Source of the DNA: a virus | Length of the DNA: 64,000 bases | IMG/VR virus record: IMGVR_UViG_3300026488_000018 | Coordinates: 1 to 64,000 of that record | Direction: 5' to 3' (one strand) | Part shown: positions 1 through 64,000 of the stretch, one piece after another | Numbering within the stretch: the first letter of the stretch is position 1 | Layout of the letters: every line of letters begins with the position of its first letter | Position numbers and translations under genes: made by a program | The notes under the pieces: generated by a model | The model's database searches: none | What the model saw: only the letters and a program-made list of their open reading frames with translations | What the model was told of the DNA's origin: nothing

Positions 1-39
1 CGTAGGGGTTCCGGGGTTCAAATCCCGGCCCCCGCACCA
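1..39 (+). tRNA. 3' part of tRNA-Leu (variable arm, T-arm, acceptor stem, encoded CCA); 5' part and anticodon outside the window
   Basis: CGTAGGGG variable arm, GGTTCAAATCC T-loop, CCCCCGCA-CCA end; recalled as near-identical to the Thermococcales tRNA-Leu 3' end. Confidence 0.8.
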
Positions 40-63
40 TTATACTGTTTTGGGGTGGTTAAT

Positions 64-225
64 GTGTCGGATGTTGAGTTGGTTTCTATTGATTTATTGG
101 CGGGCAATAATATCGTTTTGCGGGTGGATGATGACAAGAAAGCGAAAGAATTTGTTAGGTCAATGTTGAAAGGTGAGTATATTGATATTGAGATAGGTGG
201 CGTTAGACTTGTTGTTTGGGTTTGA
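64..225 (+). CDS. Small hypothetical protein (53 aa; frame stays open after the TGA to ~282)
   Basis: GTG start after GGGGTGG SD; translated manually, not in ORF track. Confidence 0.5.
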   Translation: MSDVELVSIDLLAGNNIVLRVDDDKKAKEFVRSMLKGEYIDIEIGGVRLVVWV

Positions 226-281
226 GGTTATGATGCTAGGAAAGGTGAGTTTTATGGAACAATTATTAGGAGGGAACGGTA

Positions 282-713
282 ATGATTGAGTTTAGGTGTA
301 GATTATGTGGTGAGAAGTTTGAAAGTTTTAAGGAAGTCAAAAATCATGTGCTTGAATGTCATAAGGTACCAGGTAGGAGTTTCAACATATCACCATGCAG
401 TTTTGTGCACATTCTAATGGATGAGAATGAGATTGAGAATTTCTTTAGCGCGCGGTATGGCCTGAAGGAATTTTGGATTGACGAAGTAATATGCAAACAC
501 AAATGGCTCGAGGTTGTATTGTTTTTTGATGTGAACCATTTGAAATGGAGCGAGATTGGCGAGATGCTAAGTAGGATGGAGGAGGATGGCATCAGGATTG
601 TTGATGTCAAGACTGACTGGGTTGATATTTACGGTTGCGACGAGGAATGGGGCCTTATCGCCCGGGTTTGGGTTGACATTGAGAAGGTGATAGGTGATGA
701 GAAGAAAGGCTGA
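282..713 (+). CDS. C2H2 zinc-finger protein
   Basis: CRLC-x12-H-x4-H at N-terminus; SD GGAGGG. Confidence 0.7.
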   Translation: MIEFRCRLCGEKFESFKEVKNHVLECHKVPGRSFNISPCSFVHILMDENEIENFFSARYGLKEFWIDEVICKHKWLEVVLFFDVNHLKWSEIGEMLSRMEEDGIRIVDVKTDWVDIYGCDEEWGLIARVWVDIEKVIGDEKKG

Positions 714-1239
714 ATTGGTGTTAGTTGGCATCGGAGCATTTCTGATGTGGTATGCATTGGTAAGGGCAGGTGTTTGGCTTTGGTATCTTGTTTTTATGAC
801 TGGTGTAGTCGCCGGTATTGCCATGAGCGAGGGTATTAACGCAGTTGATGCTGTAGTTGTGATTCTGGCGTTCCCCGTTTTGTTGGCGGTTGATTTCGTT
901 AAGAGGTTCGACAAGTATAAGTATGACTTTGAGGAGTGGCAGTTTAAAAGGAAGTTAGGAGTAAAGAACGACTGGGATGTTGAATTTAAAGTTCAGGAAG
1001 TTCTCAAAAGAGATGGTATTAGTGTGGATAGAGCATATATTAGCCCAGCAGATGAGAGCGGTGAAGCTGAATGGGGCTGGCCAGGTATTGTTATTGATGT
1101 TGAATACGACGACGCAGAGAGGTTGAAGAAGGAGCATGGTAGTGAATGGTATAAGGTAGTCGAGAAGAGAGTCGCAGATGAGCTGGGTATTGATGTCAAT
1201 CGAGTCAAAGCATTTCAAGCAGAACCACAGTATTGGTAA
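694..1239 (+). CDS. Hypothetical membrane protein
   Basis: Hydrophobic N-terminal ~65 aa followed by a soluble domain. Confidence 0.7.
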   Translation: MMRRKAELVLVGIGAFLMWYALVRAGVWLWYLVFMTGVVAGIAMSEGINAVDAVVVILAFPVLLAVDFVKRFDKYKYDFEEWQFKRKLGVKNDWDVEFKVQEVLKRDGISVDRAYISPADESGEAEWGWPGIVIDVEYDDAERLKKEHGSEWYKVVEKRVADELGIDVNRVKAFQAEPQYW

Positions 1240-1261
1240 ATGGTATGGGAGGTGATAGGTG

Positions 1262-1470
1262 ATGAAGGTTTTGATAACGAAAGCGAGTGATTTAATTTAT
1301 GAAGAGGTAAGGGAGTTTAAGGATTGAAACGAGTTGTTCGAATATCTTAAGAAACAGTATTCAAAATGGATAGTTGAGCTTGACAAGAAAAAATTATTTA
1401 TAATATGTATGCTAAAGAAAGTGAGTGGGTTGATGTTGAGGTAACAATGTATGATGATTGTGTAAAGTAG
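1262..1470 (+). pseudogene. Disrupted small ORF (in-frame TGA at 1325, A-run frameshift at 1388-1393)
   Basis: Strong SD GGAGGTGA; MKVLITKASD...FKD*NELFEYLKK continues in the -1 frame to ...DVEVTMYDDCVK*. Confidence 0.5.
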
Positions 1471-1580
1471 AAGGTGATGAGGAATGATAAGGTCAATTAA
1501 TCAATTTTTAAAGAAGTATTTACCGAGGTATCTTGAGGAGAAATTAAGTGGGAAGAAGTATGGTATTTGGAGGTGGAAAA

Positions 1581-2309
1581 ATGAAAGTAAAGTTGATCGA
1601 TTACACTAAAAACCCACTTAAAGTTTTAACCCAAGCCACGTTGGTATCGTATTGGGATGAATGGAGTATTGATAAGTTGGATAAAATTACTGAGAAAGAT
1701 GCGGAGTTGCATATTCCACGGGTGTTGGGGTATGGACATGAGAGTATCTTGGAGCATATTAAATTAACGTTCGCGGTTGAAGGTTGTAGCAGGGTGTGTA
1801 CCCACCAGTTGGTTAGACATAGACACGCGAGTTTCGTTCAGGCGAGTCAGCGGTATCTTAAGTTGGAGCGAGACGGCGATATCGAGGAATTGTTTGTTAT
1901 TCCAGAGAGCATAAAAAACGACGCGGTATTGCATTCTAAGTGGAGAGAAATACTGGAACGGGTTATGGCGTTGTATGAGGAGAGCATTAGGAGAGGTATC
2001 CCCGCCGAGGATGCACGGTTCATCGTTCCCCAGGCTGTTAGGTCTAAGATTGTGGTGTCAATGAATATGAGAGAGTTCAAGCATTTCATTGGTTTGAGAA
2101 TGTGCGAGCGCGCGCAGTGGGAGATTCGTGAGTTAGCAAAGAGGATGTGGGAAGAGGTCTACAAGGTTGATGAGCTGAAGCCGATACTTAAATGGGCGAA
2201 GATTGGACCTAAATGTATTTGGTTAGGGTATTGCCCCGAGCGCGAGCTTATACCCCCCGGGTGCTGGAAGAGACAAAGAGAATGGTGGAATAAAGTTTGG
2301 AGCATTTAA
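1581..2309 (+). CDS. thyX: Flavin-dependent thymidylate synthase
   Basis: GHESILEH, SRVCTHQLVRHRHASFVQASQRY, EDARF, AQWEIR motifs. Confidence 0.96.
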   Translation: MKVKLIDYTKNPLKVLTQATLVSYWDEWSIDKLDKITEKDAELHIPRVLGYGHESILEHIKLTFAVEGCSRVCTHQLVRHRHASFVQASQRYLKLERDGDIEELFVIPESIKNDAVLHSKWREILERVMALYEESIRRGIPAEDARFIVPQAVRSKIVVSMNMREFKHFIGLRMCERAQWEIRELAKRMWEEVYKVDELKPILKWAKIGPKCIWLGYCPERELIPPGCWKRQREWWNKVWSI

Positions 2310-2590
2310 AAAGTGAAAGAACCGCTGTTAGTCTGTGGCGGTGGGTGGTGTTCGACTATTTTGTCATTAGAGGTTGCGAGGATTGGGCACTTTATGTGAA
2401 GGGAAATAGCGGATTTAAATATTTTTCTTTTCAATATATTTTGACGGTATATAAGCGGCATTCACTCGGTTAGAATTAGTTAAGATTGATGAATTGTGTC
2501 GCGGTGTTGAATCCAACGAGACTGCTATTACAGGTATTGTTTTTATTGCAAAAGCCTCGAAGTTTGGGTGGTGATAATTTGAGTGGTAGT

Positions 2591-2818
2591 ATGAGCACAA
2601 GGGAAGCGCTGAATAAGATTTTGAATAAGGGGTTTGAAGTCTATAACACTAAATTAGATTCGTACGGTTGCGTATTGAGCGGCGAAGAGAATGTCACGCG
2701 GAACTTCCAGGTTTTAGGGAAGTTGAGAGTTTTGGGCATTTTGGAATGCCAGAAGATTGATGTTCGCGGTATTGTTCAGGTTTTGGGTGAGGTTCATATA
2801 GGTGTATGGGGTGAGTGA
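2591..2818 (+). CDS. Small beta-solenoid (bactofilin-like) virion protein, paralogue of 39906
   Basis: Repeated V-x-G-x-L/V hexads in the C-terminal half. Confidence 0.5.
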   Translation: MSTREALNKILNKGFEVYNTKLDSYGCVLSGEENVTRNFQVLGKLRVLGILECQKIDVRGIVQVLGEVHIGVWGE

Positions 2819-3263
2819 GTTGTCCGGGGAAGTTTGGATGTATGATATGGATGGTGTTTTACAGAGAAAGATTGTTATAAATGATTGTTCGAAGAATATT
2901 GAAATACGAGATAGTACTGGGGCTAAAATTTTGGAAGTAGAGAGCCACGGTGATAGGCACGCTTATGGTGGAGCTGACGCGATTCCAGTCGAAGGGCTTA
3001 GGTTTAGCCAGTTAGCTAAAGTGTTAGGAACTGAAGCTACTGTTGTTGTTGCTGCTGGCGATTCTGCTGTTGTTCCGAAGGGTGTTTATATTGTTGCACA
3101 GAGTTCTACTGTTAGGGTTGAATATTCACCAGATGGGGGTACTACTTGGAGAATCATTTATCCCGAAGGCGTCGGCGGTTTGATAATTAGTGATGGGGAG
3201 AATGTTAGATTTAGTAATTCAGGAACTTCAGATGAAACTATGTATCTAATACCAATTCTTTGA
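2802..3263 (+). CDS. Putative virion structural protein
   Basis: N-terminus similar to spike genes 11341/38206/40171; Asp-box YSPDGGTTW. Confidence 0.55.
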   Translation: MYGVSELSGEVWMYDMDGVLQRKIVINDCSKNIEIRDSTGAKILEVESHGDRHAYGGADAIPVEGLRFSQLAKVLGTEATVVVAAGDSAVVPKGVYIVAQSSTVRVEYSPDGGTTWRIIYPEGVGGLIISDGENVRFSNSGTSDETMYLIPIL

Positions 3264-3279
3264 TGTTTTCATTTTATAG

Positions 3280-3789
3280 GTGATTGAAATGGCTATTGGT
3301 GATTCAAGAAAGCAATATTTAGAATATGTTGAGAAGTACTTAGAGTTGAATAGTAAATTTAGAATATGGAATCAATTAATGTATGTATTTTTGGTGGCAT
3401 TGAGTTCCCAGGTTGAGAATTTTAATGATATGCTTATTATTAGTGGTGACGAGTTGTTTGACTACATATATGACGGTGTCTATATATTTGATGGTAAATC
3501 GGGTGCTGTAGTTATTGGTCCGGGTGGATTTATTGAATTTAGAATTAATTTGAAAGATGAAACTGGATATGTTCCGACGAAGGCTTTGATTGCTGTTTCA
3601 CCAGAAAAAATAGTTAATTCGAGTATTAAAGCAGGCTTTCTTCCAACTTTGAAAGAAATAAATGATTTGGGTTATGTTGTCGTGATTAATGATATTGGTG
3701 ATGAGCTTTTGACTATTAGGATAGAGAATAATGGTTGTAAGAATATGTATGTGTTTAGTGTAGGAGTACTTACAAAGGGGGGTGCTTAG
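3280..3789 (+). CDS. Hypothetical protein (likely structural)
   Basis: ORF with SD inside a structural operon. Confidence 0.6.
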   Translation: MIEMAIGDSRKQYLEYVEKYLELNSKFRIWNQLMYVFLVALSSQVENFNDMLIISGDELFDYIYDGVYIFDGKSGAVVIGPGGFIEFRINLKDETGYVPTKALIAVSPEKIVNSSIKAGFLPTLKEINDLGYVVVINDIGDELLTIRIENNGCKNMYVFSVGVLTKGGA

Positions 3790-5182
3790 TTTGAAGTTTA
3801 TTTCAAAATTATCTTCAACTGGTGCCAGTTTTCCTGTTGGTTTTGAGTTTGCGCCCGATGGTTCACTTAGATTAACTGGTGATGCAACAGTTTGGAATGA
3901 CCAAATTACGAATAGAATATCGCCAGATGATAATATTGTTACGTATACGTTAGCGGAAACAGATTACGAAAGTTATACTGATTATGCAGTGTATAAAGGC
4001 AAAGTATGGGTTAAGGCTAATATAAAGCCTGGACAGACTGTTAAGTTTAAATTTATTAGGGATTCAACGGGTGCTGCTAATCCTAAAAATGTTTTTCTTC
4101 TGTATGACGATTTTAATGGTTATGATTACAGTTTATGGGATTATTCAAATTCATCTGTTTCTGGCAGTATTTTATCGGTGAATGGAGGTAATTTGGTTCA
4201 GGGAGCACAGACGAAGAATACTATTCCGTCAGGTGTAATTATTGAGTGGAATATGTATAGTGGTAATTACGATTTCGATAGTGGTATCAAGGTTGGTAAT
4301 TTGTATTTTATTTCGGATAGGGGCACCGGATATCATGCTATTAGTACCGGGTTTACGTATCCAGGTGGTTCGCAGACAGCTAATGCATGGAATGAATATC
4401 GGGTTATTCTTGAGTCGAATAGACAAACATTTGTGAATATAACCAATTCAAAAACTGTTGTTGCAAATTACACTTATAGTCCGGGAACATTACGGTTTGT
4501 GTGTGATTCAGATACTTCGTCAAATCCGTTGAGGGTTGATTATATTTGCGTTAGGAAGTTGTATGATGAAAATCAAGTTACAGTTACAGTTACAGAAATA
4601 ACGGATGGTTATGAGGTTGATATTACAAATACTGGTGCTGATGCGTTGGAGGAAGTTCAAATTCCGATAGATATCCCGGCTGATTACTATAAGGTTACGG
4701 TCACAAATACAAGCCCGGTTCTTGAGACTTATGCATTTCCACCGGGTGTTACTTCGAGTATAAAGTTCTTTACTCAGTTTAATCATAGCCCAAAGTACTA
4801 TAGTGATTGTGCGTTTCATATTCATACATATATACCACCAGATGCCGATTCTGGTACGGTAAAGCTTAGGTTGTCTTGGGAGAAGTTGCCAGTTGAGGTT
4901 ATCATAAATGATTCAGGTGCTAATGATTTGTTGAATTTTAATAAGAAACTTAGCGTTGTTACTAAGACTTTTACCATCACGGAGGACATGAAGGGTCGTC
5001 ATGTACTTCTTAATTTTGGTAGGATTGATAAAGTACATTCGTTGAGTCAGATTGTATTTCATAAATTAGAAAGACTTGGAGATGACCCAGAGGATACATG
5101 GTCACATCCACTTCCTGTGTTATATGTTGATTGGCATACGGAGATGGATAGTATTGGTTCACAGGATGAGTTTAAAAAGTGA
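3782..5182 (+). CDS. DUF2341/lectin-like virion protein
   Basis: VWVK...NPKNVFLLYDDF and VDYICVRK motifs typical of DUF2341-ConA-like proteins. Confidence 0.6.
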   Translation: MLSLKFISKLSSTGASFPVGFEFAPDGSLRLTGDATVWNDQITNRISPDDNIVTYTLAETDYESYTDYAVYKGKVWVKANIKPGQTVKFKFIRDSTGAANPKNVFLLYDDFNGYDYSLWDYSNSSVSGSILSVNGGNLVQGAQTKNTIPSGVIIEWNMYSGNYDFDSGIKVGNLYFISDRGTGYHAISTGFTYPGGSQTANAWNEYRVILESNRQTFVNITNSKTVVANYTYSPGTLRFVCDSDTSSNPLRVDYICVRKLYDENQVTVTVTEITDGYEVDITNTGADALEEVQIPIDIPADYYKVTVTNTSPVLETYAFPPGVTSSIKFFTQFNHSPKYYSDCAFHIHTYIPPDADSGTVKLRLSWEKLPVEVIINDSGANDLLNFNKKLSVVTKTFTITEDMKGRHVLLNFGRIDKVHSLSQIVFHKLERLGDDPEDTWSHPLPVLYVDWHTEMDSIGSQDEFKK

Positions 5183-5360
5183 TGGTTGGTGTTAAAATTG
5201 ATTTTCTTGATTTAGTTATTATTTTTTGTAGATAGAAGAATGTTGTATTTTGGAAGCATTTTAATGAGAGTAGAATAGTGAAGGCGCGCATTTTAGATTT
5301 TATTGAATTTTTTGTGTAGGTAAATGATTAGGGTGGTGTAAGATAGGGGGTGATTAAACA

Positions 5361-5771
5361 ATGAATAAGTTTTGGGATTATGCCGAGACAGAGATTGTAT
5401 GTGAACGCAAAGTTACCGAGCGCGGAAGGGAAAGAGCAGAGGAGATAAAAAAGTGGCTGAATGGGGTTCTTAGCAGAGACGAGGTTCTTGGTGTGGTTGG
5501 TTGGATTCAACAGGACTGTAAAGACCCAACCTGGGAGACTCCGATGTTTATTGTTTTCGTAAAGAGAGGAATGTTACCGGTTGACAACGATGACCCGTTT
5601 GAAGCAGCACGGTATTATGACTATGAGGCTGTGAAGAACCCCTGCCCCGGTATTGTTTGGAGCGTTGAAGAGGTTGATGAAATGCCGGAGTTTAGCGAGG
5701 ATGATATTGAGGAAATTTGCTGGTGCGGTATTGTCGAGAGTTTCACTGTTTGGGGGGGACGAAGATGGTAG
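5361..5771 (+). CDS. Hypothetical protein
   Basis: SD GGGGTGA, genome-typical codon usage. Confidence 0.65.
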   Translation: MNKFWDYAETEIVCERKVTERGRERAEEIKKWLNGVLSRDEVLGVVGWIQQDCKDPTWETPMFIVFVKRGMLPVDNDDPFEAARYYDYEAVKNPCPGIVWSVEEVDEMPEFSEDDIEEICWCGIVESFTVWGGRRW

Positions 5772-6091
5772 TTGAACTGGAGTTGAGCGTGTTTGTTGAG
5801 GATGATAGGTTTAACGAGTATCATTTTGTGTTTGTAGGCATTGATAGTAATACAGCGGCAGATATTTTAGAGAAAGAGTTTGGGTTTTGCATTGAATGGC
5901 TGAACGGTATTGATTTTGATGTCTGGAAGAAGGTTAGTGATGGTGTGATGATTGATGGTGCAGTTTCCGGACTTGCAGGTTGTGATGGTTGTACTTGGAT
6001 TGTGAATGCTGATGAGTGGGTATTTAGAGCAGTGGTCGAGAGAATTCTCAAGGACGTGGAGGGTTTGATTGCAGAACCCAAAGCTTTTTAA
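5765..6091 (+). CDS. Hypothetical protein
   Basis: ATG overlapping the upstream gene end, after a G-run SD. Confidence 0.6.
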   Translation: MVVELELSVFVEDDRFNEYHFVFVGIDSNTAADILEKEFGFCIEWLNGIDFDVWKKVSDGVMIDGAVSGLAGCDGCTWIVNADEWVFRAVVERILKDVEGLIAEPKAF

Positions 6092-6107
6092 AGCATTGTG
6101 CAGTATT
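6085..6107 (+). promoter_or_regulatory. Viral promoter consensus TATA-N10-GTATT
   Basis: TTTTTAAA + 10 nt + GTATT, followed by SD GGAGGTGG. Confidence 0.7.
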
Positions 6108-6125
6108 GTTTTTGGAGGTGGTATT

Positions 6126-6290
6126 ATGAAGGTGGTTGTTGCGTATCTCGATTGGGACGGTTACGAGGTTTACAGGGAAGAGTACGATTTTAAGGATGTT
6201 AAGGGTGAACTCAGGAAGGTTGTTGAGGATATGCTCAGGAAGGGTGTTAAAGTCCATCAGATGGGCGATAGAATTGTGGAGGTGTTTTGA
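6126..6290 (+). CDS. Small hypothetical protein
   Basis: ATG after promoter and SD. Confidence 0.55.
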   Translation: MKVVVAYLDWDGYEVYREEYDFKDVKGELRKVVEDMLRKGVKVHQMGDRIVEVF

Positions 6291-6520
6291 TGGTTTCTTT
6301 TATTTTAGGAAAGCGACGGTTCGGGCTGAGCGACGACGAGTTCGCGGTATTGTTTTTCTTGGATATTCTACTGGATACTGGAGTATTTTCAGATGAATTG
6401 ATTGATGAGTGGTTGAACGGTACGGATGAGTTTGTTTTTGAAGGCGACACTGCGCGGCGGTTTCTGATGTTATATGGCGTCTTCACTGGTGTGCGGCTGG
6501 GTATCGATGTCAAGGGGTGA
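6287..6520 (+). CDS. Small hypothetical protein
   Basis: Overlapping start/stop, SD GGAGGTG. Confidence 0.55.
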   Translation: MMVSFILGKRRFGLSDDEFAVLFFLDILLDTGVFSDELIDEWLNGTDEFVFEGDTARRFLMLYGVFTGVRLGIDVKG

Positions 6521-6705
6521 TTTTTATGGACAATTGTTGTGAACTTTACGCGAAGTGGCGGCGGGTTGCAAGAGAATTACATTCGCGTATAAAGATTGTT
6601 GATGGGAAGATCCCGAATGATGCGAAGATTATCATGGCTGAGTATAAAGCATTGTTTATCAAGATGATGTTAAACGGGTGTAAGCCGGAGGGGTGTGATG
6701 GTTGA
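6517..6705 (+). CDS. Small hypothetical protein
   Basis: Overlapping start/stop, SD GGGGTGA. Confidence 0.55.
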   Translation: MIFMDNCCELYAKWRRVARELHSRIKIVDGKIPNDAKIIMAEYKALFIKMMLNGCKPEGCDG

Positions 6706-7751
6706 TGACCAAGATTTACATTCGCCCGGAGGAGAGACCAAAGTATGAGAGCAGGGGTGTTCGCGTTTACGAAGGCCCGAAAGGTGGCTTGTATGTTTTG
6801 AGTGAGGAACTCCCGGATGATTTAAAACGTGAGCTAGGTGAAAGCGCGACGGAAAACATTAGCGAGAAGTACAAGGAGTACGTTGTTCAAGCATTTAATG
6901 ATATTTTAGATAGGTGCGAATCAGTCCACCGCGGCGACGGTATTGTTTTTAAGTTGAAGGACGGCGATAGTATTATCGTCAAGGGTAATACGATTAAAGC
7001 AGGGAAGTGGATAGTTAAGGGTGATAGACTCGACGAACTGGTCGTTTCCTGGGCATTGTTAAGTGAAGCTGTCAGGGTATTGGAGAAGGGTGAAATTGAA
7101 CTTCCCCGGATTGAAGGTGGTTTGTTCGACGTCGGTGGTATTGCTAAGGTTGAAAGTTTAGAGCAGGCGCTGGCTTTGGTGAGCATTTCGCGCGGGTATG
7201 AGTTTATCCGTGATATCAACGAGGATGAGAGTATTGCTGACGCAGTTGAAATGTTTTTCGGCCCGTGGTTGACGCAGAATGTTTTCGAGTTCAGGAGCGA
7301 GAATGTTTCGGTTGATGAGCTGAGGAAGGGTGATTTCTGGCGCGGCGTTGCAAATTTTCTGAGCGTTTATTTTCAGGTGAAGCACGGGCTACGTATTGTT
7401 TTTGAATCGAGCGGGGATATTAAGAGGGCCGCGAATATTGATACTGCGGCGTATTACTGCAAGAGTGAGGTTCATCTCCCGGTTGATATCCCAGGGAAGA
7501 AGGAGTATGGTTATCGCGGTATTGTTTGGCACGAGTTTCAGCATGCGTTATTTGATTTGGTTGAGAGTGGACCGGTTGAGTTCTGGGCGTATCATATGGC
7601 TATGAGTGGGAAGTTAACTGAGTATGCAAAAACAAACGGCAATGAGGCTGCGAGCGAGGCGTGGGCTCTACTTATCGAGGGTAAGGCAGATGACGAGATT
7701 AAGGAGTGGTTTAAACGTTATGTAGAGGAGGTTAAATCATGGATTCAGTAA
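6702..7751 (+). CDS. GPxGG-tagged protein with C-terminal zincin-like metallopeptidase
   Basis: N-terminal VYEGPKGGLYV; AAYY...WHEFQHA and downstream TEYA...EAASEAW. Confidence 0.7.
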   Translation: MMTKIYIRPEERPKYESRGVRVYEGPKGGLYVLSEELPDDLKRELGESATENISEKYKEYVVQAFNDILDRCESVHRGDGIVFKLKDGDSIIVKGNTIKAGKWIVKGDRLDELVVSWALLSEAVRVLEKGEIELPRIEGGLFDVGGIAKVESLEQALALVSISRGYEFIRDINEDESIADAVEMFFGPWLTQNVFEFRSENVSVDELRKGDFWRGVANFLSVYFQVKHGLRIVFESSGDIKRAANIDTAAYYCKSEVHLPVDIPGKKEYGYRGIVWHEFQHALFDLVESGPVEFWAYHMAMSGKLTEYAKTNGNEAASEAWALLIEGKADDEIKEWFKRYVEEVKSWIQ

Positions 7752-7894
7752 AACGGTGCGCGAACTGTATTTTCCGTGTGAGATGCAAACGCGGCATTTA
7801 CTGCGTATTGCATGGTATTTGGGTTGGGGAGAGTGATGTTTGTTCGTCTTTCTGGGGCGCTGATGATTGGTTGAGTTTTGTTAGAGGTGATTGA
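7739..7894 (+). CDS. Small Cys-rich metal-binding protein
   Basis: Manual translation MDSVKRCANCIF...YCVLH...VCSSF; SD GGAGG. Confidence 0.55.
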   Translation: MDSVKRCANCIFRVRCKRGIYCVLHGIWVGESDVCSSFWGADDWLSFVRGD

Positions 7895-7897
7895 CGG

Positions 7898-8218
7898 ATG
7901 GATGAGGGTGACATTGAAGTTGATATTAGCGTGTTACATGCGATGATTTTGGGTTTTATTCTGGGTGCAGTTCAGAGTTATGTGTTAGGTGTTAATTTCT
8001 GGGTTGGCGGATTCATTGGCGCACTGGTGGTTGGCGTTGTTCCGATACTGGGTGTGATTCCTATATTAGGCCCGGTGTTGGCGTATTTTGCGGATAAGTG
8101 GATATTTAACGTCACAGGATTCCCCACCCTGAGCTGGGTATTGTTTTTGAGCATAGGCTTGGCGGTGTTTAATACAATTGTGGTATTGTTTTTGCTGTTG
8201 GCGATATTTGGGGATTAA
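7898..8218 (+). CDS. Hydrophobic membrane protein
   Basis: 3-4 hydrophobic helices by eye. Confidence 0.7.
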   Translation: MDEGDIEVDISVLHAMILGFILGAVQSYVLGVNFWVGGFIGALVVGVVPILGVIPILGPVLAYFADKWIFNVTGFPTLSWVLFLSIGLAVFNTIVVLFLLLAIFGD

Positions 8219-8225
8219 CTGGGTC

Positions 8226-8247
8226 TTTTAAACCACAGTGCGGTATT
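8226..8247 (+). promoter_or_regulatory. Viral promoter consensus TATA-N10-GTATT
   Basis: TTTTAAA-CCACAGTGCG-GTATT upstream of spike gene. Confidence 0.7.
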
Positions 8248-8251
8248 TTTT

Positions 8252-9823
8252 ATGGTGGTTGTAATGAGTGTGGGTTGGTCATATAGTCGTTGGGCGAGTA
8301 AGATTAAAGCTGACTTGGCTGAGGGCAAGTTTAGCAATGATGCTGGACAGACTGAAATTAACGGTTGGCATATTGGTGAGGCACCGATGAATGCTTATGA
8401 CTACATAGTTTATGGTAAGGATACCAATAACGATGGTATAGTTGATATTACCTATGCTAAGAATGGACGTACAGGGAAGATTGAATTTAGTGATACTGAT
8501 GCAAGTAATGTTATACAGAATGTGATTGATGAGGTGTATAATAATGGCGGAGGTAATATTTTTGTTAAGGAAGGAGTTTATAAGATAACGTCGACACTTA
8601 AGTTGCGTTCAGGGGTTACACTTGAGGGTGTAAAGTATAAATCTATTTTGAAGTTATATAATGATGTCGATTTAATGCATATAGTATCCGATAATTCTAG
8701 TGGTTCTGATATGTTTTATGTTTCTGATGTTGTTACCACGTCGCTTAAAAATATTGTGTTTGACGGGAATGATAGACAGTATAATACAGATTTGCTGAAG
8801 TTGAGTGGTGTTTGGTACGGAGCATTTGAGGGATTGGTATTTCAAAATCATGGAGGCATAGCGATACATTTCTATGGCCAGAATTCAAATATTAATAAGT
8901 TCGATAATATAGAGATATATAATTGCGGTAACACGACTAATATTACAACGATAAGTGGTGAACTTATAGGAACACCAATTATATATTTTGAACCAAAAAT
9001 ATCACCATATGAAAAGACAACTGATTTACAAGTAACAAATTTGTATGCTGAACGTAATTACGGAGGAATATTTATAGATGGAGAAGATGTTAGTAAGGCC
9101 GGTGTAACTCATTTACATATTGTTAATGCTCATATAGAAGAAACACCATTAAGTACGCTTTCTGTGCAATATGGTGCATTAGGTGGATATTTATATTATG
9201 CGTATATTAATAACATATCAATATCATGGACAGCTTGGAGTGGAATTAAAATAATAGATGGATATTATGTCAGATTAGAGAATGCAACATTCTACAAAAC
9301 TGGCAGCACAGCGATTTATGCTAATAAACTTGTTCGGTCAGGGTTAGTAAATATAAATTTTGTTAGTTATGGGGCAAATGATAGTAATGCGTATGCAGTA
9401 TACTCAAATGATTTGGGTGGAACATACATACAAGGTTATATTGCAGATTACGAGGGAACAAATAATACAGTATATCTTGGTAGTTACGGTGGAGGAATTA
9501 TAGTAATTGATGGTTATCCAATGACTGAAAGAATTGATTATGGTTCTCTAACAACTTTCAGGAATAGTGTTGTAGTCTCAACTAAGAGTTTTGGTAAAAG
9601 GAATTCGGGTATTGCAACTTTCACTGGTGATGGGAGCACGACGACATTTACAATAGTGCATGGTCTAGTTGATGCACCCAGTAAATACTTTGTGCAACCT
9701 CTAAGTGCTGATGCTAAAGCATACAGCTCGGTTAGTGCAGATACAACAAATATAACGATTACGTTTGACACTGCCCCAGCCAGCGGTGCTGAGCTGAAGT
9801 TTTACTGGTATGCCGAGGTTTGA
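8252..9823 (+). CDS. Beta-helix (pectate-lyase-like) spike/adhesin 1
   Basis: YDYI...[12 protein letters not shown] module, IFVKEGVY beta-helix start, C-terminal GDG..HGL..WYAEV domain. Confidence 0.8.
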
Positions 9824-9867
9824 TGGGATTTTAAACTTCTCTTTTGTATTTTTATTGGTTGGGGCAT

Positions 9868-10137
9868 ATGAATTACAGGATTGTTCTGGAACCTAATATT
9901 AAGGTAGATGAATGGATTGAAGCCGGCGCATATGTAGAGTATCCGAGCGGTGAGATTAAGAAAGTTACGGGTTATTTAAAAGACGGTAGGATTATTGTCT
10001 ACATTGCAGACGAGGATATTCCGAAAGACGGCGCGTATATTTTTCAGGGTTACATATACAACGGTTCAGAGTATAATTACATCTCCAGCCCCGCGGTATT
10101 GTTTTTAAGGAGAGGTGGTTGTTATGATAAAGAGTGA
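9868..10137 (+). CDS. Small Ig-like/BppU-N-like virion protein, paralogue of 13231
   Basis: PSG...D(I/L)..(D/S)G.Y pattern shared with 13231; promoter consensus at 9829-9850. Confidence 0.5.
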   Translation: MNYRIVLEPNIKVDEWIEAGAYVEYPSGEIKKVTGYLKDGRIIVYIADEDIPKDGAYIFQGYIYNGSEYNYISSPAVLFLRRGGCYDKE

Positions 10138-10600
10138 TGCTGGTCTTAAGGGTGAGGTGCGTATTATTGTTAGGCGGAGTGATGGTTCTGTTGAAGAACA
10201 TTCCTTTCGGAATGTCATCACAGATGCGGGAAAAACATGGCTTCTTAAGTTGGGTTTTACGGATGAAACTGCGCGGTTTAGGTATATTGCGATTGGTACT
10301 GGAACAACTCCAGAGAGTTCTTCAGATACGGCGTTAGAGAATGAAATTGTTAGAGTTAATGCAGGTGTTGAATTTGTCACTATTGATACTAATAATGATG
10401 CAGTTCGCTTGCACGGGGTATTTGATTCGAGCGTTGTGAGTGGTTTGCAGAGTATAACTGAGGCGGGCGTATTTAATGACGCGAGTGGGGGCGTATTGCT
10501 GGCGCGGAGAGTATTTCCAGTTATTAACGTTGATTTTGATGCAGGTGATGTTCTTGAGATATTTTGGACGATTCAGTTAAAGTATCTGGGTGAGGAGTGA
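10115..10600 (+). CDS. Tail/baseplate fibre-attachment protein
   Basis: NVITDAGK, IAIGTG, DTALENE, ITEAGVF motifs of tail-fibre N-terminal-like family. Confidence 0.75.
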   Translation: MVVMIKSDAGLKGEVRIIVRRSDGSVEEHSFRNVITDAGKTWLLKLGFTDETARFRYIAIGTGTTPESSSDTALENEIVRVNAGVEFVTIDTNNDAVRLHGVFDSSVVSGLQSITEAGVFNDASGGVLLARRVFPVINVDFDAGDVLEIFWTIQLKYLGEE

Positions 10601-11328
10601 TGGTGCTGGCATGGCTTAGGGGTGTTGATGATGCTAAACCGATTTTTCCAACGTACTTAGAGGCGTTTGTTCAGGCACTGAATGGGAAGTATGTTGTTAC
10701 AGGATTGGAAGTTACCTCGAGTGGCAATAACGATTTGGTTATTAATGTTGCGAGTGGCAAGGTTAAGTACGATATGATTGTTTACGATGTAAACGGAACG
10801 AGTTTTACCTTAACAGCAGCCCCCACGGGCACTGTTAGGTATGATGTCATTGTTTGGGATGGTGTAGACCAGGCCCTGAAAGTTTTGGAAGGCACGGGAA
10901 CGTTGAGTTTACCTAACGGGTTGGTTGTGAGTAAGACTGCGCGCCTGGAAGATACACAGATTCCGCTCGCGGTTGTGAGAGTGAATGGTACTAAGGGTTA
11001 TATTGATGATGGAGATATTTTCGATGCGCGCGTCAGCGTCGGGGATTTTGCAACGAATTTAAGAACGGTTGAGGTTAGTTCTGATTATGAGGCAAAATAT
11101 AACGATGCGATGTTGGTTGATACAAGCGCCGGTGATGTGACTATTGTCCTACCCGAGCCTCGCGATGATAACATTGTTCTTGTCAAGAAAACCAGCGCAG
11201 ACAGCAACGCAGTATTGATTATGAGTGTTAACGGCGAGTTGATTGATGGTGAAAATCAGATTGAGATTTACGAACAAGATGTGAGTTTGATGTTTTTTGG
11301 TTCGGGAGGTAAATGGGTGATTATCTAA
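10597..11328 (+). CDS. Tail-fibre-associated structural protein
   Basis: GLEV..VASG..RYD..IPLA..D.R domain plus C-terminal VDTSAGDVTIVLP domain common in fibres. Confidence 0.65.
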   Translation: MMVLAWLRGVDDAKPIFPTYLEAFVQALNGKYVVTGLEVTSSGNNDLVINVASGKVKYDMIVYDVNGTSFTLTAAPTGTVRYDVIVWDGVDQALKVLEGTGTLSLPNGLVVSKTARLEDTQIPLAVVRVNGTKGYIDDGDIFDARVSVGDFATNLRTVEVSSDYEAKYNDAMLVDTSAGDVTIVLPEPRDDNIVLVKKTSADSNAVLIMSVNGELIDGENQIEIYEQDVSLMFFGSGGKWVII

Positions 11329-11340
11329 GGGGGTATTGTC

Positions 11341-12576
11341 ATGGCTGAGATTAAGTTTTGGGACGATGGTATTGTAAAGAAGAAGATTGCGTACAACCCA
11401 AATGTCGGGCAGTTAGGTGTAACTGTTGATGATAATGAGTGGAAATATTTTGATGAACCAGTGCAAGGTTATGATTACATCATTTTCAAGGATGATAATT
11501 ATGTTTATGCCAAGAATGGTAGAACAGGAAAGATTGAATTTAAAGGGGAAGCAGGAGTGGATGATGCGAAAGTGATACAGAATGTATTCGATATAGTTAC
11601 TGAAAACCAGACAATATACGTAAAAGGAAATTTTAAAATATCTACAATAATTCAGGTTAAGACTACATCAATAATTGTTTTTTCAGGTAAGCTAATAGCA
11701 AACGCAGACACGGGTGCAATTTTGAAAGTTTTATCTACAGCTCCAAAAACTATCTTAATTAACCTGTATATAGATGGTAACAACAGAACTTTCGACACAA
11801 GAGGTATTAGAATAGAAGCTACGGATGTAGTACTATTTAATCCACGTGTTGAAAATTGTTTACGGCATGGAATACAAGTATATCACTCATCTCGGACAGT
11901 TGATAATGGGGCAATAATTAATCCTTATGTAAACAATTGTGGAAGTCAAACGGGAGAAGCGAATATTCACATATATAGAGCAATTGGGTACAAAGTCATT
12001 GGTGGATACTCAGCTAACAACCAAGCAGATAACGGACTGTACTTTGCTGAGAGTTATGATTGTATTGCAAAAGGAATTGTTCTTGAGGGTAATGCAACAA
12101 ACGGGGTTCACTCGAATGCAAATGAGTTGGGTAAGGGTAATGTGTTGATTGGAGTTATAGCGAGAAACAATACTAATAGCGGAATTTTGAGTGATTATGC
12201 AGATGAGATAATAGGATGTAAGTGTTACGGAAATGACCACGGGGTATCAGTAGGTTATGGGACAAAAGTCATAGGCGGGGAGTTTTATAACAACAATACT
12301 CATGGGATTTTTAGATATGCCAGTGAGACAATAAGAGCAGATATAACAATTTTAGGAGCTACTTGTAGAAACAATGGTTACGATGGGATTCGCCTCTGGA
12401 ATGTAACACATTGCAAGGTTCTCGGGTGTAATGTGATTGACAACGGAGCATATGGCATACACGGTGCTGGTGGTGAAGACTACTTAATAATTACAAATAA
12501 CATTGTAACAGGAAATACATCAGGAGCGATTTCAGTTGGTGGCTCAAACAATGTTATAGCAAACAATATAACGTAA
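11341..12576 (+). CDS. Beta-helix spike/adhesin 2
   Basis: [12 protein letters not shown] module followed by NN-x-x-GI right-handed beta-helix repeats. Confidence 0.8.
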
Positions 12577-12721
12577 AATGACCCATTGTAATGCTGACGG
12601 GGTATGAATGATGCTATGTTAGCATATAAGAAATGAATTTGGGGTGTTAGTTAAATGAAGTCATATATCGGCGAAGGCAAGTTGTTAGTTTAAGTTTTTA
12701 ATTTTCTTTTCAGTATTTTTA

Positions 12722-13240
12722 TTGGGTGAGAAAAAAACGGCGGAGCATTGGTGGTTTACGTATAACGATTTTACAGATACTAATTTCGGTGCGGTATATA
12801 GTAGTAGTATGACTGAGTTCGATAGTGTAAGTGGTGCACATGAGTTTTCAGTGAGGGATTTTAACAAGAATTTCAAGGCATCTATGGATATAAATGACGT
12901 TGATTTTATTAAACATGTTAAGTTGTGGATGAGGGGTTATAGGCAAACAGTGTTTGGTGACGGTTTCACGTTAGGGTTATTTGGCGGGTATCGTGTATTA
13001 CCAGGTAAGATAGATTTAATTGGAATAAGAACGAAAATGCCCAGGAGACTGAAGGTTAATTATGATAGTGTAGCATGGTTAAGAGATATACAGGTATCGA
13101 GAATTGGCAAGATTTTAGAGGCGAAGGGTTTATATATTGTAGATGCAAATATATATACGAGACTATTATGTCTGTTTAAAGAAGTGAGAAAGAGGGTTAG
13201 AATGGCAGTGCGGATGTTTCTGCGGAGGGGATGGAGATGA
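12722..13240 (+). CDS. Hypothetical protein
   Basis: ORF after promoter-like 12695-12717; start uncertain. Confidence 0.55.
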   Translation: MGEKKTAEHWWFTYNDFTDTNFGAVYSSSMTEFDSVSGAHEFSVRDFNKNFKASMDINDVDFIKHVKLWMRGYRQTVFGDGFTLGLFGGYRVLPGKIDLIGIRTKMPRRLKVNYDSVAWLRDIQVSRIGKILEAKGLYIVDANIYTRLLCLFKEVRKRVRMAVRMFLRRGWR

Positions 13241-13557
13241 AGCGACCAGTGATATACGCAGGCAGCTACGGTATTGATATTTATGCTGATGTTGGCGATG
13301 CTATTGAATGTAAGTTCAGGGTTATTAAGCCGAGCGGAGTAGAAGTTTACTGGGAATGCACACGAGATGAAAACGGACTATGGTATTATAGAACAAAAAA
13401 AGGCGATTTAGATGAGAGTGGATTTTATAGAATTGAGGCTGTTGTCAAGGAGGATGAATGTTCAGACGAAAAATTTATAAACTTTGGTGGGTTTAATGTA
13501 TCTGAAAGCGAGTTGGTGATATACAATGAGAGAAAGTTTAATCAAAGAATTTGGTGA
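13231..13557 (+). CDS. Small Ig-like/BppU-N-like protein, paralogue of 9868
   Basis: KPSG...YRTKKGDLDESGFY. Confidence 0.55.
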   Translation: MEMKRPVIYAGSYGIDIYADVGDAIECKFRVIKPSGVEVYWECTRDENGLWYYRTKKGDLDESGFYRIEAVVKEDECSDEKFINFGGFNVSESELVIYNERKFNQRIW

Positions 13558-13750
13558 ACAATGGTATTCTGAGCACTGGCCATACGTGCATTATGTTTAT
13601 TCGATGACGAAGAACGCGAGAGATAACGGGTTTAAGGATTGGATGATAGAATTCAAGGTGGGTAACACAACATTCACAGGTATTGTTAGGGATGAGGCGA
13701 AGGTGATAATTGAGAAGGAGGATAAATTTGTCGAGGAGGTGATAGGATGA
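13526..13750 (+). CDS. Hypothetical protein
   Basis: Overlapping ORF with SD GGTGA. Confidence 0.55.
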   Translation: MRESLIKEFGEQWYSEHWPYVHYVYSMTKNARDNGFKDWMIEFKVGNTTFTGIVRDEAKVIIEKEDKFVEEVIG

Positions 13751-14028
13751 TGGTTCGTGGTGTAGAGGTTAAGTTTTTAGGTGAAGATGGAAATATTGTT
13801 CGTAAGCATGTTATGGTATTCTTTAGAGCTATTGATGAGGAATATTTAGACAAGAATCTTAAGGAGCGCGGTTTTGTTAAAAAGTTTGGTACGTGGGTTA
13901 AGGGAAATATTGTAGTTGAGAAAGTTGATTATGAGTTTAGTTATTCGACTGTTAGTCATGTGGATTTTGGATTTATATTGGATTTGCTAATGAAGAACAG
14001 AGAGCGAAAACATGAGGAGGCGGGTTGA
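13747..14028 (+). CDS. Hypothetical protein
   Basis: ATGA overlap, SD GGAGGTGA. Confidence 0.6.
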   Translation: MMVRGVEVKFLGEDGNIVRKHVMVFFRAIDEEYLDKNLKERGFVKKFGTWVKGNIVVEKVDYEFSYSTVSHVDFGFILDLLMKNRERKHEEAG

Positions 14029-14155
14029 AACAGGGCACGAAATTTAGTTTGTTTGGTTTTACGGTTATATTTCATTTTTGCTACGTGGTAGACGGGATAC
14101 AACAACCAGCGGTGTTTGTTTAAGGAATTGTTTGAATAAATGGAGGGGTGGTATT

Positions 14156-14431
14156 ATGGAGGTTTATGTTGTTGTTGAGGGGGATGTTATTCTCGGCGTA
14201 TTTACAAGGGAGGATGTTGCAAAGGAAGTTGTTTCTATGATTGGCGATGACGATGTCTGGTATGAGAAACATGAGATAGATTCCCCGGTTTACGTGTATG
14301 ATTGTGGTGAGTTTAGGGTTGGTGTCAGGCATGACGAGGGGGAGGAGTGGATAGTCCGCATAGGTCCAGGCAAGAAGTATGTATGCAGGAAGATTTATGA
14401 GTGGAGGGGGAACGAAGATGAATTGGATTGA
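14156..14431 (+). CDS. Hypothetical protein
   Basis: SD GGAGGGGTGG; MEVYVV...GVF..E..A N-terminus common in viral small proteins. Confidence 0.6.
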   Translation: MEVYVVVEGDVILGVFTREDVAKEVVSMIGDDDVWYEKHEIDSPVYVYDCGEFRVGVRHDEGEEWIVRIGPGKKYVCRKIYEWRGNEDELD

Positions 14432-15113
14432 TTTCATTATCTGGGCAATTATCACACTGGGCATTGTTTTAGGCGGTATTGTTGCTTCTCGGTGGTTTGG
14501 ACGGGGTGTGTTTTACGGGCTTTACGCGGGGCTTACTGTTGTGGCGAATATAATTGCAGTGAAGTTGATTACGATAGGGAGTTTTGTTGTTCCAGCTGCG
14601 GTGTTAGTATATAGCGCAACCTTTCTCGTGACTGATATTATTGATGAAGTGTGGGGTAGGAAGGAAGGTTATAGGGTTGTTATGACGGGGTTTATTACAA
14701 ACATTGTCGCAGTTATTGCAATATGGCTAGCAGTTCACTGGCAAGCTGCCCCGTTTGTGTCAGAGGATTTTACCAAATCGTTTAGCAGTGTTCTCAGTAT
14801 GGCTCCACGCATAGTTGGCGCGAGTGTTGTGAGTTATTTGATTTCGCAGAATCACGATGTTTGGGCGTTCCATTTTTGGAAGGATAAAACTGGTGGCAAG
14901 TACCTTTGGCTAAGGAATAATGCGAGTACAATAGTTAGTCAGGCAATTGATACGATTGTGTTTATAGGTCTTGCGTTTTATGGAGTAGTCCCAACCGATG
15001 TATTGTTTGATATGATACTGGGACAGTATGTGGTGAAAGTTCTTATAGCCCTGACCGACACACCGTTTGTTTATTTGGGTGTATGGGTGACAAGGAAGGT
15101 GTATGACATATGA
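14418..15113 (+). CDS. yhhQ: Queuosine precursor (preQ0/preQ1) transporter, YhhQ/VUT family
   Basis: ANIIAVKL, TDIIDEVWG, PRIVGAS, SQNHDV, LWLRNNASTIVSQAIDT, DTPFVY motifs. Confidence 0.9.
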   Translation: MNWIDFIIWAIITLGIVLGGIVASRWFGRGVFYGLYAGLTVVANIIAVKLITIGSFVVPAAVLVYSATFLVTDIIDEVWGRKEGYRVVMTGFITNIVAVIAIWLAVHWQAAPFVSEDFTKSFSSVLSMAPRIVGASVVSYLISQNHDVWAFHFWKDKTGGKYLWLRNNASTIVSQAIDTIVFIGLAFYGVVPTDVLFDMILGQYVVKVLIALTDTPFVYLGVWVTRKVYDI

Positions 15114-15381
15114 AGAAGCTCGAATCTCGTCTTTTTTCTTATTTTGATTCCGGTAAACGTGTAGTTGAAGTTGATGATTATGATGAGTTGGAACACGAAG
15201 TGATTAAAAAATCGAGAAGACTGATAACCCAACAGCCCCGTATTGTTACAAAGGCCGTATTGGTAAGTTGAATGTAAAGGTGTATTGCGAAATAGATGGC
15301 GATGGGGTAAAGTGGATTAGATTGTATCGCAGGGATAAGATTGTTGATATCTTTCCAAAGAGTGAAGATGACGATTTTTAA
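15110..15381 (+). pseudogene. Small ORF interrupted by an A6 frameshift (or sequencing error)
   Basis: ATGA-coupled start; one extra A at 15206-15211 gives a continuous ~90-aa ORF ending at TAA 15381. Confidence 0.45.
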
Positions 15382-15397
15382 ATGTTTGTGCAGTATT
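15375..15397 (+). promoter_or_regulatory. Viral promoter consensus upstream of the tail operon
   Basis: TTTTTAAA-TGTTTGTGCA-GTATT. Confidence 0.7.
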
Positions 15398-15419
15398 TTT
15401 TACAGTAAGGTGAGTAAGT

Positions 15420-16043
15420 ATGGATGGAGCAGATATTGTATACTTGACTCTTTTGGATATGTTTGACGGTGTTTCGTTTGGAAAAACTATTCGTGTTGAT
15501 TATGTTTATAATCAGAAGAGGGCAGATGTGAGGGACGCAGATTGGGTGTTTGTATATGAAATTTTTTCTAACGTGAATTGGCTGGGGATTAATACGAATA
15601 CATATGATATTGTTTCGCGTGTTGCTATTGACGTTCGAACGGCGGATAAGCAACGTTACGCGATGCTGAAAAAACATATTTTGGATTGGTTCAGGAGCGC
15701 GAAGTACGAATTTAATGGGGATGATGAACCTGTTGAGTTGAGAGAATTCGACGATTTTGTTGAGTTTAAGCATGATGGTGCATATGTTGTTAGTGTTCGG
15801 TATCTTGGGAGTGATGAGTTAGCGCGTGGCGATTACGTTAAATTGGTATTTGATGATGGTACGTTTATTACAGGCTGGGTGTGGGGCATTTATAACGGCA
15901 GACTAGTGATTTTTCAGCGCCGTGGTATTTTCTGGATGGTGATGATTGATTCGATAAACGAGTTGAGTGATAAGATGAAGGGGTTGTATAGGTTTGTTAT
16001 TAATGTTAGAGTTAGAATGTTTATAGGGGTGTGTTGTAAATGA
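15420..16043 (+). CDS. Putative tail terminator/completion protein
   Basis: Directly upstream of tail tube; IDVRT and C-terminal LSDK..GLYRF pattern. Confidence 0.5.
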   Translation: MDGADIVYLTLLDMFDGVSFGKTIRVDYVYNQKRADVRDADWVFVYEIFSNVNWLGINTNTYDIVSRVAIDVRTADKQRYAMLKKHILDWFRSAKYEFNGDDEPVELREFDDFVEFKHDGAYVVSVRYLGSDELARGDYVKLVFDDGTFITGWVWGIYNGRLVIFQRRGIFWMVMIDSINELSDKMKGLYRFVINVRVRMFIGVCCK

Positions 16044-16840
16044 CGGTTTTTACAGGTAATAAAGGTAGTGTTGTATATAGTATAGATGGTGGCACTACAT
16101 GGAAAAATTTTGGAACGGGTGTAAGCATAAATAATGTCAGTTTGAGGAGAGAGATTATTCAAGTGACTGGTGTTGGCTGTAGAAAACCTCAGGCGCTGGT
16201 GGGTGGTCGGTATAGCGCATCATGGAGTATTGATTTTAATCCAACAGACGGAAAAATTAAGGAAATTATAGATGATTTGGGGTTACTGGGAGTAAATCCA
16301 ACGAAGTTTAGTCTCAAAATGGAAGTTGATGGTATATCATACATTTCGAATGATACGTATGCGTCGAGATTAACGTTGACGAGCAGAATAGGTGAAGTTG
16401 TGCGCGGCACGATTGAGGGTGTGGCAATGGATTTTTTAGTTGGGACTGGAAACGGTGATATAAATTGTGATCATGGTTCACCTATAACGTTTGTGGATAG
16501 CAGTGTTAGTGTTGATGGTGAAGACGCCGGTTATGTTAGGAGTGTGAGCATAAATATAAATTCAGCTATTGAGCCAGTGTACACACTCGGTACCGAGTAT
16601 TTTCAGGATGTTTATGGGAGAGTTATAACGCTTTCGGGTAGGATGAGTATAGTTTTGAATTCTATAGGTATGTATACGAAGTTTAAGAGCGGGAGTGATG
16701 TAACATTTAGCATTAGGATGGGTAGTAATACTTTGACGTTCACACCAAGTAAGATAGAAGAGGTGGGTACTAGTATTAGACCCGGTGAAGTTGTAGAAAT
16801 GTCGCTGGCATTTGTGGGTAAGGATTTAACGGTGGTATGA
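16040..16840 (+). CDS. Major tail tube protein
   Basis: Two-fold beta-rich repeat, SVSININSAIEPVYTLG motif; context before chaperones and tape measure. Confidence 0.7.
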   Translation: MTVFTGNKGSVVYSIDGGTTWKNFGTGVSINNVSLRREIIQVTGVGCRKPQALVGGRYSASWSIDFNPTDGKIKEIIDDLGLLGVNPTKFSLKMEVDGISYISNDTYASRLTLTSRIGEVVRGTIEGVAMDFLVGTGNGDINCDHGSPITFVDSSVSVDGEDAGYVRSVSININSAIEPVYTLGTEYFQDVYGRVITLSGRMSIVLNSIGMYTKFKSGSDVTFSIRMGSNTLTFTPSKIEEVGTSIRPGEVVEMSLAFVGKDLTVV

Positions 16841-17250
16841 TGATTGATATTATTGTAAAAGATGAGCAAATAAAGGGACTGGTTGAATACACGTTGAACC
16901 GTTTAAGTGAGAGGTTTAAGGTTATATTGGAGAATAATATGGAGTCTATTGGTGGGTTTGAACATGTTAGAGAAAGGAATTTAGTTGTTATTGATAAACC
17001 AGCGTTTAGTGTTCGTATCGTAGGTGTTGATGTCCCTTATGCAAGGTACGTTGAGTTTGGAACAAGACCTCATATGCCCCCGGTTGAGCCGTTGATTAGG
17101 TGGGCGAAGAGGAAATTTAAGGTTGATGATGAAGAGGCGAAGAAAATTGGATGGTCTGTTGCAATGACTATTAAAAAGAAAGGAACTAAACCGCACCCGT
17201 TTTTTAGAAAGAGTATTGCTGAATTTATTGATGGAGGTGGTAAGTTATGA
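16837..17250 (+). CDS. HK97 gp10-like neck/tail completion protein
   Basis: YARYVEFGT, PP..PLIRWA, I.KKGT.PHPF motifs. Confidence 0.85.
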   Translation: MMIDIIVKDEQIKGLVEYTLNRLSERFKVILENNMESIGGFEHVRERNLVVIDKPAFSVRIVGVDVPYARYVEFGTRPHMPPVEPLIRWAKRKFKVDDEEAKKIGWSVAMTIKKKGTKPHPFFRKSIAEFIDGGGKL

Positions 17251-17558
17251 TGGAAGTTGTTGAGATTGAAAAGGATGGTAAGATGTTTAAGTTTTATGTG
17301 GGGGAGCTTACTTGGGGAGATATTCAGGATATAAAGGATGAATGTTTTATTGTTAAGGGCCCGAATGATATTGAAGTTAAGACCGGTAAATTACAGCTGA
17401 TGCTCCTACATAAGAGTATTAGGAAGGTTGAAAATGAGAATGGTAGAACTGTGAAGTGGACTATTAATGATACTCGTAATCTTTCACCTAAGGATGCGGC
17501 GAAGATATTCGAGGTTGCGGATAAAATAAACAATTTCGAGGACTTGTTTCGGTATTGA
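17247..17558 (+). CDS. Tail assembly chaperone (gpG-like)
   Basis: Position between tail tube and tape measure; W.I...R.L pattern. Confidence 0.7.
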   Translation: MMEVVEIEKDGKMFKFYVGELTWGDIQDIKDECFIVKGPNDIEVKTGKLQLMLLHKSIRKVENENGRTVKWTINDTRNLSPKDAAKIFEVADKINNFEDLFRY

Positions 17559-17808
17559 TAAGAAGTTAGAGCAGGATATTGAGGATTGGATGTTATTTGA
17601 TGCGAATCCAACTGATGAGGTGATGAGGTTATATGTTTATTACATTTTTGCACGGAAATTTGGCTGGACGCCAAACGAAGTTGACCAACTCCCTCACCGT
17701 ATTGTCAAAGGGTTGATTGTTATGCTTAGAGCAGATGCGAAGAGGAAGGAGTTGGAGATGAGTGAGAGGGAACTTATGAGTTCGTTGGGTGAGTTGTATG
17801 GCATATGA
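17548..17808 (+). CDS. Tail assembly chaperone extension (gpT-like), probably reached by +1 frameshift
   Basis: FGWTPNEVDQLP motif; +1 frame open across TTT-CGG at 17547-17552. Confidence 0.65.
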   Translation, partial: FGIDKKLEQDIEDWMLFDANPTDEVMRLYVYYIFARKFGWTPNEVDQLPHRIVKGLIVMLRADAKRKELEMSERELMSSLGELYGI

Positions 17809-18781
17809 GTTGGAAGTTGAATTGAAGATTGATGTTGAGAAAGTCAGACAGAATATTAGTGAGGCGGTGAAGCCAATTTATGATGCGATGGGAAAGAAAA
17901 CTGAAACAAAGAAATCTGGTGGTGAGTCGGGTGATAATATATTGAGAGCGATTCGGAAGTTTTTTGAGAGTGGCCCCGGTGGAATGATTACGTCTATTGC
18001 GAAGTTGATAGGGTTGGGCGGTATTGCCGGTTTGGCTGTTAAATTTAGTGAGTTTTCGGGTTATATGCAGGCAACGTTACGGTTGTTGGATACGTTTGTG
18101 AATTTGTTATTTAAGCCGATAGCCGATTTATTTGGTGCAGTATTAATGCCAATGTTGATACCCGTTATAAAGTTGTTAGCGAAATTTTTGCCAATATGGA
18201 ATGATGTTATGAGGAAATGGATGCAGGGTATTGGAAAAACTGGCTGGGGCGGTGCTATTGAGTTAGCGTCAATTGGTGCTGGGTTTATGTTAGGCGGTCC
18301 AGTTGGTGCATTAGTTGGTGCATTTTTACCAATGCTAATAAATTGGATTATTAAGTCTGTTGATTGGAGTAGGTTTTGGCAAATTATGATTGACCAGATT
18401 CAACCACTCATTGACGAATTTAAGATGTTGAAGATTGTTATAGGTGATTTTATAGATTGGCTGAAGGGGCTAATACCGGATTCGGTTAAGGATTCAGTTA
18501 AGAAGGCGTGGGATGCTGCTTTTAACGCAGTTAAAGATGTGGCAGAGGGCGCAAAAAGAGCGGGTGGGTATTTACTTAGTGCAGCTGATAGAGAGATTTT
18601 TGCTGAGCTTAGGGGTGAGAGGTTTGTACCCCACAGTACTTGCCCGGTTCCTGGTATTAGTGTTGAGAATACGCCCAGTTATTTGACACGGTATGAGATA
18701 AATATTAATGTTGATAGTGTCGACATGGAAAGGTTGGCGGAAGTTGTTAGGAATGAAATTACAGCGATGGGTGATAGGTAA
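17798..18781 (+). CDS. Short tape measure protein
   Basis: Amphipathic helical Gly/Ala-rich protein after the chaperones; GGPVGALVG; C-terminal INININ. Confidence 0.7.
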   Translation: MAYELEVELKIDVEKVRQNISEAVKPIYDAMGKKTETKKSGGESGDNILRAIRKFFESGPGGMITSIAKLIGLGGIAGLAVKFSEFSGYMQATLRLLDTFVNLLFKPIADLFGAVLMPMLIPVIKLLAKFLPIWNDVMRKWMQGIGKTGWGGAIELASIGAGFMLGGPVGALVGAFLPMLINWIIKSVDWSRFWQIMIDQIQPLIDEFKMLKIVIGDFIDWLKGLIPDSVKDSVKKAWDAAFNAVKDVAEGAKRAGGYLLSAADREIFAELRGERFVPHSTCPVPGISVENTPSYLTRYEININVDSVDMERLAEVVRNEITAMGDR

Positions 18782-20961
18782 TGGCTAATGTTGTATTGAA
18801 TTTTAAAGATGTTTTTGATTATAAGTATAGCGCGAAGATTGGAGGTATTGAACAAGCAAGTTTTGGAACCAGGACAGCTATTAATGTGGGTGATATAGTA
18901 TCCATAATATATGACGGAGCGGACGTTCGGTATTATAACGGCACAGATTGGGTATCAACAAACAGAATTTTTTATGGTATTGTCAGAAAAGTTAAAAGAG
19001 TTAGGTATGTTTATTATGTTGAAGCACAGGGTTTTTACGGGTATTTAAATGATAGGCATATAAAAACTGTTTACACATTGGGGAGTAGTGTAACGGCCGG
19101 TACGGTAATAAAAAAAGTGTTGGATTATGTGTATGGTGGTGGATGGGGTGATAGTCATCTCATAATTATTGGGAATGATTTGGCTATAACGAGTAGTGTT
19201 GTTGATATGAGTTTGGATGATACAGTATTGAATGTTATAAAAAATATTGCGTATTATGTCGGAGCAAGGGTTATATTTTGGCAAGATTTGATTTACTTGG
19301 TGTATCCCGATGGCGAGAATTCATTTGTGAATAGTGATTTTGTTGCTGGTTATGATAATACATCAAATTTTGTATTGAATATTGACGAATACAATGTTGT
19401 TAATGAAGTGATTGTTGAGGGAGCAAGGGGAGCATTTCAACACATGATTGAATATGATATTGATTTAAGTACGACCGATGAGGTAGAAGTTTATTTTTTC
19501 AGACCAGACCCGGCACCAGATAATATTTTGAGGGTAACGCTAAATGGTAGAGATATACCCCTTGACAGGGTATCGAAAGTGAATGACAGGAAGTATATTG
19601 TGAATATTGTTGGTTATAAGGATTTAACTTATTCGAAGTGGCGATATTATAATGATATAGAGATAAGGAATAAAACTGGTATAACAGGAGATGGAGTTGT
19701 TGTTAGGTTGGATTTAATTAATTTGAATGAAATAGATTATAGTGCAATGAACACAGTGTCAGGTATGCCAACTGATTTGAGATTTACACAACTTACATCG
19801 AACGGGGAGATTGAGTTGCCATATTATGTTGACGATAATTTAACTGATATGTCTAATAATAAGTTGGTTGTTTGGGTAAGATTGCATTATTTATCTGATT
19901 CTGCGGTTGTAAGGATGTATTATGGGAATAGTGATGCTTTGAGTTTGAGTAATTTGGATGCAGTTATGCCGAGGATATTTGATTATCAATTTAATATTGG
20001 CTATGGAAATGTGAGTGAATACATTGCGGGGGAACAGGGTCAATATAATGTCAATATATCTGAGGGTGACCCCATAGAGATGTATGTTAAAGTTGATTGT
20101 ACGTCGGATTCGGGCGTTTCTAAGGCAGCGGTTGAGTTTTATGGTAATTACAATTATTATGTTGTTTCGGGTGAGCTGGAGAATGGTAGTTTCGGTGGTA
20201 ATTTGTCTACACAGAACAGCGAAGTAGAGGTTTATTATGTGGGAGACAATTCATGGAGTACGATAAGCAGTAATGATACGGCTAACTCGAGTGTTAGTAT
20301 TCTAAAAGATATTATTTTCGGAGACTATACAGGTAGTTTGATTGTGCGTACTGCATTTTATGGTTTTTGTGGTTCTACGTATGTCGCAACTGGTGAGGCA
20401 ACTGGTAGGATTTTTTATGTTAGAGCTGCGCGGTATGCATACGATATTGATATTAATGTTTCACAAAAAATGAATACGAATTACGGGGTATTGAAGATTT
20501 ATTATACATATAGTAGGCCTTATATAGGTGTAGCGTGGGATTTTAGTAATGTTAGTTCACCGAAAGATGTTAGATCAATTAAGATTCGGATAGGTTGGAT
20601 TAATTCTGACGAAGTGGCGACTGATATTGCTAATAAGATTTTGCAAAAGTTTAAGATGAATAATGTGAGCGCATCATTTGAGACATTGTTAGGTAAATGG
20701 GTTAGGGACATGCACGGATGGAATATTGGATTTAATGTTGCTATTAATACGGGTAGTGTGGTTTATGCGACCAGTGTATTGAGCATCGACGTTGAAAATG
20801 GTATTGTTAAGATTAACGCGGGGAGAAGGTTTAGGTCGTTATCACAGTATATTTCGTATTTGAATAGTAAGATTAAAATGGTATCAGCGTTCGACGCGAA
20901 GAATTTCCCGTATGTTGTTGAGGATATTGCGAATAATAATGTTGAGATTAGATGGTGGTGA
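18781..20961 (+). CDS. Baseplate hub/tail tip protein with DUF2341-like insertion
   Basis: IFYGIV...VEAQG, VVNEVIVEG hub motifs; W.YY..I.I...DLRFT..LPYY..VWV..MYYGN insertion. Confidence 0.65.
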   Translation: MANVVLNFKDVFDYKYSAKIGGIEQASFGTRTAINVGDIVSIIYDGADVRYYNGTDWVSTNRIFYGIVRKVKRVRYVYYVEAQGFYGYLNDRHIKTVYTLGSSVTAGTVIKKVLDYVYGGGWGDSHLIIIGNDLAITSSVVDMSLDDTVLNVIKNIAYYVGARVIFWQDLIYLVYPDGENSFVNSDFVAGYDNTSNFVLNIDEYNVVNEVIVEGARGAFQHMIEYDIDLSTTDEVEVYFFRPDPAPDNILRVTLNGRDIPLDRVSKVNDRKYIVNIVGYKDLTYSKWRYYNDIEIRNKTGITGDGVVVRLDLINLNEIDYSAMNTVSGMPTDLRFTQLTSNGEIELPYYVDDNLTDMSNNKLVVWVRLHYLSDSAVVRMYYGNSDALSLSNLDAVMPRIFDYQFNIGYGNVSEYIAGEQGQYNVNISEGDPIEMYVKVDCTSDSGVSKAAVEFYGNYNYYVVSGELENGSFGGNLSTQNSEVEVYYVGDNSWSTISSNDTANSSVSILKDIIFGDYTGSLIVRTAFYGFCGSTYVATGEATGRIFYVRAARYAYDIDINVSQKMNTNYGVLKIYYTYSRPYIGVAWDFSNVSSPKDVRSIKIRIGWINSDEVATDIANKILQKFKMNNVSASFETLLGKWVRDMHGWNIGFNVAINTGSVVYATSVLSIDVENGIVKINAGRRFRSLSQYISYLNSKIKMVSAFDAKNFPYVVEDIANNNVEIRWW

Positions 20962-21419
20962 TGAACATGGCATGGGTGTGGATTCATAGAGAGTCTGAGA
21001 ATGACCCGAGTACACAGGGTATTTATTTCATTTTAACGGGTGAAACGTTTAACATAACAAAAAATGTTTTTCAGGTTGCAATACCGGATGAAGATGCGTC
21101 GAATGCGACTGATTTAGGGCAGGGCTCGTATGTGATGAGTTTGGGTGGGAGTAGGAAGAGTTTGAGGATATCTGGTAGGTATAAGGGTAGCGATTTTATG
21201 GATGCTGTTAATTTTTATAACAAGGCAAAAGGGTATATTAATTCAATAGGCATAGAAGAGAAGGTTATTGTTGATGTTTTTAGTGTTGAGCCGACAGCAA
21301 CTAATGTACCACTGTATTCATATGACGGGGTGATATCTTCTAGTGTGCTTAGTTTATTACAAGGTGCACCAGCGATAGTGTCAATAGATTTGACTATATA
21401 TGTGGGACAGGTGTTGTGA
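20952..21419 (+). CDS. Putative distal tail (Dit-like) protein
   Basis: Size and context; LGG.RK.L.ISG pattern. Confidence 0.45.
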   Translation: MVVMNMAWVWIHRESENDPSTQGIYFILTGETFNITKNVFQVAIPDEDASNATDLGQGSYVMSLGGSRKSLRISGRYKGSDFMDAVNFYNKAKGYINSIGIEEKVIVDVFSVEPTATNVPLYSYDGVISSSVLSLLQGAPAIVSIDLTIYVGQVL

Positions 21420-21462
21420 TATTTTTATTTTTTGGTGTTGTATTATTATTGGTGATACGTAA

Positions 21463-21873
21463 GTGACGAACAATGATGCAGATATATTGGAAATTAGATA
21501 TAAGATGCAGTTGCTCGAAAAACGTGTAGATAATTTAGAAGAGCGTATTTGGGATAAAATGGATGGTGTGGAGAAAGGTATAAATGAGTTGAAAAGTGAA
21601 GTGCGCGAGATGATGGATAAATTTGTTTCTATAGAAAAGGAACTTGTGGAAAAAACTGTGAAGTATAACGGGTATGAAAACATGTTTGCGACGAAGAGTG
21701 AATTAAATGCACTGGAAGATAGGATAGACAAGCTGGAGGTAAAGGTAGAGAGTTATATCGCTTCAACAAAGAGTTTTGAAGAGGGGAAAAACTTTATTGT
21801 TGAACATTGGAGCGAGATTTTAGGTTTGATATTAGCATTGCTAATATTAATTGACAAGATAAGGGGCGGATAA
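21463..21873 (+). CDS. Coiled-coil protein with C-terminal TM helix (possible lysis role)
   Basis: Heptad-rich sequence and C-terminal ILGLILALLILI; promoter consensus 21422-21444. Confidence 0.6.
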   Translation: MTNNDADILEIRYKMQLLEKRVDNLEERIWDKMDGVEKGINELKSEVREMMDKFVSIEKELVEKTVKYNGYENMFATKSELNALEDRIDKLEVKVESYIASTKSFEEGKNFIVEHWSEILGLILALLILIDKIRGG

Positions 21874-21876
21874 TGT

Positions 21877-22170
21877 ATGTATGTGTATTGCTACGCCTGC
21901 GTTGAGCGGTGGTGTCCGAGGAAGACGATTGTTTATATCCCAGATGATTTTGATTTTAATGACGAACGATTTAAATATGCAGGAAACAATAGTTATGTGT
22001 GGAGGATAGATAATAGGCGAAGCATCACAGTGTACTTTATGAAGTATAATAGGTATCCCAGTGTAAGCGGCACCGGTATTGATTTTTTGGAGAGGTGGAT
22101 AGATGATACTGCACGTTGGTTAATGGGTGTTGGTGATAATTTATATCCGAGTTCATGGAAGTGGGAATGA
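21877..22170 (+). CDS. Hypothetical protein
   Basis: ORF track, coupled. Confidence 0.55.
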   Translation: MYVYCYACVERWCPRKTIVYIPDDFDFNDERFKYAGNNSYVWRIDNRRSITVYFMKYNRYPSVSGTGIDFLERWIDDTARWLMGVGDNLYPSSWKWE

Positions 22171-22460
22171 TGTTTATATTATTCAGAGTTTTTCACAGGT
22201 CGATGTTAAATCAGATGAATAATTTCCATGTTGATGATTTGAATAGTGTAATAGCTGAGTTGGAGGAATTGGGTTTTAAACGTTTAAGTAACAGGACGTG
22301 GGGTTTGAGCTTACCATGTGATACATATATTTATGCAATGGTGTGGCCAGAAGTTGTTTTCGTTTCAGGGGAGGAGAAGGATATTTGGAAGTTTTTATAC
22401 AATATATGCACGCAGTATTGTTCGAATAAGTATGATTGTTCTAAGTTTAAGGACGAATAA
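22155..22460 (+). CDS. Hypothetical protein
   Basis: ORF track, coupled. Confidence 0.55.
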   Translation: MEVGMMFILFRVFHRSMLNQMNNFHVDDLNSVIAELEELGFKRLSNRTWGLSLPCDTYIYAMVWPEVVFVSGEEKDIWKFLYNICTQYCSNKYDCSKFKDE

Positions 22461-22489
22461 TTTTTAAAGTTATTTGTTGTAGTATTAGC

Positions 22490-22744
22490 GTGGGAGGTGA
22501 TATTATGAAGGCGATATTCGTTGGAAGCAACGGTATGTTTGGTATTGAGCTTTTTAGGGAGGATTTCCCAAAGAAAAGTGAAATTGTGAAGGTTTATAAT
22601 ACCATACATGGAACAAATTATAAGGCGAAAGATTTTAAAAGAATGAAAAAGAGGGAAATAAGGAAATATGTGAATTATGAGAAAGGTCAAAAGGTTATCG
22701 GGTATTCGACGGAGGATGGGCGTATTATAGTCCTCCTCCAGTGA
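22490..22744 (+). CDS. Hypothetical protein (likely ATG ~22505)
   Basis: SD GGAGGTGA after TATA at 22461. Confidence 0.6.
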   Translation: MGGDIMKAIFVGSNGMFGIELFREDFPKKSEIVKVYNTIHGTNYKAKDFKRMKKREIRKYVNYEKGQKVIGYSTEDGRIIVLLQ

Positions 22745-22770
22745 TTTTTATTTTTTGGAGGTGGTGTTGT

Positions 22771-23136
22771 ATGGTTGAGTGGGTTAATCTTACAGGGCAT
22801 ATAGTTAGAGTTTATGATGAGAGTGGTAAAAAACTTTTGATGGAGTTGTACCCCGCCGGAAAAACTGTTAGAGTGGTTTCAAAGATAATAGGTCGAAAAA
22901 CTGTGGGCGGTATTCCAGTAGTGAAGGATGTTTATACTGAAGTGATAAATCTTCCGGCGCCGAAGCCGGGTGTTATGTATATTGTGTCAACGCCAGTCCT
23001 CGAGTATTTGAAGGAGATGGGAATTTATCGCCCCGATGTTGTTGCACCAGACACAGGACAAGACAGCGTCGTGTATCGCAAGGTTAAAGGAGGGTATAAG
23101 AAGATTGGCGTTAGACGTTTTAGGGGGTGGTGGTAA
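22771..23136 (+). CDS. NLT(P/G)H-family protein; candidate Crn4-like ring nuclease
   Basis: VNLTGH, GIPVV, NLPAPKPG.MYIVS, RPDVVAP motifs. Confidence 0.55.
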   Translation: MVEWVNLTGHIVRVYDESGKKLLMELYPAGKTVRVVSKIIGRKTVGGIPVVKDVYTEVINLPAPKPGVMYIVSTPVLEYLKEMGIYRPDVVAPDTGQDSVVYRKVKGGYKKIGVRRFRGWW

Positions 23137-23351
23137 TGAAGTTTTGGGTTAAGTTTGGTGTTGATGATAGTGATGTTATTATTCTGGAGATAGATGTTCC
23201 AGTGGAGGGTGATGAGTTTAGGTTTGACAAAGTAAATGTGATGAACGTTGCAGTGGCGAAGGATTTAGACCCCGATGTTGTCAGGTTTGTATTCGATGTT
23301 GGTAAAACGCTGGTTGAGGAGGTGAATATGGATGAGTTGGCTTCCGAATAG
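23127..23351 (+). CDS. Hypothetical protein
   Basis: Coupled ORF. Confidence 0.55.
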   Translation: MVVMKFWVKFGVDDSDVIILEIDVPVEGDEFRFDKVNVMNVAVAKDLDPDVVRFVFDVGKTLVEEVNMDELASE

Positions 23352-23616
23352 TGATTATGGTGTTCAATTGATGGTCGGTAGGTGGATTGACGCAATGAAT
23401 AGATTTGGTGCAGTTAATATTTGTTTTTATCCAGAGAAGAAGAAGGTAACTGTAATGATAAGACAAGATAAGGTTGAAGATTTTGAAAAATGGAACGGGT
23501 TTATAAAAACAGCTGTTACAAAGAAGACGGTTGGCAGGAATAATAGGATTGTGTGGTATACATTTTACTTGCCACGACTGTTATCTGAATTACAGCAGAG
23601 GGGGTTCAAGGGGTGA
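23332..23616 (+). CDS. Hypothetical protein
   Basis: Coupled ORF; start uncertain. Confidence 0.5.
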   Translation: MSWLPNSDYGVQLMVGRWIDAMNRFGAVNICFYPEKKKVTVMIRQDKVEDFEKWNGFIKTAVTKKTVGRNNRIVWYTFYLPRLLSELQQRGFKG

Positions 23617-24143
23617 TATTTGCTTTCATAGATGTTGAAACAACTGGATTGGATTGGAATAAACATTCTATTGTACAGTTAGGGTACGTTGTGAGTGATG
23701 AAAGGGGCAATATACTTGCGGACGGCGATTTTTTGGTTTATCCAGGAGATGAATTTATTGTATCAAAGGATGCATTAAGTGTTAATAATGTTAACGTCAG
23801 GGAGGCATTAGAGCAGGGTAAAAGCGCAAAGGAAGTGTACGAATTCTTTAAGCAATTCAAAGAAAGCCCCAACCACGGTATTGTTTTTTCAGGATGGAAT
23901 GTATGTTTTGATTGGTTGTTTGTTAAGACATGGTTTGAGCGGAATGGATTGGATTTTTTTGATGTATTTGCGAAATCAATGGTTGATGTAAAAAGTTTGT
24001 ACATTTCGAGGTATAAAAGGATTGATAATTTGAAGAATGCTGCACGGCGTTTGAATATAAACACGCCGATTAGCAATTGGCACGATGCTGGTTTCGACGC
24101 ATTTGTTACCTATCTTATATGGAAGAGGCTGGAGGGATTATGA
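23613..24143 (+). CDS. DEDDh 3'-5' exonuclease
   Basis: DVETTG, GWNVCFD, HDAGFDA motifs. Confidence 0.9.
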   Translation: MIFAFIDVETTGLDWNKHSIVQLGYVVSDERGNILADGDFLVYPGDEFIVSKDALSVNNVNVREALEQGKSAKEVYEFFKQFKESPNHGIVFSGWNVCFDWLFVKTWFERNGLDFFDVFAKSMVDVKSLYISRYKRIDNLKNAARRLNINTPISNWHDAGFDAFVTYLIWKRLEGL

Positions 24144-24472
24144 TGAGGATTAGAGAGTTCCGGTATATAATAGGTCTGAAAAGGAAGAAGCAAGACCTTG
24201 TTATAGATGGAAGAGTGTCGTTTTTTGTTGATGAAAAAGATGAAGAATATACTGTTGTTAGTATGAGTCCACCGATGCTTAGATATAAGGTTAAGAGTGA
24301 AGGTGAAGTGGATAGGGTTATAGATTATTGGTGGAGCTTATTCCAGAATAGACTTAGGAAGTTTATGGGTTCGAAGACGGTTATAAGTTATGCTAATTTT
24401 ATGGAGGTGCCGAGGTTTGAAAATCATGAACAATCTCAAACTGGGGAAGGAACTTCTGGAGATACCGGATGA
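24140..24472 (+). CDS. Hypothetical protein
   Basis: ATGA overlap with the exonuclease stop; SD GGAGGG. Confidence 0.55.
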   Translation: MMRIREFRYIIGLKRKKQDLVIDGRVSFFVDEKDEEYTVVSMSPPMLRYKVKSEGEVDRVIDYWWSLFQNRLRKFMGSKTVISYANFMEVPRFENHEQSQTGEGTSGDTG

Positions 24473-24731
24473 TGTTGATGTGACTTATGATTATAGCAGA
24501 GGGGAGAAATTTCCCAATGGTACGTATTACCCAAATGCAAATAAGATTGTGGTATCAGGGACAGAGGTAAGTTTTGAACGCTGGGGAATTATCGAAATTT
24601 TGTTACACGAGAAAGTCCATTGGTATCGTTTCAAACGCGGGGATAAAGATTGGGATAAACATGATGGAGAGTTTTGGCTTCTTTACGGGAAGTTTTACGA
24701 AGATTTGATGCGAAAGATTTGTAAAGAGTGA
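24426..24731 (+). CDS. Small SprT-like zinc metallopeptidase
   Basis: ILLHEKVH...KHDGEFW. Confidence 0.7.
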   Translation: MNNLKLGKELLEIPDDVDVTYDYSRGEKFPNGTYYPNANKIVVSGTEVSFERWGIIEILLHEKVHWYRFKRGDKDWDKHDGEFWLLYGKFYEDLMRKICKE

Positions 24732-24749
24732 TGTTGTAATATCGTTGGG

Positions 24750-25097
24750 GTGGTTACGATGGAGGGGCGTATTAGTATTAAGGTTTATATGGATGGTTAT
24801 GACGATGGTATTACGAAAGGGGAGATTGTGGGGCATTATAATGCACTACTTGATAACATAGCAAACAGGTTGACAGAACACGGTATTATTATCGATAAGT
24901 CGAAAGCGAGCGCAGGAATAGATGGTGATAATGTTGTTTTTAAGCTGAGTTATAAGGCGGTTTTTCTGAGGAATTTTGATAGTAATGAACTTTTTAGAAT
25001 TGTTATGGATGAACTACGCGCTGCTGTTGATGAAGAAAATCTAAGTGATTATTATGTAGATGCTGATGTATCGATAACACTTAAGAGGGATGTTTGA
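24750..25097 (+). CDS. Hypothetical protein
   Basis: ORF track with SD. Confidence 0.6.
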   Translation: MVTMEGRISIKVYMDGYDDGITKGEIVGHYNALLDNIANRLTEHGIIIDKSKASAGIDGDNVVFKLSYKAVFLRNFDSNELFRIVMDELRAAVDEENLSDYYVDADVSITLKRDV

Positions 25098-25459
25098 TGA
25101 AGAAGGAGATTGAAGTTAAGGTGGGTGATTATTCTTTTGTTTTTTACGGTGACCCAAAGATTTTGGAATTTATAGTTGAAACGCTTGAACTAATGAGCAT
25201 GAAGAATAAAGACTATTCGAGGAATAGTGATGATAATTTTGCCACGTTTAGACTGTACAGGTTAGCAGGAATTCGCCCCGAGCAGGGTATTGTTGCAAGG
25301 ATGATTGATAAGATTGCGCGCATCGGGAATTTGATTAATGCTGATGACATAGCGGTGAAGGATGAGAGTATAGAAGATACACTTAGGGATTTGATAGCAT
25401 ACTCCGCAATTTTAGCGGCATATTTGAAAGATGAGTATGGTGGTGAAGATGAAGATTAA
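25094..25459 (+). CDS. DUF1599 / nucleotide-modification-associated all-helical domain protein
   Basis: KNKDY, RMIDKIARI, ESIEDTLRDLIAYS motifs. Confidence 0.75.
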   Translation: MMKKEIEVKVGDYSFVFYGDPKILEFIVETLELMSMKNKDYSRNSDDNFATFRLYRLAGIRPEQGIVARMIDKIARIGNLINADDIAVKDESIEDTLRDLIAYSAILAAYLKDEYGGEDED

Positions 25460-25802
25460 AGATGTTTTAAAGATGCCTATAAGAGTGGGTGTTAGGAAAG
25501 TTGATGGAAAATTCCTTGTAGGGAAAGGACGGTATTTTGTAGTGTTAGAGGGGAATTGCGACCATGCAGTGGCAGTGAGCAGGAACCCATATGTTATACC
25601 CCTCGGTATTTACAAAGGCGACGATGGAATGGGTGTTTTTGTTGAAGTTGACATTTATGGGTTTAATAGGGTGGATTTGGAGGAATCGCTGGAGGTGAAT
25701 TGTTATGACAATCTCAAGAGGGGTGATAGTGCAAGCAGTAATAGACGGGCTAAGAGAAAGAAGAGGAAAGTACATAGCGTCGAAGAAGATAACGCCGAGT
25801 GA
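25431..25802 (+). CDS. Hypothetical protein
   Basis: Coupled ORF. Confidence 0.5.
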   Translation: MSMVVKMKIKDVLKMPIRVGVRKVDGKFLVGKGRYFVVLEGNCDHAVAVSRNPYVIPLGIYKGDDGMGVFVEVDIYGFNRVDLEESLEVNCYDNLKRGDSASSNRRAKRKKRKVHSVEEDNAE

Positions 25803-26370
25803 ATATGTTGATTCGCTGATTTGGGGGTATTATGCACTGAAATATGAAAGCCCGTACAGTGGAATAGCCGAACAACTGAAGCCGGAATTCAGGGAATTTA
25901 GACGGCATCTACCAGATTGGATGCTGTATTATTTTGGATGGAAGAAGGATTATGATTTGAGTGACTATGATACAGGAGATATTGTTGAGATTGCATTTAA
26001 GATTCTCACTGGATGGACAATGAGCAAGAATGTTATTAAAGGTGGAAAGTTGAGATATGGGCAGAGAATATATGTCGAGGAGGATTTCAGGAATATTTTC
26101 GAGATTTCGAAGTTTATGGTTGAGGATACGATAAATGATTTTAACGATATCGACGATTTAAAACCAGCTATACAATGGTTGAACATACTTAGTTGGACGG
26201 AGTATTTTGTAAACGATGTTAATGAAATATATGACCAACTAGTTTCAAAGCTGCACGGCACCGATGATTCATGGGTGAGAGTTACTTTGTTTGGTGATAA
26301 GAACAGGGCGGAGAATGTGTTGTATAAGGATTATAAGGCATGGATTATTTGGAGGGGTGCGGTGAGATGA
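25705..26370 (+). CDS. Hypothetical protein
   Basis: SD GGAGGTGA upstream; stop overlaps helicase start. Confidence 0.6.
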   Translation: MTISRGVIVQAVIDGLRERRGKYIASKKITPSEYVDSLIWGYYALKYESPYSGIAEQLKPEFREFRRHLPDWMLYYFGWKKDYDLSDYDTGDIVEIAFKILTGWTMSKNVIKGGKLRYGQRIYVEEDFRNIFEISKFMVEDTINDFNDIDDLKPAIQWLNILSWTEYFVNDVNEIYDQLVSKLHGTDDSWVRVTLFGDKNRAENVLYKDYKAWIIWRGAVR

Positions 26371-28328
26371 TTCCGGTTTCTAACCTTTCATTTTTTGTTG
26401 ATGAGAGGATTGTTAAGATTTTGGAGGATAACGGTTTTACGTATTTGTATAATTTTCAGTTCGAGGCAATAAAGAGAGGACTTGCGAATAATATTATCGT
26501 GAATATTCCAACTGGGGGCGGAAAAACTCTTGTTGCCGAAGTTTTGATGATTGATTATTTGTTGAAAAATAAGGGAAAGAAAGTTGTGTATGTCGCACCG
26601 CTGAGGAGTTTAGTGCGTGAGAAGTGGAATGATTTTAAGAAGTGGTATCCACTGGGAATTCGTGTTGGGATGGCGATGGGCGATTATTGGTTATCGGAAG
26701 GGTCGCTGAATAATAAGGATATCATTGTAACAACGTATCCGAAGTTTGTGTCATTAATTAATCACAGGGAGAGTTTTTTAGATAAAGTGGGGATGATTGT
26801 TATTGATGAGTTTCACACGATGTCACCAGAAATAGAAATCATCGGTGCGTTTGCAAAGATGTATAATTGGCGTGTTGTCGCACTGAGTGCTACGGTCGGC
26901 AATATCGAACAGTTGGCGGATTGGTTAGATGCTGTTATTTACAGGTCAGCAGACAGACCAATCAAACTTAGCGGCGGTATTGTTTTGAAGGGTAATATTA
27001 TATGGATGGATGGAAGAGTGGAGAGAAAAGGAAGTAATTGGATTGATGTTGTTAAAGATTTTGTTTTAAATGGGTTGAGCGTTTTAGTTTTTACTAACGG
27101 GCGAAGAAAAGCTGAGAAGTATGCTAAAATGATATCAATGGAATTACCGGTTATGAATGAGGATGTAGTTGTCCAGAATATAAGTGATTTTGTTGATATG
27201 GTTAGAAGAGGAGTTATGTTTCATCACGCTGGGTTAAATAACAAAGAGCGAAGTGAAGTTGAAGATTTATTTAGAAGCGGTATTTTGAGAGTATTGGTCG
27301 CGACGAAGACGCTTGCGATGGGCGTAAATCTCCCAGCCGACGTGGTATTGATTAAGGATGTTGTAACAATTGATGGGAAGAATGTTAAATATTTGGATGT
27401 GATGGATGTTTGGCAGATGCTTGGGCGCGCCGGGCGCAAAGGCAAAAGCAAGGTGGGCATTGGTTTGATATACGCAGGTAAAAAGAGTATGGTTTCAAAG
27501 TTGATAGATAGATATTTTGAGGGGAAAGTTGAAGATGCTAGGCCGAGTTTGTTTAAGATACTGTCTGATGCAGTTGTATCGTTTTTAGCATATAAAGGTA
27601 GAGCAACAATGGAGGATATTTTAGATTTTGTGGATTGTACTTATACAGGGAGTATTAATGATAACGTGTTATTAGTAGCAACAAGAGTTATTGATACTCT
27701 CCAGCGTGATAACATTATTCGTTTAGTTGGAGATTATTATGTGTTGACAGATGATGGTAAATTGTTAGCGAGACTATTTATTAGCAAGGAAACATTCGAT
27801 AAGTTTAAGAATGCTCAGGTGAACGATATATTTGATGTGTTATGGAATGTAGTAAATGCGAAAGAGTTTAGTTTGCCGAAAGTTAGCAAAAATGAGTATG
27901 CGAAGTATGAGCATATTGGGTGGATTTATGGTTTCAATGTTTATAAGTTGGACGAGAGTACTTTGTCTGTTGCAAAGGCAATAGCAATTATAATGGATTG
28001 GATAGATGGGGCGGAATTGAGGGATATTGAGAAAAAGTATAAAGTGGGATATGGCGATTTGAAGATTATGTTGGAGACAGCGGAGTGGTTAAGTTACGCC
28101 ATTTATAAGGTGAGGGAGTTTTACAAATTGGATGGTGTTGATATTTGCTCGGATATGGTTTGGATGGTTAAGTATGGCGTACCGAGGGAGTTGGTACCGT
28201 TTGTAAAGAGGAGAGGCATTGGCAGGAAGAGAGCATTTCAGTTATTTGAAATAGAGAAGGCGAAAAGAAACGAGAACAAGCACTCCCAACGCGGTATTAT
28301 ATCTTATTGGGTTATGGGTGGTGGATAA
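26367..28328 (+). CDS. hel308: Ski2-like SF2 helicase (Hel308/Hjm-like)
   Basis: PTGGGKT, PLRSL, DEFH, LSAT, FHHAGL, TLAMGVNLPA, QMLGRAGR; C-terminal YGV..EL..GIGRKRA. Confidence 0.9.
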   Translation: MIPVSNLSFFVDERIVKILEDNGFTYLYNFQFEAIKRGLANNIIVNIPTGGGKTLVAEVLMIDYLLKNKGKKVVYVAPLRSLVREKWNDFKKWYPLGIRVGMAMGDYWLSEGSLNNKDIIVTTYPKFVSLINHRESFLDKVGMIVIDEFHTMSPEIEIIGAFAKMYNWRVVALSATVGNIEQLADWLDAVIYRSADRPIKLSGGIVLKGNIIWMDGRVERKGSNWIDVVKDFVLNGLSVLVFTNGRRKAEKYAKMISMELPVMNEDVVVQNISDFVDMVRRGVMFHHAGLNNKERSEVEDLFRSGILRVLVATKTLAMGVNLPADVVLIKDVVTIDGKNVKYLDVMDVWQMLGRAGRKGKSKVGIGLIYAGKKSMVSKLIDRYFEGKVEDARPSLFKILSDAVVSFLAYKGRATMEDILDFVDCTYTGSINDNVLLVATRVIDTLQRDNIIRLVGDYYVLTDDGKLLARLFISKETFDKFKNAQVNDIFDVLWNVVNAKEFSLPKVSKNEYAKYEHIGWIYGFNVYKLDESTLSVAKAIAIIMDWIDGAELRDIEKKYKVGYGDLKIMLETAEWLSYAIYKVREFYKLDGVDICSDMVWMVKYGVPRELVPFVKRRGIGRKRAFQLFEIEKAKRNENKHSQRGIISYWVMGGG

Positions 28329-28329
28329 T

Positions 28330-29187
28330 ATGAAGTGTCCGTTATGTGGGGGAAGGGTATTCAAGTATGACGCGACACGGGATGAAGTTTATTGTGTTAA
28401 TTGTGGATATGTTTTATCAACATCAGAAAAAATGGAGTTTATAGCGGAAATGAGTCAGAAAACACGGCGAGCAGTTGAGCCCCCCGGAAGTGTATTTAAC
28501 GGTAGCGGGCGATATCGAAGATTAAGCAGGATTAATAACAAGAATGATTTGAGCACGTATCGGATTTTAGTTTTACAGAAAGTAAAAAACGTTGTTAGAA
28601 ATCTTAGGTTACCAGATGTTGTTTATGAGTGGGTGGCAAGAGAACTGAAGTCTCATGATTGGAATTGGTATTCCGGTTTAGTAGCCGCATTGCTGTGGAT
28701 AGGTGCATTTAAGCACGGGTATTATATTGAAGTGTATAAGATTGCAGAAGAATTTGAAGTGAGCGTTAAATCGGTTAGAAAATGGTATAGGTTTTTATTG
28801 AATAATGGTTATGATATGGTGATGGCAACAAGTTCTAAAATTTTGGAGAATAGGCTGAGAAACGGGGATGAAAGTTATTGTGTGAGATGTTGTGTGAGGA
28901 AGATGTATAGTATGTTGGGGGATATGGCCATATCAAAAGGCCTATCACCAGGATTATATATCGACAGTCTGTTTTTGTTATGCAAACTGTATTGTGATAC
29001 GGAAGGGAGATATACCAGGTTGTATATTGATAATAGGCATAATATTTCGAGTTATAGAACGAGTGTTAAGAGGGTTTTTGATAAATTGGGTTTGGATAGC
29101 ACCAGACTTAGTGTTAAAAATGTAAAAAGTGAAATGGAAAGGTTATTGGGGGGTGTATGTCGTGACAGCGGTGATGAATCCGGCTGA
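28330..29187 (+). CDS. TFB (TFIIB)-like transcription initiation factor
   Basis: N-terminal CPLCG...EVYCVNCGYV Zn-ribbon, cyclin-like repeat (L.LP, VAALLWI, IAEEFEVS..VRKWY). Confidence 0.75.
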   Translation: MKCPLCGGRVFKYDATRDEVYCVNCGYVLSTSEKMEFIAEMSQKTRRAVEPPGSVFNGSGRYRRLSRINNKNDLSTYRILVLQKVKNVVRNLRLPDVVYEWVARELKSHDWNWYSGLVAALLWIGAFKHGYYIEVYKIAEEFEVSVKSVRKWYRFLLNNGYDMVMATSSKILENRLRNGDESYCVRCCVRKMYSMLGDMAISKGLSPGLYIDSLFLLCKLYCDTEGRYTRLYIDNRHNISSYRTSVKRVFDKLGLDSTRLSVKNVKSEMERLLGGVCRDSGDESG

Positions 29188-29647
29188 ATGGGAAGAGAGG
29201 GTTATTGTTAAGAGAAGTGAAAATACCAAAAGAGCGCAGAATGGTGTTGATTTGACTGTTTATAAAATAATGAGGCACAAGAGCCCAGCGTATTTGTATG
29301 AGGATAAATCGAAGATAGTTCATTCGGAAAAGGAAGAGGTTAAGCCAGATGAAAGCGGAATGATTTATCTTGAGCCGGGTGTATATGAAATTTGGTTCGG
29401 TGAAGTTGTTGAAATTCCCCCGGGTGCAAGCGGTTTCATTCTTCAGAGGAGCACGCTGAGTAGGAATGGGGTATTTATTCGGAGTGCATGGTATGATAGC
29501 GGGTTTAGAGGAAGAGCTGAGGCACTCATGATTGTCGGAAATCCGGTTTATATTGAGCTGGGGATGAGGGTAGCGCAGTTGATTTTGTTTGAGAGTGATG
29601 AGGCTGAGCTTTACAACGGAACGTACAAGGACCAGGACGTGGATTGA
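29129..29647 (+). CDS. Trimeric dUTPase/dCTP deaminase family (true start probably ~29163-29174)
   Basis: NGVDL, RSTLSRNG, YDSGFRG, RVAQL, YNGTY motifs. Confidence 0.88.
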   Translation: MKWKGYWGVYVVTAVMNPAEWEERVIVKRSENTKRAQNGVDLTVYKIMRHKSPAYLYEDKSKIVHSEKEEVKPDESGMIYLEPGVYEIWFGEVVEIPPGASGFILQRSTLSRNGVFIRSAWYDSGFRGRAEALMIVGNPVYIELGMRVAQLILFESDEAELYNGTYKDQDVD

Positions 29648-29964
29648 TTTTTAAACTTTTCTTTGCAATTTTTTATGGAGGTGTTTCTGTGGAATATTAC
29701 GAGAATGAAATAATAGTTGGCTATTTTAACGTCGGCAAACCACTGATAATCACCCGAGTATTGAATACAGACGGTGAAGTTATAGACGGTTTTTTTAGGT
29801 TTTATTTAGATGGAGACGTTATTTTTGAGATGGATGTTGGCGATGTGGTTTTGATGAGTGATATTTTGAGGGATAACGCAAAAGACTTGTACACAGAGAT
29901 GATTAACGGTGCGGTGTCTCTTTCACAGGATAACGGTTTGAAGGATGATAATATGTATAGGTGA
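29644..29964 (+). CDS. Hypothetical protein (likely GTG ~29689)
   Basis: SD GGAGGTG after TATA at 29648. Confidence 0.55.
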   Translation: MIFKLFFAIFYGGVSVEYYENEIIVGYFNVGKPLIITRVLNTDGEVIDGFFRFYLDGDVIFEMDVGDVVLMSDILRDNAKDLYTEMINGAVSLSQDNGLKDDNMYR

Positions 29965-32150
29965 TAGTGATGAGCCGAAATAAAGAAAGTGCTAGCGCCG
30001 CTGATGCGAATGCAATTTTGGCGAAATATAAAATATCTGTTACCGAGTGTGATGATGTCCCCGCCGAAGAGAGGGTTTATTTAAGTGCTGTTGATTTGGA
30101 GAGATGGGTTAGAAGATATGGCGCAACCGGGTTATGCAGGGGTCCAAGAGGCGGTATTTTTGTTAGGCTTAGTGATTATAAAAAATTGGGTGGGGCGTTA
30201 CAATCTAGTGGGGAAATCGATGAAGATGTTGCACTGAAGAGGTTAGAGAAGAAAAAAGTTAAAGTGGAATTTATCGAAAGTGGTAAATATGATGCAGAAG
30301 TTTATGATATTTTGGGTCAGAATTATATTGTAGCAAAGAATTTTGACATATTTAGTAATGTAATGCAGAAGAAATATTCTGGAAATGGGAAGGAAATAGC
30401 TGCAGCAATGCTGAGAGATATGATTAATAGGTTGTACGGAATGTCTGAAGGCGATATGTTTTTAAGTCAGGATTACAGTAACGTTGATATTAGAAATATA
30501 CACCTGATTGAGAATGGAGTAAAGAGTTTTTACGGGCTGATGATTTTGTCGATGCCGGACGAACTGTTTAATATAATGTGTAAATATGCAAAGACATTAA
30601 AAGATAATGGCAGTGTATCTGCTTCAGTCTTTACTAGAGATGAACAAGAGTATTTGTACAGCATATTTAATGTGAAAAATTGGCAACTAATAGATTTTTC
30701 ATTGAAGAAGTTTTTGTTTACAGGTTATAGTGCGTTTAGTAGATGTGATGATGTGAGTAATATTAGGAGTAATTTGGGTGATGATGTCTGGGATGTTTTG
30801 AGTGGATTGAAAAGTGTTATGGATATAATAAAGGATGATTCCTTTAGTTTGTACAATTTTGGGTTTTTCTTATCGAAGTTTGTAATGGTTAGAAAAAGTA
30901 AAGGGAAAACAACAACAATTTTGAAGACTGATAACATAGGGAATGTTTGGGAAGATTTTTTCAAGTTTAAAAAGAAAGGATTTCTATTGGTTCGTGTTGG
31001 AGATGATTTGAAGAATGCTGTTGATGGTGATAAAACGTTTGTAGAGACTATAGTTAAACCAAGTTTTGTGATATACGGAATTTTGAGAGGCGCAGGCGTT
31101 AGTAGTAAATCAGCATGGGCAGTTTCGAAAGGCGTTAGTGTTATGGCACAGCGAACATACGGCAATTTTAACGGGATTGCACCATATTTGGATTGGTATT
31201 TGCAGAAGTTTGTGACAGGGAACGGACGACCAGTGAGAGTTCCAAATAAGTTTTCTCCAGGGATTGGGAAACTTATAAAGGCGTTGGATAATTTTGTAAC
31301 CCCGATGGATTTGGGTATTTATTTGAACTTTGTGAGAAATTATGTAAAAGAGAGGCACGGTGAACAGGTTGAAGTATATAGGAATTTAAATTTGTTTGAG
31401 GGAAGTATATTTTTAGCAAACAATATCGCCAAAGTAGCCGACAGAGTATTGTTTAAGGATGAAAAGAGAGGGGAGAAGTATTTGAATGCATTGATGAAAG
31501 ACGGTAATGTTATCAAAGGTTATACGTTGTCGACGAGTGTTAATAGAAATGATGTTGAAAAGTTTTTGCAGAGGGGATGGACGAGCGGCGTGTTGGCGAA
31601 GGCAACTATAAAGAGTGACAGCGTTGTTGGCGGGTATTTTGTTGCGGGTGGAGGTTATGTGGATGATTCAGAATTGACAGTTGAAGTTTCACATGATGGA
31701 ATTAAGTTTGAGACAGTTACGATTATACCAAAGAGACCATTGGAAAGGGGCGTATTAAGTCTGGCAGGAAAGGCGGAGAAACCTGAATTGGGCGATTATG
31801 TTAGAGATTTTATGAACTCACTAATATTAGGGATATCACAGGTATCATATGGAAATGCAGATTATGATGAGTATATTGACGCTATATTAGGGGGACTATA
31901 TGTTTATCATAAGGTGGGTGAAAAGCTGTATGGGAATGAATTTATTGAGAAAATAAAGAATGAACATCTGTGGAATAGGGTATTTGAGGCAACTATTATC
32001 GGGATTGGTGGTAACAGAACGATAATTCCAAGCGGGAGCAAAGGTAAATACAGACCATTAAGTGTTTTAAAGTGGAAAGATAAGTTGGTGAGATTTTATA
32101 AGGATATAGGTTTGAACGATGTCGCAGATATAATAGAGAAGGTGGTCTGA
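29961..32150 (+). CDS. GPxGG-tagged large protein with ADP-ribosyltransferase-like domain
   Basis: VPAEERVY...CRGPRGGIFV; R-S-E type motifs VYRNL, TLSTSVN, DDSELTV. Confidence 0.6.
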   Translation: MIVMSRNKESASAADANAILAKYKISVTECDDVPAEERVYLSAVDLERWVRRYGATGLCRGPRGGIFVRLSDYKKLGGALQSSGEIDEDVALKRLEKKKVKVEFIESGKYDAEVYDILGQNYIVAKNFDIFSNVMQKKYSGNGKEIAAAMLRDMINRLYGMSEGDMFLSQDYSNVDIRNIHLIENGVKSFYGLMILSMPDELFNIMCKYAKTLKDNGSVSASVFTRDEQEYLYSIFNVKNWQLIDFSLKKFLFTGYSAFSRCDDVSNIRSNLGDDVWDVLSGLKSVMDIIKDDSFSLYNFGFFLSKFVMVRKSKGKTTTILKTDNIGNVWEDFFKFKKKGFLLVRVGDDLKNAVDGDKTFVETIVKPSFVIYGILRGAGVSSKSAWAVSKGVSVMAQRTYGNFNGIAPYLDWYLQKFVTGNGRPVRVPNKFSPGIGKLIKALDNFVTPMDLGIYLNFVRNYVKERHGEQVEVYRNLNLFEGSIFLANNIAKVADRVLFKDEKRGEKYLNALMKDGNVIKGYTLSTSVNRNDVEKFLQRGWTSGVLAKATIKSDSVVGGYFVAGGGYVDDSELTVEVSHDGIKFETVTIIPKRPLERGVLSLAGKAEKPELGDYVRDFMNSLILGISQVSYGNADYDEYIDAILGGLYVYHKVGEKLYGNEFIEKIKNEHLWNRVFEATIIGIGGNRTIIPSGSKGKYRPLSVLKWKDKLVRFYKDIGLNDVADIIEKVV

Positions 32151-32151
32151 A

Positions 32152-32409
32152 ATGTATAGCGACACGTATTTATACCCAATAGGTGATGATGATTGGGTTT
32201 TTAGTAAAATTACGAACGCGTTGGATATTAGTATTGTTGATAGAGAGGAGTTTAGAGTGTTTGAAGTTGATGAGTTAATTTTAACGGAGTTGATATATTT
32301 GAATCCGTTAATACCAGTGTTTACAGATGGGCGCGGGTATTATGTCGTTGCTAAAAAGGGCAGTGAAGAAGAAAAAATGTTGGAGGTGTTGATTAATGGG
32401 GTTGTTTGA
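32152..32409 (+). CDS. Small hypothetical protein
   Basis: Between the ART-like gene and portal. Confidence 0.6.
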   Translation: MYSDTYLYPIGDDDWVFSKITNALDISIVDREEFRVFEVDELILTELIYLNPLIPVFTDGRGYYVVAKKGSEEEKMLEVLINGVV

Positions 32410-34471
32410 TTTCTTTTTGAATAGGCGTGAGATTAAGAAAAACGGTGATGAACCGGAGGTGGAAATAGAATTTGCGAAGGATGGAACATTTAATGCATTA
32501 ATGTATGCAGGAACAGATAATTTGTTTGATATAAAGGGTCCACTCGATTTTAGGGGGATAAATAAGAGTGCTGTTCAGGCGGGCGTAAGCGGGTTAGCGT
32601 TAGTCCCAATTTTACCGTTTAGTTACGAGTATGTAGAAAGCCTTTATTACAATAGCGATATACTGAGAACGGTTATAACGGTATTGTTGAATGAGACGTT
32701 CGGGAATGGGTTGAGTGTTAAACCGAAGTTTACGAAGAAGTGTTTGGTATGCGGTGCAACGTATGATGAGGATGTCGATGTGTGTGAGGCTTGTGGGTCA
32801 CATAGATTGGTGGGCCCCAATGAGAATGAACGGAAAATTTTAGAGAAGTTCATAGAAAAGGCGAATATTAATAATCAACCCTTGATTGATGTGCTGAGGG
32901 ATTTAGACCACAATTTGAATGTATTTGATAACGCGTATTTGATTGTTAGAAAGAAATACGAGTATAATGACAATGGTGATTTGATAGCAGAAAAACCACT
33001 TGAGATATACAGCGGTGACCCGAAGCGTATTTATTTGGTTATGAGTAGTGATGGTCGTCCGGGTCTTACGCGCGATGGTAAGAATATGGTTTTTGTCTGT
33101 CCTGAGCACAGAGATGAGCCAGTATTGGTTCCAGTAGAGAAGTTATTGGAAGACCCTGATTATATTCCAAGGTGTCCGAAGTGCGGGCGGAAGATGCATA
33201 AGGCTGTAGCAGTTTATGATGTAGGAGGAAGCAAGTATTTTTTTATTGATGGTGAAATTCTTCATTTGAAGAAGTTTACGCCCGGTATTGGATACGGGTA
33301 CCCGCCGATAATTACACTGTTGAAGAAATTGCTTATATTGATTAAGCAGGATTCGTTTATTTTAATGGCTTATCATATGCAGAGACCGCCGCGCGGGCTC
33401 CTTGTGTTGAGAGCAGATAGGAATGCTGTTGCTAAGGCATTTATGACTGCGCGCAGTGAGGCTTATAAGAACCCATGGAATATTGTGCCGTTGGTTATTT
33501 CAGGCCCGGAGAAGGTTGTTGGGAAACGTGTAGTTGAGTGGCTTGATTTGAGTTATAAACCAGATGAAGTGACATTTACCGCGTATCGCAATGAGGTAAG
33601 ACGCGTTGTTGCAAGTATGTGGCAAATTAGCCCAATTTTCCAGGGTGAGGTTAATACTGGTATTTCTAATGAGGGGTTACAAGTTACGATAACAAATAGA
33701 GCGATTATGCGTGAACAGGCTTTGATAAATAATGTGTTGAAGTGGCTGGTTAAGCAGTTGAAGGTTAATGATTGGGTTATAGAGTTAAATCCCAATGAGC
33801 CAATGGATATTTCACGCAAGCTCGACAGAATACGCCGCCGTATTGATATAGTAAAGGAGCTGGAAGAGCTCGGGTATGAAGTTGAGTTAATCCCAACGGG
33901 TGTTGACGGTATTGACTTTAAGTTCGATGGGAAGATTGAACCAAGTAAGAGGTTGAAGAGAGCGATTGAATTGTATGCAAAGAGGAAGGGGTATAGGATT
34001 AATGTTGATGATTTTATTGAAGTAATTGATGTTCTGCCGAAGGTAGGTTTAACGTTTGAGTCGTTTAAGAGGTTAATGTTGCTTGCTGAGTTGGTTGGCG
34101 GGGTTGAGAACATTATTAGAAATGTTGAGCAGGTGTTGAATATTCCACCGCTTGAGCAGATTTTGTATAGGATAAAGTATCCAGACGCTGCGAGTAATTA
34201 CGAGCAGGGTGGTGTACAGATGCTGCAAGATAACCAACAAGAAGTATTATCCCAGGAGCAGGGTATTGAAGAGAACAATGAAGGGGGTTCGTTAACGTTT
34301 GAGGATTGGCTAAATGAATTATTAAATGAAAGTGACGAAGTAGAAGGACAGCCAGCAGAGAGCGGTGTTAAAATGTTTAATTCAGAGGAGGGTGAGAAGT
34401 TTGAGGGGCAACCTGAGATGAATAGAAAGGAGATGCCCGGTATGGAGCATCTATACGAGAGAAGAGAGTGA
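32396..34471 (+). CDS. Portal protein with Zn-ribbon insertions
   Basis: LNVFDNAYL, EILH, GYGYPPI, PPRGLL motifs; CLVC..CEAC and CPEH..CPKC inserts; upstream of protease. Confidence 0.85.
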   Translation: MGLFDFFLNRREIKKNGDEPEVEIEFAKDGTFNALMYAGTDNLFDIKGPLDFRGINKSAVQAGVSGLALVPILPFSYEYVESLYYNSDILRTVITVLLNETFGNGLSVKPKFTKKCLVCGATYDEDVDVCEACGSHRLVGPNENERKILEKFIEKANINNQPLIDVLRDLDHNLNVFDNAYLIVRKKYEYNDNGDLIAEKPLEIYSGDPKRIYLVMSSDGRPGLTRDGKNMVFVCPEHRDEPVLVPVEKLLEDPDYIPRCPKCGRKMHKAVAVYDVGGSKYFFIDGEILHLKKFTPGIGYGYPPIITLLKKLLILIKQDSFILMAYHMQRPPRGLLVLRADRNAVAKAFMTARSEAYKNPWNIVPLVISGPEKVVGKRVVEWLDLSYKPDEVTFTAYRNEVRRVVASMWQISPIFQGEVNTGISNEGLQVTITNRAIMREQALINNVLKWLVKQLKVNDWVIELNPNEPMDISRKLDRIRRRIDIVKELEELGYEVELIPTGVDGIDFKFDGKIEPSKRLKRAIELYAKRKGYRINVDDFIEVIDVLPKVGLTFESFKRLMLLAELVGGVENIIRNVEQVLNIPPLEQILYRIKYPDAASNYEQGGVQMLQDNQQEVLSQEQGIEENNEGGSLTFEDWLNELLNESDEVEGQPAESGVKMFNSEEGEKFEGQPEMNRKEMPGMEHLYERRE

Positions 34472-34514
34472 GGTTTTTATATTTTCTTTTTGAAATAATG
34501 TTGGTGGTGATATA

Positions 34515-37151
34515 ATGGAAGAACTGAAAAAAATTGATATTCTGGGGAGTAGTAACGATAGATTGATTGCGGGTTGGGCGAGCGTTGAGGTTGTAGATAG
34601 GCAGGGACAGATTGTTCCAATTGATGAACTAAATAAGGCGCTTTTGAGGTATAGTATTAGAGGCGCACCGCTTAATTATGGGCATAAAAACCACCAGGTT
34701 GGGCGTGTTATTAATTGGTATATAATGAAACACCCGAAGACGGGTAAGTGGGGTGTTTACATTATAGGCTACATATTTAGCGGTGAGAAGATATATGATG
34801 TTGTTTGGGAGGCGATTAAAGACGGAACTCTAACAGGTTTCAGCATTGCCGGTATTGCAAATAGGAAGGAGTATGATATTGTTGATGGGAGGAGTGTTGA
34901 GGTGTTGAGAGATATCACAATTACAGAGATAAGTGTGGTTGAGAAGCCAGCGAACCCCGAAGCTCTTATTGAGGAGATTAATAAGTTTGCTAAGAGCGGA
35001 GATGATTCGGTTATCCGTATAATGGGTGCAAGTTTTACTAAGGGTATTATTGATGATGCGGTTAATGTTGCCAAGGAGAACGGTGTTAACGAAGAAATTG
35101 TCGCTGATATAGTCGAAGAGGCACTGAGAAAGTTCATCTGCGGTATTGCCAAGCAGTATGACAGCAAGGTGATGGCAGTATTTGATAATGAGAAGGATGC
35201 GTTTGCGTATGCCATTGAGAAGGGAGGATTTGTGATTCCGAGTTATGATGGAAAGTTTTTAGTTGTAAGAGATAAAGCACATTTTGATGTTAAGGAAGAC
35301 GAGAAGATGTATATAGAAGAGTTGGATATGGGCGTAGAGAAGGTTAAAGTTGATGTTGATATGAAAGATGAAGAATTTGAGAAGAGTGAGGGCCCGGTTA
35401 CAGTTAGTTCAGAGGGAATGATGAACCCTACTTATGGAAGCAAGTGGTTAAAGAATAAGGACGAGAAGTCGAATGTGATAGGCGAAGTGATTATGAATCT
35501 TATCAGGATTAAGAAAGAGTTTAAGGATAATGAGTCGGTGTATTATTTGATTGATGATATGATTTTTAAGCTGCACGATTTGGTTGGTGGTGATGAGATG
35601 GTTAAAAGTATTGAAAGTGATGATGATTTGAGGAGAATTTTGGTAGGTCTCCTCGATGAGGCTAAAAAATTGAGGGGATTTGTGTATAAACATACAGAAA
35701 GTCTGGCATATAAAGGTATGGCTGATGATATTGTTAAGACGTTTGAACATCTGATTGAGGAACTTGATAGCGGGCAGATTGAGGTTGCTAAGGGTGAACT
35801 TACAAAGGATGAACTGTTGAGAATATTAAGAGGAATTCTTGATGAAGCAAAGAAGATTGCTGGTTTTATTAGAGACCACACTGAGAGCGGGGCATACAGG
35901 GGAATGGCTGAAGACGTTGTAAATGGTTTAAGGGCGCTCATTGGCGACGTTGAACGCAGTATTATTCAGGTTAGGAAGGATAGTGGTGTAGCTGATGATG
36001 ATATGAAGATTAAGGAAGAAGCAGAGAAGCTTAAGACAAAAATCGAGGAGATAAACGAGGTGTTTAGTAAGCAGGATGAGGGCAGGAATAGGATGATGAT
36101 GATGTACGGAAGTATTATGCAGAGCATTGTCGATGAATTGGAAGCTATAATCTTTTATGCTGACGTCGCGGCAATGTTTGATATGTTTGGGTATGACGAA
36201 ATTGCGGCGAATGTGAGGAGTGTTATTAGTGAGGAGCTAGAGCATGTTAGGGAGTTTACGGCGATGCTCGAGAAACTTGCTATTGGCGATAAACCAATTA
36301 AGGAAATTGAAACAAATGAGGAAGTTGCAGTTCCCACCCCCGACCAGGGTATTGTTGAAGTGAGCAAGAAGGAAAGAGGTGAGCACAAGAAGTGTATGGA
36401 GCGGTATTATAATTTTGAAGAAGGCCATTTCAAGGGTAGAGAGGGAACGGGTGAAAGGTTCGATAATTGTGTAAAAGCCCAGATGCATTGTAATGGGAAG
36501 AGTAGAGAAGAGGCTGAAAAGATATGTGGTATGATTGCTCGCAGGAAAGGTTATGCTGGCGGAAAGAAGGTTAAGAAGGGTAAGATTGATGAAATAAAAG
36601 CGAGACTTGAAGAAGTTAGAAAGGCGGCGAAGAAGAACTGTCGGAAGCGGTATTATGATGAAGATAGAGGACATTTCCGCGAGATGACTTGTCCAGATGA
36701 CCCAAATGAGAAAAGTAGGTTCTGTGGTTGTGTCAGGTATCAGATGAACTGCAATGGTAAGTCTTTGGAGGAAGCTAAGGAGATATGCGGATATATAAGG
36801 TTCCATGTTAAGAAGAGTGTTGAAACTGAACTTAATATGCTTCTTGTGAAGCTGAGGGTTGCAAAGGCAAGGAAGACTGGGCACCGTAAGGGTAAGACTG
36901 AAGCACAGCGTCGAAGGGAGAGAAAACAGCAAGGTCCTGGTCGTCCTAAAGACCCTTGTCGACAGCGTTTTGTTGATAAGAATGGTTTTTACAGAAAGAT
37001 GACTGACCCAAAGAACCCAAGTAAACCCGCGAGCGAGTTTTGGGGGTGTGTGAGATATGCAATGGAATGCAAGAAAATGTCATACGAAGAAGCGAAGAGT
37101 TGGTGTGGTAAGGCGAAGTACGATGCTGTTGAGGGCGGCGGTGAGGCGTGA
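34515..37151 (+). CDS. HK97-type prohead protease with long multi-domain C-terminal extension
   Basis: IAGWASVEVVDRQG, YGH, GFSIAG, EISVVEKPANPEA; followed by helical repeats, ferritin-like domain and Cys repeats. Confidence 0.88.
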   Translation: MEELKKIDILGSSNDRLIAGWASVEVVDRQGQIVPIDELNKALLRYSIRGAPLNYGHKNHQVGRVINWYIMKHPKTGKWGVYIIGYIFSGEKIYDVVWEAIKDGTLTGFSIAGIANRKEYDIVDGRSVEVLRDITITEISVVEKPANPEALIEEINKFAKSGDDSVIRIMGASFTKGIIDDAVNVAKENGVNEEIVADIVEEALRKFICGIAKQYDSKVMAVFDNEKDAFAYAIEKGGFVIPSYDGKFLVVRDKAHFDVKEDEKMYIEELDMGVEKVKVDVDMKDEEFEKSEGPVTVSSEGMMNPTYGSKWLKNKDEKSNVIGEVIMNLIRIKKEFKDNESVYYLIDDMIFKLHDLVGGDEMVKSIESDDDLRRILVGLLDEAKKLRGFVYKHTESLAYKGMADDIVKTFEHLIEELDSGQIEVAKGELTKDELLRILRGILDEAKKIAGFIRDHTESGAYRGMAEDVVNGLRALIGDVERSIIQVRKDSGVADDDMKIKEEAEKLKTKIEEINEVFSKQDEGRNRMMMMYGSIMQSIVDELEAIIFYADVAAMFDMFGYDEIAANVRSVISEELEHVREFTAMLEKLAIGDKPIKEIETNEEVAVPTPDQGIVEVSKKERGEHKKCMERYYNFEEGHFKGREGTGERFDNCVKAQMHCNGKSREEAEKICGMIARRKGYAGGKKVKKGKIDEIKARLEEVRKAAKKNCRKRYYDEDRGHFREMTCPDDPNEKSRFCGCVRYQMNCNGKSLEEAKEICGYIRFHVKKSVETELNMLLVKLRVAKARKTGHRKGKTEAQRRRERKQQGPGRPKDPCRQRFVDKNGFYRKMTDPKNPSKPASEFWGCVRYAMECKKMSYEEAKSWCGKAKYDAVEGGGEA
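35612..35980 (+). repeat. Two tandem ~60-aa helical repeats in the protease extension
   Basis: DDLRRILVGLLDEAKKLRGFVYKHTESLAYKGMADD vs DELLRILRGILDEAKKIAGFIRDHTESGAYRGMAED. Confidence 0.85.
36387..37125 (+). repeat. Three Cys-rich ~55-aa repeats in the protease extension
   Basis: C..R(Y/F)...G.(F/Y)...F..CV...M.C...S.EEA...CG repeated three times. Confidence 0.85.
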
Positions 37152-37189
37152 TTTAAATATTTGTTTCCAATTTTTATTGGTGATGAATT

Positions 37190-37480
37190 ATGAATGAAGG
37201 TATTAAGTCACTGGAAAAACGAGGTGCTAAGAGGTTTGTATTGTGGTTGGTATATTTGATTTTCGCCTTTATGTGGAATGTAAATAACGTTGATAATTTC
37301 TATAGCGGTGCGGGGTTGAGTTTGATTGCATTATCAGTGTTTACTGTAATCGATGAGAAAATAAAAGAGGGATATTTCTTTGACCCGAAGGATTTGAAGG
37401 GTAAAGGGTGGACACACGAGAAACTGGTATTCTGGTCCGCAGTTTTCGGCGCGGTATTGCTTATGATTGGTGGGGTGTGA
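37190..37480 (+). CDS. Membrane protein
   Basis: Three hydrophobic segments. Confidence 0.65.
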   Translation: MNEGIKSLEKRGAKRFVLWLVYLIFAFMWNVNNVDNFYSGAGLSLIALSVFTVIDEKIKEGYFFDPKDLKGKGWTHEKLVFWSAVFGAVLLMIGGV

Positions 37481-38006
37481 TGTTATGGGGATTGGAAATC
37501 CTACTCTTCGTGAATATTTGAGTGTATTGGAGCGGTATGGGAGTTATATGGGCAGAAAAATTGATGAGGGTAAGTTGTTTAAAGTGTATAGACGTGTGCA
37601 AGTTAATCCAAACGGAAGTTATAATCTTTACATCGATAATTCGACAAGCGATAGCGATGTTATAATTTCAATTCTTATTATTGAGGCTGATGGTAAAGCA
37701 AGTATAAACGTGTATAAGGACGTTAATATTAATAGTTATGGAAGCGAGGTTACACCGGAACCATTTGTTATAGGAGATGAATTGACGATTGCGACGAAGT
37801 TCTATGAAAATGTGGATTATAGTGGTGGGGTTCTTATTGATGGTGGACAGATTCAGTCTACACGGGGCAGACGCGGTATTGGCGGAGACCAGGAGTTTAA
37901 TGTGTTTTTTAAGATAAGAGCCGGGAAGTCTTTATTGATTGAAGTTGAGAATTTGGATTCTGTTAGTATTAGAGTTGATGTTAAATTAATTGCTCATGAG
38001 GGGTGA
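37467..38006 (+). CDS. Hypothetical beta-rich (likely structural) protein
   Basis: Context and composition. Confidence 0.6.
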   Translation: MVGCDVMGIGNPTLREYLSVLERYGSYMGRKIDEGKLFKVYRRVQVNPNGSYNLYIDNSTSDSDVIISILIIEADGKASINVYKDVNINSYGSEVTPEPFVIGDELTIATKFYENVDYSGGVLIDGGQIQSTRGRRGIGGDQEFNVFFKIRAGKSLLIEVENLDSVSIRVDVKLIAHEG

Positions 38007-38206
38007 TGGTATTGAACGTTAAAGAGATTGCTGAGCTGGTGGCTCTGGTCAGTGACGATATAGCGGCGCTGGTATTAATAATCGTTGGTTCGTATATTGC
38101 TATTAAGATGGATTATGATAACGGCAGCGCGTTGATTAGTTTGGGTGTTGCGTATTTGTTTGGTAGCCACGTTCCTAAAAAGCCTAAGTCCCGGGGTGAG
38201 AATTAA
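38003..38206 (+). CDS. Small two-TM membrane protein (holin-like architecture)
   Basis: Two hydrophobic helices, YLFG then a basic tail. Confidence 0.55.
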   Translation: MMVLNVKEIAELVALVSDDIAALVLIIVGSYIAIKMDYDNGSALISLGVAYLFGSHVPKKPKSRGEN

Positions 38207-39738
38207 TGGTTGGCAAGTTGAGATTGTATAATGATAATAGGACGAAACTACGCGAACTGTATTATGATGATACTAAAGGTATTGGAATGAGGGATGAGGT
38301 CGGTAATGAGTATGACATTGTTAGGGGGGCTTATGATTACATTATTTATGGCGAAGACATTGATGGCGATGGTATAGTAGATGTTGTCTATGCGAAGAAT
38401 GGACGCACGGGGAAGATTGAATTTGAGGGTGAAACAATATCGTATATATTAGATAAAATTTTCAATGTTAGTGAAAAGATAAACATATTATTGAGAGATG
38501 GCGTTTATGTAGCGGATAGCACTATTAATATATCGAATAAGAATACTGTGCATATTGAGGGTGTAGGTGATGTGAGAATTGAGTGGCGCGGGAGTATGGA
38601 TGATTTAAAGATTGTGAGGGTTGAAGATGTAGATAAATTTATTATTAGAAATATAGTGTTTGCAAATGTTCCACAATGGGGAGTATCGATTGGTCCGGCT
38701 TCAACGAGTAAGGGTAAGTATGCTATAGTTGATGGTGTTAGAGTGTATGGTTCTGGATACTATACATTGGGGACGGCATTGTCAATTTGGAATTATGAGA
38801 ATATTATAGTAAATAATTGTTATGTGTATGGAATGGATGATGTTATACAAATAAAGTCAACATCAAGAAAAATCAGTAATGTTTATATCATTGATAATGT
38901 TTTTGTTGATGGACGAGTAGAAGTTGGATTATCTGAAATTGATATTGATAATGTTTTTGTTGCAAATAATGTATTTGTTTCGGATAGTGAACCAACATAT
39001 TTACGTTTAGAACCGAAGTTAGGGAATGTTGTTGTCAGTTCGAATATATTTGTTGCCGTCAATGAAACACATTCATATGCTGTTAGGGTTGAACGTAACG
39101 GTGTTAATGGAGAAATTTCGAATATTAATATTAGTGGGAATGTAATTGATACATATTATTTGCCAGCGCTGTATATCAATGTTGAAGATGGGATGAGCGT
39201 TGGGACGGTTAAATTTTCTGATAATATTATTAGTGGAGTTGTTGAAACAGGTATGATACATGTAGAGAATTATGGTACGTTTGATACATTAGAAATTGTT
39301 AATAACATTTTTAATTATAGTGATAGTATTTACAACCCAAGTGTAAAGATTTATGGTGATAACCCCATAAGGTTTGTAAAAATTTGTGATAATAAATTCA
39401 AATGCACATCATCATATGTGAATATTTTTGATAGAATAATTAATATACCAGAATTTTTGTTTTTGTGTAGGAATATCGTTGAATCATTTGATGGTGAAAT
39501 ATTTAGGACTGAAAACAGTGGTACTACAACTTTCTCTGGTGATGGTACTACTACTCAGTTTGTAATAGCACATGGTTTAGTCTCGATGCCAAGTAAAGTT
39601 CAAGTCACTCCAATGAGCGCCGATGCGGTAGGTCCGTTTTATGTTACCGCAGATGAAACTAACATTTATGTGAACTATACTACTGCCCCACCAAGCGGAA
39701 CAAACAATATTAAACTAAGCTGGTACGCAGAGGTGTGA
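38206..39738 (+). CDS. Beta-helix spike/adhesin 3
   Basis: DIDGDG + [12 protein letters not shown] module, beta-helix core, C-terminal domain shared with 8252 (...WYAEV). Confidence 0.8.
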   Translation: MVGKLRLYNDNRTKLRELYYDDTKGIGMRDEVGNEYDIVRGAYDYIIYGEDIDGDGIVDVVYAKNGRTGKIEFEGETISYILDKIFNVSEKINILLRDGVYVADSTINISNKNTVHIEGVGDVRIEWRGSMDDLKIVRVEDVDKFIIRNIVFANVPQWGVSIGPASTSKGKYAIVDGVRVYGSGYYTLGTALSIWNYENIIVNNCYVYGMDDVIQIKSTSRKISNVYIIDNVFVDGRVEVGLSEIDIDNVFVANNVFVSDSEPTYLRLEPKLGNVVVSSNIFVAVNETHSYAVRVERNGVNGEISNINISGNVIDTYYLPALYINVEDGMSVGTVKFSDNIISGVVETGMIHVENYGTFDTLEIVNNIFNYSDSIYNPSVKIYGDNPIRFVKICDNKFKCTSSYVNIFDRIINIPEFLFLCRNIVESFDGEIFRTENSGTTTFSGDGTTTQFVIAHGLVSMPSKVQVTPMSADAVGPFYVTADETNIYVNYTTAPPSGTNNIKLSWYAEV

Positions 39739-39905
39739 ATAAGTGGCTATCTATACTAAATTGCGTATTACTTATGATGAGTTGAAGGTTGTATAATTTA
39801 ATTTGAAGTAATGCGGGTGGGTAGTAAAGTTAACCGGGGATGATGATTTTATTGAGGGTGCGTTTTTAACTCTTTTTTATGTATTTTTATCAGGGGTGAT
39901 AGTAA

Positions 39906-40190
39906 ATGAGTTATATTCCATTGAAGAGGGTTTTGGATGTTCTTAATTTGTTTAAGTTTGATAAGGAGAGTTATGTAAAAACAAGCGTTAGGCCGAAATT
40001 GGAGGTTCATGATGAGGAAATTGCAAGTGATGAGGTTTTGGCTGTTGCAAGCGGAGACGAGGTGGCGTTTAATAATTTGAAGGTTGATGGACGCATGATT
40101 GTAAAAGGCGCAGTGGATGTTGTCGGTGACATAGAGATAACCGGAACACTGGACATAATCGACGACGGTATTGTTAATGTCGGTTTGTGA
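39906..40190 (+). CDS. Small beta-solenoid (bactofilin-like) protein, paralogue of 2591
   Basis: LKVDGRMIVKGAVDVVGDIEITGTL repeats; promoter consensus 39863-39885. Confidence 0.55.
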   Translation: MSYIPLKRVLDVLNLFKFDKESYVKTSVRPKLEVHDEEIASDEVLAVASGDEVAFNNLKVDGRMIVKGAVDVVGDIEITGTLDIIDDGIVNVGL

Positions 40191-41616
40191 GGTGATTGCT
40201 GTGAGTGAGTTGAGATTTATCGGCGAAAGTGGAACGATTCAGAAAAAGTTTGTGCTAGATGAGGTTAACAATCAGCTTAAGATGGTTGATATCCCGAGCG
40301 GAAAGGAGGTTTATTTGAACCAACCAGTGAATGTGTATGATTACATAATTTTTGGCGAGGATACAAACGGCGATGGCATCGTGGATATTATCTATGCTAA
40401 GAATGGCAAAACAGGAGAGATTGAATTCGAGAGTGGTAACGCGAGAGAAGTTGTGCAGTATGCGTTGGATAATGGGAGAAATGTGTATGTTGCTAATGGA
40501 AAATATTATATTGATTCAACAATAAAGATGTTATCTGATAGAGTTTTAGTGTTCGAGAGTAGAGATGCAAAATTTTATACGGATAGTGCAATTACTATGG
40601 TTGAAATAAGTAGTGTTGGGTATGACCCAGATATTGGCATATATTCAACAAAGGGTATTTTTGGTGGAACTCTAGATGGTGGAGGAGTTGCAAATCTTGT
40701 AAAGATTGTTGACGTAGAGGAGGCGATAATAAGAGGAACCGCAATGATTAATTTTGTTGATGGTATTGAAATAACAGCTCAAGATTATTGGAGTGAATGG
40801 ACAAAGATAGAGGATGTGATATTTAGGAACTATTCTGGTTGGGCAATAAAATATACGCCTACGTCAGGGAGTGGAACAGACAGTAGGGGTGATTCATATC
40901 TAGCAAGAATTAGAGCAGACCCTCTGGGAGGTGGAGGAGGGTTAATAAAGGTGGAGACAGGTGTAAACGCAGGAAGCATGGTGGCAGTAGATTTGGTCTT
41001 TTTTAATAGAGGACAGTATATGATATATAGCGATGGGAGATTAGATGAAAGTGTTTTTATAAAAGTGCGGATGGAAGACCATTCTCCTAGCGGTAAAGAG
41101 TTGCTGTATTTTGATAATAATCATATTGGATATGTGGAAATGATTTCAGTTGGTATTGGTCCGATGTTGCTTGGTAATTTTACTGATTATTTTGTATGTA
41201 ACCAAGGTGGTGTTGAGATAATTAATAGAGATACTCAATATATCATTGGCGTTGGTAGATACAAATATATTGTAGGAGCACAAGGAGATACGAGAATAAC
41301 ATTTGCTGGAAATGCTAACATGACCTCAGGTAACTGGGTGTTTGATGTTAGGGATGATATAGTGAGTAATAAGTCGTTATTCCACATTACTCACGGCGGA
41401 GCTGTATATCTTGGTGCACAAGATTATTCAGATACAGTAGTAATGAATAGGTTGAGGTTTGCGAGCACAACACGACCACATTTTAATATCGTAGCAAGAA
41501 ATACTCCCCCGAGTAATCCCGCGGTTGGAGATATATACTTAGATGATGGAACAAATACAGCAGATGGTAAGCCTCATTTTAGGTATTGGGATGGAACACA
41601 ATGGGTGGACTTGTGA
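40171..41616 (+). CDS. Beta-helix spike/adhesin 4 (likely GTG start 40201)
   Basis: DTNGDG + YAKNGKTGEIEF module; C-terminal PSNPAVGDIYLD...YWDGTQW fibre motif. Confidence 0.8.
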   Translation: MLMSVCEVIAVSELRFIGESGTIQKKFVLDEVNNQLKMVDIPSGKEVYLNQPVNVYDYIIFGEDTNGDGIVDIIYAKNGKTGEIEFESGNAREVVQYALDNGRNVYVANGKYYIDSTIKMLSDRVLVFESRDAKFYTDSAITMVEISSVGYDPDIGIYSTKGIFGGTLDGGGVANLVKIVDVEEAIIRGTAMINFVDGIEITAQDYWSEWTKIEDVIFRNYSGWAIKYTPTSGSGTDSRGDSYLARIRADPLGGGGGLIKVETGVNAGSMVAVDLVFFNRGQYMIYSDGRLDESVFIKVRMEDHSPSGKELLYFDNNHIGYVEMISVGIGPMLLGNFTDYFVCNQGGVEIINRDTQYIIGVGRYKYIVGAQGDTRITFAGNANMTSGNWVFDVRDDIVSNKSLFHITHGGAVYLGAQDYSDTVVMNRLRFASTTRPHFNIVARNTPPSNPAVGDIYLDDGTNTADGKPHFRYWDGTQWVDL

Positions 41617-41771
41617 GGTAATGGTATATGGTATTGGGTTGGATGAAGAGTACTAATGATGACAATCTAATCTTTCCTATTTATATTGGTTTTACAGTCT
41701 AGGCTATTTTTTCTTCATATTTAAATGAATGTGGTGAAATTTAAATGGTAGGTTTCACGGGGTGATTGTAT

Positions 41772-42305
41772 ATGCCTGAGGAAGAGAAGGTTGAGGTTAT
41801 GCCCACCGAGGAGGAGCAGACTCTGCCTGTTGAGGATAATAAGGTTGAAACTAAGACTGATAATGAGATTGAGGAGATTCTTGAGAAGATTCAGGATATA
41901 GTTGCTGAGCTTGCTGACCTTGTTGCACAGGCAACTCAGCTTCAGGCCAGTGATGTTAACATTAGCGAGGAAATCGAGGAGAGCCTGAAGGGTATTGTCA
42001 GAGCGGAGCTTAATGCGTTTAAGGATGAGATTGTTAAGGCTGTTAAGGAAGAGCTCATTTCGCTCGGTATTCCTGAGAGTTATAGTGAGCTTAAGAGGAA
42101 GGATGAGGAGAAGGCTCCGGAGGGAACTGATAAGGTCGAGGTTAGTGAGAAGGAGCTTGGTAAGCTTGAGCCGGAAGTTCTTAAGGCTGCGCCGAAGAAT
42201 GTTACCGGCGGGGAGGATGAGCTTTCTGTTAGAATGATGATTGTTGAGAAGATTATGAAGGGTGAGATTAAGAACCCGTTTGAGGCTTACAAGTATATAA
42301 GGTGA
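41772..42305 (+). CDS. Capsid scaffold protein
   Basis: Acidic coiled-coil immediately upstream of MCP; codon bias like MCP. Confidence 0.7.
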   Translation: MPEEEKVEVMPTEEEQTLPVEDNKVETKTDNEIEEILEKIQDIVAELADLVAQATQLQASDVNISEEIEESLKGIVRAELNAFKDEIVKAVKEELISLGIPESYSELKRKDEEKAPEGTDKVEVSEKELGKLEPEVLKAAPKNVTGGEDELSVRMMIVEKIMKGEIKNPFEAYKYIR

Positions 42306-42310
42306 TTTAA

Positions 42311-43486
42311 ATGGTGTGGAGTGTTATTTCTGAAAAGGAGATAGCTGCGTTTTATGCTGGTGGAGATAGTATATTTAACGGGGCGTTCGATATTGCTAAA
42401 GCCGATGGTACCGTTAATTCTGAGCTTATTCCTAATTATCGTAACATAGTTTATGGTCCGCGCATTTGGAGAGCTCTTAACGTTGAGAGTAATGCGTTTG
42501 GTATTCTTCCTAAGACGACTTGGCCGAGCTCTGGTTGGCGTGTGAAGACTGATTTTGCTTACCAGAGCAGTGAGATTGCTATTGGTGAGACTGACAGCTT
42601 TGGTACTCCGAAGTATCCGCCGATACAGGTTGTTAGGGCGCAGCCAAAGATAGCGCTTGTTACGTTCGAGATTAGCGATGTCATGGAGGCGCTTGCTGAG
42701 GTTTCGCAGGATGACGTTGTTGGTACCGCGGAGCAGCTTCGTGTCGATATGGGTACTGAGTTTGTTAAGATGGTTAATAGGGAGCTTCTTAGGAAGGTTA
42801 TTGGTAGCGCCACTGATGGAAGTGATTCTGAGGGTTCTGAGCCTGCAACGAGGTTTACTTCGCTTGATAGGGCTGTCGCGAGCCATGCGGAGGCACAGGC
42901 TTTTGGTTCCCCGGAGAGTGCGACTGTTTACGGTATTGACAGAGCGAGCGCTCCTTGGATGGATTCAGTTGTTAAGTTCGACACGAATGGTCTCGAACTT
43001 ACGGATGAGCTGATAAGGCAGACTCTCGCTGAGGTTAAGAAGAATGGTGCTAACACTAATGTTATACTCACCGGTTACGATACTTATGCGAAGCTCCTCG
43101 GTATTTACATGAACTTTGTTAGGTATCTACCGGCTATGACTGAGACGCAGGTTCAGTTCGGTGTTAACGGTATTCAGACTGCGAAGGGTATTGACGCGGG
43201 TGTGAAAGTTGCTGCCCTTTATGGAATTCCAGTGATACAGTCTGTTGATGTTCCAAGTGATGGTAACGGTTATCTGCAGAGGATGTATATGCTTGACCTT
43301 ACTGACCCCGAGGGATATGGAATACCGCGCGGAAGTTTCTCAATACTTAGGCCGCCGAGCTATCTTGAGAGCAACAACTTCGTCCTGATGCAGAAGGTTG
43401 TAAGGCGTGGAGCGTACTATATGGCGGGTGAGCTGACTATAAGGCTGCCGCGCATGAACGCGAAGATAAGGTCAATCCTCGAGTGA
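42311..43486 (+). CDS. Major capsid protein (HK97 fold)
   Basis: YG..W..LN.E.NAFGILPK..W..SGWRV N-terminal motif, TSLDR, ILTGYDT, LYGIPVI; strong codon bias. Confidence 0.85.
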   Translation: MVWSVISEKEIAAFYAGGDSIFNGAFDIAKADGTVNSELIPNYRNIVYGPRIWRALNVESNAFGILPKTTWPSSGWRVKTDFAYQSSEIAIGETDSFGTPKYPPIQVVRAQPKIALVTFEISDVMEALAEVSQDDVVGTAEQLRVDMGTEFVKMVNRELLRKVIGSATDGSDSEGSEPATRFTSLDRAVASHAEAQAFGSPESATVYGIDRASAPWMDSVVKFDTNGLELTDELIRQTLAEVKKNGANTNVILTGYDTYAKLLGIYMNFVRYLPAMTETQVQFGVNGIQTAKGIDAGVKVAALYGIPVIQSVDVPSDGNGYLQRMYMLDLTDPEGYGIPRGSFSILRPPSYLESNNFVLMQKVVRRGAYYMAGELTIRLPRMNAKIRSILE

Positions 43487-43525
43487 TTTCGTGTTTTCTC
43501 ACTATTTATTTTTCTTGAATTTTGT
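43487..43525 (+). terminator. T-rich archaeal-type terminator after MCP
   Basis: TTTTCTC...TTTATTTTTCTT run directly after stop. Confidence 0.45.
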
Positions 43526-43667
43526 GGATTTTAGTTCTGTTTTTGAGTGATACGTTTTAGAAAAGCTTCGGTGAATTTATAGTAAATTACGCGACAGTGT
43601 TGGCTGTTTATATGTAAAACAGAAAATGATTTTTGATGACTTCGCAGCAGATTATTCACAGCGTTGC

Positions 43668-43690
43668 TTTTTAAATCTTTTTGCGGTATT
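43668..43690 (+). promoter_or_regulatory. Viral promoter consensus
   Basis: TTTTTAAA-N10-GTATT. Confidence 0.7.
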
Positions 43691-43707
43691 ATTATTGGTG
43701 AGGAGGA

Positions 43708-44472
43708 GTGAGATTTGATGTTCCGTATGATAAGCTTTATGTGACTCCTGATGAGATTAGGGCTTGGCTTGGTCTGGAGGATGAGGAAAAACTTAGTGAT
43801 GAAATTCTGGTTGATTTAATAATGGAAAAGATGGAATATGTCGACAATATTACCGATACAACTTGGAATGGCCGTATTAGAAAGGCAAGGGAGATTCATG
43901 ATATTGGTAAATGGAAGGGTGGTTTCTGGTGGGGCGCTGGTGTTGAGATTCCATTAGCAAAGAGGTTTATTCGCGCGTTTGAGAAGATTAACGTGTTGTG
44001 GACAACAATTTGGGAGAACTTTGTTGTTACGCGCCGCGAGGGTCGCAATATCGGTGACTGGTGGGCTGATTACGATAACGGGGTATTGTATTTAAAGGCT
44101 TGGGTGATTTATCAGGGTGGTCGTGAGGTTGTTGTTGAGTACTATTATGGTTCAGATAGACTTCCGTTTGAGATAAGGGAGTTGACTAAGCTTTTGGTTA
44201 TTCGCGATTTGATTTGGCGTGATTTCTTTGCGTTTGCGATTCCAGACGGAGCAAACGCTTCTCTTAGATATAGGGAACTTTTGGACCAAATTAATGACCG
44301 TATTTTGTATCTTGAGGAGTTGTATAGAAGTGTTAAACCCGCACAGGTGGTTGTCAAAGAATTAGGTGAATTTAGTGAGTTACCGGATATTCCCAAGTGT
44401 TGCGGTATGGATGCGGAGGAAGAAGGTTCAGGTGGTGAGTCTGGTGTAAACACTTCATACGGAGGGTGGTAA
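43708..44472 (+). CDS. Head-tail adaptor protein
   Basis: YVTPDEI, VD..T..TW, DYDNGVLY, VEYYYG...P.EI..LT motifs; follows MCP. Confidence 0.75.
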   Translation: MRFDVPYDKLYVTPDEIRAWLGLEDEEKLSDEILVDLIMEKMEYVDNITDTTWNGRIRKAREIHDIGKWKGGFWWGAGVEIPLAKRFIRAFEKINVLWTTIWENFVVTRREGRNIGDWWADYDNGVLYLKAWVIYQGGREVVVEYYYGSDRLPFEIRELTKLLVIRDLIWRDFFAFAIPDGANASLRYRELLDQINDRILYLEELYRSVKPAQVVVKELGEFSELPDIPKCCGMDAEEEGSGGESGVNTSYGGW

Positions 44473-44473
44473 A

Positions 44474-44824
44474 ATGAAAAAAGATTTGGTTATTATTCCT
44501 CCGGGGGCAAAAAAGGCGGGTAACGTTATAATCGAGATGAAGAGGAGTTTGGGTGATTTTAATTATATTTTGGTGGACTATAATATAGACGATTTTTCGG
44601 ATGAAAATAAGGTTAGAAGGGGAATTAAAGTTCTCAGAAAAAAGATATTAGGCGAAATATTTAAGAATCCCCCTCGAAGAATCATATTATACGCGAGCGG
44701 TTCATGCTGGTACATTGCAGTGATTGCGACGGTATTGTCTAATGCAGGTATTGATTATGAAATTTGGACGTTTGAGCGGAAGGTGGATAAACCAGTTAAG
44801 ACGGTGGAGGCGAAAGATATTTAA
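44474..44824 (+). CDS. Small alpha/beta hypothetical protein
   Basis: ORF track; SD GGAGGGTGG. Confidence 0.6.
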   Translation: MKKDLVIIPPGAKKAGNVIIEMKRSLGDFNYILVDYNIDDFSDENKVRRGIKVLRKKILGEIFKNPPRRIILYASGSCWYIAVIATVLSNAGIDYEIWTFERKVDKPVKTVEAKDI

Positions 44825-44841
44825 ACTAACTTCGCGGTATT
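44820..44841 (+). promoter_or_regulatory. Viral promoter consensus upstream of the replication operon
   Basis: TTTAAA-N11-GTATT then SD GGAGGTG. Confidence 0.65.
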
Positions 44842-44861
44842 GTTTTTGGAGGTGTTAGGTT

Positions 44862-45110
44862 ATGTATAATGAAGATAGTGCGTTTGCTCAGTTTTTAAGT
44901 GAGTTGGGTGTGCAAGTTTCGATGGTTGCGCGGTATGGCGGGGTATTGATTATTTACCCAACTGATACAGACGTGAAGATTTTGTATATTAGAGACGAAA
45001 AGGATTTAAATAAGGCGGTGAGTAAAATTAAAGCAGAAGTTGTTTGGCTTGATGAGGATAAGCTCAGGAGGGAGATGTTGAATGCCAAGGATTTTGAAGG
45101 AGATATTTAG
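44862..45110 (+). CDS. Hypothetical protein
   Basis: ORF after promoter and SD. Confidence 0.6.
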   Translation: MYNEDSAFAQFLSELGVQVSMVARYGGVLIIYPTDTDVKILYIRDEKDLNKAVSKIKAEVVWLDEDKLRREMLNAKDFEGDI

Positions 45111-45181
45111 CCCCAAGCACGGCGTATCATTTTTTCGAGGTAGAGGGTCGGAATGGTTGGTATATCGTTGAATGGGACATT

Positions 45182-46246
45182 TTGAATGATTTTTGGTGGT
45201 GTTCTTGCCCTGGGTATATGTACAGAAAGAAATGTTCGCATATTGATTATGTTAAGGGGGAGGTTGATATGGTTATAAAGTTAAGTGAGATTCTTAAGGG
45301 TAGTAGTATTAGGGAGTTTGATAGTCCGATTAAGGCGTTGAATGAAATATTTGGCGGCGCACCGTTTACAGATTCAGCGATTTTTGGTATTGTTGCGGCA
45401 TATAAGGCGGGTAAAACCCTGATGAGCATTGAACATGCTTTTTATTTTGCGAATAAGGGGTATAATGTTTTATACATTGATACAGAGGGGTCAAGCAAGA
45501 CGATGTTTAAAAAGTGGGCACCAGTATTTATGGAGAAGTACGGTTTGAGCGAGGAAGAAGTTGATAGAATTGTAATTGAAGATGTTAGGTCATTGAAGCA
45601 CTTGATGAACTATCTCGGGTATCGCATTCAAATTTATGTTAAGAAATCAAGTGGTAAAAAGAAAGGCGATATTGATGAAGATGTTGAGCCATTTGTGACG
45701 AATAAGAAGGGCGATGGTAAGACCGAGGTTAATCTTGAGCGCGTTGATGATAGAGGCCGTATTTGGTATGATGTTAAGAATTACAATATTGATTTCATTA
45801 TTCTCGATAGCATGAGTAATCCATTTAGACCAGTATTTGGAAATAGACAGCAGGATAATCCGACGAAGTCGCAGATTGAGGCGGCGATTATTCAGAAGTT
45901 AATTGAACTGCAGGAGGAATTTAATGTTGGTGTTATTGTTACGCTACAGGCGAGTTGGAATCCGGCTGATAGTTATGCGAGTATTACCCAGACGAGAGCA
46001 AGAGGTGGGTTTAGTGTGTATTACAACATAAAGAGAATGGTTTTTATGAATGCGCGTGATGCATCTGGATTTAGAAGTTACAGAAAGATTTGGCTCGTTC
46101 GCAGTGAAGACGCTGAACCGTGGAGTAAGGTAGGTGTTGTTAAGATTACAGACATGGGTTATGTGGATGTTCCGGTCAGTGAGTGGAAGGATGTGTTTAC
46201 ACCATCGGAGCTCAAATTAATTGATATCGACTTTGAGGGGGAGTGA
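45182..46246 (+). CDS. RadA/RecA-family ATPase with in-frame N-terminal SWIM zinc finger
   Basis: CSCPG...CSH SWIM; Walker A AAYKAGKT, YIDTEG, Walker B IILDS; second SD+ATG at 45269. Confidence 0.8.
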   Translation: MNDFWWCSCPGYMYRKKCSHIDYVKGEVDMVIKLSEILKGSSIREFDSPIKALNEIFGGAPFTDSAIFGIVAAYKAGKTLMSIEHAFYFANKGYNVLYIDTEGSSKTMFKKWAPVFMEKYGLSEEEVDRIVIEDVRSLKHLMNYLGYRIQIYVKKSSGKKKGDIDEDVEPFVTNKKGDGKTEVNLERVDDRGRIWYDVKNYNIDFIILDSMSNPFRPVFGNRQQDNPTKSQIEAAIIQKLIELQEEFNVGVIVTLQASWNPADSYASITQTRARGGFSVYYNIKRMVFMNARDASGFRSYRKIWLVRSEDAEPWSKVGVVKITDMGYVDVPVSEWKDVFTPSELKLIDIDFEGE

Positions 46247-46249
46247 TGT

Positions 46250-47332
46250 GTGGATGATGAGGTTATCACAAGAGAACTTTTCTTGTGGATGCGCGCTCAT
46301 CACGGTTTTCCAATTTTTCCCCGCGAGGTAGGACGAAAGATAAACAATCAAGTACCACGATGGGTTGCAGATGAGCTTGATTTCTGGGAGTTTTGGGAGA
46401 GGTGGAATGTTGATAAATATGCGAATATTTTTAGCCAGAGACAGAAGACTATAAGGCTATATGATACAATTTTGTTCGATATAGATTATCACAATGGCGG
46501 GGGGTTCCAAGAAATAGAGAAAGCTTATGAGTATTATGTGAAAGTTCACGACATGCTGAGAGATGCCGGTATTGTTTCTACGAGGGTGTATTTTACAGGA
46601 AGGGGGTTTCATGTTTATGTAGATTTTCCACCAACGAGGTTGGAGTTTTATCCAAAGGTGATAGATGAGTGGGTATTGTCAACTATCGGTGAAGAAATTT
46701 TAAAGTTTGTTGACGTTAGAGTGTTAGGTGATAGAAATAGAATGGCAAGACTTCCATTTAGTGTGAATAGTTCAACAGGAATGATGATGCTAAGGATTGA
46801 TGATTTATGGGATTTGGATACTATTATAGACAAGAATTTGGAGTTGTATGTTCCGCGGGTAAAGGATTTTGATAATGATTGGTTAGGCGAAGAATTGAAG
46901 GATATTGATGAGAAGATAGGCGAAAAGTTTAAAAATGTAAGAAGAGATAATGTTGTTAGATTGGAGGATTTGAAATTAGATAAATTGGATGATTTGCCCC
47001 CGTGCATTAGAGAGGGTATTGAACGTTTAGCTGCAACAGGAGAATTAGAGTCGACGTGGCGAATGCATATTGCAACATTTTTGATGCGTGTTTGGGGCGT
47101 CGAGAGAACGGTTGATGTTTTTAGACTGGCAGATGATTTTAATGAGGCAAAAACAAGGTATTTCATCAATTATTTTATGGAACACGATTATTATCCACTG
47201 AGTTGCAAAAAAGCCAGGGCACTGGGTATTTGTAATACGAAGAAGTGTGTATTTGAGGATTTAACTGGAGGATGGTTAGGGGCGTTACTTATTGGAGGGG
47301 ATAATGATGAAAAAGATAACAACGAACGGTGA
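46250..47332 (+). CDS. Archaeo-eukaryotic primase, PriS fused to PriL-like Fe-S domain
   Basis: FDID, FTGRGFHVY, D...RMARLP; C-terminal LPPCI...YPLSC...GIC...C. Confidence 0.85.
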   Translation: MDDEVITRELFLWMRAHHGFPIFPREVGRKINNQVPRWVADELDFWEFWERWNVDKYANIFSQRQKTIRLYDTILFDIDYHNGGGFQEIEKAYEYYVKVHDMLRDAGIVSTRVYFTGRGFHVYVDFPPTRLEFYPKVIDEWVLSTIGEEILKFVDVRVLGDRNRMARLPFSVNSSTGMMMLRIDDLWDLDTIIDKNLELYVPRVKDFDNDWLGEELKDIDEKIGEKFKNVRRDNVVRLEDLKLDKLDDLPPCIREGIERLAATGELESTWRMHIATFLMRVWGVERTVDVFRLADDFNEAKTRYFINYFMEHDYYPLSCKKARALGICNTKKCVFEDLTGGWLGALLIGGDNDEKDNNER

Positions 47333-49505
47333 ACTTACGTATTTTACTGTTAATAGGGATGATGATGTTTTTGTCCGAGTGATGGGTATTGAAGATGGTG
47401 AAGTTTTTATAGTTGACGCGCCAATTAGAGATTATTTGTTTATAGATAAGGATATATCGCAAAGTGTTAAGGATAAAATCAAGAGTTTAGGAGGTATTTT
47501 TGTTAATGTTGATATGCGTACAGGTGATGAATATAAGAAGCCAGTTGTTAAAGTGGAACTTAGCGAACCAAGTGCAAACGAGTATGTGTCAAGATTAGCG
47601 AAGTTGCACAATGTTGGAGTTTATGAGGATGGTATAAGTTTTACGCGCAGGCTGTTTATTGATGAGATTGCGCAAGTTAAGTATAGGGATTTTGTGTTTT
47701 TTGATATTGAAACTGACAGTAGTTTTGGATTTCCTAAGGAATATGGCAAGTACCCGTTTTTGAGTATTTCTGTATGGGCAAGTGATGGTTCGTGGAGTGA
47801 TTGGTTTTACATAAAGGATTATGATTCGGAACAGGATATGCTGAGGGATTTTATAGCACTGTTACAGAAGAAGAAAATAAGTTTTGTTGTTGGGTGGAAT
47901 GTTGATTTCGATTATTTCCATACGAAGGAGAGATTGAAGTATTTTGGCATGTATGACGAAATGCGGTATTGGCGATTGGTATCAAGATTGGATTTAATGG
48001 AGCAATATAAGAAGGCTCGCCCCGGGTTGGGGAGTTACAGTTTGCATAATGTTAGTATTGAGGAGGGATTTTCGAGGATTAAGGAAATGACTAAGCTACC
48101 ACACGAGATGACGAGGCAGGAGTTGTATGAATATAACATGTATGATAGTGAGATTTTACAGTTGATTAATGATAGGTATCAACTTGTTGACGTTGCAAAA
48201 GAGGTTGCTCATTATGTTAATTTACCAATGAGTGCAGCTCAATCTACTGTTGCGCGATTGGAAACTAAGATGTTTAGACGGTTACACGAACTGGGTTATG
48301 TTGGCGTAAGAAGAAATGTTAATGTTGGTGATGTTGATTATCAGGGTGCAATTGTTTTAGACCCAGTTCCCGGTGTTCACAAAAATGTTATTGTTATAGA
48401 TTTTAGGTCACTGTATCCCACAACGATTATTAACAAGAATATTGATATTCGTGGGTTCAACGGCGAGGTATTTCCATATGTAGTGAAGGAAGCGCTGGAT
48501 AATAGGTTGAAACATAAACTCAAGTGGAAGGAATATGAAAAGAAGGCAGAAGAGTGTAAAGAGGGGGGTGACGACGAGTGTGCGAAGGAATATGAACGAT
48601 TAGCTTTTATTGAGAAGTTGAAGAGTGACGCTCTTAAGATTGTTGTGAATGGTTATTATGGTGCGAATGCAAACAAGTATTATTATTTCTTCGACCCTGA
48701 TGTTGCGGCTGCAATTACAGCAGGCGGCCGAGAAATGCTGATGAAAACCAAAAAATATTTGGAGGATGTGTGGAAATTCCAAATAATTTATGGCGACACT
48801 GATTCATTGTTTGTGAAAGTTGATGACGCATTTAAGGGTAAAGATGTCGATAAACATGAGATTGAGGAGTTCGCGGAGATTATTGCAGCAGATGTAAATG
48901 AATATGTTAAGCCATGGGTAGTTGACGTTGACAAGTTAATCCGCCGTATTATCTTTTTGAGCGATAAAAAGGGAAGGGGTATTAAGAAGAGGTATGCGTA
49001 TGTTGATTTTGACGGGAAGATTAAGATTAAAGGATTGGAAGTTGTTAAAGGTGATTGGCCAAAGTTGACGAAGTGGCTTCAGATGGAAATATTGAAGAAG
49101 ATTTTGTTGGAAGATGCGAGTAGAAAGGATATAATGTTATTTGTCAAGGATGTGAAGCGCAGGATGTATAATGGCGAGTTCGACGAATGGTTGATTATAA
49201 CGAAGAATCTATCAAGAGAAGTTCATGAGTATGACCAGGGTAGGAAGTTACCTCCGCATGTTACTGCGTATATTAAGGCTGAACAACGTGGAACACCATT
49301 TGCAACGCGCCAGGTATCGTTTGTTTGGACTGTAGGGAAAGAGCGCGGTGTTCCCGAGCCGGAGCCGGTTGTGAGAGTGAGTGATGTAAAGAAGTATAGG
49401 CTTGATTATGATTATTATTGGGAGCATGTTATTTATCCGCCAGCAAAGAGAGTTATAGATAGCGTTTATCCCGTAAATATGTCGATTTTGAATTGGATTA
49501 AGTAG
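47304..49505 (+). CDS. polB: Family B DNA polymerase
   Basis: Exo DIETD, GWNVDFD, YNMYD; pol DFRSLYP, KIVVNGYYG, YGDTDS, KKRY, KGLE. Confidence 0.95.
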   Translation: MMKKITTNGELTYFTVNRDDDVFVRVMGIEDGEVFIVDAPIRDYLFIDKDISQSVKDKIKSLGGIFVNVDMRTGDEYKKPVVKVELSEPSANEYVSRLAKLHNVGVYEDGISFTRRLFIDEIAQVKYRDFVFFDIETDSSFGFPKEYGKYPFLSISVWASDGSWSDWFYIKDYDSEQDMLRDFIALLQKKKISFVVGWNVDFDYFHTKERLKYFGMYDEMRYWRLVSRLDLMEQYKKARPGLGSYSLHNVSIEEGFSRIKEMTKLPHEMTRQELYEYNMYDSEILQLINDRYQLVDVAKEVAHYVNLPMSAAQSTVARLETKMFRRLHELGYVGVRRNVNVGDVDYQGAIVLDPVPGVHKNVIVIDFRSLYPTTIINKNIDIRGFNGEVFPYVVKEALDNRLKHKLKWKEYEKKAEECKEGGDDECAKEYERLAFIEKLKSDALKIVVNGYYGANANKYYYFFDPDVAAAITAGGREMLMKTKKYLEDVWKFQIIYGDTDSLFVKVDDAFKGKDVDKHEIEEFAEIIAADVNEYVKPWVVDVDKLIRRIIFLSDKKGRGIKKRYAYVDFDGKIKIKGLEVVKGDWPKLTKWLQMEILKKILLEDASRKDIMLFVKDVKRRMYNGEFDEWLIITKNLSREVHEYDQGRKLPPHVTAYIKAEQRGTPFATRQVSFVWTVGKERGVPEPEPVVRVSDVKKYRLDYDYYWEHVIYPPAKRVIDSVYPVNMSILNWIK

Positions 49506-49556
49506 GATAAAGCTTTATAAATGAGTTTGTGGTATATAGGTTGGAGGTGTTTGTTA

Positions 49557-50351
49557 ATGGAGAGGCCTTCTGTGGAGGAAATTAGGAAGTTTCTTAGGGA
49601 GAATTACGGTCCCGAATGGGAGGACAGGATTGAGCTCGGGTATAAGTTGTGGGAAAAGAGGTATGGGAAGAGGAATTATTCCGGAAGCATAAATACAAAT
49701 GCAAGGTACACACCAATACATGTAAGTGAGCTTAGGGATAGAATACTCGCAGAGATTGAGGGTATTGTCATTGAGAAGGATGAGTTTTCGTATTGGGGTT
49801 GTCCGGTATGTTTTAGGAGTGCGAATAAGGGTTGCCAGCATTTGGACAATGGTGAAGTTGAGCCGGTTGTTTTGACTGTTGAGAAGATGGTTGTAAATGA
49901 TGGTACGGGTGATTTAACTGTATCAAAGATTTTTAAGCCGGACGAGCCGAATATAGTTGAGAATATTTCGATAGGTGATTTGATTAAGGTCCGCGGGTAC
50001 GTGCGTATTAATGGCGACGAGAAGAGGCTGTATCTTAATGAAGTTGAGATAGTGAAAGCAGTTCCGAGAGATGAAGAAGATGTTGATGTTCAGGTGAGGG
50101 GGAATCTTACTAAGCAAGATGATGTCTCAAGTGGAGAGACACAACAGTCAAACAATCAGTCAACGGTAATTCGTATAGATGATTTAGCCGAGCCACTGAA
50201 AGGCTTTCTGCGGTATCTCTCCAATACGGGTGGTATGAAGAAGAGTGTTGCTGAGGCTGTTATGGACAGGAAGGGGCTTACATGGGATGATGTGAAGGAT
50301 TATGTTGAAATTAAGGATGATACAGTTGTTCTTAAGGAGGGTATAATATGA
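49557..50351 (+). CDS. RPA-like ssDNA-binding protein (OB fold + Zn finger)
   Basis: YWGCPVC...C.H, VNDGTG, IGDLIKVRG; promoter-like 49514-49536. Confidence 0.7.
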   Translation: MERPSVEEIRKFLRENYGPEWEDRIELGYKLWEKRYGKRNYSGSINTNARYTPIHVSELRDRILAEIEGIVIEKDEFSYWGCPVCFRSANKGCQHLDNGEVEPVVLTVEKMVVNDGTGDLTVSKIFKPDEPNIVENISIGDLIKVRGYVRINGDEKRLYLNEVEIVKAVPRDEEDVDVQVRGNLTKQDDVSSGETQQSNNQSTVIRIDDLAEPLKGFLRYLSNTGGMKKSVAEAVMDRKGLTWDDVKDYVEIKDDTVVLKEGII

Positions 50352-51190
50352 ACTTTGAACAATGGCTCGAGAGGAGGTATATTTCTCATTTTATGATGGA
50401 TGCAATTGATTGGGACCGCACGGGTGAGCACGTTACGGATTATGCTCACCCTTGTCCCCGTCAAATTTATTACAAGTTGATTATGCGTAGAAAGGACCCA
50501 ACGATAGAGAAGAGGTTAATAGATGAGAGCAAGGCTAACATTTTTTGGCTGGGTAAGAAGTATCACGAAATACCACTGAGTAACGTTGTATTTAAGAATG
50601 GTAGAATAACTGTTGTTAACGATGTATGGGAACATTATACCGTGGAAGATACAGATGAGGGGTTTAAGGTTTATGATGACAATGGGTTGTATCTTGGTAT
50701 TTGGGGCCATGAATTTCCAATTTATGATGAGGATTTAAATATTCAGGGAAGAATTGATGACCTTGTATGGTTCGACGGGAAATTGTATATTGTAGATAAG
50801 AAGACTGCATCATATATTCCAAGTGAACCGTATGAGCAGTATAAGAATCAAGTCAGAATTTATGCAGGCCTTTTGCACAAGAATGTTGGTATTGATGCTG
50901 ATGAGGGGGCGATTTTGTTTATTCGAAAGAAGGATATGGTTACGCGCGCTTTCACGTTTGAATTGGGTGATTTGGATAAACTATATGAGTGGTTTAAGGA
51001 TAGGGTGTTAACTATTCGCGAGATGATTGAGAAGAGGGAGTTACCCGGGAAGGTTGAGGGGAAATGGTGCCAATGGTGTGATTTTAGAGGTTTATGCGAG
51101 ATGGATGCAGTAGATGTTCCGCTAAATATGGATAAACTTTATTACAATAGACCAAAACAGTCAACATTGTTAGAGGTGGTGAAGAAGTGA
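50348..51190 (+). CDS. Cas4-like PD-(D/E)XK exonuclease
   Basis: CPRQ, GKKYH, GRIDD, VDKKT, QVRIY, C..C.F...C. Confidence 0.85.
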   Translation: MNFEQWLERRYISHFMMDAIDWDRTGEHVTDYAHPCPRQIYYKLIMRRKDPTIEKRLIDESKANIFWLGKKYHEIPLSNVVFKNGRITVVNDVWEHYTVEDTDEGFKVYDDNGLYLGIWGHEFPIYDEDLNIQGRIDDLVWFDGKLYIVDKKTASYIPSEPYEQYKNQVRIYAGLLHKNVGIDADEGAILFIRKKDMVTRAFTFELGDLDKLYEWFKDRVLTIREMIEKRELPGKVEGKWCQWCDFRGLCEMDAVDVPLNMDKLYYNRPKQSTLLEVVKK

Positions 51191-51948
51191 TTATAGTTGA
51201 TAAACAAGAGGTTGCTGGGTTGAAGCGGGCAATTAATGCAGTTAAATCGGATAATAAAAAGCACGATAGACAGCAGAAACTCGATGCATTACTTAGTATT
51301 GCTGATGAGGTTAAAGATTTGAGGGTTGACTATATTATTATTGGGGAGGAGAAGGCGTATTGTTGTGAGAGAAAAGAGATTTCTGATATGCTTGGAGCTT
51401 TGCGCGAGGGAAGGTTTTGGAACCAGCTTAGGAATTTACATATTGAATGTGAAGAAATTAGAAAGAAGTACGGTGTGGAAGCTTATCCAATTTTAATATT
51501 GGAAGGTAATGAATATGCCCAGATGAGGAAGAAGCGAGGGAGGTTAACATATAACCAATGGATTGGAATACTCGCCGGCATTGCTGAGATGGGTATTGGA
51601 CTTATTAAGACAGGAAGTTTTGATGGGACAATTAGCGCATTGAAGTTGTTGGATAAGAGGGTGGGGAAGAGTTCCACGAAGTATAGTAGAGTTCCAATTA
51701 AGAAGGAATTATTTAACTCAATTGACGAGGAAGCTGTACATATGCTAGGTGTTATTAAGAATGTTGGAGTAAAGAAAGCATTGAAGTTACTTAGGAAGTA
51801 TGGTTCAGTTTATGATGTTGTTATGCTTGATGTTGATACTCTAAAAAAAGAACTCGGTCAGAAGACTGGTGAACATGTATATGAGGTAATACATTTCAAT
51901 TTTAAGGAAAATAAAACTCTCGAGGATTATGTGAAGAGAGGTGGTTGA
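51187..51948 (+). CDS. ERCC4/XPF-type nuclease with HhH motif
   Basis: IIVD..E, DY, ERKEISD, GRFWNQ, LILEG; IKNVGVKKA HhH. Confidence 0.85.
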   Translation: MIIVDKQEVAGLKRAINAVKSDNKKHDRQQKLDALLSIADEVKDLRVDYIIIGEEKAYCCERKEISDMLGALREGRFWNQLRNLHIECEEIRKKYGVEAYPILILEGNEYAQMRKKRGRLTYNQWIGILAGIAEMGIGLIKTGSFDGTISALKLLDKRVGKSSTKYSRVPIKKELFNSIDEEAVHMLGVIKNVGVKKALKLLRKYGSVYDVVMLDVDTLKKELGQKTGEHVYEVIHFNFKENKTLEDYVKRGG

Positions 51949-52261
51949 GATGCGTGTTATTGAGCTGGAGGGGGAGTATAGATATGAGTATCCATTTTTA
52001 GTGCGAGGTGTTAGTGGTAGAATGGAGTTTGTGTTTAAGGGTTTTAACCCACCGGCTTTTATTGGAGATATGATGGAAGAAATATGGAACACGGAGTATG
52101 TGAATGTCATTGATATGGAAAATAAGATAAAGAACATTGTTGTTAAGTATGTCAGTGATGATATAAGTGAGTTTAGCGTATCTTTTGTTTATGGAAATAG
52201 AACTGACGTATTTAGGTGGGTGGTTGATTTTGATGATATGGGGGACGAGGAAGAAGATTGA
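51941..52261 (+). CDS. Hypothetical protein (possible degenerate T-fold)
   Basis: Size and secondary-structure pattern only. Confidence 0.5.
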   Translation: MVEMRVIELEGEYRYEYPFLVRGVSGRMEFVFKGFNPPAFIGDMMEEIWNTEYVNVIDMENKIKNIVVKYVSDDISEFSVSFVYGNRTDVFRWVVDFDDMGDEEED

Positions 52262-52742
52262 TTTACAGTTAGGTGAGGATGATTATGTTGGTCTAATGAA
52301 TGTTAGTTCTGAACACGGGTTTGAGGTAACTAAAGATTATGTTGGCAATTTAGATGATGAGTTGGCGCGGGTACCGTATTTCGGGGTTGTTCAGGAGAAT
52401 GATGGCTGGGATAATGATGAGCCACATGTAATTTTTTCCAGGAATGGCCAAATATTTTTTGCCTTTGGTGAGCCAAAATACATGTTGGAAAGAATAGTAA
52501 GGAATGTGTTAAAAGGTGGTTATAAAAAGTTCGCGAATATTAATACAGATTATAATATGGCTTTAGTTGTGGGTAGCCAAGAAGACGGTAGGATTAAACA
52601 CGTTTATTTGGTTCACAATGCAGGCAGAATGTTTTATAATGACTGGATATATTCAAACGCTACAGTGACTGCTGACATGAAAGAACTGCTCCCGCGTATT
52701 GTTTATGATTGGTGGAATGACGTTGTTGTATGGAGGTGGTAA
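52233..52742 (+). CDS. Degenerate paralogue of the class II GATase (no N-terminal Cys)
   Basis: Shares WD..P..F...G...FG and IVYDWWND with 54018. Confidence 0.65.
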   Translation: MIWGTRKKIDLQLGEDDYVGLMNVSSEHGFEVTKDYVGNLDDELARVPYFGVVQENDGWDNDEPHVIFSRNGQIFFAFGEPKYMLERIVRNVLKGGYKKFANINTDYNMALVVGSQEDGRIKHVYLVHNAGRMFYNDWIYSNATVTADMKELLPRIVYDWWNDVVVWRW

Positions 52743-52978
52743 TAATGATAGGGAAGGGAATTTTTAAGATTGATGATTATATAAGGTTTGGAGAGATGAT
52801 AGATTGTATGGTTGAAAACGGCGCAGTTAATTTTATTTTGGTTCCAAAGAAGAATATGTTGGTTGTTGCGTGTAGACTGAGGGATAAGGATAAAGTGATT
52901 AAATGCGCAGAGGATTTTAGCATTGATGGTATTACAGTGAGAGGCGGAATGTCGTGGATAAAGATTAAACTGGGGTGA
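52730..52978 (+). CDS. Hypothetical protein
   Basis: Coupled ORF. Confidence 0.55.
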   Translation: MEVVIMIGKGIFKIDDYIRFGEMIDCMVENGAVNFILVPKKNMLVVACRLRDKDKVIKCAEDFSIDGITVRGGMSWIKIKLG

Positions 52979-53178
52979 AGTTAATGGTTTTCGCTGATGT
53001 TAGATTTAAGCGAAACGGACATGTTAAGTTTTATACAGATGGGGATAATATTGTTGCAGATTTAGGGGTTATTAAGTTGTATAAGAAGATGAATGGAAGT
53101 TCTTTTAGAGAGTTGATACATGAGTTTGCTGTTGATATGGACGATGAGATTGTTGAGGAGGTTGTTGTAGATGAGTAA
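52975..53178 (+). CDS. Hypothetical protein
   Basis: GTGA-coupled ORF. Confidence 0.55.
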   Translation: MKLMVFADVRFKRNGHVKFYTDGDNIVADLGVIKLYKKMNGSSFRELIHEFAVDMDDEIVEEVVVDE

Positions 53179-54004
53179 GGTTGTTATGGGACTTAGCGGA
53201 GGATTGGATAGTGTAACTTTGATGCATTATTATGCTAAATTGAAGAATTGGGAAGTATACCCAGTATTTTTCTATTATGGTCAGAAGCATGGTGTTGAGT
53301 GGAGGTATGCAAAGGAGAATGTTAAGATTTTGCAAGATGAAGGGTATAACGTCCACGACCTTATAGGAGTTGATATGAGCTTTTATAGCGACTTTATAGC
53401 AGGGTATTCTAATTTGGTTGAAGGAGGAGATGATGTACCAAGACTTGAAGATGTTTTGGGGGAGCCGAATGTTCCGACTTATGTTCCTTTTAGGAATGCA
53501 ATATTTGCGATGTTGCTTGCGGGTTATGCAGAATCTCATGGCGCAGAGTACGTGTCACTTGGTATTGAACAAGTTGATGCTTATTCGGGGTATTGGGATA
53601 CGACGCTGGAATTTGCGAGAAGGGTGGATGAGGTGTTTGAGCTTAATAGACAAAATAGGATTCACTTGATTGCACCGTTTGTGACACTCGATAAGGCAAA
53701 GGAAATAATTATCGGATATAATATTGGTGTTGATTATAGTAAGACTTGGACGAGTTATAAGGTTGCTGGTGTAGATGAAGATGGGAATCCGATAGCATGG
53801 ACAGATGCGCCAAATTCGAGGGAGAGAATACTCGCATTTGCAAAAGTGGGGTTGAGAGACCCAATCAAGTATGACAGGGAGATAGATTGGGATAAGCTAA
53901 TTGAGATGTATCAGAGATATGATGTTAAGAGGGATTTTAAGAAAGTGTTATCCGAAGTTGAAAAGAATTTGGAGTGCCAGTTAAGCAAGAAATGGTATTG
54001 TTGA
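53171..54004 (+). CDS. queC: 7-cyano-7-deazaguanine synthase
   Basis: SGGLDS, YGQKH, TYVPFRNAIF, GYWD, APF..LDK motifs. Confidence 0.92.
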   Translation: MSKVVMGLSGGLDSVTLMHYYAKLKNWEVYPVFFYYGQKHGVEWRYAKENVKILQDEGYNVHDLIGVDMSFYSDFIAGYSNLVEGGDDVPRLEDVLGEPNVPTYVPFRNAIFAMLLAGYAESHGAEYVSLGIEQVDAYSGYWDTTLEFARRVDEVFELNRQNRIHLIAPFVTLDKAKEIIIGYNIGVDYSKTWTSYKVAGVDEDGNPIAWTDAPNSRERILAFAKVGLRDPIKYDREIDWDKLIEMYQRYDVKRDFKKVLSEVEKNLECQLSKKWYC

Positions 54005-54017
54005 GGGGGATTGTACA

Positions 54018-54653
54018 ATGTGCGGTATTGTTGGTTTTAAGGAGTATGTTTCTAATTTTATGGAGGTTTTGGAGAGGAATTCACAGCGTGGTGGGTATTC
54101 TTTCGGCTGTGTCATGTTTGATAGTGGGGCAGATGTTATAAAGGCAAGACATGACAGGTGGAAGGATTTGATAAAAGATGTGAAGTTTCCATTTTTTGCC
54201 CAATTTAGGGCACCAACAACGGGGGAACAGGATGAATTTAGGTGGGACGAAAATTATCCACTAATTTTCGAAAAAGATGGGTATGATGTTTATGTATTTG
54301 GTAATTGTGTAACGAACGATGAATGGTTTAAGAGAGTGAAGGATGAAGATAATAATAACGACATTTACTATATAGGCAAAAATGTTTTAAACAGGGGTTG
54401 GAGTTATTTAAGTGAAATTGAGGGTGTGTTTGCACTGGTGTTTGTGTTTGCTAAAGGAAACAGGGTTGAAAGGGTTATAATGGCGAGGAATACGTATCCG
54501 CTGTATTACAATGAAGTGTTTTATAGTTCGGTTAAATTTGAAGGCCAGAAACCACTGCGCAACGGTATTGTTTATGACTGGTGGAATGATGAAGTGATAG
54601 ATGAATTTGAGCCATGGGATGTTCCATATTTGCTTGAGGAGGTGTTTGGATGA
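54018..54653 (+). CDS. Stand-alone class II (Ntn) glutamine amidotransferase, Gat-QueC-like partner
   Basis: MCGIVG N-terminus, NSQRG..SFG, RAPT, EGVFA, ARN.YPL. Confidence 0.8.
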   Translation: MCGIVGFKEYVSNFMEVLERNSQRGGYSFGCVMFDSGADVIKARHDRWKDLIKDVKFPFFAQFRAPTTGEQDEFRWDENYPLIFEKDGYDVYVFGNCVTNDEWFKRVKDEDNNNDIYYIGKNVLNRGWSYLSEIEGVFALVFVFAKGNRVERVIMARNTYPLYYNEVFYSSVKFEGQKPLRNGIVYDWWNDEVIDEFEPWDVPYLLEEVFG

Positions 54654-55366
54654 TTCTTACAGAGCCAATTGATGAGAAGTTGGATAAGATACCATTGAGT
54701 GAAGTGTTTGAGAGTATTCAGGGTGAAGGTCCTTTTATGGGCCGTAGAGCATTATTTATACGCTTTGCCGGTTGTAATTTGGCAAATGTTTGCAAGTCAT
54801 GTGATACAGATTTCCGGGCGCGTATGTTTGTCACTAAGGAGTGGATTGTTCAGAGAATAATGGATTATGTTAATAAGGGCGGATGGCTTGTTGTATTTAC
54901 TGGCGGTGAACCAGGACTGTATAAGCATGTTATAGATGATATTGTTTGGGAGGTTAAGTGTAAGTCACCCAAGGATGTTCAGTTTCAAGTAGAAACGAAC
55001 GGTATTATTAAGATGGGCGATGAGTTTATCGTGCAGGGCGGTATTGTTGTTGTTAGCCCAAAGAAGGGGTTTGAGGAGTACGCATTGAAGAATTACGCTG
55101 GTAAGAATTATGCTCATTTCAAGGTTGTTGTTGGTGCTCCTAAAGATGACCCAGCATTCTGGAGTTGTGATGAAGGCGAAGGATTTATAAATAAGTTTTT
55201 GGAAGAACATTCAAAGAGTAACGTTTGGGTGATGCCGTGGGGTGGAGATGAAGAAACTTTGAAACGGACGAGACGTTGCGCTTGGGAGATGGCTGTCAGG
55301 TTGGGTATTAATTATTCGGATAGGCTTCACGTTGTTACGTATGGTGAAAGTATTTCGGGGGTGTGA
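54650..55366 (+). CDS. queE: 7-carboxy-7-deazaguanine synthase (radical SAM)
   Basis: EVFESIQGEG, FIRFAGCNLANVCKSCDT, FTGGEP, VETNG, VSPK, RLH. Confidence 0.93.
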   Translation: MILTEPIDEKLDKIPLSEVFESIQGEGPFMGRRALFIRFAGCNLANVCKSCDTDFRARMFVTKEWIVQRIMDYVNKGGWLVVFTGGEPGLYKHVIDDIVWEVKCKSPKDVQFQVETNGIIKMGDEFIVQGGIVVVSPKKGFEEYALKNYAGKNYAHFKVVVGAPKDDPAFWSCDEGEGFINKFLEEHSKSNVWVMPWGGDEETLKRTRRCAWEMAVRLGINYSDRLHVVTYGESISGV

Positions 55367-55848
55367 TTATGGAGAGTGTCAATGGTTTTAAGATTGTGGA
55401 TAATGAATATCTTGAGTGGAGCGATGATTTTGATTCAGGGCATTTCTTGTTTTTCGATTATCCAAGTAAATGTAGAAGACCACATGGACATTCGTTTGAA
55501 ATAAAGGTTAAAATTTGGGGGGTCCCGAACGAGAACGGTGTAATTTTTGATTTTAATCACCTAAAGGAAATAGTGAAAGAACTCGACCATAAGATGTTTA
55601 TACCCGAGAGAGCAGTGGTTAAGAGAGAAGATGGTTTTGTTGAAGTTGTCACACAGAATGGTGGGTATTTGAAATTGCCAGAGAACGAGGTTATTATCGT
55701 GCCGTATAAGAATGTAACGAGCGAATTTTTAAGTAGGTTTGTTTTGAGACTTATTGCTGAAAAGGCGGGTTATAATGTTAACCACATTGAGGTTTGTATT
55801 AAGGAAGATAAGAGAAGTATGGTCTGTGCTGAGGCTTATAGGGGGTGA
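55363..55848 (+). CDS. queD: 6-carboxy-5,6,7,8-tetrahydropterin synthase
   Basis: FDSGH, CRRPHGH, DFNHLK, LDH, TSE motifs. Confidence 0.92.
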   Translation: MIMESVNGFKIVDNEYLEWSDDFDSGHFLFFDYPSKCRRPHGHSFEIKVKIWGVPNENGVIFDFNHLKEIVKELDHKMFIPERAVVKREDGFVEVVTQNGGYLKLPENEVIIVPYKNVTSEFLSRFVLRLIAEKAGYNVNHIEVCIKEDKRSMVCAEAYRG

Positions 55849-55854
55849 GTTGTT

Positions 55855-56457
55855 ATGAGTAATGTTAAACCAAGGGAAAGGGTTGTTGAAGCCATGAGGG
55901 TTCTTGTTGAGACTCTTAATAAGGAGTATGGTTGGTTTAATAAAGAAGAGCTGGAGAATACCCCAATAAGAGTTGCGAAATTCTTTGAAGAGTGGTATCA
56001 GATGGCAAAGGAAAATGTTGAGGAGCATATAAAGACATTTGAGACGACCTATGACGGGTTTGTTATGGACACACATATTCCGGTTATTGGAATGTGTAGT
56101 CATCACATGCTTCCTATTATCGGTGAAATGCATATTGTTTATATACCAGGTACTGATGAAGACGGGAAACTTAAGGTTGTTGGACTTTCGAAGCTTAGTA
56201 GAATTGCAAAGAGACATATGTATCAGCCCATGATTCAGGAGGAGTTTACGGAGAAAGTTCTTAATGATTTGATTGAAGAGATTAATCCGATGTGGGCTAT
56301 GGTGGTTGTGAAAGCTCAACATGATTGTAAGAGGATTCGTGGTGCAAGAGATATTAATTCAGAGATGATTACCGTTAGAATTTGGCCTAATAACGAGAAG
56401 GGGCGCGAACTTGAAAAGAAGGCTATTGAGTATTTGAAGCTCGCTGGCGTTCTTTGA
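55855..56457 (+). CDS. folE: GTP cyclohydrolase I
   Basis: TPIRVA, CSHHMLP, GLSKLSR, IQEE, HDC..IRG. Confidence 0.93.
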   Translation: MSNVKPRERVVEAMRVLVETLNKEYGWFNKEELENTPIRVAKFFEEWYQMAKENVEEHIKTFETTYDGFVMDTHIPVIGMCSHHMLPIIGEMHIVYIPGTDEDGKLKVVGLSKLSRIAKRHMYQPMIQEEFTEKVLNDLIEEINPMWAMVVVKAQHDCKRIRGARDINSEMITVRIWPNNEKGRELEKKAIEYLKLAGVL

Positions 56458-56565
56458 GGCGTAAAATACACCCAAGATTTTTGAATTTTTGTTTTATTTT
56501 TTACACATTGTATGTTAAAAACTTTTGTCGAGTATTGTTATTGACGGTTATCAGGGGGAGATATA

Positions 56566-59500
56566 ATGGTCGAGTATATTAAGAAGAGGGATGGAAGAAT
56601 TGTTAAGTTTGACAGAAGTAGAATTGAAAATGCTGTCAGGAAGGCTTTTCTTGATGCCAATAATGGGTATGATGAAAACGACGTGAAGAAAGTTACTCGC
56701 GCCGTGCTGTATCGCATTACTCAGTTGTATGGCGAGGATGATATTCCAAGCGTGGAAGAGATTAACGATATTGTTGAAATAACACTGATGAAGCACGGGT
56801 ATTATGATGTTGCGAAGAAGTTCATAATGTATCGCAAGAAGAAGGAAGATGAGCGCAAGGAGAAGATGCGTATTTGGGGGCTTAAAGAGTGGGTTGATGA
56901 CCCCGTTCTAAAGAAGTTTAGTATTAACGCGTTGAGGGTTCTCGCTTCGCGGTATCCAATTAAGGACGAGAATGGTAATATTGTTGAGCTCCCGAGTGAG
57001 ATTTTCAGACGTGTTGCTGTTGGTGTTGCTATTGCCGAGATGTTGTATGATAAGAAGGTGTTTGATAAGAACGGCGGTCACAGAGCGCGGTATCCAGAGG
57101 TTTTTGAAGGTGAAGAGCTCGAAAAGCTTGGGGTGGAAATTTTTGGGTATAAACTGAATCGTTATATGTGGGAGAGGCTTTATGAGAGGTTTAAGGAACT
57201 TGCCGATGAAGGCAAAATGAAGGTTTCTTGGGAGCAGTTTGTTGAGCTGGTTAAGGATGGTAAGATTACTAAGAATGCGGAGAAGTATGCTAAAGAGTGG
57301 TATGAGTTAATGGTTAATCAGTACATGATGCCTAACACGCCAACGATTAGCAATGCAGGAAGACCGTTTTATATGTTATCAGCATGTTTTGTGAATTATT
57401 TAGAAGATAGTTTAGAAGGGATTATGAAAACAGCCCATGATATAGCAATTATAAGTAAGTATGGTGGTGGTAATGGAGTTGATTTAACTGTGTTGAGGCC
57501 AGAAGGGGATAAGGTTTCGAAGACAAGTGGCGTGAGTTCGGGACCCGTTTCGTTTCTGCATATGTTTGATGCTATTAGTAATGTTATTAAAGAAGGTGGG
57601 ATAAGGCGTTCAGCTGGCATGGCTGTTATGCAGTATTGGCATCCAGACATTGATAAGTTTATTTATGCAAAGAAAGATAACGATGGTAAGAGTGTCCTCA
57701 CCACGTTTAATATCAGTGTTGGTCTTTGGGAGGAGTTCTGGGAGAAACTTGAGAAGGGTGAAGAGTTTGAATTGATTAATCCGCGCGATGGTTCTGTCTG
57801 GGGCAAGAAGGATGCGAGGAAGTTTTTTGAGGAACTTGCTTATATGGCTTGGGCGAAGGCTGACCCCGGTGTGCTGTATTTTGATAGACACAATCAGTAT
57901 AATATTATGCGTGAGAAGTGGGGCGATATTACCGCGACTAATCCGTGTCTAACTGGAGATGCTTTGGTTGTTACCCCCGCAGGTCTAAAGAGAATGGACG
58001 AACTGAGAGAGGGAGATATGGTTTACGTTGGTAACGGGAAGTTTGAGAAGATTGTGAAGTTTTATGATTTAGGTGAACAAGACGTGTACCGTATTGTTAC
58101 AAGGATGGGGTTTGAGATTAAAGCGACGGGTGACCACAGGTTTATGACGAGTCGTGGTGTTAAGAGAGTTGATGAGATGAAGGTCGACGACACAGTATTT
58201 GTTTGGATGAATTGGAAGAGGCAGGAGTATGGTGTTGGTGAATTTGTTCCAGATGTAATTGTTAAGATTGAATATGTTGGTAAGGAGCGTGTTTACGATT
58301 TCGAAACTGATGGCAATAAGTGGTTCTTTGCGAACGGTATTTATAATTTGGATTGCGGTGAAGAAGCTTTGTATCCTTACGAGGCATGCAATTTACTGAG
58401 TATTAATCTGTGGAAGTTTGTAAAGGAGGATGAAAATGGTAATAAGTATTTTGATTGGGATGAATATGCTAAGGTTATTAAGAGCGCCGTGAGAATGCTT
58501 GATGATGTAATTGAGGTGAATAAGTATCCTCTTCCGGAGATTAACGAGATGGTAAAGAAGACGCGGCGCGTTGGTCTTGGCTTTATGGGTATTGCTGAGG
58601 CACTGTTTGAGCTGGGTATTCCATATAATAGCAAGGAAGCATATGATTTAATGAAGAAGTGGGCGGAGACTAACCAGTATTTTGCCATGGTAGAGAGCGT
58701 TGAGCTTGCAAAGGAGAGAGGTGAGTTTCCGGCGTTTGAAGAGAGCGGTTATGTTAGGGGAGAACTCCCCGTCGCTGGGTATTATGAAGTTCCAAGAGAG
58801 GAGTGGAATTATGATTGGGATGGTTTAGTTGAAGAAATAAAGAAGCATGGTATCAGGAATGCGTTTCTTACTACTGCGCCCCCAACGGGTTCGGTTTCAA
58901 TGATTGCTGATACTTCAAGCGGTATTGAACCACAGTTTGCGCTTGCGTATAAGAAGAGTGTTACAATTGGTGAATTCTACTACATCGACCCAGTATTTGA
59001 AAGAGTGTTGAAGGAGAGAGGTATTTACTCGGATGATTTAATTAAGAAGATTGTCGATAACGGTGGTTCAGTGCAGGGTATTGAAGAAGTTCCAGAAGAT
59101 ATTAGAAGAGTGTTTGTTACGGCAATGGATATTCATTGGATGGACCATATTCTGGCGCAGGCGGTATTCCAGTTGTGGACTGATGTGAGTATTTCAAAGA
59201 CGATTAATATGCCCGAAAATGCAACGGTAGAGGATGTTAAGGCTGCGTATTTGATGGGTCATTATCTCGGGTTGAAGGGTGTCACAGTGTATCGCATGAA
59301 CAGTTTAACTTATCAGGTATTGTCAACGGAGAAGAACAAGAGGAAAGAGCCAGAGATGAGCGATTACGCGAAGGAGACATTCGAAAGAATTTTGAATGAA
59401 CACGAATGGTTAAAGTCGTATATCAACCTCGAAGAAATTAGTGGTTATAAGTTAAAGCAGAAGAACGGTGGATTGTTTTTGAATGTTGGTTTTGAGTTTC

Positions 59501-59763
59501 CAAGAAAAGAACCGACCCCCCAGCAGGGTATTGATTTGAGTAAAGTGGGCGAGTTGATTGAGAAGTATGCTAAGAGTGGAGAGAGTATTGTTGATGATGA
59601 TGTATTTAAGGCAATTGATGAAGAACTTCGTAAAAAAGGCCTACTTGGCACCGCGTATTGTCCAATATGCTGGGAGAAGGATAGGGTATTAAGCCCAGTT
59701 GTGTTCGAGGCGGGGTGTAAGACGTGTAAGAGATGTGGTTGGAGCGCTTGTACAGTTGCTTAA
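56566..59763 (+). CDS. nrdJ: Class II (B12-dependent) ribonucleotide reductase with ATP cone and intein
   Basis: IKKRDG ATP cone, PNTPT, LSACF, GGGNG, TNP|C..|CGEE, ACNL.SINL, APPTGS, SSGIEP, ISKTIN; C-terminal Zn site. Confidence 0.92.
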   Translation: MVEYIKKRDGRIVKFDRSRIENAVRKAFLDANNGYDENDVKKVTRAVLYRITQLYGEDDIPSVEEINDIVEITLMKHGYYDVAKKFIMYRKKKEDERKEKMRIWGLKEWVDDPVLKKFSINALRVLASRYPIKDENGNIVELPSEIFRRVAVGVAIAEMLYDKKVFDKNGGHRARYPEVFEGEELEKLGVEIFGYKLNRYMWERLYERFKELADEGKMKVSWEQFVELVKDGKITKNAEKYAKEWYELMVNQYMMPNTPTISNAGRPFYMLSACFVNYLEDSLEGIMKTAHDIAIISKYGGGNGVDLTVLRPEGDKVSKTSGVSSGPVSFLHMFDAISNVIKEGGIRRSAGMAVMQYWHPDIDKFIYAKKDNDGKSVLTTFNISVGLWEEFWEKLEKGEEFELINPRDGSVWGKKDARKFFEELAYMAWAKADPGVLYFDRHNQYNIMREKWGDITATNPCLTGDALVVTPAGLKRMDELREGDMVYVGNGKFEKIVKFYDLGEQDVYRIVTRMGFEIKATGDHRFMTSRGVKRVDEMKVDDTVFVWMNWKRQEYGVGEFVPDVIVKIEYVGKERVYDFETDGNKWFFANGIYNLDCGEEALYPYEACNLLSINLWKFVKEDENGNKYFDWDEYAKVIKSAVRMLDDVIEVNKYPLPEINEMVKKTRRVGLGFMGIAEALFELGIPYNSKEAYDLMKKWAETNQYFAMVESVELAKERGEFPAFEESGYVRGELPVAGYYEVPREEWNYDWDGLVEEIKKHGIRNAFLTTAPPTGSVSMIADTSSGIEPQFALAYKKSVTIGEFYYIDPVFERVLKERGIYSDDLIKKIVDNGGSVQGIEEVPEDIRRVFVTAMDIHWMDHILAQAVFQLWTDVSISKTINMPENATVEDVKAAYLMGHYLGLKGVTVYRMNSLTYQVLSTEKNKRKEPEMSDYAKETFERILNEHEWLKSYINLEEISGYKLKQKNGGLFLNVGFEFPRKEPTPQQGIDLSKVGELIEKYAKSGESIVDDDVFKAIDEELRKKGLLGTAYCPICWEKDRVLSPVVFEAGCKTCKRCGWSACTVA
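57946..58353 (+). mobile_element. Mini-intein (136 aa) at the NPC/GE active site of RNR
   Basis: Starts CLTGDALV, block B ATGDH, block F VYDFE, ends ANGIYNLD before +1 Cys; no homing endonuclease. Confidence 0.9.
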
Positions 59764-59775
59764 TTAGGCTAAAGC

Positions 59776-59798
59776 TTTTTAAACTTTTCTTTTGTATT
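59776..59798 (+). promoter_or_regulatory. Viral promoter consensus upstream of the phosphatase/kinase operon
   Basis: TTTTTAAA-N10-GTATT. Confidence 0.7.
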
Positions 59799-59814
59799 AT
59801 TTACGGTGGTGTAA

Positions 59815-59988
59815 ATGTATGTAGTTGAGAAAGACGGTAAGGTGGTAGGCGCGTTTAACGCTTACAATGTGTTTTTCATTGATGAAGTGCTTAAGATGAA
59901 TTTTATCGAGATTGCTAATAGGTACGGTATTGATGAGGTTATAATGTGGCTCAGAAAACTGGGGTATACTGTTAAGGAGGTTGATTGA
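59815..59988 (+). CDS. Small hypothetical protein (57 aa)
   Basis: Manual translation MYVVEKDGKVVGAF...LRKLGYTVKEVD. Confidence 0.6.
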   Translation: MYVVEKDGKVVGAFNAYNVFFIDEVLKMNFIEIANRYGIDEVIMWLRKLGYTVKEVD

Positions 59989-60630
59989 ATGGGGAGGTTT
60001 TTGTTTGTTAGTGATTTACATGTGAATGACGAAAATTATGAGCGGACTTTGGAAGGACTGAATAACATAGTATCGAAATATGATGTCGATTTTATAGTTA
60101 GCGGGGGCGATAACGGTGAGGTGGATAATAATTTTCTGGATAGTCTGAATGCTTGCTTTTATTCGATATATGGTAACCATGATACGATTGAGTGGGTGAA
60201 AGATTTTAACGGACATTGGCTACATGATGGTATGCATGTGATTGGTGATTTTTCACTGTTGGCATGGAATGGGATTTTTGGGTTTAGTGAAAAATACCCC
60301 AAGTGGTACCATCGTAGCTTAGATGATTTTATTCGTTTTGGGTATAGCTGGGCTAACGCAAGACCAGATGTGTTTGTAAGTCATGAGATACCATACTATA
60401 ACAGGTTTGGCAAGCAAGTACAGGAATATTTGAGTGTTATGAATTACGGTGTAAAGATGATAAAGCCGAGAGTATGGCTTAATGGCCACATCCACAGAGG
60501 CGTTATAATAGACAGAGACACATTCCAGGGTATTGTTTATGTGAATGTCGAGAGTAAGGGAAAGAAAGTTAGCGGTGTTATCGTTGAAAAAGATGGTGAT
60601 GAAATTAATATAACAATTGTAGAGGGATGA
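59989..60630 (+). CDS. Calcineurin-like metallophosphoesterase
   Basis: SDLH, GGDN, GNHD, SHE.P, GHIH motifs. Confidence 0.9.
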   Translation: MGRFLFVSDLHVNDENYERTLEGLNNIVSKYDVDFIVSGGDNGEVDNNFLDSLNACFYSIYGNHDTIEWVKDFNGHWLHDGMHVIGDFSLLAWNGIFGFSEKYPKWYHRSLDDFIRFGYSWANARPDVFVSHEIPYYNRFGKQVQEYLSVMNYGVKMIKPRVWLNGHIHRGVIIDRDTFQGIVYVNVESKGKKVSGVIVEKDGDEINITIVEG

Positions 60631-60633
60631 CGG

Positions 60634-60831
60634 ATGACTGTGGTAGTGTATCGTTGGTATTATGGTGAGTATAAAGAGTTGTTTAGGATTACAGGCAATA
60701 AAGTGTCGAATGAGTATGGAGAGATGTTTTTGAGAGAATTAGGGATACCAATGAATGAGGATGCGGTATTTAAGAGTCTTAAATCGAATGGGGTTTATTT
60801 AGTTGAAAGGGTGGGTGATGAGAGTGATTGA
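60634..60831 (+). CDS. Small protein, paralogue of 60818
   Basis: LF.(I/V).G...SN...RE.G...E..(V/I).K.L..N..YL pattern. Confidence 0.6.
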   Translation: MTVVVYRWYYGEYKELFRITGNKVSNEYGEMFLRELGIPMNEDAVFKSLKSNGVYLVERVGDESD

Positions 60832-61000
60832 GGTTGTACGTATTATCGGTGATAAAGTTATTCCTCTTTTTACTGTTGATGGTGATGAGTTTAGTAATAT
60901 AGAGCTTGCGCGCGAGTATGGGTTTGACGGCATGGATGAAGAGAAAATCAAGAAGCTTCTCTGGGATAATCCATATCTTAATTATAGGGAGGTGGAGTGA
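60818..61000 (+). CDS. Small protein, paralogue of 60634
   Basis: Same pattern; SD GGGTGGGTG. Confidence 0.6.
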   Translation: MRVIEVVRIIGDKVIPLFTVDGDEFSNIELAREYGFDGMDEEKIKKLLWDNPYLNYREVE

Positions 61001-63345
61001 TGCAGGGTGCAGAAAAATTCCAAGGGAAGTCTTATTCAGAAGTTCCACCCGAGTATAGGTATTATGTTGATGAAGAAGAGGAGAGTAAATTTAGGGCAAT
61101 GGGTGTTCCTATATATGAGGGTCCACATGGTGGGAAGTTTATAGATAGACGCGATTTGATTAGACACGGTGAGAGAAATCCAATTGAAGTGTCAAGTACG
61201 AATATTATTAAGTTGAAACAGTATTACGACGCTTTATTGGAACGAGGCAGTATTGATTCGGATGAGATGAAGAATGTGATAGCGGCGTTGAATTGGGTAA
61301 GATTTAAGGGAATGGCCCGCAAGGTGGGTGATTTGAGTGTTATTGATGATAAAATTGCTAAGGTCGAGAAATTAGATATAAATTCGTTAAATAGGGATAT
61401 TTTGTTTAAAGTTCAGTTTAAGGACGGAACATACGCGTATATGAAGAAGCTTTTTCCTGATGAAATGATAGAGGTTAGGGTTGCCGGTATTACAGGACAT
61501 ATTGTTAGTAATATGTTGGAGAAGATTGTTGAAAGTGATGTTTTGAAGAAGCTATTACCGAAAGGGCGTTTGGTTAATTACAACGGCGATTGGTATTTTA
61601 TGACAGATGAAGTGTATGGTGTTTTGGGTGTTAACGCGAGGGATAAGCTGAAGGATATTGATTTCAATAGTGACGACATGATAGATTTGATGGCGGGTTT
61701 GATTGTAATTGGGTTAGGTGATTTACATTTTGCTAATGTATTCTATGAGCCAAACGCAAAGATAATAATTCCATTTGATTTTGATTTCGCAGGAAGTAAC
61801 ATTAAAATTACAAATTTTGGACCACTTGATTTTATTGCGAGGGTTGATAAGGATAAGTTTAAGGATTTGGATTTCAGGAAACTTGCCGATAAAGTTGTTG
61901 AAAAATTTGAAAAATATAACGGTGAACTACGTCAGTATTTGTCAGATGAAGAAGATGTATTGAAGACGTATATTAATGCAGATGAGCGGGACGTTGATTT
62001 TGCGATTGAGAGTTTTTATGAGTGGTTTAATAGACTTGGAAAAATTGTTCAGATGTATAAGGATGGAATGATAAATGGTTTTGGGATGTTAGTTAATGTT
62101 GGTTCGGCGAGACCAAAAGTTAATATTAGGGCGTTTATCGGCGATGATTTATTTAATGAGTTGATAAATGATTTTTCGAAAGCCGCAAAGGTACCGGCTG
62201 AGTATAGGTTGTATATTAATAACTGGCAGGCCCAACGATTTAGGCGCAAGGGTATTAAAGTTTACAGAGGCCCGCGTGGTGGGCTGTATGTTGATATCAG
62301 AGAGTTAAAGAATAGAGGTGTTAATACAGACGAAGTTAAGGTGGTTGAGGAGTTTAAACCGGAGTTACTGGAGGATTCTAAGAATTTGAATGCTATTATT
62401 GCCAGGGTTGCAGAAGAACCAAAATTACGTGTGGCCGTTGTTAACGAATTGAGGAAGGGTATTGATTACATGATAGAGAAACTTATTGATTACAAGTTAG
62501 GGCAGAATAGGGAGGAGTATTTGTTACATTATCGCAGAGCAGTGAATGCAGCATTTGTGCTAAATGCGTTGAATGGGAAAGCAATGGCGAATGATATGAA
62601 CAACGATAATTACAAGGTGGTATCGTTTAGTGATGTTGGTGCGCAACCGGGTGTTATAAATGTGACATCGATGTTTATAGGAGAATTTCTGGATGGGTCA
62701 CATATTTTTGCAAAGGAGTTGACGGATGATGCCGAGTGGGTTGTAAATAATTATGTTGCCCCAGCGTTGATTAAGGTATTGGTTGGTCGCGAGTATTCGG
62801 ACTTTATTCCAACACCGCGTATTATAGTGAAGGATGGTAGAGTGTTTGTTGGGACGAGTGAGGTGTATGGAGTTACTGGCATGGATTTAATGGGTATTCA
62901 AGATATTGAGTTAAAGAACGTGGATAGGTTCATGGATTTTCTCGCCGCTCACTATGTTGTTGGTTTGGATGATAGCCACGAGTCAAATTACTTCATAGAT
63001 CCAGAGAACGGAGTATTTGTACAGTTTGATGTTGATTATGCGTTTATGAGGGGTGGAACGGAGCTTCATATAGGTACTATGGTGGAAAAATTAGCAGAGT
63101 GGTACGGTTTTGATGCAACGGAGGTAAAGAGAAGAGGGATAGAGAAGTTGTTACAAAAAGAAAAGGAGATAATGTTCACTATAAGAGCGTTACGCGCGTC
63201 GTTAGATGTTTATGATATGCCCGAGGATAAGAAGGAGATAATGAAGAAGGGTATTGATAGAGCAGGCGCGTTTATGTTTGAACTTATCAGGAAAGCAAAG
63301 AAAGACCCAGACGAAGCTATACGGTATTTGGACAGCAAAATTTGA
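60997..63345 (+). CDS. Tandem GPxGG-tag + HipA/PI3K-like kinase protein (two modules)
   Basis: Module 1: AYMKK, GDLHFANV, PFDFDFA; module 2: IFAKE, DDSHESNY, QFDVDYA; each preceded by VP.EYR.Y...GP.GG. Confidence 0.8.
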   Translation: MMQGAEKFQGKSYSEVPPEYRYYVDEEEESKFRAMGVPIYEGPHGGKFIDRRDLIRHGERNPIEVSSTNIIKLKQYYDALLERGSIDSDEMKNVIAALNWVRFKGMARKVGDLSVIDDKIAKVEKLDINSLNRDILFKVQFKDGTYAYMKKLFPDEMIEVRVAGITGHIVSNMLEKIVESDVLKKLLPKGRLVNYNGDWYFMTDEVYGVLGVNARDKLKDIDFNSDDMIDLMAGLIVIGLGDLHFANVFYEPNAKIIIPFDFDFAGSNIKITNFGPLDFIARVDKDKFKDLDFRKLADKVVEKFEKYNGELRQYLSDEEDVLKTYINADERDVDFAIESFYEWFNRLGKIVQMYKDGMINGFGMLVNVGSARPKVNIRAFIGDDLFNELINDFSKAAKVPAEYRLYINNWQAQRFRRKGIKVYRGPRGGLYVDIRELKNRGVNTDEVKVVEEFKPELLEDSKNLNAIIARVAEEPKLRVAVVNELRKGIDYMIEKLIDYKLGQNREEYLLHYRRAVNAAFVLNALNGKAMANDMNNDNYKVVSFSDVGAQPGVINVTSMFIGEFLDGSHIFAKELTDDAEWVVNNYVAPALIKVLVGREYSDFIPTPRIIVKDGRVFVGTSEVYGVTGMDLMGIQDIELKNVDRFMDFLAAHYVVGLDDSHESNYFIDPENGVFVQFDVDYAFMRGGTELHIGTMVEKLAEWYGFDATEVKRRGIEKLLQKEKEIMFTIRALRASLDVYDMPEDKKEIMKKGIDRAGAFMFELIRKAKKDPDEAIRYLDSKI

Positions 63346-63391
63346 TGTTTATTATAAAGAGTAGGAATGAATATCTAATGGGGGTATTGAA

Positions 63392-63655
63392 ATGGAGGAC
63401 GATGTTATTTTTACTGAGATTGAAAAGGTGATAGAACAGAAGAAGAAACGATACGAGCGGGCTCTACTTGAAGAGGAGGAAGCAGGTAGAACGTTAACAA
63501 GAGTTACAGATTTAGAGAATTCTCTTATTGATGCGTATATTAAGTACCTCAGGATGAAGTATTGGGTGAAAGAACATAAAGTTGTTGCAAGTAAAGATGC
63601 TTTACGCGAGATTGACGAATTTTTTGAACTTGTCGAACAGGATGATACTGATTGA
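63392..63655 (+). CDS. Helical protein, possible terminase small subunit
   Basis: Position upstream of TerL; helical. Confidence 0.4.
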   Translation: MEDDVIFTEIEKVIEQKKKRYERALLEEEEAGRTLTRVTDLENSLIDAYIKYLRMKYWVKEHKVVASKDALREIDEFFELVEQDDTD

Positions 63656-63752
63656 TAGTTGCGAGGATAACTGATGGATGGGCTGTTAGCGGGATTACTA
63701 AGAGTGGCGGTGTTTGTGAGAAGAAACCGGAATCCTTATGGAGGGAATATGT

Positions 63753-64000
63753 ATGAGCAAGAAAGTTGTTGTTGATGAAGAATATCTAAAAAAGAAAGAA
63801 AAACTCAGGGAGTATGCCAGAAAACATCCAGTCGAGTTTTTTAAATGGATTACAGGGTTTGAACCTCGCCCGTTTCAGAAAAAATTTATGAAGACTAATA
63901 AGAGGCGTGTTATTGTTGTTACATCACGTCAGATTGGAAAATCGGAAGTTACTGCAGTTAAAGCAATTTGGAAAGCATGGTTGTTTGATAATCAATACAT
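63753..64000 (+). CDS. terL: Terminase large subunit (N-terminal part, truncated by window end)
   Basis: Manual translation: HPVEFF, PRPFQ adenine-binding motif, Walker A SRQIGKS. Confidence 0.88.
   Translation, partial: MSKKVVVDEEYLKKKEKLREYARKHPVEFFKWITGFEPRPFQKKFMKTNKRRVIVVTSRQIGKSEVTAVKAIWKAWLFDNQY

Follow-up and report, generated by a model that had tools for sequence, protein, structure and literature searches.

The capsid targeting sequence of phage T4, found on internal proteins and Alt, is a short peptide that is cut off by the prohead protease. Jamet et al. (2017) have reportedly worked on effectors fused to MuF or portal proteins and on phage polyvalent proteins. As stated in passages of Iyer et al. 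2017 (PMC5512222) and Iyer et al. 2022 (PMC9503650), effectors that are fused to MuF or portal proteins, or whose genes lie within the head-gene block, are regarded as packaged in the head and injected. Polyvalent proteins are described as scarce in archaea in a passage of PMC5512222. The searched passages of both papers do not mention a conserved module of 40 aa linking carrier to enzyme; the terms 'PBCV', 'basic adaptor' and 'GPRGG' had 0 occurrences in the searched text of PMC5512222, as did 'adaptor' in that of PMC9503650. According to a passage of PMC3281028, the PBCV-1 proteins A278L and A282L, in which a Ser/Thr kinase is joined to the basic adaptor, are DNA-associated virion proteins; each virion is estimated to contain 397 copies of the former and 533 of the latter.

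The window analysed here comprises positions 1-64,000 of the 89,720-bp, 76%-complete viral record IMGVR_UViG_3300026488_000018. A ~40-aa module occurred in it exactly four times, in three + strand genes, P0001, P0002 and P0003, the last with two copies; our literature search found no publication describing this module. In a six-frame scan, GP[KRH]GG occurred within real ORFs at four sites, each of them on the + strand (6774, 30141, 61120 and 62269), compared with 0.05 expected by chance from the amino-acid composition (27,802 aa, + strand ORFs of ≥ 80 aa). A fifth motif-like site, GPQGG at 61314, falls in a frame full of stops. The entire record, translated in six frames, was also searched with HMMs in leave-one-out fashion. 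Every held-out copy was the top non-training match, in a test somewhat favoured by the copies having been picked by motif, and all other sequence in the record scored ≤ 5.4 bits. A wider, 30-sequence profile recovered the same four copies alone, with the runner-up at 5.3 bits. The sequence-only reading had seen the same motif at four places, and both methods returned these at agreeing coordinates:

6705..6821, + strand: module copy 1, P0001 aa 2-40; 28.2 bits left out, 55.0 bits with the 30-sequence profile
30054..30188, + strand: module copy 2, P0002 aa 32-76; 13.9 bits left out, 45.7 bits with the 30-sequence profile
61039..61167, + strand: module copy 3, P0003 aa 15-57; 31.7 bits left out, 63.5 bits with the 30-sequence profile
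62188..62316, + strand: module copy 4, P0003 aa 398-440; 53.6 bits left out, 73.0 bits with the 30-sequence profile

Judged by sequence comparison, the four copies are homologous and not a chance motif, because the held-out copies reached 13.9-53.6 bits over noise of ≤ 5.4 bits and the four sites exceeded the chance expectation. Copy 1 is a short N-terminal form that begins at strand 1 and lacks 'VPxEYR'; the same form occurs in P0011, P0022, P0029 and P0032. Copy 2, the weakest of the four in the leave-one-out test, diverges most, with a 2-aa insertion and the sequence 'LCRGPRGGIFV'. Copy 4 is internal in P0003, where the first cassette meets the second. AlphaFold2 modelled the 43-aa module of copy 4 alone, from a 30-row alignment, with a mean pLDDT of 93 (E7-10, H12-20, E25-27, E33-36, H37-42). 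The module is thus predicted with high confidence to be a small domain that folds independently, formed by a strand, a helix, a strand, the GPRGG turn, a strand and a short helix. No solved fold clearly matched it (best VIA Z 3.9), and Foldseek against the PDB and the BFVD viral library gave no match at E ≤ 1e-3.

An enzyme-like region follows every copy, as had been claimed from the sequence, with enzyme calls of uneven strength. The genes concerned, and the portal and TerL genes near two of them, are:

6702..7751, + strand: P0001, 349 aa, module at the N-terminal extremity, then an HExxH (zincin-like) C-terminal region
7530..7544, + strand: HEFQH (HExxH) motif of P0001, from the translation; kept as HEFQH in P0011
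29961..32150, + strand: P0002, 729 aa, a 31-aa leader, the module, a ~390-aa region and a DRAT-like ADP-ribosyltransferase (ART) domain
31326..31790, + strand: ART domain of P0002, aligned with 13 ART segments of module-bearing proteins
31374-31388, + strand: R474 (VYRNL), from the ART alignment
31527-31541, + strand: S524-T-S, from the ART alignment
31665-31685, + strand: D569-S-E571, from the ART alignment
32396..34471, + strand: portal protein, 691 aa, phrog_18178 (E 8.4e-39), with a zinc-ribbon insert
60997..63345, + strand: P0003, 782 aa, a tandem pair of cassettes, both with the module ahead of a HipA/PI3K-like kinase-like domain
61711..61791, + strand: kinase 1 catalytic-loop-like motifs GLGDLHFAN and FDFDFA (D-x-H-x-x-N plus D-x-D)
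62962..63042, + strand: kinase 2 catalytic-loop-like motifs GLDDSHESN and FDVDYA (D-x-H-x-x-N plus D-x-D)
63738..64000, + strand: start of TerL, phrog_2 (E 6.8e-54); the gene continues past the window to 65153 of the record

The R-S-E ADP-ribosyltransferase-like call for P0002 was backed by an intact triad (R474, S524, E571) and by a profile chain, in which jackhmmer from a DRAT-positive ART reached P0002 aa 512-589 with 43.9 bits. Moreover, blastp of P0002 against the ARTs of P0018 and P0007 gave E ~ 3e-8. Its middle region (aa 79-470) had no relative among the module-profile hits. The kinase and HExxH peptidase calls go no further than motifs and weak matches in fold or features. P0001 had zero Pfam or PHROG matches; its Atlas model (aa 175-349) resembled ATLF and Peptidase_M90 clusters, with TM 0.43/0.66 and 0.41/0.59, and P0011 is its ortholog with 41% identity. 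The halves of P0003 are homologous to one another. Its full-length ortholog, P0005, shares 35% identity, and P0010 is a single-cassette counterpart. In the Atlas, P0003 fell with HipA_C/HipA_2/PI3_PI4_kinase clusters (TM ~ 0.45), and some Phage_Mu_F proteins aligned with the kinase-like domain by their C-terminal part. Against the PDB, the cassette profile hit nothing but PIKK catalytic loops, those in SMG1 and Tel1, at a non-significant E of 0.4-1.1.

We searched 1,835,955,588 proteins with a profile built from the four copies. At E ≤ 1e-3, it gave 46 matches: 3 own, 29 others with the full-length module, and 14 that were short-core, partial or unexamined. Matches reached E values of 1e-9 to 1e-42. 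At least nine unrelated families sit behind the module, including DRAT-like ARTs (10 of the 43 non-self matches, plus P0002), HipA/PI3K-like kinases, two unrelated HExxH families, RelA/SpoT and three unnamed families. One protein of a related locus clears the Pfam DRAT cut-off (40.5 vs 25 bits), RelA_SpoT scored 56 and 43.5 bits, and a single match combines Topoisom_I, PolyA_pol and HD. The sequence-only reading had proposed exchangeable C-terminal effectors behind a shared tag and a search of this kind; the many architectures, in viral head-gene neighbourhoods, speak in favour of the proposal. Several proteins have one module per enzyme, with two modules in P0003, P0005, P0006, P0007 and P0027, which suggests a role bound to each cassette and not to the polypeptide. 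A search of 185,579 species genomes with a strict DNA pattern turned up no full-length module. In tblastn against 50,697 GenBank phage records, P0002, P0003, P0016 and the L017 ART protein found nothing, and P0019 matched through its MuF part only.

The C-terminal hairpin of the module corresponds to the core of Pfam PF08789 (PBCV_basic_adap), and the module is, from its sequence, an archaeal-virus form that has its 'VYxGPRGGxYV' hairpin core in common with the PBCV basic adaptor domain, a link that the sequence-only reading had not made. Both carry a 'G-x-x-V-Y-x-G-P-R-G-G-x-Y-V' hairpin, the searches are reciprocal, and both are virus-borne and fused to kinases and ARTs (P0033 is a Pkinase with adaptors; P0020 has adaptors and a weakly scoring ADPrib_exo_Tox). 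With PF08789, three of the window's copies scored 12.1-15.4 bits and all four stayed below its cut-off of 20.4, while the relative P0006 scored 21.4 bits; the cut-off was passed by 7 of the 10 short-repeat matches scanned. The hhalign probability was 96.6% over 18 columns, for a common core of only ~18 residues that is partly motif-selected. In contrast to PF08789, the archaeal-virus module adds an N-terminal strand and helix ('VPxEYRxYI...LPKG'), ends in 'D-x-R-E-L' and has no counterpart to strand four ('G-K-K-x-Y') of the PBCV unit. It is also single and N-terminal to each enzyme, whereas PBCV units form tandem arrays and are often C-terminal.

The published MuF- and portal-fused effectors and polyvalent proteins have exchangeable ARTs, RelA/SpoT, peptidases and kinases, and exactly such fusions occur in relatives of this virus, whereas P0001, P0002 and P0003 have no MuF or portal part; P0002 gave no MuF match. 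P0023 and P0028 are in-frame portal-module-enzyme proteins, with Phage_portal scores of 25.6 and 30.7 bits. Over ~ 460 aa, their N-terminal halves share 43% identity with the portal of this virus (blastp E 1e-120 and 2.5e-129), which is itself without a module and is related to HVTV-1/HCTV portals. SPP1 gp7 and Mu gpF (MuF family) are portal-associated head components, and the module, which has no similarity to PF04233, directly follows MuF in P0019, P0027 and G001. P0019 and P0027 continue into one or more enzymes; in G001, the module closes a portal-MuF protein with no enzyme after it. The ~ 100-aa N-terminal domain of a MuF gene product is common to two module-enzyme proteins, P0013 and P0031. 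A complete 46.8-kb virus genome joins portal, MuF and module in a single 856-aa ORF, and the gene after it is module-X-module-ART. Altogether, nine contigs have module genes at a portal or MuF locus (the window's record, L013, L039, L055, G001, G002, L012, G004 and L043), four of them with the module inside the portal ORF itself. This clustering recurs in distant lineages, from a 64% GC haloarchaeal-type virus to 26-44% GC contigs. An archaeal host, also proposed from the sequence, is supported.

The portal- and MuF-module-enzyme fusions in close relatives link both the module and the enzymes it precedes with the inside of the capsid. The best explanation is that the module heads exchangeable cassettes that form part of the head-morphogenesis (portal/MuF) genes in archaeal tailed viruses. 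The PBCV-1 precedent, these fusions and the head-gene neighbourhoods suggest that the tagged enzymes are probably head-associated, and the module probably marks enzymes carried inside the virus head. As had been noted from the sequence, one gene lies near the portal and one near TerL: P0002 is upstream of the portal gene with one 85-aa ORF between, and P0003 is upstream of TerL with one 87-aa ORF between. Against a head location here, P0001 is amid tail-fibre-like genes and not head genes, P0003, which adjoins a metallophosphoesterase, is ~ 27 kb from the portal, and the record, which is 76% complete, yielded no MuF domain.

Overall, we lean towards capsid-carried enzyme cassettes tethered by a folded adaptor domain, at somewhat better than even odds. 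P0001, P0002 and P0003 would be incorporated into the capsid and reach the host together with the DNA, as proposed for MuF- or portal-fused effectors and phage polyvalent proteins, and the module would anchor every cassette, either to the packaged DNA or at the portal vertex. The T4 capsid targeting sequence is similar in being an N-terminal element common to unrelated proteins, those of T4 being head-located and injected. Nevertheless, the module is a 40-aa predicted folded domain that is also present at internal positions and after portal or MuF, and would not be a cleavable T4-type signal peptide. The sequence-only reading is partly supported; the portable capsid-loading or ejection signal that it proposed is a possible role of the module, but in those relatives whose portal or MuF already carries the module a pure loading signal would be superfluous.

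A possible reading that overlaps with this one, to which we give distinctly less credence, has DNA and not the portal as partner. The module would bind double-stranded DNA, as suggested for the PBCV-1 adaptor kinases, and the enzymes would be kept on the packaged genome, co-packaged and co-ejected, or be directed to host DNA. The core shared with PF08789 suggests such tethering as a rival mechanism, given the DNA-associated A278L and A282L (in the passage of PMC3281028), but in PBCV-1 it may be other basic parts of those proteins, and not the adaptor, that bind the DNA. Of the 30 aligned modules, 25 have a positive net charge (mean + 3.2). The other five, among them copy 3 at - 3, are net acidic, which makes straightforward DNA binding less likely. 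Small DNA-binding domains (BldC, Xis, excisionase, MerR-type HTH) make up most of the weak structural neighbours, with Z of 3.3-3.9 and Foldseek E of 0.2-1.6, none significant. Among the Atlas entries, HipA_C proteins of bacteria that have HTH_17/excisionase at the N-terminus align as well, starting at the module (TM 0.45). With no enzyme behind it, the G001 module fits a binding role better than that of a label for cargo.

It is improbable that the module acts only inside the host, targeting or regulating enzymes expressed after entry, with the proximity to head genes being incidental. The single module per cassette, the long, charged and variable linkers that separate it from the enzymes, and the position of P0001 and P0003 outside the portal-to-MCP block would fit such a role. 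However, in-frame fusion behind the portal (4 contigs) and MuF puts the module physically in the capsid there, and the portal/MuF clustering is shared by lineages as far apart in GC content as those above. A chance or low-complexity (Gly/Arg-rich) motif with no shared origin or function is already contradicted and scarcely credible: only Y9, G28 and G32 are invariant in 30 aligned sequences, and GPRGG-like chance strings of 8-17 bits occur at 6 loci in bacterial genomes, but conservation extends across the complete 40-aa length at the above E values in 1.84 billion proteins, the fold is confidently predicted, and four sites stand where 0.05 were expected.

Four GP[KRH]GG motifs lie in real ORFs of the window, at positions 6774, 30141, 61120 and 62269, whereas 0.05 sites are expected from the composition of the + strand ORFs. 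They mark a module of about 40 aa that is present once in P0001 and P0002 and twice in P0003. In six-frame searches of the whole record with HMMs built from three copies, the fourth copy was each time the best other match (28.2, 13.9, 31.7 and 53.6 bits against noise of ≤ 5.4), a test that is somewhat favourable because the copies had been picked by the motif. The motif scan and the three-copy HMMs thus bear out the four copies and the positions given for them in the sequence-only reading. A broader profile found no fifth copy. The genes concerned are:

6702-7751, + strand, P0001 (349 aa), module at aa 2-40
29961-32150, + strand, P0002 (729 aa), module at aa 32-76
32396-34471, + strand, portal (phrog_18178, E 8.4e-39)
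34515-37151, + strand, prohead protease
42311-43486, + strand, HK97-type major head protein (phrog_24667, E 1.9e-27)
59989-60630, metallophosphoesterase (phrog_1649, E 1.1e-9), immediately upstream of the double kinase-like P0003 gene
60997-63345, + strand, P0003 (782 aa), modules at aa 15-57 and 398-440
63738-65153 of the record, + strand, TerL (E 6.8e-54)

The 89,720-bp record, estimated by CheckV to be 76% complete, also encodes a family B DNA polymerase and a DEAD helicase with the archaeal domain 4; no MuF domain was detected in it. The closest named relatives of the portal, at 22-24% identity, belong to the haloarchaeal tailed viruses HVTV-1 and HCTV-1/5 and to a Methanomassiliicoccales virus, so the archaeal host claimed from the sequence alone is well supported. 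All long ORFs of the window are on the + strand, and the GC skew is +0.31 to +0.51 in each 2-kb bin of positions 1-64,000, an unusually strong G (purine) excess on the coding strand. A zinc ribbon is inserted into the portal at aa 112-135; its residues C116, C119, C130 and C133 are invariant across four aligned portals, as are C235, C260 and C263 of a second Cys cluster. The portal's acidic C-terminal tail of ~170 aa is absent from the module-fused portals of relatives. The prohead protease ORF (878 aa) bears an N-terminal S78/XkdF protease domain and weak Ferritin/Rubrerythrin matches at aa 536-636.

An AlphaFold2 model of copy 4 (43 residues), built with an alignment of 30 modules, reached a mean pLDDT of 93. 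The predicted order is a strand (residues 7-10), a helix (12-20), a strand (25-27), the GPRGG turn, a third strand (33-36) and, lastly, a short helix (37-42), and by this model the module is an independently folding domain. Y9, G28 and G32 are invariant in 30/30 aligned modules, and R7, G22, G31 and D36 are almost so; the linkers that follow are long, charged and variable. Searched with the module model, the PDB (Foldseek) returned no match at E ≤ 1e-3, VIA wide gave a best Z of 3.9 with none of 48,161 chains at Z ≥ 5, and the viral predicted structures of BFVD gave a best, non-significant E of 0.24. The weak fold neighbours, which serve as a lead only, are mostly small DNA-binding domains (BldC, Xis, excisionases, MerR-type HTH). 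We also observed that three BFVD proteins of 466-555 aa labelled 'uncultured archaeal virus', one of them named XkdF-like protease, align with the module model over 31-38 columns at 29-42% identity (E 0.7-1.1); these could represent copies of the module from marine archaeal viruses.

A profile of the four copies was run against 1,835,955,588 representative proteins at E ≤ 1e-3 and gave 46 matches. Three are the window's own proteins, and 29 others carry a full-length module (31-69 bits per copy). Nine match through the short core only: in eight it recurs in tandem, as is typical of the PBCV adaptor, and the ninth, an acidic protein of haloarchaeal style, has six copies. Four long proteins (P0038, P0042, P0044 and P0046) are partial matches, and P0044 contains GNAT acetyltransferase domains in a Pfam scan. 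The 356-aa P0012 consists of six repeats of ~58 aa in tandem, and its match ('VPPEDRWYISRD') is confined to the N-terminal half of the profile.

The 29 full-module proteins are fused to a range of families. Ten carry an ART of the DRAT type; among these, P0027 is composed of MuF, a short module, RelA_SpoT (56 bits), a further module and the ART. A kinase-like domain is present in two, P0005 and P0010, the former being an ortholog of P0003 with 35% identity over the full length. One protein, P0011, is an ortholog of P0001 (41% identity), and three (P0028, P0031, P0049) belong to a second, unrelated HExxH family. P0022 and P0029 have one unnamed family in common, and P0041, P0015 and P0030 bear further unnamed domains; 'VYRGETN' in P0030 looks ART-like by eye and was missed by the ART profile search. 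In P0043 (1163 aa), the module at aa 28-70 is followed by Topoisom_I (topoisomerase IB), PolyA_pol (poly(A)/CCA polymerase) and HD. The remaining seven are short or partial. With families this diverse, the profile search that the sequence-only reading had proposed revealed many architectures and not one fixed arrangement. As a side observation, P0043 widens the module's partners to enzymes acting on nucleic acids.

The clusters of module proteins are tiny (1-6 members), and named members exist for P0027 only, annotated as hypothetical proteins in MAGs of Bathyarchaeia and Aenigmatarchaeota. A related-locus search found no P0003 relatives in viral contigs, and the second P0003 cassette had no homologous protein at E ≤ 1e-3 with 8000 candidates scored. 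The module of P0013, another relative, retrieved three proteins out of eight candidates, every one known already. A tblastn search of 50,697 GenBank phage records with P0002, P0003, P0016 and the ART protein of contig L017 gave no match, and hence no cultured relative.

Several relatives connect the module directly to the portal or MuF. P0023 and P0028 are portal-module-enzyme proteins that share 43% identity with the window portal over their N-terminal ~460 residues (E 1e-120 and 2.5e-129), with Phage_portal scores of 25.6 and 30.7 bits, respectively. P0019 and P0027 begin with a MuF domain at 26.0 and 19.8 bits, both under the cut-off of 29.6, and the MuF part of P0019 matches annotated gpF-like and head-morphogenesis proteins of GenBank viruses. 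Further loci were collected with the DNA pattern [VIM][YH]xGP[KRHQNS]GGx[YF][VIM]D, and the counts are lower bounds because many variants escape this pattern, copies 1 and 2 of the window among them. Viral contigs yielded at least 7 pattern loci, six of which have the module (five in full form, one in the haloarchaeal short form). Metagenomes yielded at least 22, with a full module in 14, and 185,579 species genomes at least 6, all bacterial and matching the core only (8-17 bits).

The contigs L013, L039 and L055 encode portal-module-HExxH proteins. In L013 and L039, this gene is followed by one for an N-domain plus module-ART or module-HExxH, and then by a MuF gene whose product opens with that N-domain. 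L055 has its MuF gene directly behind the portal ORF. L013 and L055 run on to the protease and the major head protein, and L039 stops within the MuF gene. The complete 46.8-kb genome G001, with terminal repeats, has at L029 7404-12250 an 856-aa ORF, composed of portal, MuF, module and a Cys-rich tail of ~45 aa, which overlaps by 40 nt with the following module-X-module-ART gene. In G002 and in L012, the genes for a module protein and an exonuclease, then a small ORF, precede the portal; a MuF gene stands behind the portal in G002, and the corresponding ORF of L012 has 198 aa. G004 (64% GC) is arranged as portal, MuF, module-ART-ART (DRAT 40.5 bits) and X-module-RelA_SpoT (43.5 bits), and L043 as portal, MuF, one ORF, module-ART and another module gene. 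Altogether, module genes share a locus with portal or MuF in nine contigs, including the window's record, and in four of the nine the module is within the portal ORF itself. BLAST recognised no head gene in L051, L053, L054, L044, L049 and L058, which are mostly short contigs, and the 15-kb portal regions of HVTV-1 and the Methanomassiliicoccales virus lack the module. Two side observations concern these contigs. The ~100-aa N-terminal domain common to the MuF gene product and P0013 and P0031 (L013 4568-7203; L039 5157-7705) may be the actual portal-docking part in these viruses. L017 8794-12209, or L030, comes from a haloarchaeal-type 86-kb virus of 64% GC, with portal, MuF, a short-module double ART and a module RelA/SpoT in succession.

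In the window's own virus, the P0002 gene is followed by an 85-aa ORF, the portal and the prohead protease, and the P0003 gene by an 87-aa ORF and TerL. P0001 is the exception to this head neighbourhood and is located among beta-helix, DUF2341 and tail-spike-like genes. An effector in one polypeptide with MuF or portal is seen in the relatives P0019, P0023, P0027 and P0028, to which the G001 ORF is also counted; it is not the arrangement of P0001, P0002 and P0003, in which Pfam matched neither domain.

PF08789 (PBCV_basic_adap), known from kinases of the chlorovirus PBCV-1, was the sole Pfam family touching the module. With a gathering cut-off of 20.4 bits, P0003 scored 12.1, and a six-frame search gave 15.4, 14.6 and 14.6 bits on three copies and no match on the fourth. 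The relatives P0006 and P0005 reached 21.4 and 20.0 bits as whole-protein sums. Among ten short-repeat matches that were scanned, seven pass PF08789 with 23-89 bits, including one that joins Pkinase to the adaptor and one that joins the adaptor to an ART. An hhalign comparison of the 30-module alignment with 23 units of the PF08789-positive matches gave a probability of 96.6%, pairing columns 20-37 with 5-22; the test is partly circular, since the units had been selected by motif. The window module resembles the adaptor in the conserved V-Y-x-G-P-R-G-G-x-Y-V hairpin core but differs in that its copies are below the Pfam cut-off. Judged by sequence, we read it as an N-terminally extended relative of PF08789 and not as a member by the Pfam criterion.

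The DNA-bound virion kinases of PBCV-1 provide the single experimental context for the basic adaptor domain. According to PMC3281028, six basic proteins are associated with DNA from PBCV-1 virions, and two of them, A278L and A282L, have the annotation kinase plus basic adaptor. Each virion is estimated to contain 397 copies of the former and 533 of the latter, and recombinant A278L agrees in size with the particles observed on ejected DNA.

A homologous, self-folding module thus precedes enzyme cassettes that are unrelated to one another; in relatives, it stands in frame behind portal and MuF within head-gene blocks. We consider it quite probable that it is a real domain marking head-associated effector cassettes. 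Sections of PMC5512222 and PMC9503650 read effectors fused to MuF or portal, or encoded in the head neighbourhood, as head-packaged and delivered with the DNA. By the same reasoning, the cassettes of this virus would be built into the head and delivered with its DNA, and the module would be a binding domain, a tether between each cassette and either the portal vertex or the packaged DNA. This whole account, with virion delivery and the tether role included, is our best explanation and one towards which we lean slightly.

The sequence-only reading had seen the module as a capsid-loading or ejection signal with exchangeable effectors. The exchangeable enzymes and the head-gene fusions of relatives agree with that view, but a mere loading peptide is disfavoured. 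The module is kept even in proteins in which portal or MuF already carries the enzyme, it occurs once per enzyme in P0003, P0005, P0006, P0007 and P0027, and the portal-MuF protein of G001 ends in a module with no enzyme behind it. These features, together with the predicted folding, argue against a mere loading peptide and fit a binding or tether module. A cleavable signal peptide of the T4 type was rejected as the closest model; in contrast to such a peptide, the window module is a folded domain that also occurs internally and behind carriers.

DNA as the module's specific partner is a narrower alternative that we find possible but doubtful. The DNA-associated adaptor kinases of PBCV-1 are a precedent, the net charge is positive in 25/30 modules (mean +3.2) and the weak fold neighbours are DNA-binding-like; however, five modules are acidic and no fold match is significant. 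A module role confined to the host appears improbable. A predicted complex of the portal monomer (4-row alignment) and the module (30 rows) scored 0.00 against a mark of 0.32 and, run without controls, counts neither for nor against binding.

A wider proposal, which we regard as speculative and rather unlikely to hold in full, is that the module is one ancient portable 'virion cargo adaptor' of archaeal tailed viruses, some phages and algal giant viruses, in the last of which it would be the PBCV basic adaptor. It would bind the genome or the portal vertex, load fused enzymes into the capsid and release them into the host with the DNA. If true, it would be a general delivery system of exchangeable cassettes across viruses of all three domains of life, and the PBCV adaptor link itself, if real, would connect cargo packaging between two very different virus realms. 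Both the PBCV adaptor motif and head-packaged effectors joined to MuF or portal are already known. The archaeal-virus form of the module, the rule of one per cassette and the presence of the module on free-standing enzymes without MuF or portal were not found in the literature searched, in which supplements may use another name. The article text of PMC5512222 contains no 'PBCV', 'basic adaptor' or 'GPRGG' and that of PMC9503650 no 'adaptor', again with supplementary domain lists that may name the domain otherwise; 'GPRGG' as a literature query gave nothing relevant among the matches listed. The polyvalent-protein survey, in its main text, reports few such proteins in archaea (PMC5512222), and the ART in HVTV-1 and HCTV-5 is the sole relevant mention in the text portion of PMC8651126. 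Host takeover by tailed archaeal viruses is almost unknown, and a short, confidently folding domain on ART, kinase, peptidase-like and alarmone-synthetase cassettes as well as on portal and MuF offers a sequence handle for candidate injected effectors of uncultured archaeal viruses. It is also a concrete experimental object, a 40-aa domain that might be enough to bring a reporter into a capsid and might bind DNA.

Regarding the enzyme-like regions, P0002 had no Pfam match at E ≤ 1 and no PHROG match, and a six-frame DRAT search did not reach it. Nevertheless, jackhmmer started from the DRAT-positive L017 protein (40.5 bits) arrived at P0002 aa 512-589 with 43.9 bits via 10 intermediate proteins. 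R474, S524-T-S526 and E571 fall in the R, S and E columns of the ART family alignment, and Asp569 replaces the first Glu of ExE. We accept P0002 as a putative R-S-E ART, as had been proposed. Residues 79-470 have no relatives among the profile matches.

The two halves of P0003 are homologous cassettes, with GLGDLHFAN...FDFDFA and GLDDSHESN...FDVDYA, i.e. D-x-H-x-x-N followed by a D-x-D/DFG-like motif, of which the D and N are invariant across three aligned cassettes. Pfam gave no kinase match to these regions. All seven matches of a PDB profile search with the cassettes fall in PIKK catalytic loops, at E 0.4-1.1, and the neighbours of the P0003 Atlas model are HipA_C, HipA_2 and PI3_PI4_kinase clusters (TM 0.44-0.48), together with Phage_Mu_F fusion proteins that align with the kinase-like domain through their C-terminal part. 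An AlphaFold2 model of module plus kinase cassette from three sequences had a pLDDT of 49, too poor for a fold search. The motifs agree with the earlier assignment of two HipA/PI3K-like kinases, but the E values and a TM of ~ 0.45 leave the halves as likely, not proven, kinases.

P0001, proposed from sequence as an HExxH peptidase, had no Pfam or PHROG match. The motif is present as HEFQH and is kept in P0011. The Atlas model of aa 175-349 resembles the ATLF and Peptidase_M90 clusters (TM 0.43/0.66 and 0.41/0.59), a likeness that makes P0001 zincin-like at the level of a lead.

Follow-up and report, generated by a model that had tools for sequence, protein, structure and literature searches.

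Candidate lysine cleavage sites in the head proteins of a hot-vent archaeal virus with a modular prohead protease

The head-gene module and the extended protease

We analysed a stretch of viral DNA of 64,000 nucleotides (the window), in which the head genes lie in the order portal, protease, major capsid protein (MCP). The source of the protease is a hot-vent archaeal virus. The genes and candidate sites considered are as follows.

32396..34471, + strand: portal protein, 691 aa (phrog_18178, E 8e-39), with FAKD26 and INKS55 before the conserved core
34515..37151, + strand: prohead protease ORF with a modular C-terminal extension, 878 aa (ORF list and profile matches)
34515..34994, + strand: protease domain, residues 1-160, S78/XkdF type, assemblin fold (PF14550, PF04586, phrog_9427)
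34986..34997, + strand: F158-A-K160↓S161, candidate release (self-cleavage) site (conservation in homologues; arrows mark known or candidate scissile bonds)
41766..42305, + strand: probable scaffolding protein, 179 aa, directly 5' of the MCP gene, with IVKA89, VLKA138, and IMKG163 (IMK165↓G) (position and size)
42311..43486, + strand: MCP, SU10_MCP/HK97 fold, 391 aa (phrog_24667, E 1.9e-27)
42392..42403, + strand: I28-A-K30↓A31 of the MCP, candidate maturation site with a 30-aa propeptide (alignment of 82 homologues)
62173..62184, + strand: F393-S-K-A in a GPxGG-tagged 782-aa protein encoded at 60997-63345 (position only)

Profile, alignment, and model evidence identified the product of ORF 34515-37151 as an HK97-type (S78/XkdF) capsid maturation protease with an assemblin fold and catalytic His57 and Ser110, the enzyme being confined to residues 1-160 and the remainder amounting to ~720 aa. 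The domain matched PF14550 at 25.3 bits (above the cut-off of 24) and phrog_9427 at E 7e-18; its PF04586 score of 20.9 bits was just below the cut-off of 21, and its TIGR01543 score of 26.1 bits was far under the cut-off of 59. PF04586 was matched by 77 of 79 protease homologues (E <= 0.001), and relatives of the protease numbered 1705 at E <= 0.001. When aligned with HK97 gp4 by hhalign (prob 95.6%, E 1.1e-8), YGH57K was paired with FNHK and GFS110IAG with GMSVGF of gp4, whose catalytic residues we take to be His65 and Ser114. H57 and S110 were invariant in the 79 aligned sequences, as were R16, D28, W98, E138, S140, P145, N147, A159, and K160. The AF2 model of the domain had a pLDDT of 96-98, and Foldseek retrieved herpesvirus proteases (HCMV protease 2wpo, E 2.9e-3, prob 1.00) and T4 gp21 (5jbl, TMt 0.59, rmsd 3.2) as its structural relatives.

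The portal-protease-MCP order was kept in all 21 portal-containing loci out of 45 related loci. Unlike these loci, the window has six ORFs separating the protease from the scaffold gene. In 19 of these 45, with L003 as a further example, a long protease ORF adjoins the MCP gene and there is no separate scaffold gene, so that the extension occupies the position of the scaffold there.

The extension, mostly helical and 10.9% Lys, combines helical modules with three Cys-rich repeats and a weak ferritin-like half-domain of the encapsulin type.

35031..35267, + strand: helical hairpin (residues 173-212) and small alpha/beta module (219-251), with FTKG174, IAKQ211, and IEKG234 (AF2 model)
35274..35468, + strand: long acidic low-confidence linker, residues 254-318, with FEKS288 (AF2 model)
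35613..35984, + strand: 62-aa helical module, twice in tandem (367-428 and 430-490) (module recurrence)
36075..36290, + strand: two-helix ferritin-like half-domain, residues 521-592, after FSKQ517 (weak matches below cut-offs)
36363..37127, + strand: three Cys-rich repeats (617-680, 700-764, and 806-871), with VKKG686, VRKA701, VKKS765, and VAKA782 between and within them (module recurrence)

These modules recurred among the protease homologues, and two close homologues (801 and 864 aa) had them reshuffled. The alpha/beta module occurred 9 times in 7 proteins. The 62-aa module was found in 8 full copies in 7 proteins, preceded by Φ-x-K-[SAGDE] (Φ, hydrophobic) in 7 of 8 and followed by it in 6 of 8; the window's tandem pair is flanked in the order MVKS, module, VAKG, module, VRKD. 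The commonest module was the Cys-rich one (156 copies in 98 of 151 homologues), for which Pfam and NCBIfam searches gave no match. The ferritin-like half-domain, with modelled helices at 525-557 and 561-589, was present in 4 of 151 proteases. Its matches were all weak: E 1e-3 to Pfam Ferritin/Rubrerythrin, below cut-offs, 1.3e-4 to NCBIfam EncB_fam and 7e-4 to TIGR04535 with the fragment as query, and 0.04 to bacterioferritin. Among NCBIfam models, residues 533-591 matched best the EncFtn/EncB families NF058679 (21.9 bits against a cut-off of 90) and TIGR04535 (19.6 against 125), neither reaching its cut-off. Encapsulin half-ferritins bind metal through E...Y and E-x-x-H ligands; the candidate metal-binding residues E541, Y548, E574, and H577 were invariant in all three close homologues. 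Pfam and NCBIfam searches of the window protein found no effector or enzyme domain besides the protease. The homologue P0131 carries a SAM-lyase domain (E 1.5e-10, 41.6 bits against a Pfam cut-off of 28), and DRAT-like regions scored below the Pfam cut-off of 25, narrowly in P0131 (24.9 bits) and also in P0148 (23.3 bits).

Enrichment of the Φ-x-K motif in head proteins

The original prediction listed thirteen tetrapeptides of the form Φ-x-K-(S/A/G/Q/D) in the protease and named similar sites in the MCP, portal, scaffold, and 782-aa proteins. All of them are present, those of the protease being FAKS158, FTKG174, IAKQ211, IEKG234, FEKS288, MVKS362, VAKG424, VRKD486, FSKQ517, VKKG686, VRKA701, VKKS765, and VAKA782. 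Two further fits in this ORF had gone unlisted, LTKD429 and, within residues 1-160, LNKA39. Compared to residue shuffles, the window protease held 15 copies of [FILVM]xK[SAGQD] versus 7.4 (P 0.008) and 11 copies of [FILVM]xK[SAG] versus 5.2 (P 0.011), P values that are optimistic because the motif was picked after reading that protein. A comparison of head with non-head proteins, proposed beforehand as the check on background frequency, gave an excess in the head proteins. Across the window, the [SAG] form occurred 19 times versus 9.6 (1.98x, P 0.001) in the four head proteins, 8 versus 4.4 (P 0.076) when the protease was left out of these, and 58 versus 64.7 (0.90) in the remaining 84 ORFs. 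In the three GPxGG-tagged proteins, including the 782-aa protein, enrichment was not significant (14 versus 10.1, P 0.135).

The excess was replicated in sequences that lay outside the motif definition. In the extensions of 137 homologues (44,229 aa; P0001-P0003 excluded) the motif was found 424 times versus 214.5, a ratio of 1.98 with a z of 14.7; z-scores of this kind are overstated because homologous sequences are counted as independent. When K was exchanged for R or E in the motif, the ratios in these extensions were 0.97 and 0.98, and shifted registers gave 0.91-1.10. A separate comparison yielded 1.56x in extensions versus 0.97 in other ORFs. In 45 independently found metagenome loci the ratio was 2.34 for extensions, 2.27 for scaffolds, and 1.03 for 805 neighbouring ORFs, and 63 extensions of HK97-type proteases from IMG/VR had 2.51x.

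It could be argued that composition, or coiled-coil periodicity in Lys-rich helices, produces this excess as a side effect, captured by a post hoc motif. The definition did come from the window protease, whose extension is rich in Lys and largely helical, and hydrophobic residues at both -2 and +2 have the i/i+4 spacing of such helices. This explanation, to which we give almost no credence, was tested with controls and independent sets and was not supported: the R, E, and register-shifted controls ranged from 0.67 to 1.10 across the replicate sets, neither the neighbouring ORFs nor the other 84 ORFs of the window showed an excess, and the enrichment reappeared in sequences from which the motif had not been derived.

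The specificity profile of the motif was I>V>T>F>L at P3 and S>M>P>A at P1', with Leu enriched 2.8x at P2'. Pro at P1' after Φ-x-K was enriched 1.54x, mostly from a 'Φ-Q-K-P-F-A-G-Y' module, and this Φ-x-K-Pro variant was found in 53 of 151 homologues. Since serine proteases seldom cut before Pro, some copies of the motif may be docking or structural elements.

Conserved sites and the proposed maturation pathway

Where the protease domain ends, a fixed rule located [AS]-K in 142 of 151 homologues. Position -1 of these 142 sites was Ala in 141 and position -2 was L/F/I/V/Y/M in 139, while +1 was S in 58, G in 57, and A in 9. A159 and K160 showed the same invariance as catalytic His57 and Ser110 in the 79 aligned sequences, and the ordered part of the AF2 model stopped at K160 (pLDDT <50 for residues 161-175). 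The MCP family set comprised 87 proteins, the window's own included. The column of K30 held Lys in 80 of 82 aligned homologues, with a hydrophobic -2 in 79 of 82, a variable -1, and A/T/S/G/D/E at +1; the site lies in residues 25-40, the sole segment with a pLDDT <50 in a model whose pLDDT was 88.9. No depletion of the motif was seen in the mature part of the MCP family (74 versus 73.5).

The scaffold candidate, which had no family match in profile searches, contains 3 sites versus 1.2 expected, and the ORFs at the scaffold position of related loci contain 100 versus 44.0. IMK165↓G is located 14 aa from its C-terminus; C-terminal tails of scaffolds carried a site in 45 of 54 versus 11.3 expected, in the context 'Φ-Φ-K-G-Φ-L-x-G-K' with K replaced by R or Q in some relatives. 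The N-terminal regions of portal homologues carried a site in 77 of 116 versus 18.5 expected, their correspondence to FAKD26 and INKS55 being ambiguous.

HK97 gp4 and gp5 (MEROPS S78; PF04586; TIGR01543) offer the closest comparison, since the catalytic domain is homologous, His and Ser are aligned, and the head-module gene context is the same. HK97 gp5 is reported to be cut at K103/S104 (PMC10275583), which reads TFNK↓S in the sequence record and thus has the Φ-x-K↓S form of the window motif. The P2' Leu preference agrees with HK97 K↓SL, and the delta domain of HK97 has 4 such motifs in 103 aa versus 1 in the remaining 282 aa. HK97 gp4 itself has ...PANEQAGIAAMK↓S directly after its last strand, plus LTKS180. 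In contrast to the window protease, with its 878 aa and at least 8 extra modules, HK97 gp4 is 225 aa long with a short tail, and in the window family the distance from the PAN motif to the invariant Lys is greater by 3 residues. The HK97 scaffold is fused to the MCP as the 103-aa delta domain, whereas the window encodes a ~30-aa candidate propeptide and a separate scaffold gene. In phage phi12, CP and Ccm are reported to be cut after R128 and K87, sites that its authors describe as having little in common except a basic P1 (PMC8569155).

The Φ-x-K-small motifs of the head proteins are probably cut sites of the prohead protease, and our favoured reading, which we hold to be likely though short of certain, is that an extension-bearing protease cuts head proteins after Lys at Φ-x-K↓small. 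The proposal that the motif serves for recognition and cleavage by the head protease gained support from the match to the HK97 site, from conservation, and from the ~2-fold, head-only excess in three independent sequence sets. Since enrichment, conserved sites, and TFNK↓S agree, this reading is well supported, if indirectly; we infer that the motifs are scissile, and set out the order of cutting and what becomes of the fragments as a model. The extension, part scaffold and part internal protein, would probably bring the enzyme into the assembling procapsid, where it would cut at hydrophobic (P3)-x-Lys (P1)↓small (P1'), often with acidic P4/P5 and hydrophobic P2'. A cut at F-A-K160↓S would separate the catalytic domain from the extension, as the counterpart of the herpesvirus release site, and thirteen more sites would divide the extension into pieces of ~5 to 170 residues. 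A cut at I-A-K30↓A would take the 30-residue propeptide off the MCP, the scaffold would be cut at sites that include IMK165↓G, whose herpesvirus counterpart would be the maturation site, and a further cut may occur at the portal N-terminus.

The herpesvirus assemblin precursor (HSV UL26/HCMV UL80) shares the fold of the window protease and likewise has the protease at the N-terminus and a scaffold-like region at the C-terminus of a single chain. Its release (R) site would correspond to the candidate site that closes the protease domain, and its maturation (M) site to the one close to the C-terminus of the scaffold. The herpesvirus cleavage consensus is (V/L/I)-x-A↓S, which resembles the window motif in its hydrophobic P3 and Ser P1' and differs in having Ala rather than Lys at P1. 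Unlike in herpesviruses, the M-site-like motif of the window is on a separate scaffold protein and there are far more internal sites. The third catalytic residue also differs, the herpesvirus triad being reported as Ser-His-His (PMC4498786).

The motif might instead be a conserved element with a docking or structural role, such as a beta-strand paired with the protease or with the capsid interior, or part of the fold that closes the protease domain. A conserved i and i+2 with a variable middle also suits a beta-strand, the ordered part of the protease domain stops at K160, the scaffold-tail motif has a conserved context and tolerates R or Q for K in places, and the Pro variant points the same way. 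We nonetheless consider this unlikely. The mapped cut of the homologous HK97 enzyme has the same tetrapeptide; the MCP copy is in a disordered segment; scattered, poorly conserved copies in fast-evolving linkers typify cleavage sites; and enrichment for K and not R makes a specificity pocket likelier than packing. That the motif is cut by a host protease or a different viral enzyme appears very improbable. Host enzymes are reported to join in the maturation of Staphylococcus aureus phage 80alpha (PMC8569155), but the motif is invariant at the domain end of the window protease family itself, co-occurs with that family in three data sets, and agrees with the specificity of the homologous HK97 enzyme.

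Fate of the extension and relation to known systems

The sites had been described as often lying at domain boundaries, which the window protease did not bear out. Of its 14 site lysines, 5 fell in low-confidence AF2 segments (7 and 8 with a tolerance of 1 and 2 residues), which compared to all 84 Lys of the extension was not significant (hypergeometric P 0.41, 0.15, and 0.12 for 0, 1, and 2 residues). The largest site-free block was 169 aa, as random placement predicts, and site lysines were no better conserved than others (4/14 versus 26/84 in the list of residues invariant among three close homologues), K290 of FEKS288 being an invariant one. Edges of the Cys-rich modules showed no excess of sites (starts 26 versus 19.7, ends 21 versus 23.7). 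The pattern of sites fits scaffold chopping no less than cargo release.

The sites may be truly cut and the extension still be a disposable scaffold and targeting arm whose peptides exit the capsid, in the manner of the T4 core and the HK97 delta domain. We regard this as a serious, if doubtful, alternative. It is favoured by the short predicted fragments of homologue extensions (median 50 aa), by sites within predicted helices (K236, K703, and K767), by the absence of a domain-boundary preference, by the motif-dense removed domain of HK97, and by the 19 loci in which the protease ORF adjoins the MCP gene without a scaffold gene. Against it, the window encodes a scaffold in a gene of its own, E541, Y548, E574, and H577 are kept in three close homologues, and the SAM-lyase domain of P0131 and the DRAT-like regions of P0131 and P0148 are enzymes, not scaffold. 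A tentative and rather unlikely alternative is that the extension brings working modules into the procapsid, where the Lys code frees them as cargo, encapsulin-type ferritin-like and Cys-rich metal-binding ones here, SAM-lyase and ADP-ribosyltransferase-like behind GPxGG in relatives, with the same code trimming GPxGG enzymes that include the tandem kinase-like protein.

Comparable use of one protease on many head substrates through a short degenerate motif is known from T4 gp21, phiKZ gp175, and SPN3US gp245. Their substrates include scaffold, MCP, portal, and internal and ejected proteins, and P3 is hydrophobic or small. The T4-type motif is L/I-x-E, and P1 in these systems is Glu, in contrast to Lys in the window; the enzymes belong to another MEROPS family and lack fused long cargo chains. 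Their cleavage codes and capsid-targeted internal proteins have been described (PMC10052503, PMC7411985), as have cargo enzymes such as Alt that are trimmed and packaged (Iyer 2017, PMC5512222) and a P1 cut at E120/S121 (PMC9024508). Polyvalent proteins of phages and conjugative elements are reported to consist of many swappable modules, to be late and probably head-packaged, and in some cases to include an assemblin-like peptidase (PMC5512222). The SAM-lyase and DRAT-like modules of P0131 resemble theirs. The window protein, unlike them, has only helical, ferritin-like, and Cys-rich modules and no recognisable effector enzyme, and its protease is N-terminal (1-160), whereas the peptidase is C-terminal in the polyvalent proteins as PMC5512222 describes them. 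EncFtn/EncB cargo of encapsulins likewise links a two-helix half-ferritin with an HK97-fold shell, but the window domain is fused to the protease and not to a targeting peptide or the shell.

HK97-type proteases and a Lys-site precedent are known. The literature searched contained site-level reports and no Φ-x-K↓small consensus, which may already be in print, and no description of a protease-ferritin fusion. If the Lys code is true, mature ends of head proteins could be read from sequence alone, with a predicted MCP start at Ala31, a protease domain end at Lys160, and a scaffold lacking its 14 C-terminal residues, and this would extend to a large group of tailed viruses, archaeal as well as bacterial, most of them uncultured (the 1705 relatives; HK97-type proteases of IMG/VR). 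Conserved counterparts of the release and maturation sites are suggested between herpesvirus and prokaryotic-virus proteases. The extension also raises the question of whether some viruses use it to fill the capsid with enzymes or with a ferritin-like module; if the modules are cargo, tailed viruses of hyperthermophilic archaea would have encapsulin-like capsid loading and would connect, as a living link, the maturation of viral heads with the way encapsulins take up cargo.

For the 782-aa protein, which had been read as a tandem kinase split by the protease into two tagged effectors, a Pfam search at E <= 0.01 returned no kinase, and the motif was not enriched over the whole protein. FSKA393 does lie between its two modules as predicted, 3 residues before the second 'VPAEYRLYI...GPRGG' module, and Φ-x-K-[AG] precedes 4 of 5 analogous internal GPxGG tags in homologues.

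Domain architecture of the protease

The window makes up 64 kb of an 89,720-bp IMG/VR virus record, and its protease ORF lies among the head genes.

Head genes in the window
32396-34471, +, portal gene (phrog_18178, E 8e-39)
34515-37151, +, protease ORF, 878 aa, directly following the portal gene
41766-42305, +, 179-aa ORF in scaffold position, upstream of the major capsid protein gene
42311-43486, +, major capsid protein, MCP (phrog_24667, E 1.9e-27)

Residues 1-160 of the ORF are an HK97/XkdF-type prohead protease. This domain scored 25.3 bits against PF14550 (cut-off 24) and 20.9 against PF04586 (cut-off 21), matched phrog_9427 at E 7e-18, and reached just 26 bits against TIGR01543 (cut-off 59). 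A profile of 79 homologues was compared to HK97 gp4 and matched it with a probability of 95.6%, His57 and Ser110 falling on the HK97 His and Ser. The AF2 model of the domain (pLDDT 96-98) matched herpesvirus proteases (probability 1.00) and T4 gp21 (TMt 0.59), and in 21 of the 79 homologues PF25720 (Herpes_ORF28) matched across the protease domain. The remainder of the protein, the extension, was divided as follows.

Modules of the extension (residues of the protease)
161-175, linker
173-212, helical hairpin
219-251, alpha/beta module, 35 aa
254-318, acidic disordered linker
317-357, hairpin
367-428 and 430-490, 62-aa helical module in two tandem copies
494-519, helix
521-592 (window 36075-36290), ferritin-like half-domain of two helices
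617-680, 700-764 and 806-871, three Cys-rich repeats

Just two close homologues (801 and 864 aa) were found in a set of 5.8 billion proteins, and they carried the same modules with number and order changed. Scanning IMG/VR with the protease or the MCP as single sequences returned no relatives; a profile scan did find some. A full HMMER search yielded 1705 protease relatives at E <= 0.001. Among the best 150, the protease domain was present in all and extension length was highly variable (184-1324 aa). The extensions of the family (homologues P0004-P0151) consisted of a few recurrent unnamed modules. The commonest was a Cys-rich unit, 'F..CV..M...G...E.A...CG.I', with 156 copies in 98 of 151 homologues; within the same set a 'QKPFAGY..F..C' start occurred in 53 and 'PPK.WWDRC' in 16, and one protease contained an intein.

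The ferritin-like half-domain was found in 4 of the 151 homologues. It had only weak matches below cut-off (EncB_fam, E 1.3e-4; TIGR04535, E 7e-4; bacterioferritin, E 0.04), of which the best, EncB and TIGR04535, are encapsulin cargo families. When the whole protease was compared to PDB sequences, nothing was recovered beyond bacterioferritin (E 0.38). An Atlas search with the first Cys-rich module returned unnamed small viral proteins alone, with scores below 0.9.

A lysine motif enriched in head proteins

The original prediction held that Phi-x-K-small tetrapeptides, recurring in the protease and shared with other head proteins, are maturation cleavage sites. Each tetrapeptide that it listed was found in the window sequence. 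Compared to shuffled sequences, the window protease contained 15 copies of [FILVM]xK[SAGQD] versus 7.4 (P 0.008), and 11 versus 5.2 of the [SAG] form. Since the motif had been read off this very protein, it was tested on sequences outside its definition. Set 1 was made up of 137 of the 151 extensions; the 14 proteins left out were P0001-P0003, nine without the PAN...[AS]K anchor, and others with an extension shorter than 60 aa. Set 2 consisted of IMG/VR loci found with the protease profile, of which just 28 of 80 had an anchor-bearing protease ORF. Set 3 consisted of 80 metagenome loci found via the capsid protein, with a protease in 45; identical proteins were counted once.

Copies of the motif, mainly [FILVM]xK[SAG], observed versus expected
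Set 1, extensions (44,229 aa): 424 vs 214.5 (1.98x)
Set 2, extensions (28 loci): 92 vs 58.9 (1.56x)
Set 2, protease domains: 37 vs 23.3
Set 2, ORF immediately upstream: 19 vs 30.4
Set 2, 236 other ORFs of the same loci: 138 vs 142.2 (0.97x)
Set 3, protease extensions: 142 vs 60.6 (2.34x)
Set 3, scaffolds (ORFs between protease and MCP): 100 vs 44.0 (2.27x)
Set 3, MCPs: 1.58x; portals: 1.69x
Set 3, 805 other ORFs: 653 vs 631.1 (1.03x)
Window, four head proteins: 19 vs 9.6 (P 0.001)
Window, remaining 84 ORFs: 58 vs 64.7
HK97-type proteases (IMG/VR), 63 extensions: 278 vs 110.9

In set 1 the excess disappeared when Lys was replaced by Arg (0.97x) or Glu (0.98x), or when the hydrophobic or small residue was moved by one position (0.91-1.10x). 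The reversed pattern, [SAG]Kx[FILVM], stood at 1.43x, which we attributed to overlap with the same sites, given their preference for Ala at -1 and Leu at +2. The Arg, Glu and shifted controls of set 3 gave 0.75-1.07 for extensions and scaffolds. Non-independence of the homologues inflates the z-scores and hence the apparent significance; the ratios and controls are unaffected. Together, the three sets, their controls and the window comparison indicated that the excess is real, with specificity both for Lys and for head proteins: it was about twofold in head proteins, and neighbouring ORFs remained near 1x (0.97, 1.03). Since the 63 extensions of HK97-type proteases also showed the excess (controls: Arg 1.05, Glu 0.67, shifted 1.07), the code looks like a property of the S78 family as a whole rather than a peculiarity of this virus.

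Individual sites were conserved at defined positions. At the end of the protease domain, N-x-Phi-A-K-[S/G/A] followed a conserved 'PAN' in 142 of the 151 homologues; among these 142, position -1 was Ala in 141, -2 was hydrophobic in 139, and +1 was Ser in 58, Gly in 57 and Ala in 9. A159 and K160 were among just 11 invariant columns of the 79-sequence alignment, together with His57 and Ser110. Directly past this site sequence similarity ended and model confidence fell from 87 to 42. More distant S78 proteases, including HK97 gp4 (…PANEQAGIAAMK↓S, the arrow marking the bond), differed in having the Lys three residues earlier than the family of the window. The PAN...AK motif was absent from the XkdF-like ORF12 sequence of psiM2, a protein labelled structural in its record, where no N-terminus is given.

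In the MCP, the column of K30 was Lys in 80 of 82 homologues (two of 84, in which the N-terminus was absent, were left out), with a hydrophobic residue at -2 in 79 of the 82, a freely variable -1, and A 41, T 14, S 7, G 6, D 7 and E 7 at +1. The segment ahead of this site had a median length of 35 aa in the 82 homologues, whose mature part showed no depletion of the motif. Residues 25-40 were the sole low-confidence stretch of the MCP AF2 model (pLDDT 88.9); the HK97 cut site is likewise placed in 'a rather unstructured part' (PMC10275583). In related loci the motif was present in 45 of 54 distinct tails of the protein that immediately precedes the MCP, versus 11.3 expected, with its Lys 12-30 residues before the C-terminus in 40 of the 54; in the window scaffold IMK165↓G lies 14 residues before the C-terminus. 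In loci L083-L162 the tail took the form of a conserved 'Phi-Phi-K-[GAS]-Phi-L-x-G-K...' helix in 40 of 54, in a scaffold or a protease-scaffold fusion. This helix could be a tail that binds the MCP and includes a maturation cut site. Portal N-terminal regions had the motif in 77 of 116 homologues (four of 120 left out) versus 18.5 expected, Phi-x-K-[AGS]-Y/F-T-E being the prevailing form; the window portal has FAKD26 and INKS55, either of which might be the counterpart of that site.

The sole IMG/VR locus with a window-related MCP (local jackhmmer, E 1.9e-188) was L003 (IMGVR_UViG_3300032053_005200, 4433-6987). There the protease ORF, of 460 aa, extends past the start of the MCP, there is no separate scaffold gene, and the MCP reads ISK↓V at the position of IAK↓A in the window.

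The HK97 enzyme cuts gp5 between K103 and S104 (PMC10275583), and in the HK97 record this bond reads T-F-N-K↓S-L. The removed domain of 103 residues has four motifs (IQKA7, LTKS50, LIKS85, FNKS101), versus one in the other 282 residues. In phage phi12 the capsid protein is cut after R128 and Ccm after K87 (PMC8569155). Passages on SU10 (PMC9509320) and HFTV1 (PMC12494034) contain no cleavage data. The site profile derived from 422 motif copies had I/V at P3, S/A at P1', Leu at P2' (2.8x) and acidic residues at P4/P5, in agreement with the K↓SL of HK97. Pro at P1' was also in excess (1.54x), mostly within a 'Phi-Q-K-P-F-A-G-Y' module of 53 homologues, suggesting that some copies may not be cut. 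Herpesvirus protease precursors are built along similar lines: the protease terminates in a conserved site and is followed by a scaffold, which has a second conserved site close to its C-terminus. These are the R-site and the M-site of the herpesvirus precursor. The reading of Phi-x-K-small as the probable cleavage code of the head protease is well, if indirectly, supported.

Possible cargo release or disposable scaffold

The proposal that sites often lie at domain boundaries and release cargo domains inside the capsid fared less well. In the window protease, 5 of 14 site Lys fell in low-confidence segments (P 0.41 versus all 84 Lys), rising to 7 and 8 of 14 with one and two residues of tolerance (P 0.15 and 0.12), and K236, K703 and K767 lay within confident or helical parts. 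No site excess was seen at the edges of the Cys-rich repeats (156 copies, 98 proteins), and sites per Lys amounted to 0.060 within module cores and 0.084 outside. The 62-aa helical module (8 copies, 7 proteins) had Phi-x-K-[SAGDE] before 7 and after 6 of its 8 copies. Site Lys were no more conserved than others, being invariant among the three close homologues in 4 of 14 cases versus 26 of 84 overall. The largest site-free block, 169 aa spanning the ferritin-like domain and the first Cys-rich module, equals the random expectation of 167 aa, so its length gives no evidence of protected cargo.

An extension that serves as scaffold and is chopped up and cleared fits at least as well as exact cargo release, and the predicted fragments of homologue extensions, with a median of 50 aa, are in line with this. 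Some features favour cargo. E541, Y548, E574 and H577 of the ferritin-like domain were kept in all three close homologues, and a BFVD protein from an uncultured phage, listed as 'Ferritin/DPS protein domain containing protein', aligned along the whole model. Homologue P0131 (980 aa) combines a SAM-lyase domain (E 1.5e-10) with a DRAT-like region (E 1.4e-5), and P0148 also has a DRAT-like region, the DRAT-like scores of both lying marginally below the Pfam cut-off.

GPxGG modules, novelty and neighbouring genes

A module of about 35 aa, '...VY[IV]K.P..AP.G.K...GP.GG.YY', heads three window proteins.

Proteins headed by the GPxGG module
6702-7751, 349 aa
29961-32150, 729 aa
60997-63345, 782 aa (the 'kinase'), module present twice

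Pfam gave no family at E <= 0.01 for the 782-aa protein, the 349-aa protein or the tag region, and BLASTP of the 729-aa protein against the ART-like P0131 and P0148 gave nothing significant (best E 0.13-0.22). The module also occurred within the protease extension of some relatives (P0074, P0094, P0131, P0151 and P0148), in P0131 ahead of the SAM-lyase domain and DRAT-like region. A role in head targeting or in the head interior is suggested. The tandem kinase had been predicted to be split into two tagged effectors at FSKA393, which lies three residues ahead of the second module. Internal modules of protease homologues were preceded by VEKA, VEKG, VYKA or IMKA in four of five cases and by LKKY in the fifth; these tetrapeptides may just as well form the start of the module. 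Splitting at FSKA393 is a conjecture drawn from position.

Protease-scaffold fusions, HK97 cleavage after Lys and the trimming of many head proteins by a single protease are established. The Phi-x-K↓small consensus, one copy of which is invariant where the protease domain ends, seems new; no paper stating it was found in a literature search that covered neither Duda 2013 nor Liu & Mushegian 2004. What the extension contains in an archaeal virus, and how large it is, also seem new: the words protease and ferritin are absent from the main text of a 2026 preprint on Thermococcales viruses. So does the N-terminal position of the peptidase in a modular protein, as the peptidase of polyvalent proteins is described as always C-terminal (Iyer et al. 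2017, PMC5512222). The literature search found no paper in which prohead protease occurs together with encapsulin or ferritin-like terms. An archaeal host is suggested by the source names of MCP homologues, 'Desulfurococcaceae archaeon' and 'Thermoplasmata archaeon'.

Six ORFs (96, 179, 67, 510, 94 and 481 aa; 37190-41616) lie between the protease and scaffold genes of the window, versus none or one in related loci. An N-terminal stretch, YDYII(Y/F)GED.(D/N)GDGIVD..YAKNG.TG.IEFE, is common to the 510- and 481-aa proteins, which have the look of paralogues of a fibre or beta-helix type, with nothing convincing from Pfam. The portal (32396-34471) has zinc-ribbon-like Cys pairs, one with weak PF18912/PF13240 matches at residues 112-135 and a second, CPxH...CPKCG, near residues 240-265; such pairs are the reason why JGI gives some portal homologues the name 'RNA polymerase subunit RPC12/RpoP'. 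Across the window (1-64000) GC skew, (G-C)/(G+C), was 0.31-0.51 in all 2-kb bins and the long ORFs were all on the + strand, a strand asymmetry that is unusually strong even for a virus coded on one strand.

Follow-up and report, generated by a model that had tools for sequence, protein, structure and literature searches.

Does a tailed virus carry, within the protease that matures its head, a relative of the ferritins that encapsulins enclose as cargo? It is held that encapsulins descend from virus capsids of the HK97 type, and to our knowledge the link between encapsulins and viruses has so far rested on the shell protein alone. The question is raised by one open reading frame in a 64,000-nucleotide stretch of viral DNA (positions 1 to 64,000 of IMG/VR record IMGVR_UViG_3300026488_000018, hereafter the window), for which an initial annotation had proposed an encapsulin-type ferritin-like domain inside the prohead protease at 36093–36280. 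This segment lies in frame in the ORF at 34515–37151, as residues 527–588, and both of the sequence strings quoted for it are present. The relevant features are:

32396..34471, + strand: portal protein, directly upstream of the protease gene (PHROG 18178 "portal protein", E = 8.4e-39)
34515..37151, + strand: prohead protease polyprotein, 878 residues, single ORF
34551..35000, + strand: prohead serine protease domain, S78/XkdF type (residues 13–162)
35619..35972, + strand: two tandem 59-residue helical repeats (residues 369–427 and 428–486; hand-counted coordinates)
36027..36329, + strand: half-ferritin (EncFtn-like) module as modeled (residues 505–605; long helix A, turn, helix B, short tail)
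36102..36296, + strand: half-ferritin core matching profiles (residues 530–594; hhalign)
36135–36137, 36156–36158, 36234–36236 and 36243–36245, + strand: putative ligands Glu541, Tyr548, Glu574 and His577, respectively
36372..37124, + strand: three basic Cys-rich repeats of ~55 residues each (about residues 620–870; approximate, hand-counted coordinates)
41766..42305, + strand: candidate scaffolding protein, a separate acidic ORF immediately before the capsid gene
42311..43486, + strand: major head (capsid) protein (PHROG 24667 "major head protein", E = 1.9e-27)

Head genes and the protease polyprotein

The virus, which has a portal gene and an HK97-type capsid gene, encodes a caudoviral prohead protease with a half-ferritin fused to it. 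The capsid assignment comes from PHROG; Pfam Phage_capsid (PF05065) has no match anywhere in the virus record. The acidic ORF preceding the capsid gene has no PHROG match, and is a candidate scaffolding protein by its position and composition only. The virus encodes a PriL-type primase large subunit (E = 1.7e-11), and the IVYWREL fraction of its protein composition is 0.438, which by the usual formula would correspond to about 75°C. The sequence suggests an uncultured tailed virus with an archaeal, thermophilic host.

The polyprotein comprises, in order, the protease, a small α/β unit, two helical repeats, the half-ferritin module and three Cys-rich repeats. By sequence, its N-terminus is a caudoviral prohead serine protease of the S78/XkdF type. 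Residues 13–162 match PHROG 9427 ("head maturation protease", E = 7.3e-18), pass the cut-off of Pfam Peptidase_S78_2 (PF14550; 25.3 bits, cut-off 24) and fall just below that of Peptidase_S78 (PF04586; 20.9 bits, cut-off 21). By tblastn, residues 1–214 only match annotated capsid maturation proteases, in 136 Streptomyces and Rhodococcus phage records. Searching 5.8 billion clusters yielded only two full-length homologs, P0002 (801 residues) and P0003 (864 residues), and pairwise identities within the alignment of the three proteins are 49–54%. His57, His60, and Ser110, which we take to be the catalytic-type residues of the protease, are invariant in all three.

The 59-residue helical repeat occurs in single copy in P0002, P0003, and the shorter protease homologs P0166 and P0167. 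These repeats were considered as extra half-ferritins and rejected, since they match neither the half-ferritin profile (hhalign) nor any Pfam family. The Cys positions of the ~55-residue repeats are conserved across the three homologs, and P0168 has a single unit of this kind after its protease; no Pfam family was found for them. The edges of the half-ferritin module are indel-rich linkers in the three-sequence alignment. The module is absent from the shorter protease homologs (P0166–P0169), and would therefore be an accessory, dispensable for head assembly, rather than a core part of the protein.

Relationship of the module to encapsulated ferritins

The signature reads, as annotated, E541-x2-A544-x3-Y548 … E574-x2-H577. 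Taken alone, the bare E/Y/E/H pattern is weak evidence and not significant: E-x6-Y-x18–34-E-x2-H arises in 1901 of 20,000 shuffles (9.5%) of this Glu-rich protein, and at three further places (five overlapping matches) in a six-frame translation of the window. A Glu-rich helical hairpin carrying the pattern by accident would account for these frequencies, as well as for the generic hairpins that a structure-only search returns (see below). Such an accident is very improbable indeed, given that profile matches are strong and confined to one place, that the top named families are all of the EncFtn/rubrerythrin kind, and that the ligands are invariant across divergent homologs. When a profile of 44 stand-alone half-ferritins was aligned to the 878-residue protein with hhalign, a single match was obtained, at residues 530–594 (probability 96.6%, E = 6.1e-10); against the entire 89.7-kb virus record the same profile matches one place, 36057–36296 (E = 2.4e-17). 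A full four-helix rubrerythrin was also considered and rejected, as the half-ferritin profile finds no second half in the 878 residues.

The nearest named families are those of encapsulin cargo ferritins. For all three modules the top two NCBIfam families are EncB_fam and TIGR04535, the best module reaching E-values of 7.9e-12 and 3.8e-7, respectively, and the window module 6.1e-5 (23.0 bits, cut-off 90) and 2.5e-4 (21.0 bits, cut-off 125). In Pfam, the window module scores 19.1 bits with Ferritin (E = 1.3e-3, cut-off 24.5) and 18.2 bits with the full four-helix Rubrerythrin domain (PF02915, 137 positions; E = 3.3e-3, cut-off 22.8). Every curated cut-off is thus missed by the window module, which is a divergent relative rather than a member of a curated family. 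P0002 exceeds the Rubrerythrin cut-off with 29.0 bits, over model positions 3–76 only, or half of the domain. Pfam EncFtn-like (PF22277, cut-off 27 bits) has no match at E ≤ 1 in the polyprotein, P0002, or P0003; it is matched by 16 of the 44 stand-alone half-ferritins, while 42 of the 44 match EncB_fam and TIGR04535 at E ≤ 1e-3.

When the PDB was searched with a profile of the three modules, the best single-stretch match was Pyrococcus furiosus EncFtn (PDB entry 5n5e; 31.6 bits, E = 1.6e-6), with further matches to the PfV encapsulin (2e0z, E = 3.9e-5), EncC (7s8t, E = 1.8e-3), and EncB (E = 0.018). Sulerythrin (E = 1e-6, two stretches summed), bacterioferritin, and rubrerythrin were also matched, and phmmer gave weak direct matches of the module to bacterioferritin helices A and B. 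The relatedness to EncFtn proposed at the outset is borne out by these profiles, and residues from about 505 to 605 are very probably homologous to the encapsulated, two-helix half-ferritins.

Within the module, the three homologs are 26–32% identical, against 49–54% for the whole proteins. Asp540, Glu541, Leu542, Glu543, Ala544, Tyr548, Glu574, His577, Glu580, and Phe581 are invariant, so that P0002 and P0003 keep all four putative ligands, Glu541, Tyr548, Glu574, and His577. These align with the same columns of P. furiosus EncFtn, and are conserved in 119 of 120 single-module relatives, a count that is partly circular because the relatives were picked by a profile with those residues fixed. 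The ferroxidase-center residues of EncFtn are given as Glu32, Tyr39, Glu62, and His65 (Rhodospirillum rubrum numbering; PMC11202242).

Of the three copies, that of the window has diverged furthest, scoring lowest with the stand-alone half-ferritin profile (59.5 bits, compared with 78.4 and 88.8 for the other two). Two residues past the His it has Arg, at a position occupied by Gly in 114 of 120 relatives, and it has lost the Ser-Pro turn kept by P0002 and P0003. These changes, and the low identity of the module relative to the whole proteins, might indicate a decaying relic, in which a domain once functional, and maybe still so in P0002 and P0003, is drifting in the window copy. We regard decay as improbable: the four ligand positions and their flanking acidic residues are intact, the reading frame has stayed open, and confidence in the predicted hairpin is high.

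Structure prediction supports a ferritin-like helical hairpin, as the initial annotation had anticipated. An AlphaFold2 model of residues 505–605 from a 47-row alignment has a mean pLDDT of 87.4 and forms a two-helix hairpin (helices at model residues 2–53 and 57–87), which is reproduced in a single-sequence model. Foldseek searches with the alignment-based model listed nearly exclusively di-iron ferritin-like proteins, all with E-values above 0.2; sulerythrin aligns with an rmsd of 0.9 over 60 residues, 5n5e ranks sixth (probability 0.99, 30% identity), and EncC, EncB, and R. rubrum EncFtn are also listed. The single-sequence model gave no meaningful Foldseek match. Comparison with 48,161 chains using VIA-align placed generic hairpins (ESCRT-III, PspA) at Z scores of 9–10, with sulerythrin at 8.8 and EncB at 8.5, and the fold alone therefore does not discriminate.

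Distribution and possible roles

The combination of protease and half-ferritin was found in three sequences only. The module itself is present in four of five large IMG/VR phage records searched (E = 1e-21 to 1e-24). In stretches of ±10 kb it occurs around one of 14 P0009 loci and around neither of two P0015 loci; the one case, L013, is a viral contig whose 97-residue half-ferritin ORF has the head protease/capsid genes on one side and the tail sheath gene on the other. A tblastn search of 50,697 GenBank phage records gave no match to the P0003 segment, the window segment, P0029, or P0028, and protein or alignment queries returned no related loci from viral, genome, or metagenome contig sets. 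Neighbors in the ESM Atlas include small rubrerythrin-domain clusters labeled Viruses/Uroviricota (score 0.83), to be taken as a lead only. In a separate listing of the members of 10 clusters, one cluster carries a name, "rubrerythrin". These distributions suggest that half-ferritin modules are more widespread among uncultured tailed viruses, as a set not yet described. No account of a half-ferritin in a viral head protease was found in the papers searched, although phage-associated genes for ferritin-like proteins may be listed in the supplements of PMC8346489 and PMC13669383.

In an unrooted FastTree phylogeny of 120 modules (76 columns), the three protease-linked modules do not group together, and fall within a 48-leaf group with a support of 0.85. 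With the three-sequence profile, the best 150 metagenomic relatives all score at least 39.6 bits, against 31.6 bits for the P. furiosus domain. As at least 150 relatives outscore it, there is no sign of a special kinship with the Thermococcales fusion form, and a specific Thermococcales origin was set aside as unsupported. Of the original proposal, the half-ferritin homology, its fusion to the prohead protease, and the HK97-type head gene thus stand; a specific link to the Thermococcales Flp fusion is not supported. The presence of a half-ferritin in a viral head protease is itself confirmed.

As to function, we give a little better than an even chance to a divergent EncFtn homolog that is co-packaged via the prohead protease, freed by cleavage, and able to form a di-iron ferroxidase site. 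Prohead proteases are built into the procapsid, and from this we infer that the half-ferritin, with the rest of the polyprotein, would be co-assembled inside the shell. The protease would then cleave the linkers, releasing the modules as internal head proteins. Two half-ferritin modules could pair to create a di-iron site, perhaps assembling into rings as in EncFtn, which is described as a decamer with the ferroxidase center at the dimer interface (PMC11202242). Such a site would oxidize Fe(II) with O2 or peroxide, and may keep Fenton chemistry off the packaged DNA of a virus that, judging by its protein composition, lives in the heat. Packaging of the module inside the capsid is, taken separately, fairly probable, and true ferroxidase chemistry somewhat short of an even chance.

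Two other roles have to be weighed. The hairpin could be an assembly module, forming metal-bridged dimers or rings that organize the core of protease and internal proteins under the vertices, its Glu and His residues being structural and not catalytic. Assembly of the EncFtn decamer is iron-dependent, with decamers located at encapsulin five-fold axes (PMC11202242), and a 2026 paper notes a hairpin likeness between EncFtn-type cargo and the phi29 scaffold (PMC13669383); the half-ferritin sits, moreover, in a head-assembly protein with other helical repeats around it. However, closely related proteases lack it, a separate scaffold-like ORF adjoins the capsid gene, and the Tyr, unnecessary for mere metal bridging, is invariant too. 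We therefore think a purely structural role unlikely, while granting it some weight.

Alternatively, the module may not be capsid cargo, being cut off in the cytoplasm or delivered with the DNA to act in the host on iron or peroxide, as an auxiliary stress gene or injected effector. Related modules sit in long multidomain proteins with InPase, LPD18, DUF6582 and nucleotidyltransferase, or methyltransferase domains. The polyvalent-protein paper describes packaged multidomain proteins, and takes those phage proteins that bear InPase to be packaged and perhaps injected as well (PMC5512222); in its main text ferritin, rubrerythrin, and diiron have no occurrences. Delivery with DNA would nevertheless need prior packaging, and it would be odd for a cytoplasmic enzyme to be made as a fusion to a prohead protease, so that action outside the capsid seems distinctly unlikely.

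If the co-packaged ferroxidase is the correct reading, cargo of the type found in encapsulins may also enter a true virus capsid, and a virus living in hot, iron-rich, reducing surroundings might thereby have a way to protect its packaged DNA. A parallel between cargo and scaffold proteins has been drawn in the 2026 paper, argued from structural resemblance only, with the speculation that biochemical reactions might be carried out by procapsids if relatives of cargo proteins were encoded by viruses (PMC13669383). In the present case the one enzyme that procapsids incorporate is itself joined to a domain related, at the level of sequence, to the best-known cargo of encapsulins, which makes the idea of cargo in procapsids directly testable. 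It is tempting to speculate further, although we think it rather unlikely, that tailed-virus heads and encapsulins share cargo besides the shell fold. The half-ferritin might first have been a procapsid passenger (on protease, scaffold, or portal), encapsulin iron compartments being shell and passenger minus the genome, or the passenger might have moved back into viruses; the filled head in this virus would then be a small iron-oxidizing, DNA-protecting compartment working at high temperature.

Comparison with known systems

As in the encapsulated ferritins, which are cargo of Family 1 encapsulins (TIGR04535, EncB_fam; PDB entries 5n5e, 7s8t, 7s5c, and 5da5), the module is predicted to consist of two long antiparallel helices, and it has the Glu, Tyr, and Glu-x-x-His ferroxidase-center positions in common with them. 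The motif past the His is common to encapsulated ferritins and P0002/P0003, and both encapsulated ferritins and the module are tied to an HK97-fold shell system. EncFtn has been described as two main α-helices, half of the ferritin four-helix bundle (He et al. 2016; PMC11202242). Encapsulated ferritins are free proteins of ~100 residues with a C-terminal targeting peptide, whereas the module is an internal domain of an 878-residue viral polyprotein and so lacks a C-terminal peptide of its own. The shell is a metabolic compartment for the former, and would be a DNA-filled virus capsid for the latter.

A closer parallel in the manner of entry is offered by the Flp-fusion encapsulins of Archaea, in which the half-ferritin enters the shell by covalent fusion (Andreas & Giessen 2021, PMC8346489). 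In P. furiosus PfV (2e0z), as here, fusion to an assembly protein takes the place of a targeting peptide. The partner differs, being the shell protein in PfV, where the fusion is N-terminal, and the maturation protease in the virus, where the module is mid-chain.

With respect to rubrerythrin, sulerythrin, and bacterioferritin, the module equals the helix A–B half and has the same ligand spacing; in contrast to rubrerythrin-type four-helix proteins, it has a single hairpin and no rubredoxin domain. The T4 internal proteins bear a capsid targeting sequence, by which passengers are carried into the head and freed there by the head protease. The module would follow the same passenger-in-head principle, with the difference that its fusion partner is the protease itself.

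Half-ferritin module within the prohead protease polyprotein

The initial annotation proposed an encapsulin-type ferritin-like domain (ExxAxxxY...EExxH) within a viral prohead protease. The strings it quoted lie in the ORF at 34515-37151 where it had placed them, and the observation is borne out as written.

Features of the polyprotein and head-gene region
34515-37151, + strand: ORF of 878 aa, containing 36093-36280 in frame as residues 527-588
Directly upstream of the 878-aa ORF: portal gene (PHROG 18178, E 8.4e-39)
35619-35972: two tandem 59-residue helical repeats (one copy each in P0002, P0003, P0166 and P0167, metagenomic and protease homologues)
About 36372-37124: three basic ~55-residue repeats closing the polyprotein, each conserving four Cys
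42311-43486: major head protein (PHROG 24667, E 1.9e-27)
Immediately before the head protein gene: acidic ORF, candidate scaffold

The protease domain, residues 13-162, is recognised by the head maturation protease family PHROG 9427 (E 7.3e-18) and by Pfam S78_2 (25.3 bits, cut-off 24); tblastn reached capsid maturation proteases annotated in 136 actinophage records, over residues 1-214 only. The protease is followed, in order, by a small alpha/beta unit, the two helical repeats, the half-ferritin and the three Cys-rich repeats. The helical repeats belong to no Pfam family and do not match the half-ferritin profile, and no Pfam family was found for the Cys-rich repeats. When 5.8 billion clusters were searched by word matching, P0002 (801 aa) and P0003 (864 aa) were the only full-length homologues to emerge; both come from metagenome assemblies and retain the half-ferritin. 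Relative to the window, module order in P0003 is shuffled, with the half-ferritin ahead of the helical repeat and the alpha/beta unit present twice. Among shorter protease homologues, P0166 and P0167 comprise the protease and one helical repeat, P0168 the protease then one Cys-rich unit, and P0169 the protease and a different tail; the half-ferritin is missing from all four. Given this variation in content and order, the protease tail is a variable string of passenger modules, the half-ferritin among them.

Non-head genes occupy 37190-41616, between the protease and the scaffold and capsid genes. They include two small membrane-like ORFs, an Ig-like one and one of 510 aa that neither Pfam (at its cut-offs) nor PHROG assigns to a family.

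Family assignment and predicted fold

On its own, the pattern of a Glu, a Tyr seven positions further and a Glu-x-x-His after another 18-34 residues says little for a ferritin-like domain: it arises in 1901 of 20000 shuffles of the 878-aa protein and occurs at three other places (five overlapping matches) in a six-frame translation of the window. Residues 536-636 give sub-threshold Pfam matches to Ferritin (19.1 bits, E 1.3e-3) and Rubrerythrin (18.2 bits, E 3.3e-3), and phmmer against PDB sequences weakly matches bacterioferritin helix A-B with Glu, Tyr and Glu-x-x-His in register. P0002 exceeds the Pfam Rubrerythrin cut-off (29.0 against 22.8), though across half of the model only.

The best single-stretch PDB match of a profile of the three modules (A2: the window, P0002, P0003) is the excised Pyrococcus furiosus EncFtn domain 5n5e (31.6 bits, E 1.6e-6). 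Further matches are PfV encapsulin 2e0z (E 3.9e-5) and M. xanthus EncC (1.8e-3) and EncB (0.018); sulerythrin reaches E 1e-6 by summing two half-matches. For all three modules the top two NCBIfam families are the encapsulin cargo families EncB_fam (best E 7.9e-12, window 6.1e-5) and TIGR04535 (best 3.8e-7, window 2.5e-4), with every score falling far short of the respective curated cut-offs (90 bits and 125 bits).

Searching 1.84 billion representatives with A2 gave 392 matches at E <= 1e-3. The best 150 of these plus P0002 include 120 proteins with a single module, 44 of them no longer than 135 aa, 41 between 136 and 300 aa and 35 above that. EncB_fam and TIGR04535 are matched at E <= 1e-3 by 42 of the 44 short relatives, Rubrerythrin by 27 and Pfam EncFtn-like PF22277 by 16. 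A stand-alone profile of these 44, built without any protease-linked sequence, gives one hhalign match on the 878-aa protein (residues 530-594, probability 96.6%, E 6.1e-10) and a single match in the whole virus record (36057-36296, E 2.4e-17). Beside these matches, a chance likeness, for which the frequency of the bare pattern would speak, is highly improbable.

AlphaFold2, run on a 47-row alignment, predicts the ferritin-like helical hairpin that the initial annotation had called for, with confidence (pLDDT 87.4; helices at model residues 2-53 and 57-87), and a single-sequence model agrees. Foldseek matches are almost only di-iron ferritin-like proteins, among them sulerythrin (rmsd 0.9 across 60 residues), 5n5e (rank 6, probability 0.99, 30% identity), bacterioferritin, EncC, EncB and R. 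rubrum EncFtn. With so short a hairpin as query, every E-value exceeds 0.2. Searching on structure alone brought up generic hairpins at Z 9-10 and, among them, sulerythrin (8.8) and EncB (8.5), so the fold by itself decides nothing; sequence and fold decide together.

Judged on both, the module is a real, divergent EncFtn-type half-ferritin domain. Its profile scores keep it outside the curated membership of the EncFtn families, and the proposed encapsulin-type domain stands through matches below their cut-offs. We regard homology to EncFtn, the hairpin fold and fusion to the prohead protease as established.

Candidate metal ligands and wider occurrence

The EncFtn ferroxidase centre lies at a dimer interface, where Glu32, Glu62 and His65 coordinate iron and Tyr39 is nearby (PMC11202242). 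The window counterparts, E541, E574, H577 and Y548, are candidate ligands, and are invariant in all three homologues together with D540, L542, E543, A544, E580 and F581; the anticipated conservation of Glu and His (and Tyr) thus holds in both full-length homologues. Identity among the three is 26-32% in the module and 49-54% across whole proteins, and fixed candidate ligands amid drifting sequence argue for selection on metal binding. All four residues are kept in 119/120 single-module relatives, a count that is partly circular because the search profile has them fixed. Two observations point the other way: of the three copies, that of the window has diverged furthest (59.5 bits on the stand-alone profile against 78.4 and 88.8), and it has Arg two residues past the His, where 114/120 relatives have Gly. 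These would suit a decaying copy, a reading that the invariant ligand positions make improbable.

In several long metagenomic proteins a related half-ferritin accompanies other domains, for example InPase (P0015), LPD18 (P0023), DUF6582 and nucleotidyltransferase (P0036) or methyltransferase (P0092), which packaged 'polyvalent' proteins of phages are known to carry; in the paper defining those proteins (PMC5512222), the words ferritin, rubrerythrin and diiron are absent from the main text. Another viral contig, L013, carries a stand-alone 97-aa half-ferritin ORF (9871-10164) between head protease/capsid genes and tail sheath/tube genes. The module is present in four of five large IMG/VR phage records searched (E 1e-21 to 1e-24), and four module queries found no match by tblastn in 50,697 GenBank phage records. 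In the ESM Atlas, the neighbours are small clusters with a rubrerythrin domain and a virus label (score 0.83), a lead only. The match in L018, a 151-kb phage record (G004:C1:126071-126349), holds two in-frame TAG codons, and TAG may be read as a residue there.

Proposed role and comparison with known systems

The whole IMG/VR record is linear, 89.7 kb long and an estimated 76% complete; the window is its first 64 kb. Long ORFs of the window are almost all encoded on the + strand, and its GC skew stays between +0.31 and +0.51 in each 2-kb bin across 1-64000. An IVYWREL fraction of 0.438 across the proteome suggests a thermophilic lifestyle, presumably at about 75 C when converted by formula. 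A PriL-type (eukaryotic/archaeal) primase large subunit adjoins a family B DNA polymerase at 46250-49505, a pairing that hints at an archaeal host. The ribonucleotide reductase large subunit (56566-59763) has an ATP cone and an intein splicing domain within its barrel.

Prohead proteases are built into procapsids, then cut themselves and other core proteins. The half-ferritin would accordingly be carried into the head as part of the polyprotein and probably be released there by protease cleavage; beside this route, it is distinctly unlikely that the module acts in the cytoplasm of the host or once injected. Within the head, paired modules would, by analogy with EncFtn, form a di-iron site that could oxidise Fe(II), and in a hot habitat such activity could plausibly serve to shield the packaged genome from Fenton chemistry. 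EncFtn decamer assembly itself needs iron (PMC11202242); a purely structural role in metal-bridged assembly, which the conserved candidate ligands would also serve, is the less likely reading.

A full-text literature search covering main texts found no viral head protein described as carrying an encapsulated-ferritin-like domain. Andreas and Giessen (2021) took out phage genomes as false positives, and the Flp fusions they report are to the shell protein only, in Archaea (PMC8346489). A 2026 paper on virus-encapsulin evolution compares cargo and scaffold through structure only and speculates on cargo-like proteins inside procapsids (PMC13669383). What is new is the setting: a half-ferritin lodged inside the polyprotein of a prohead protease, in a tailed virus that is probably archaeal and thermophilic.
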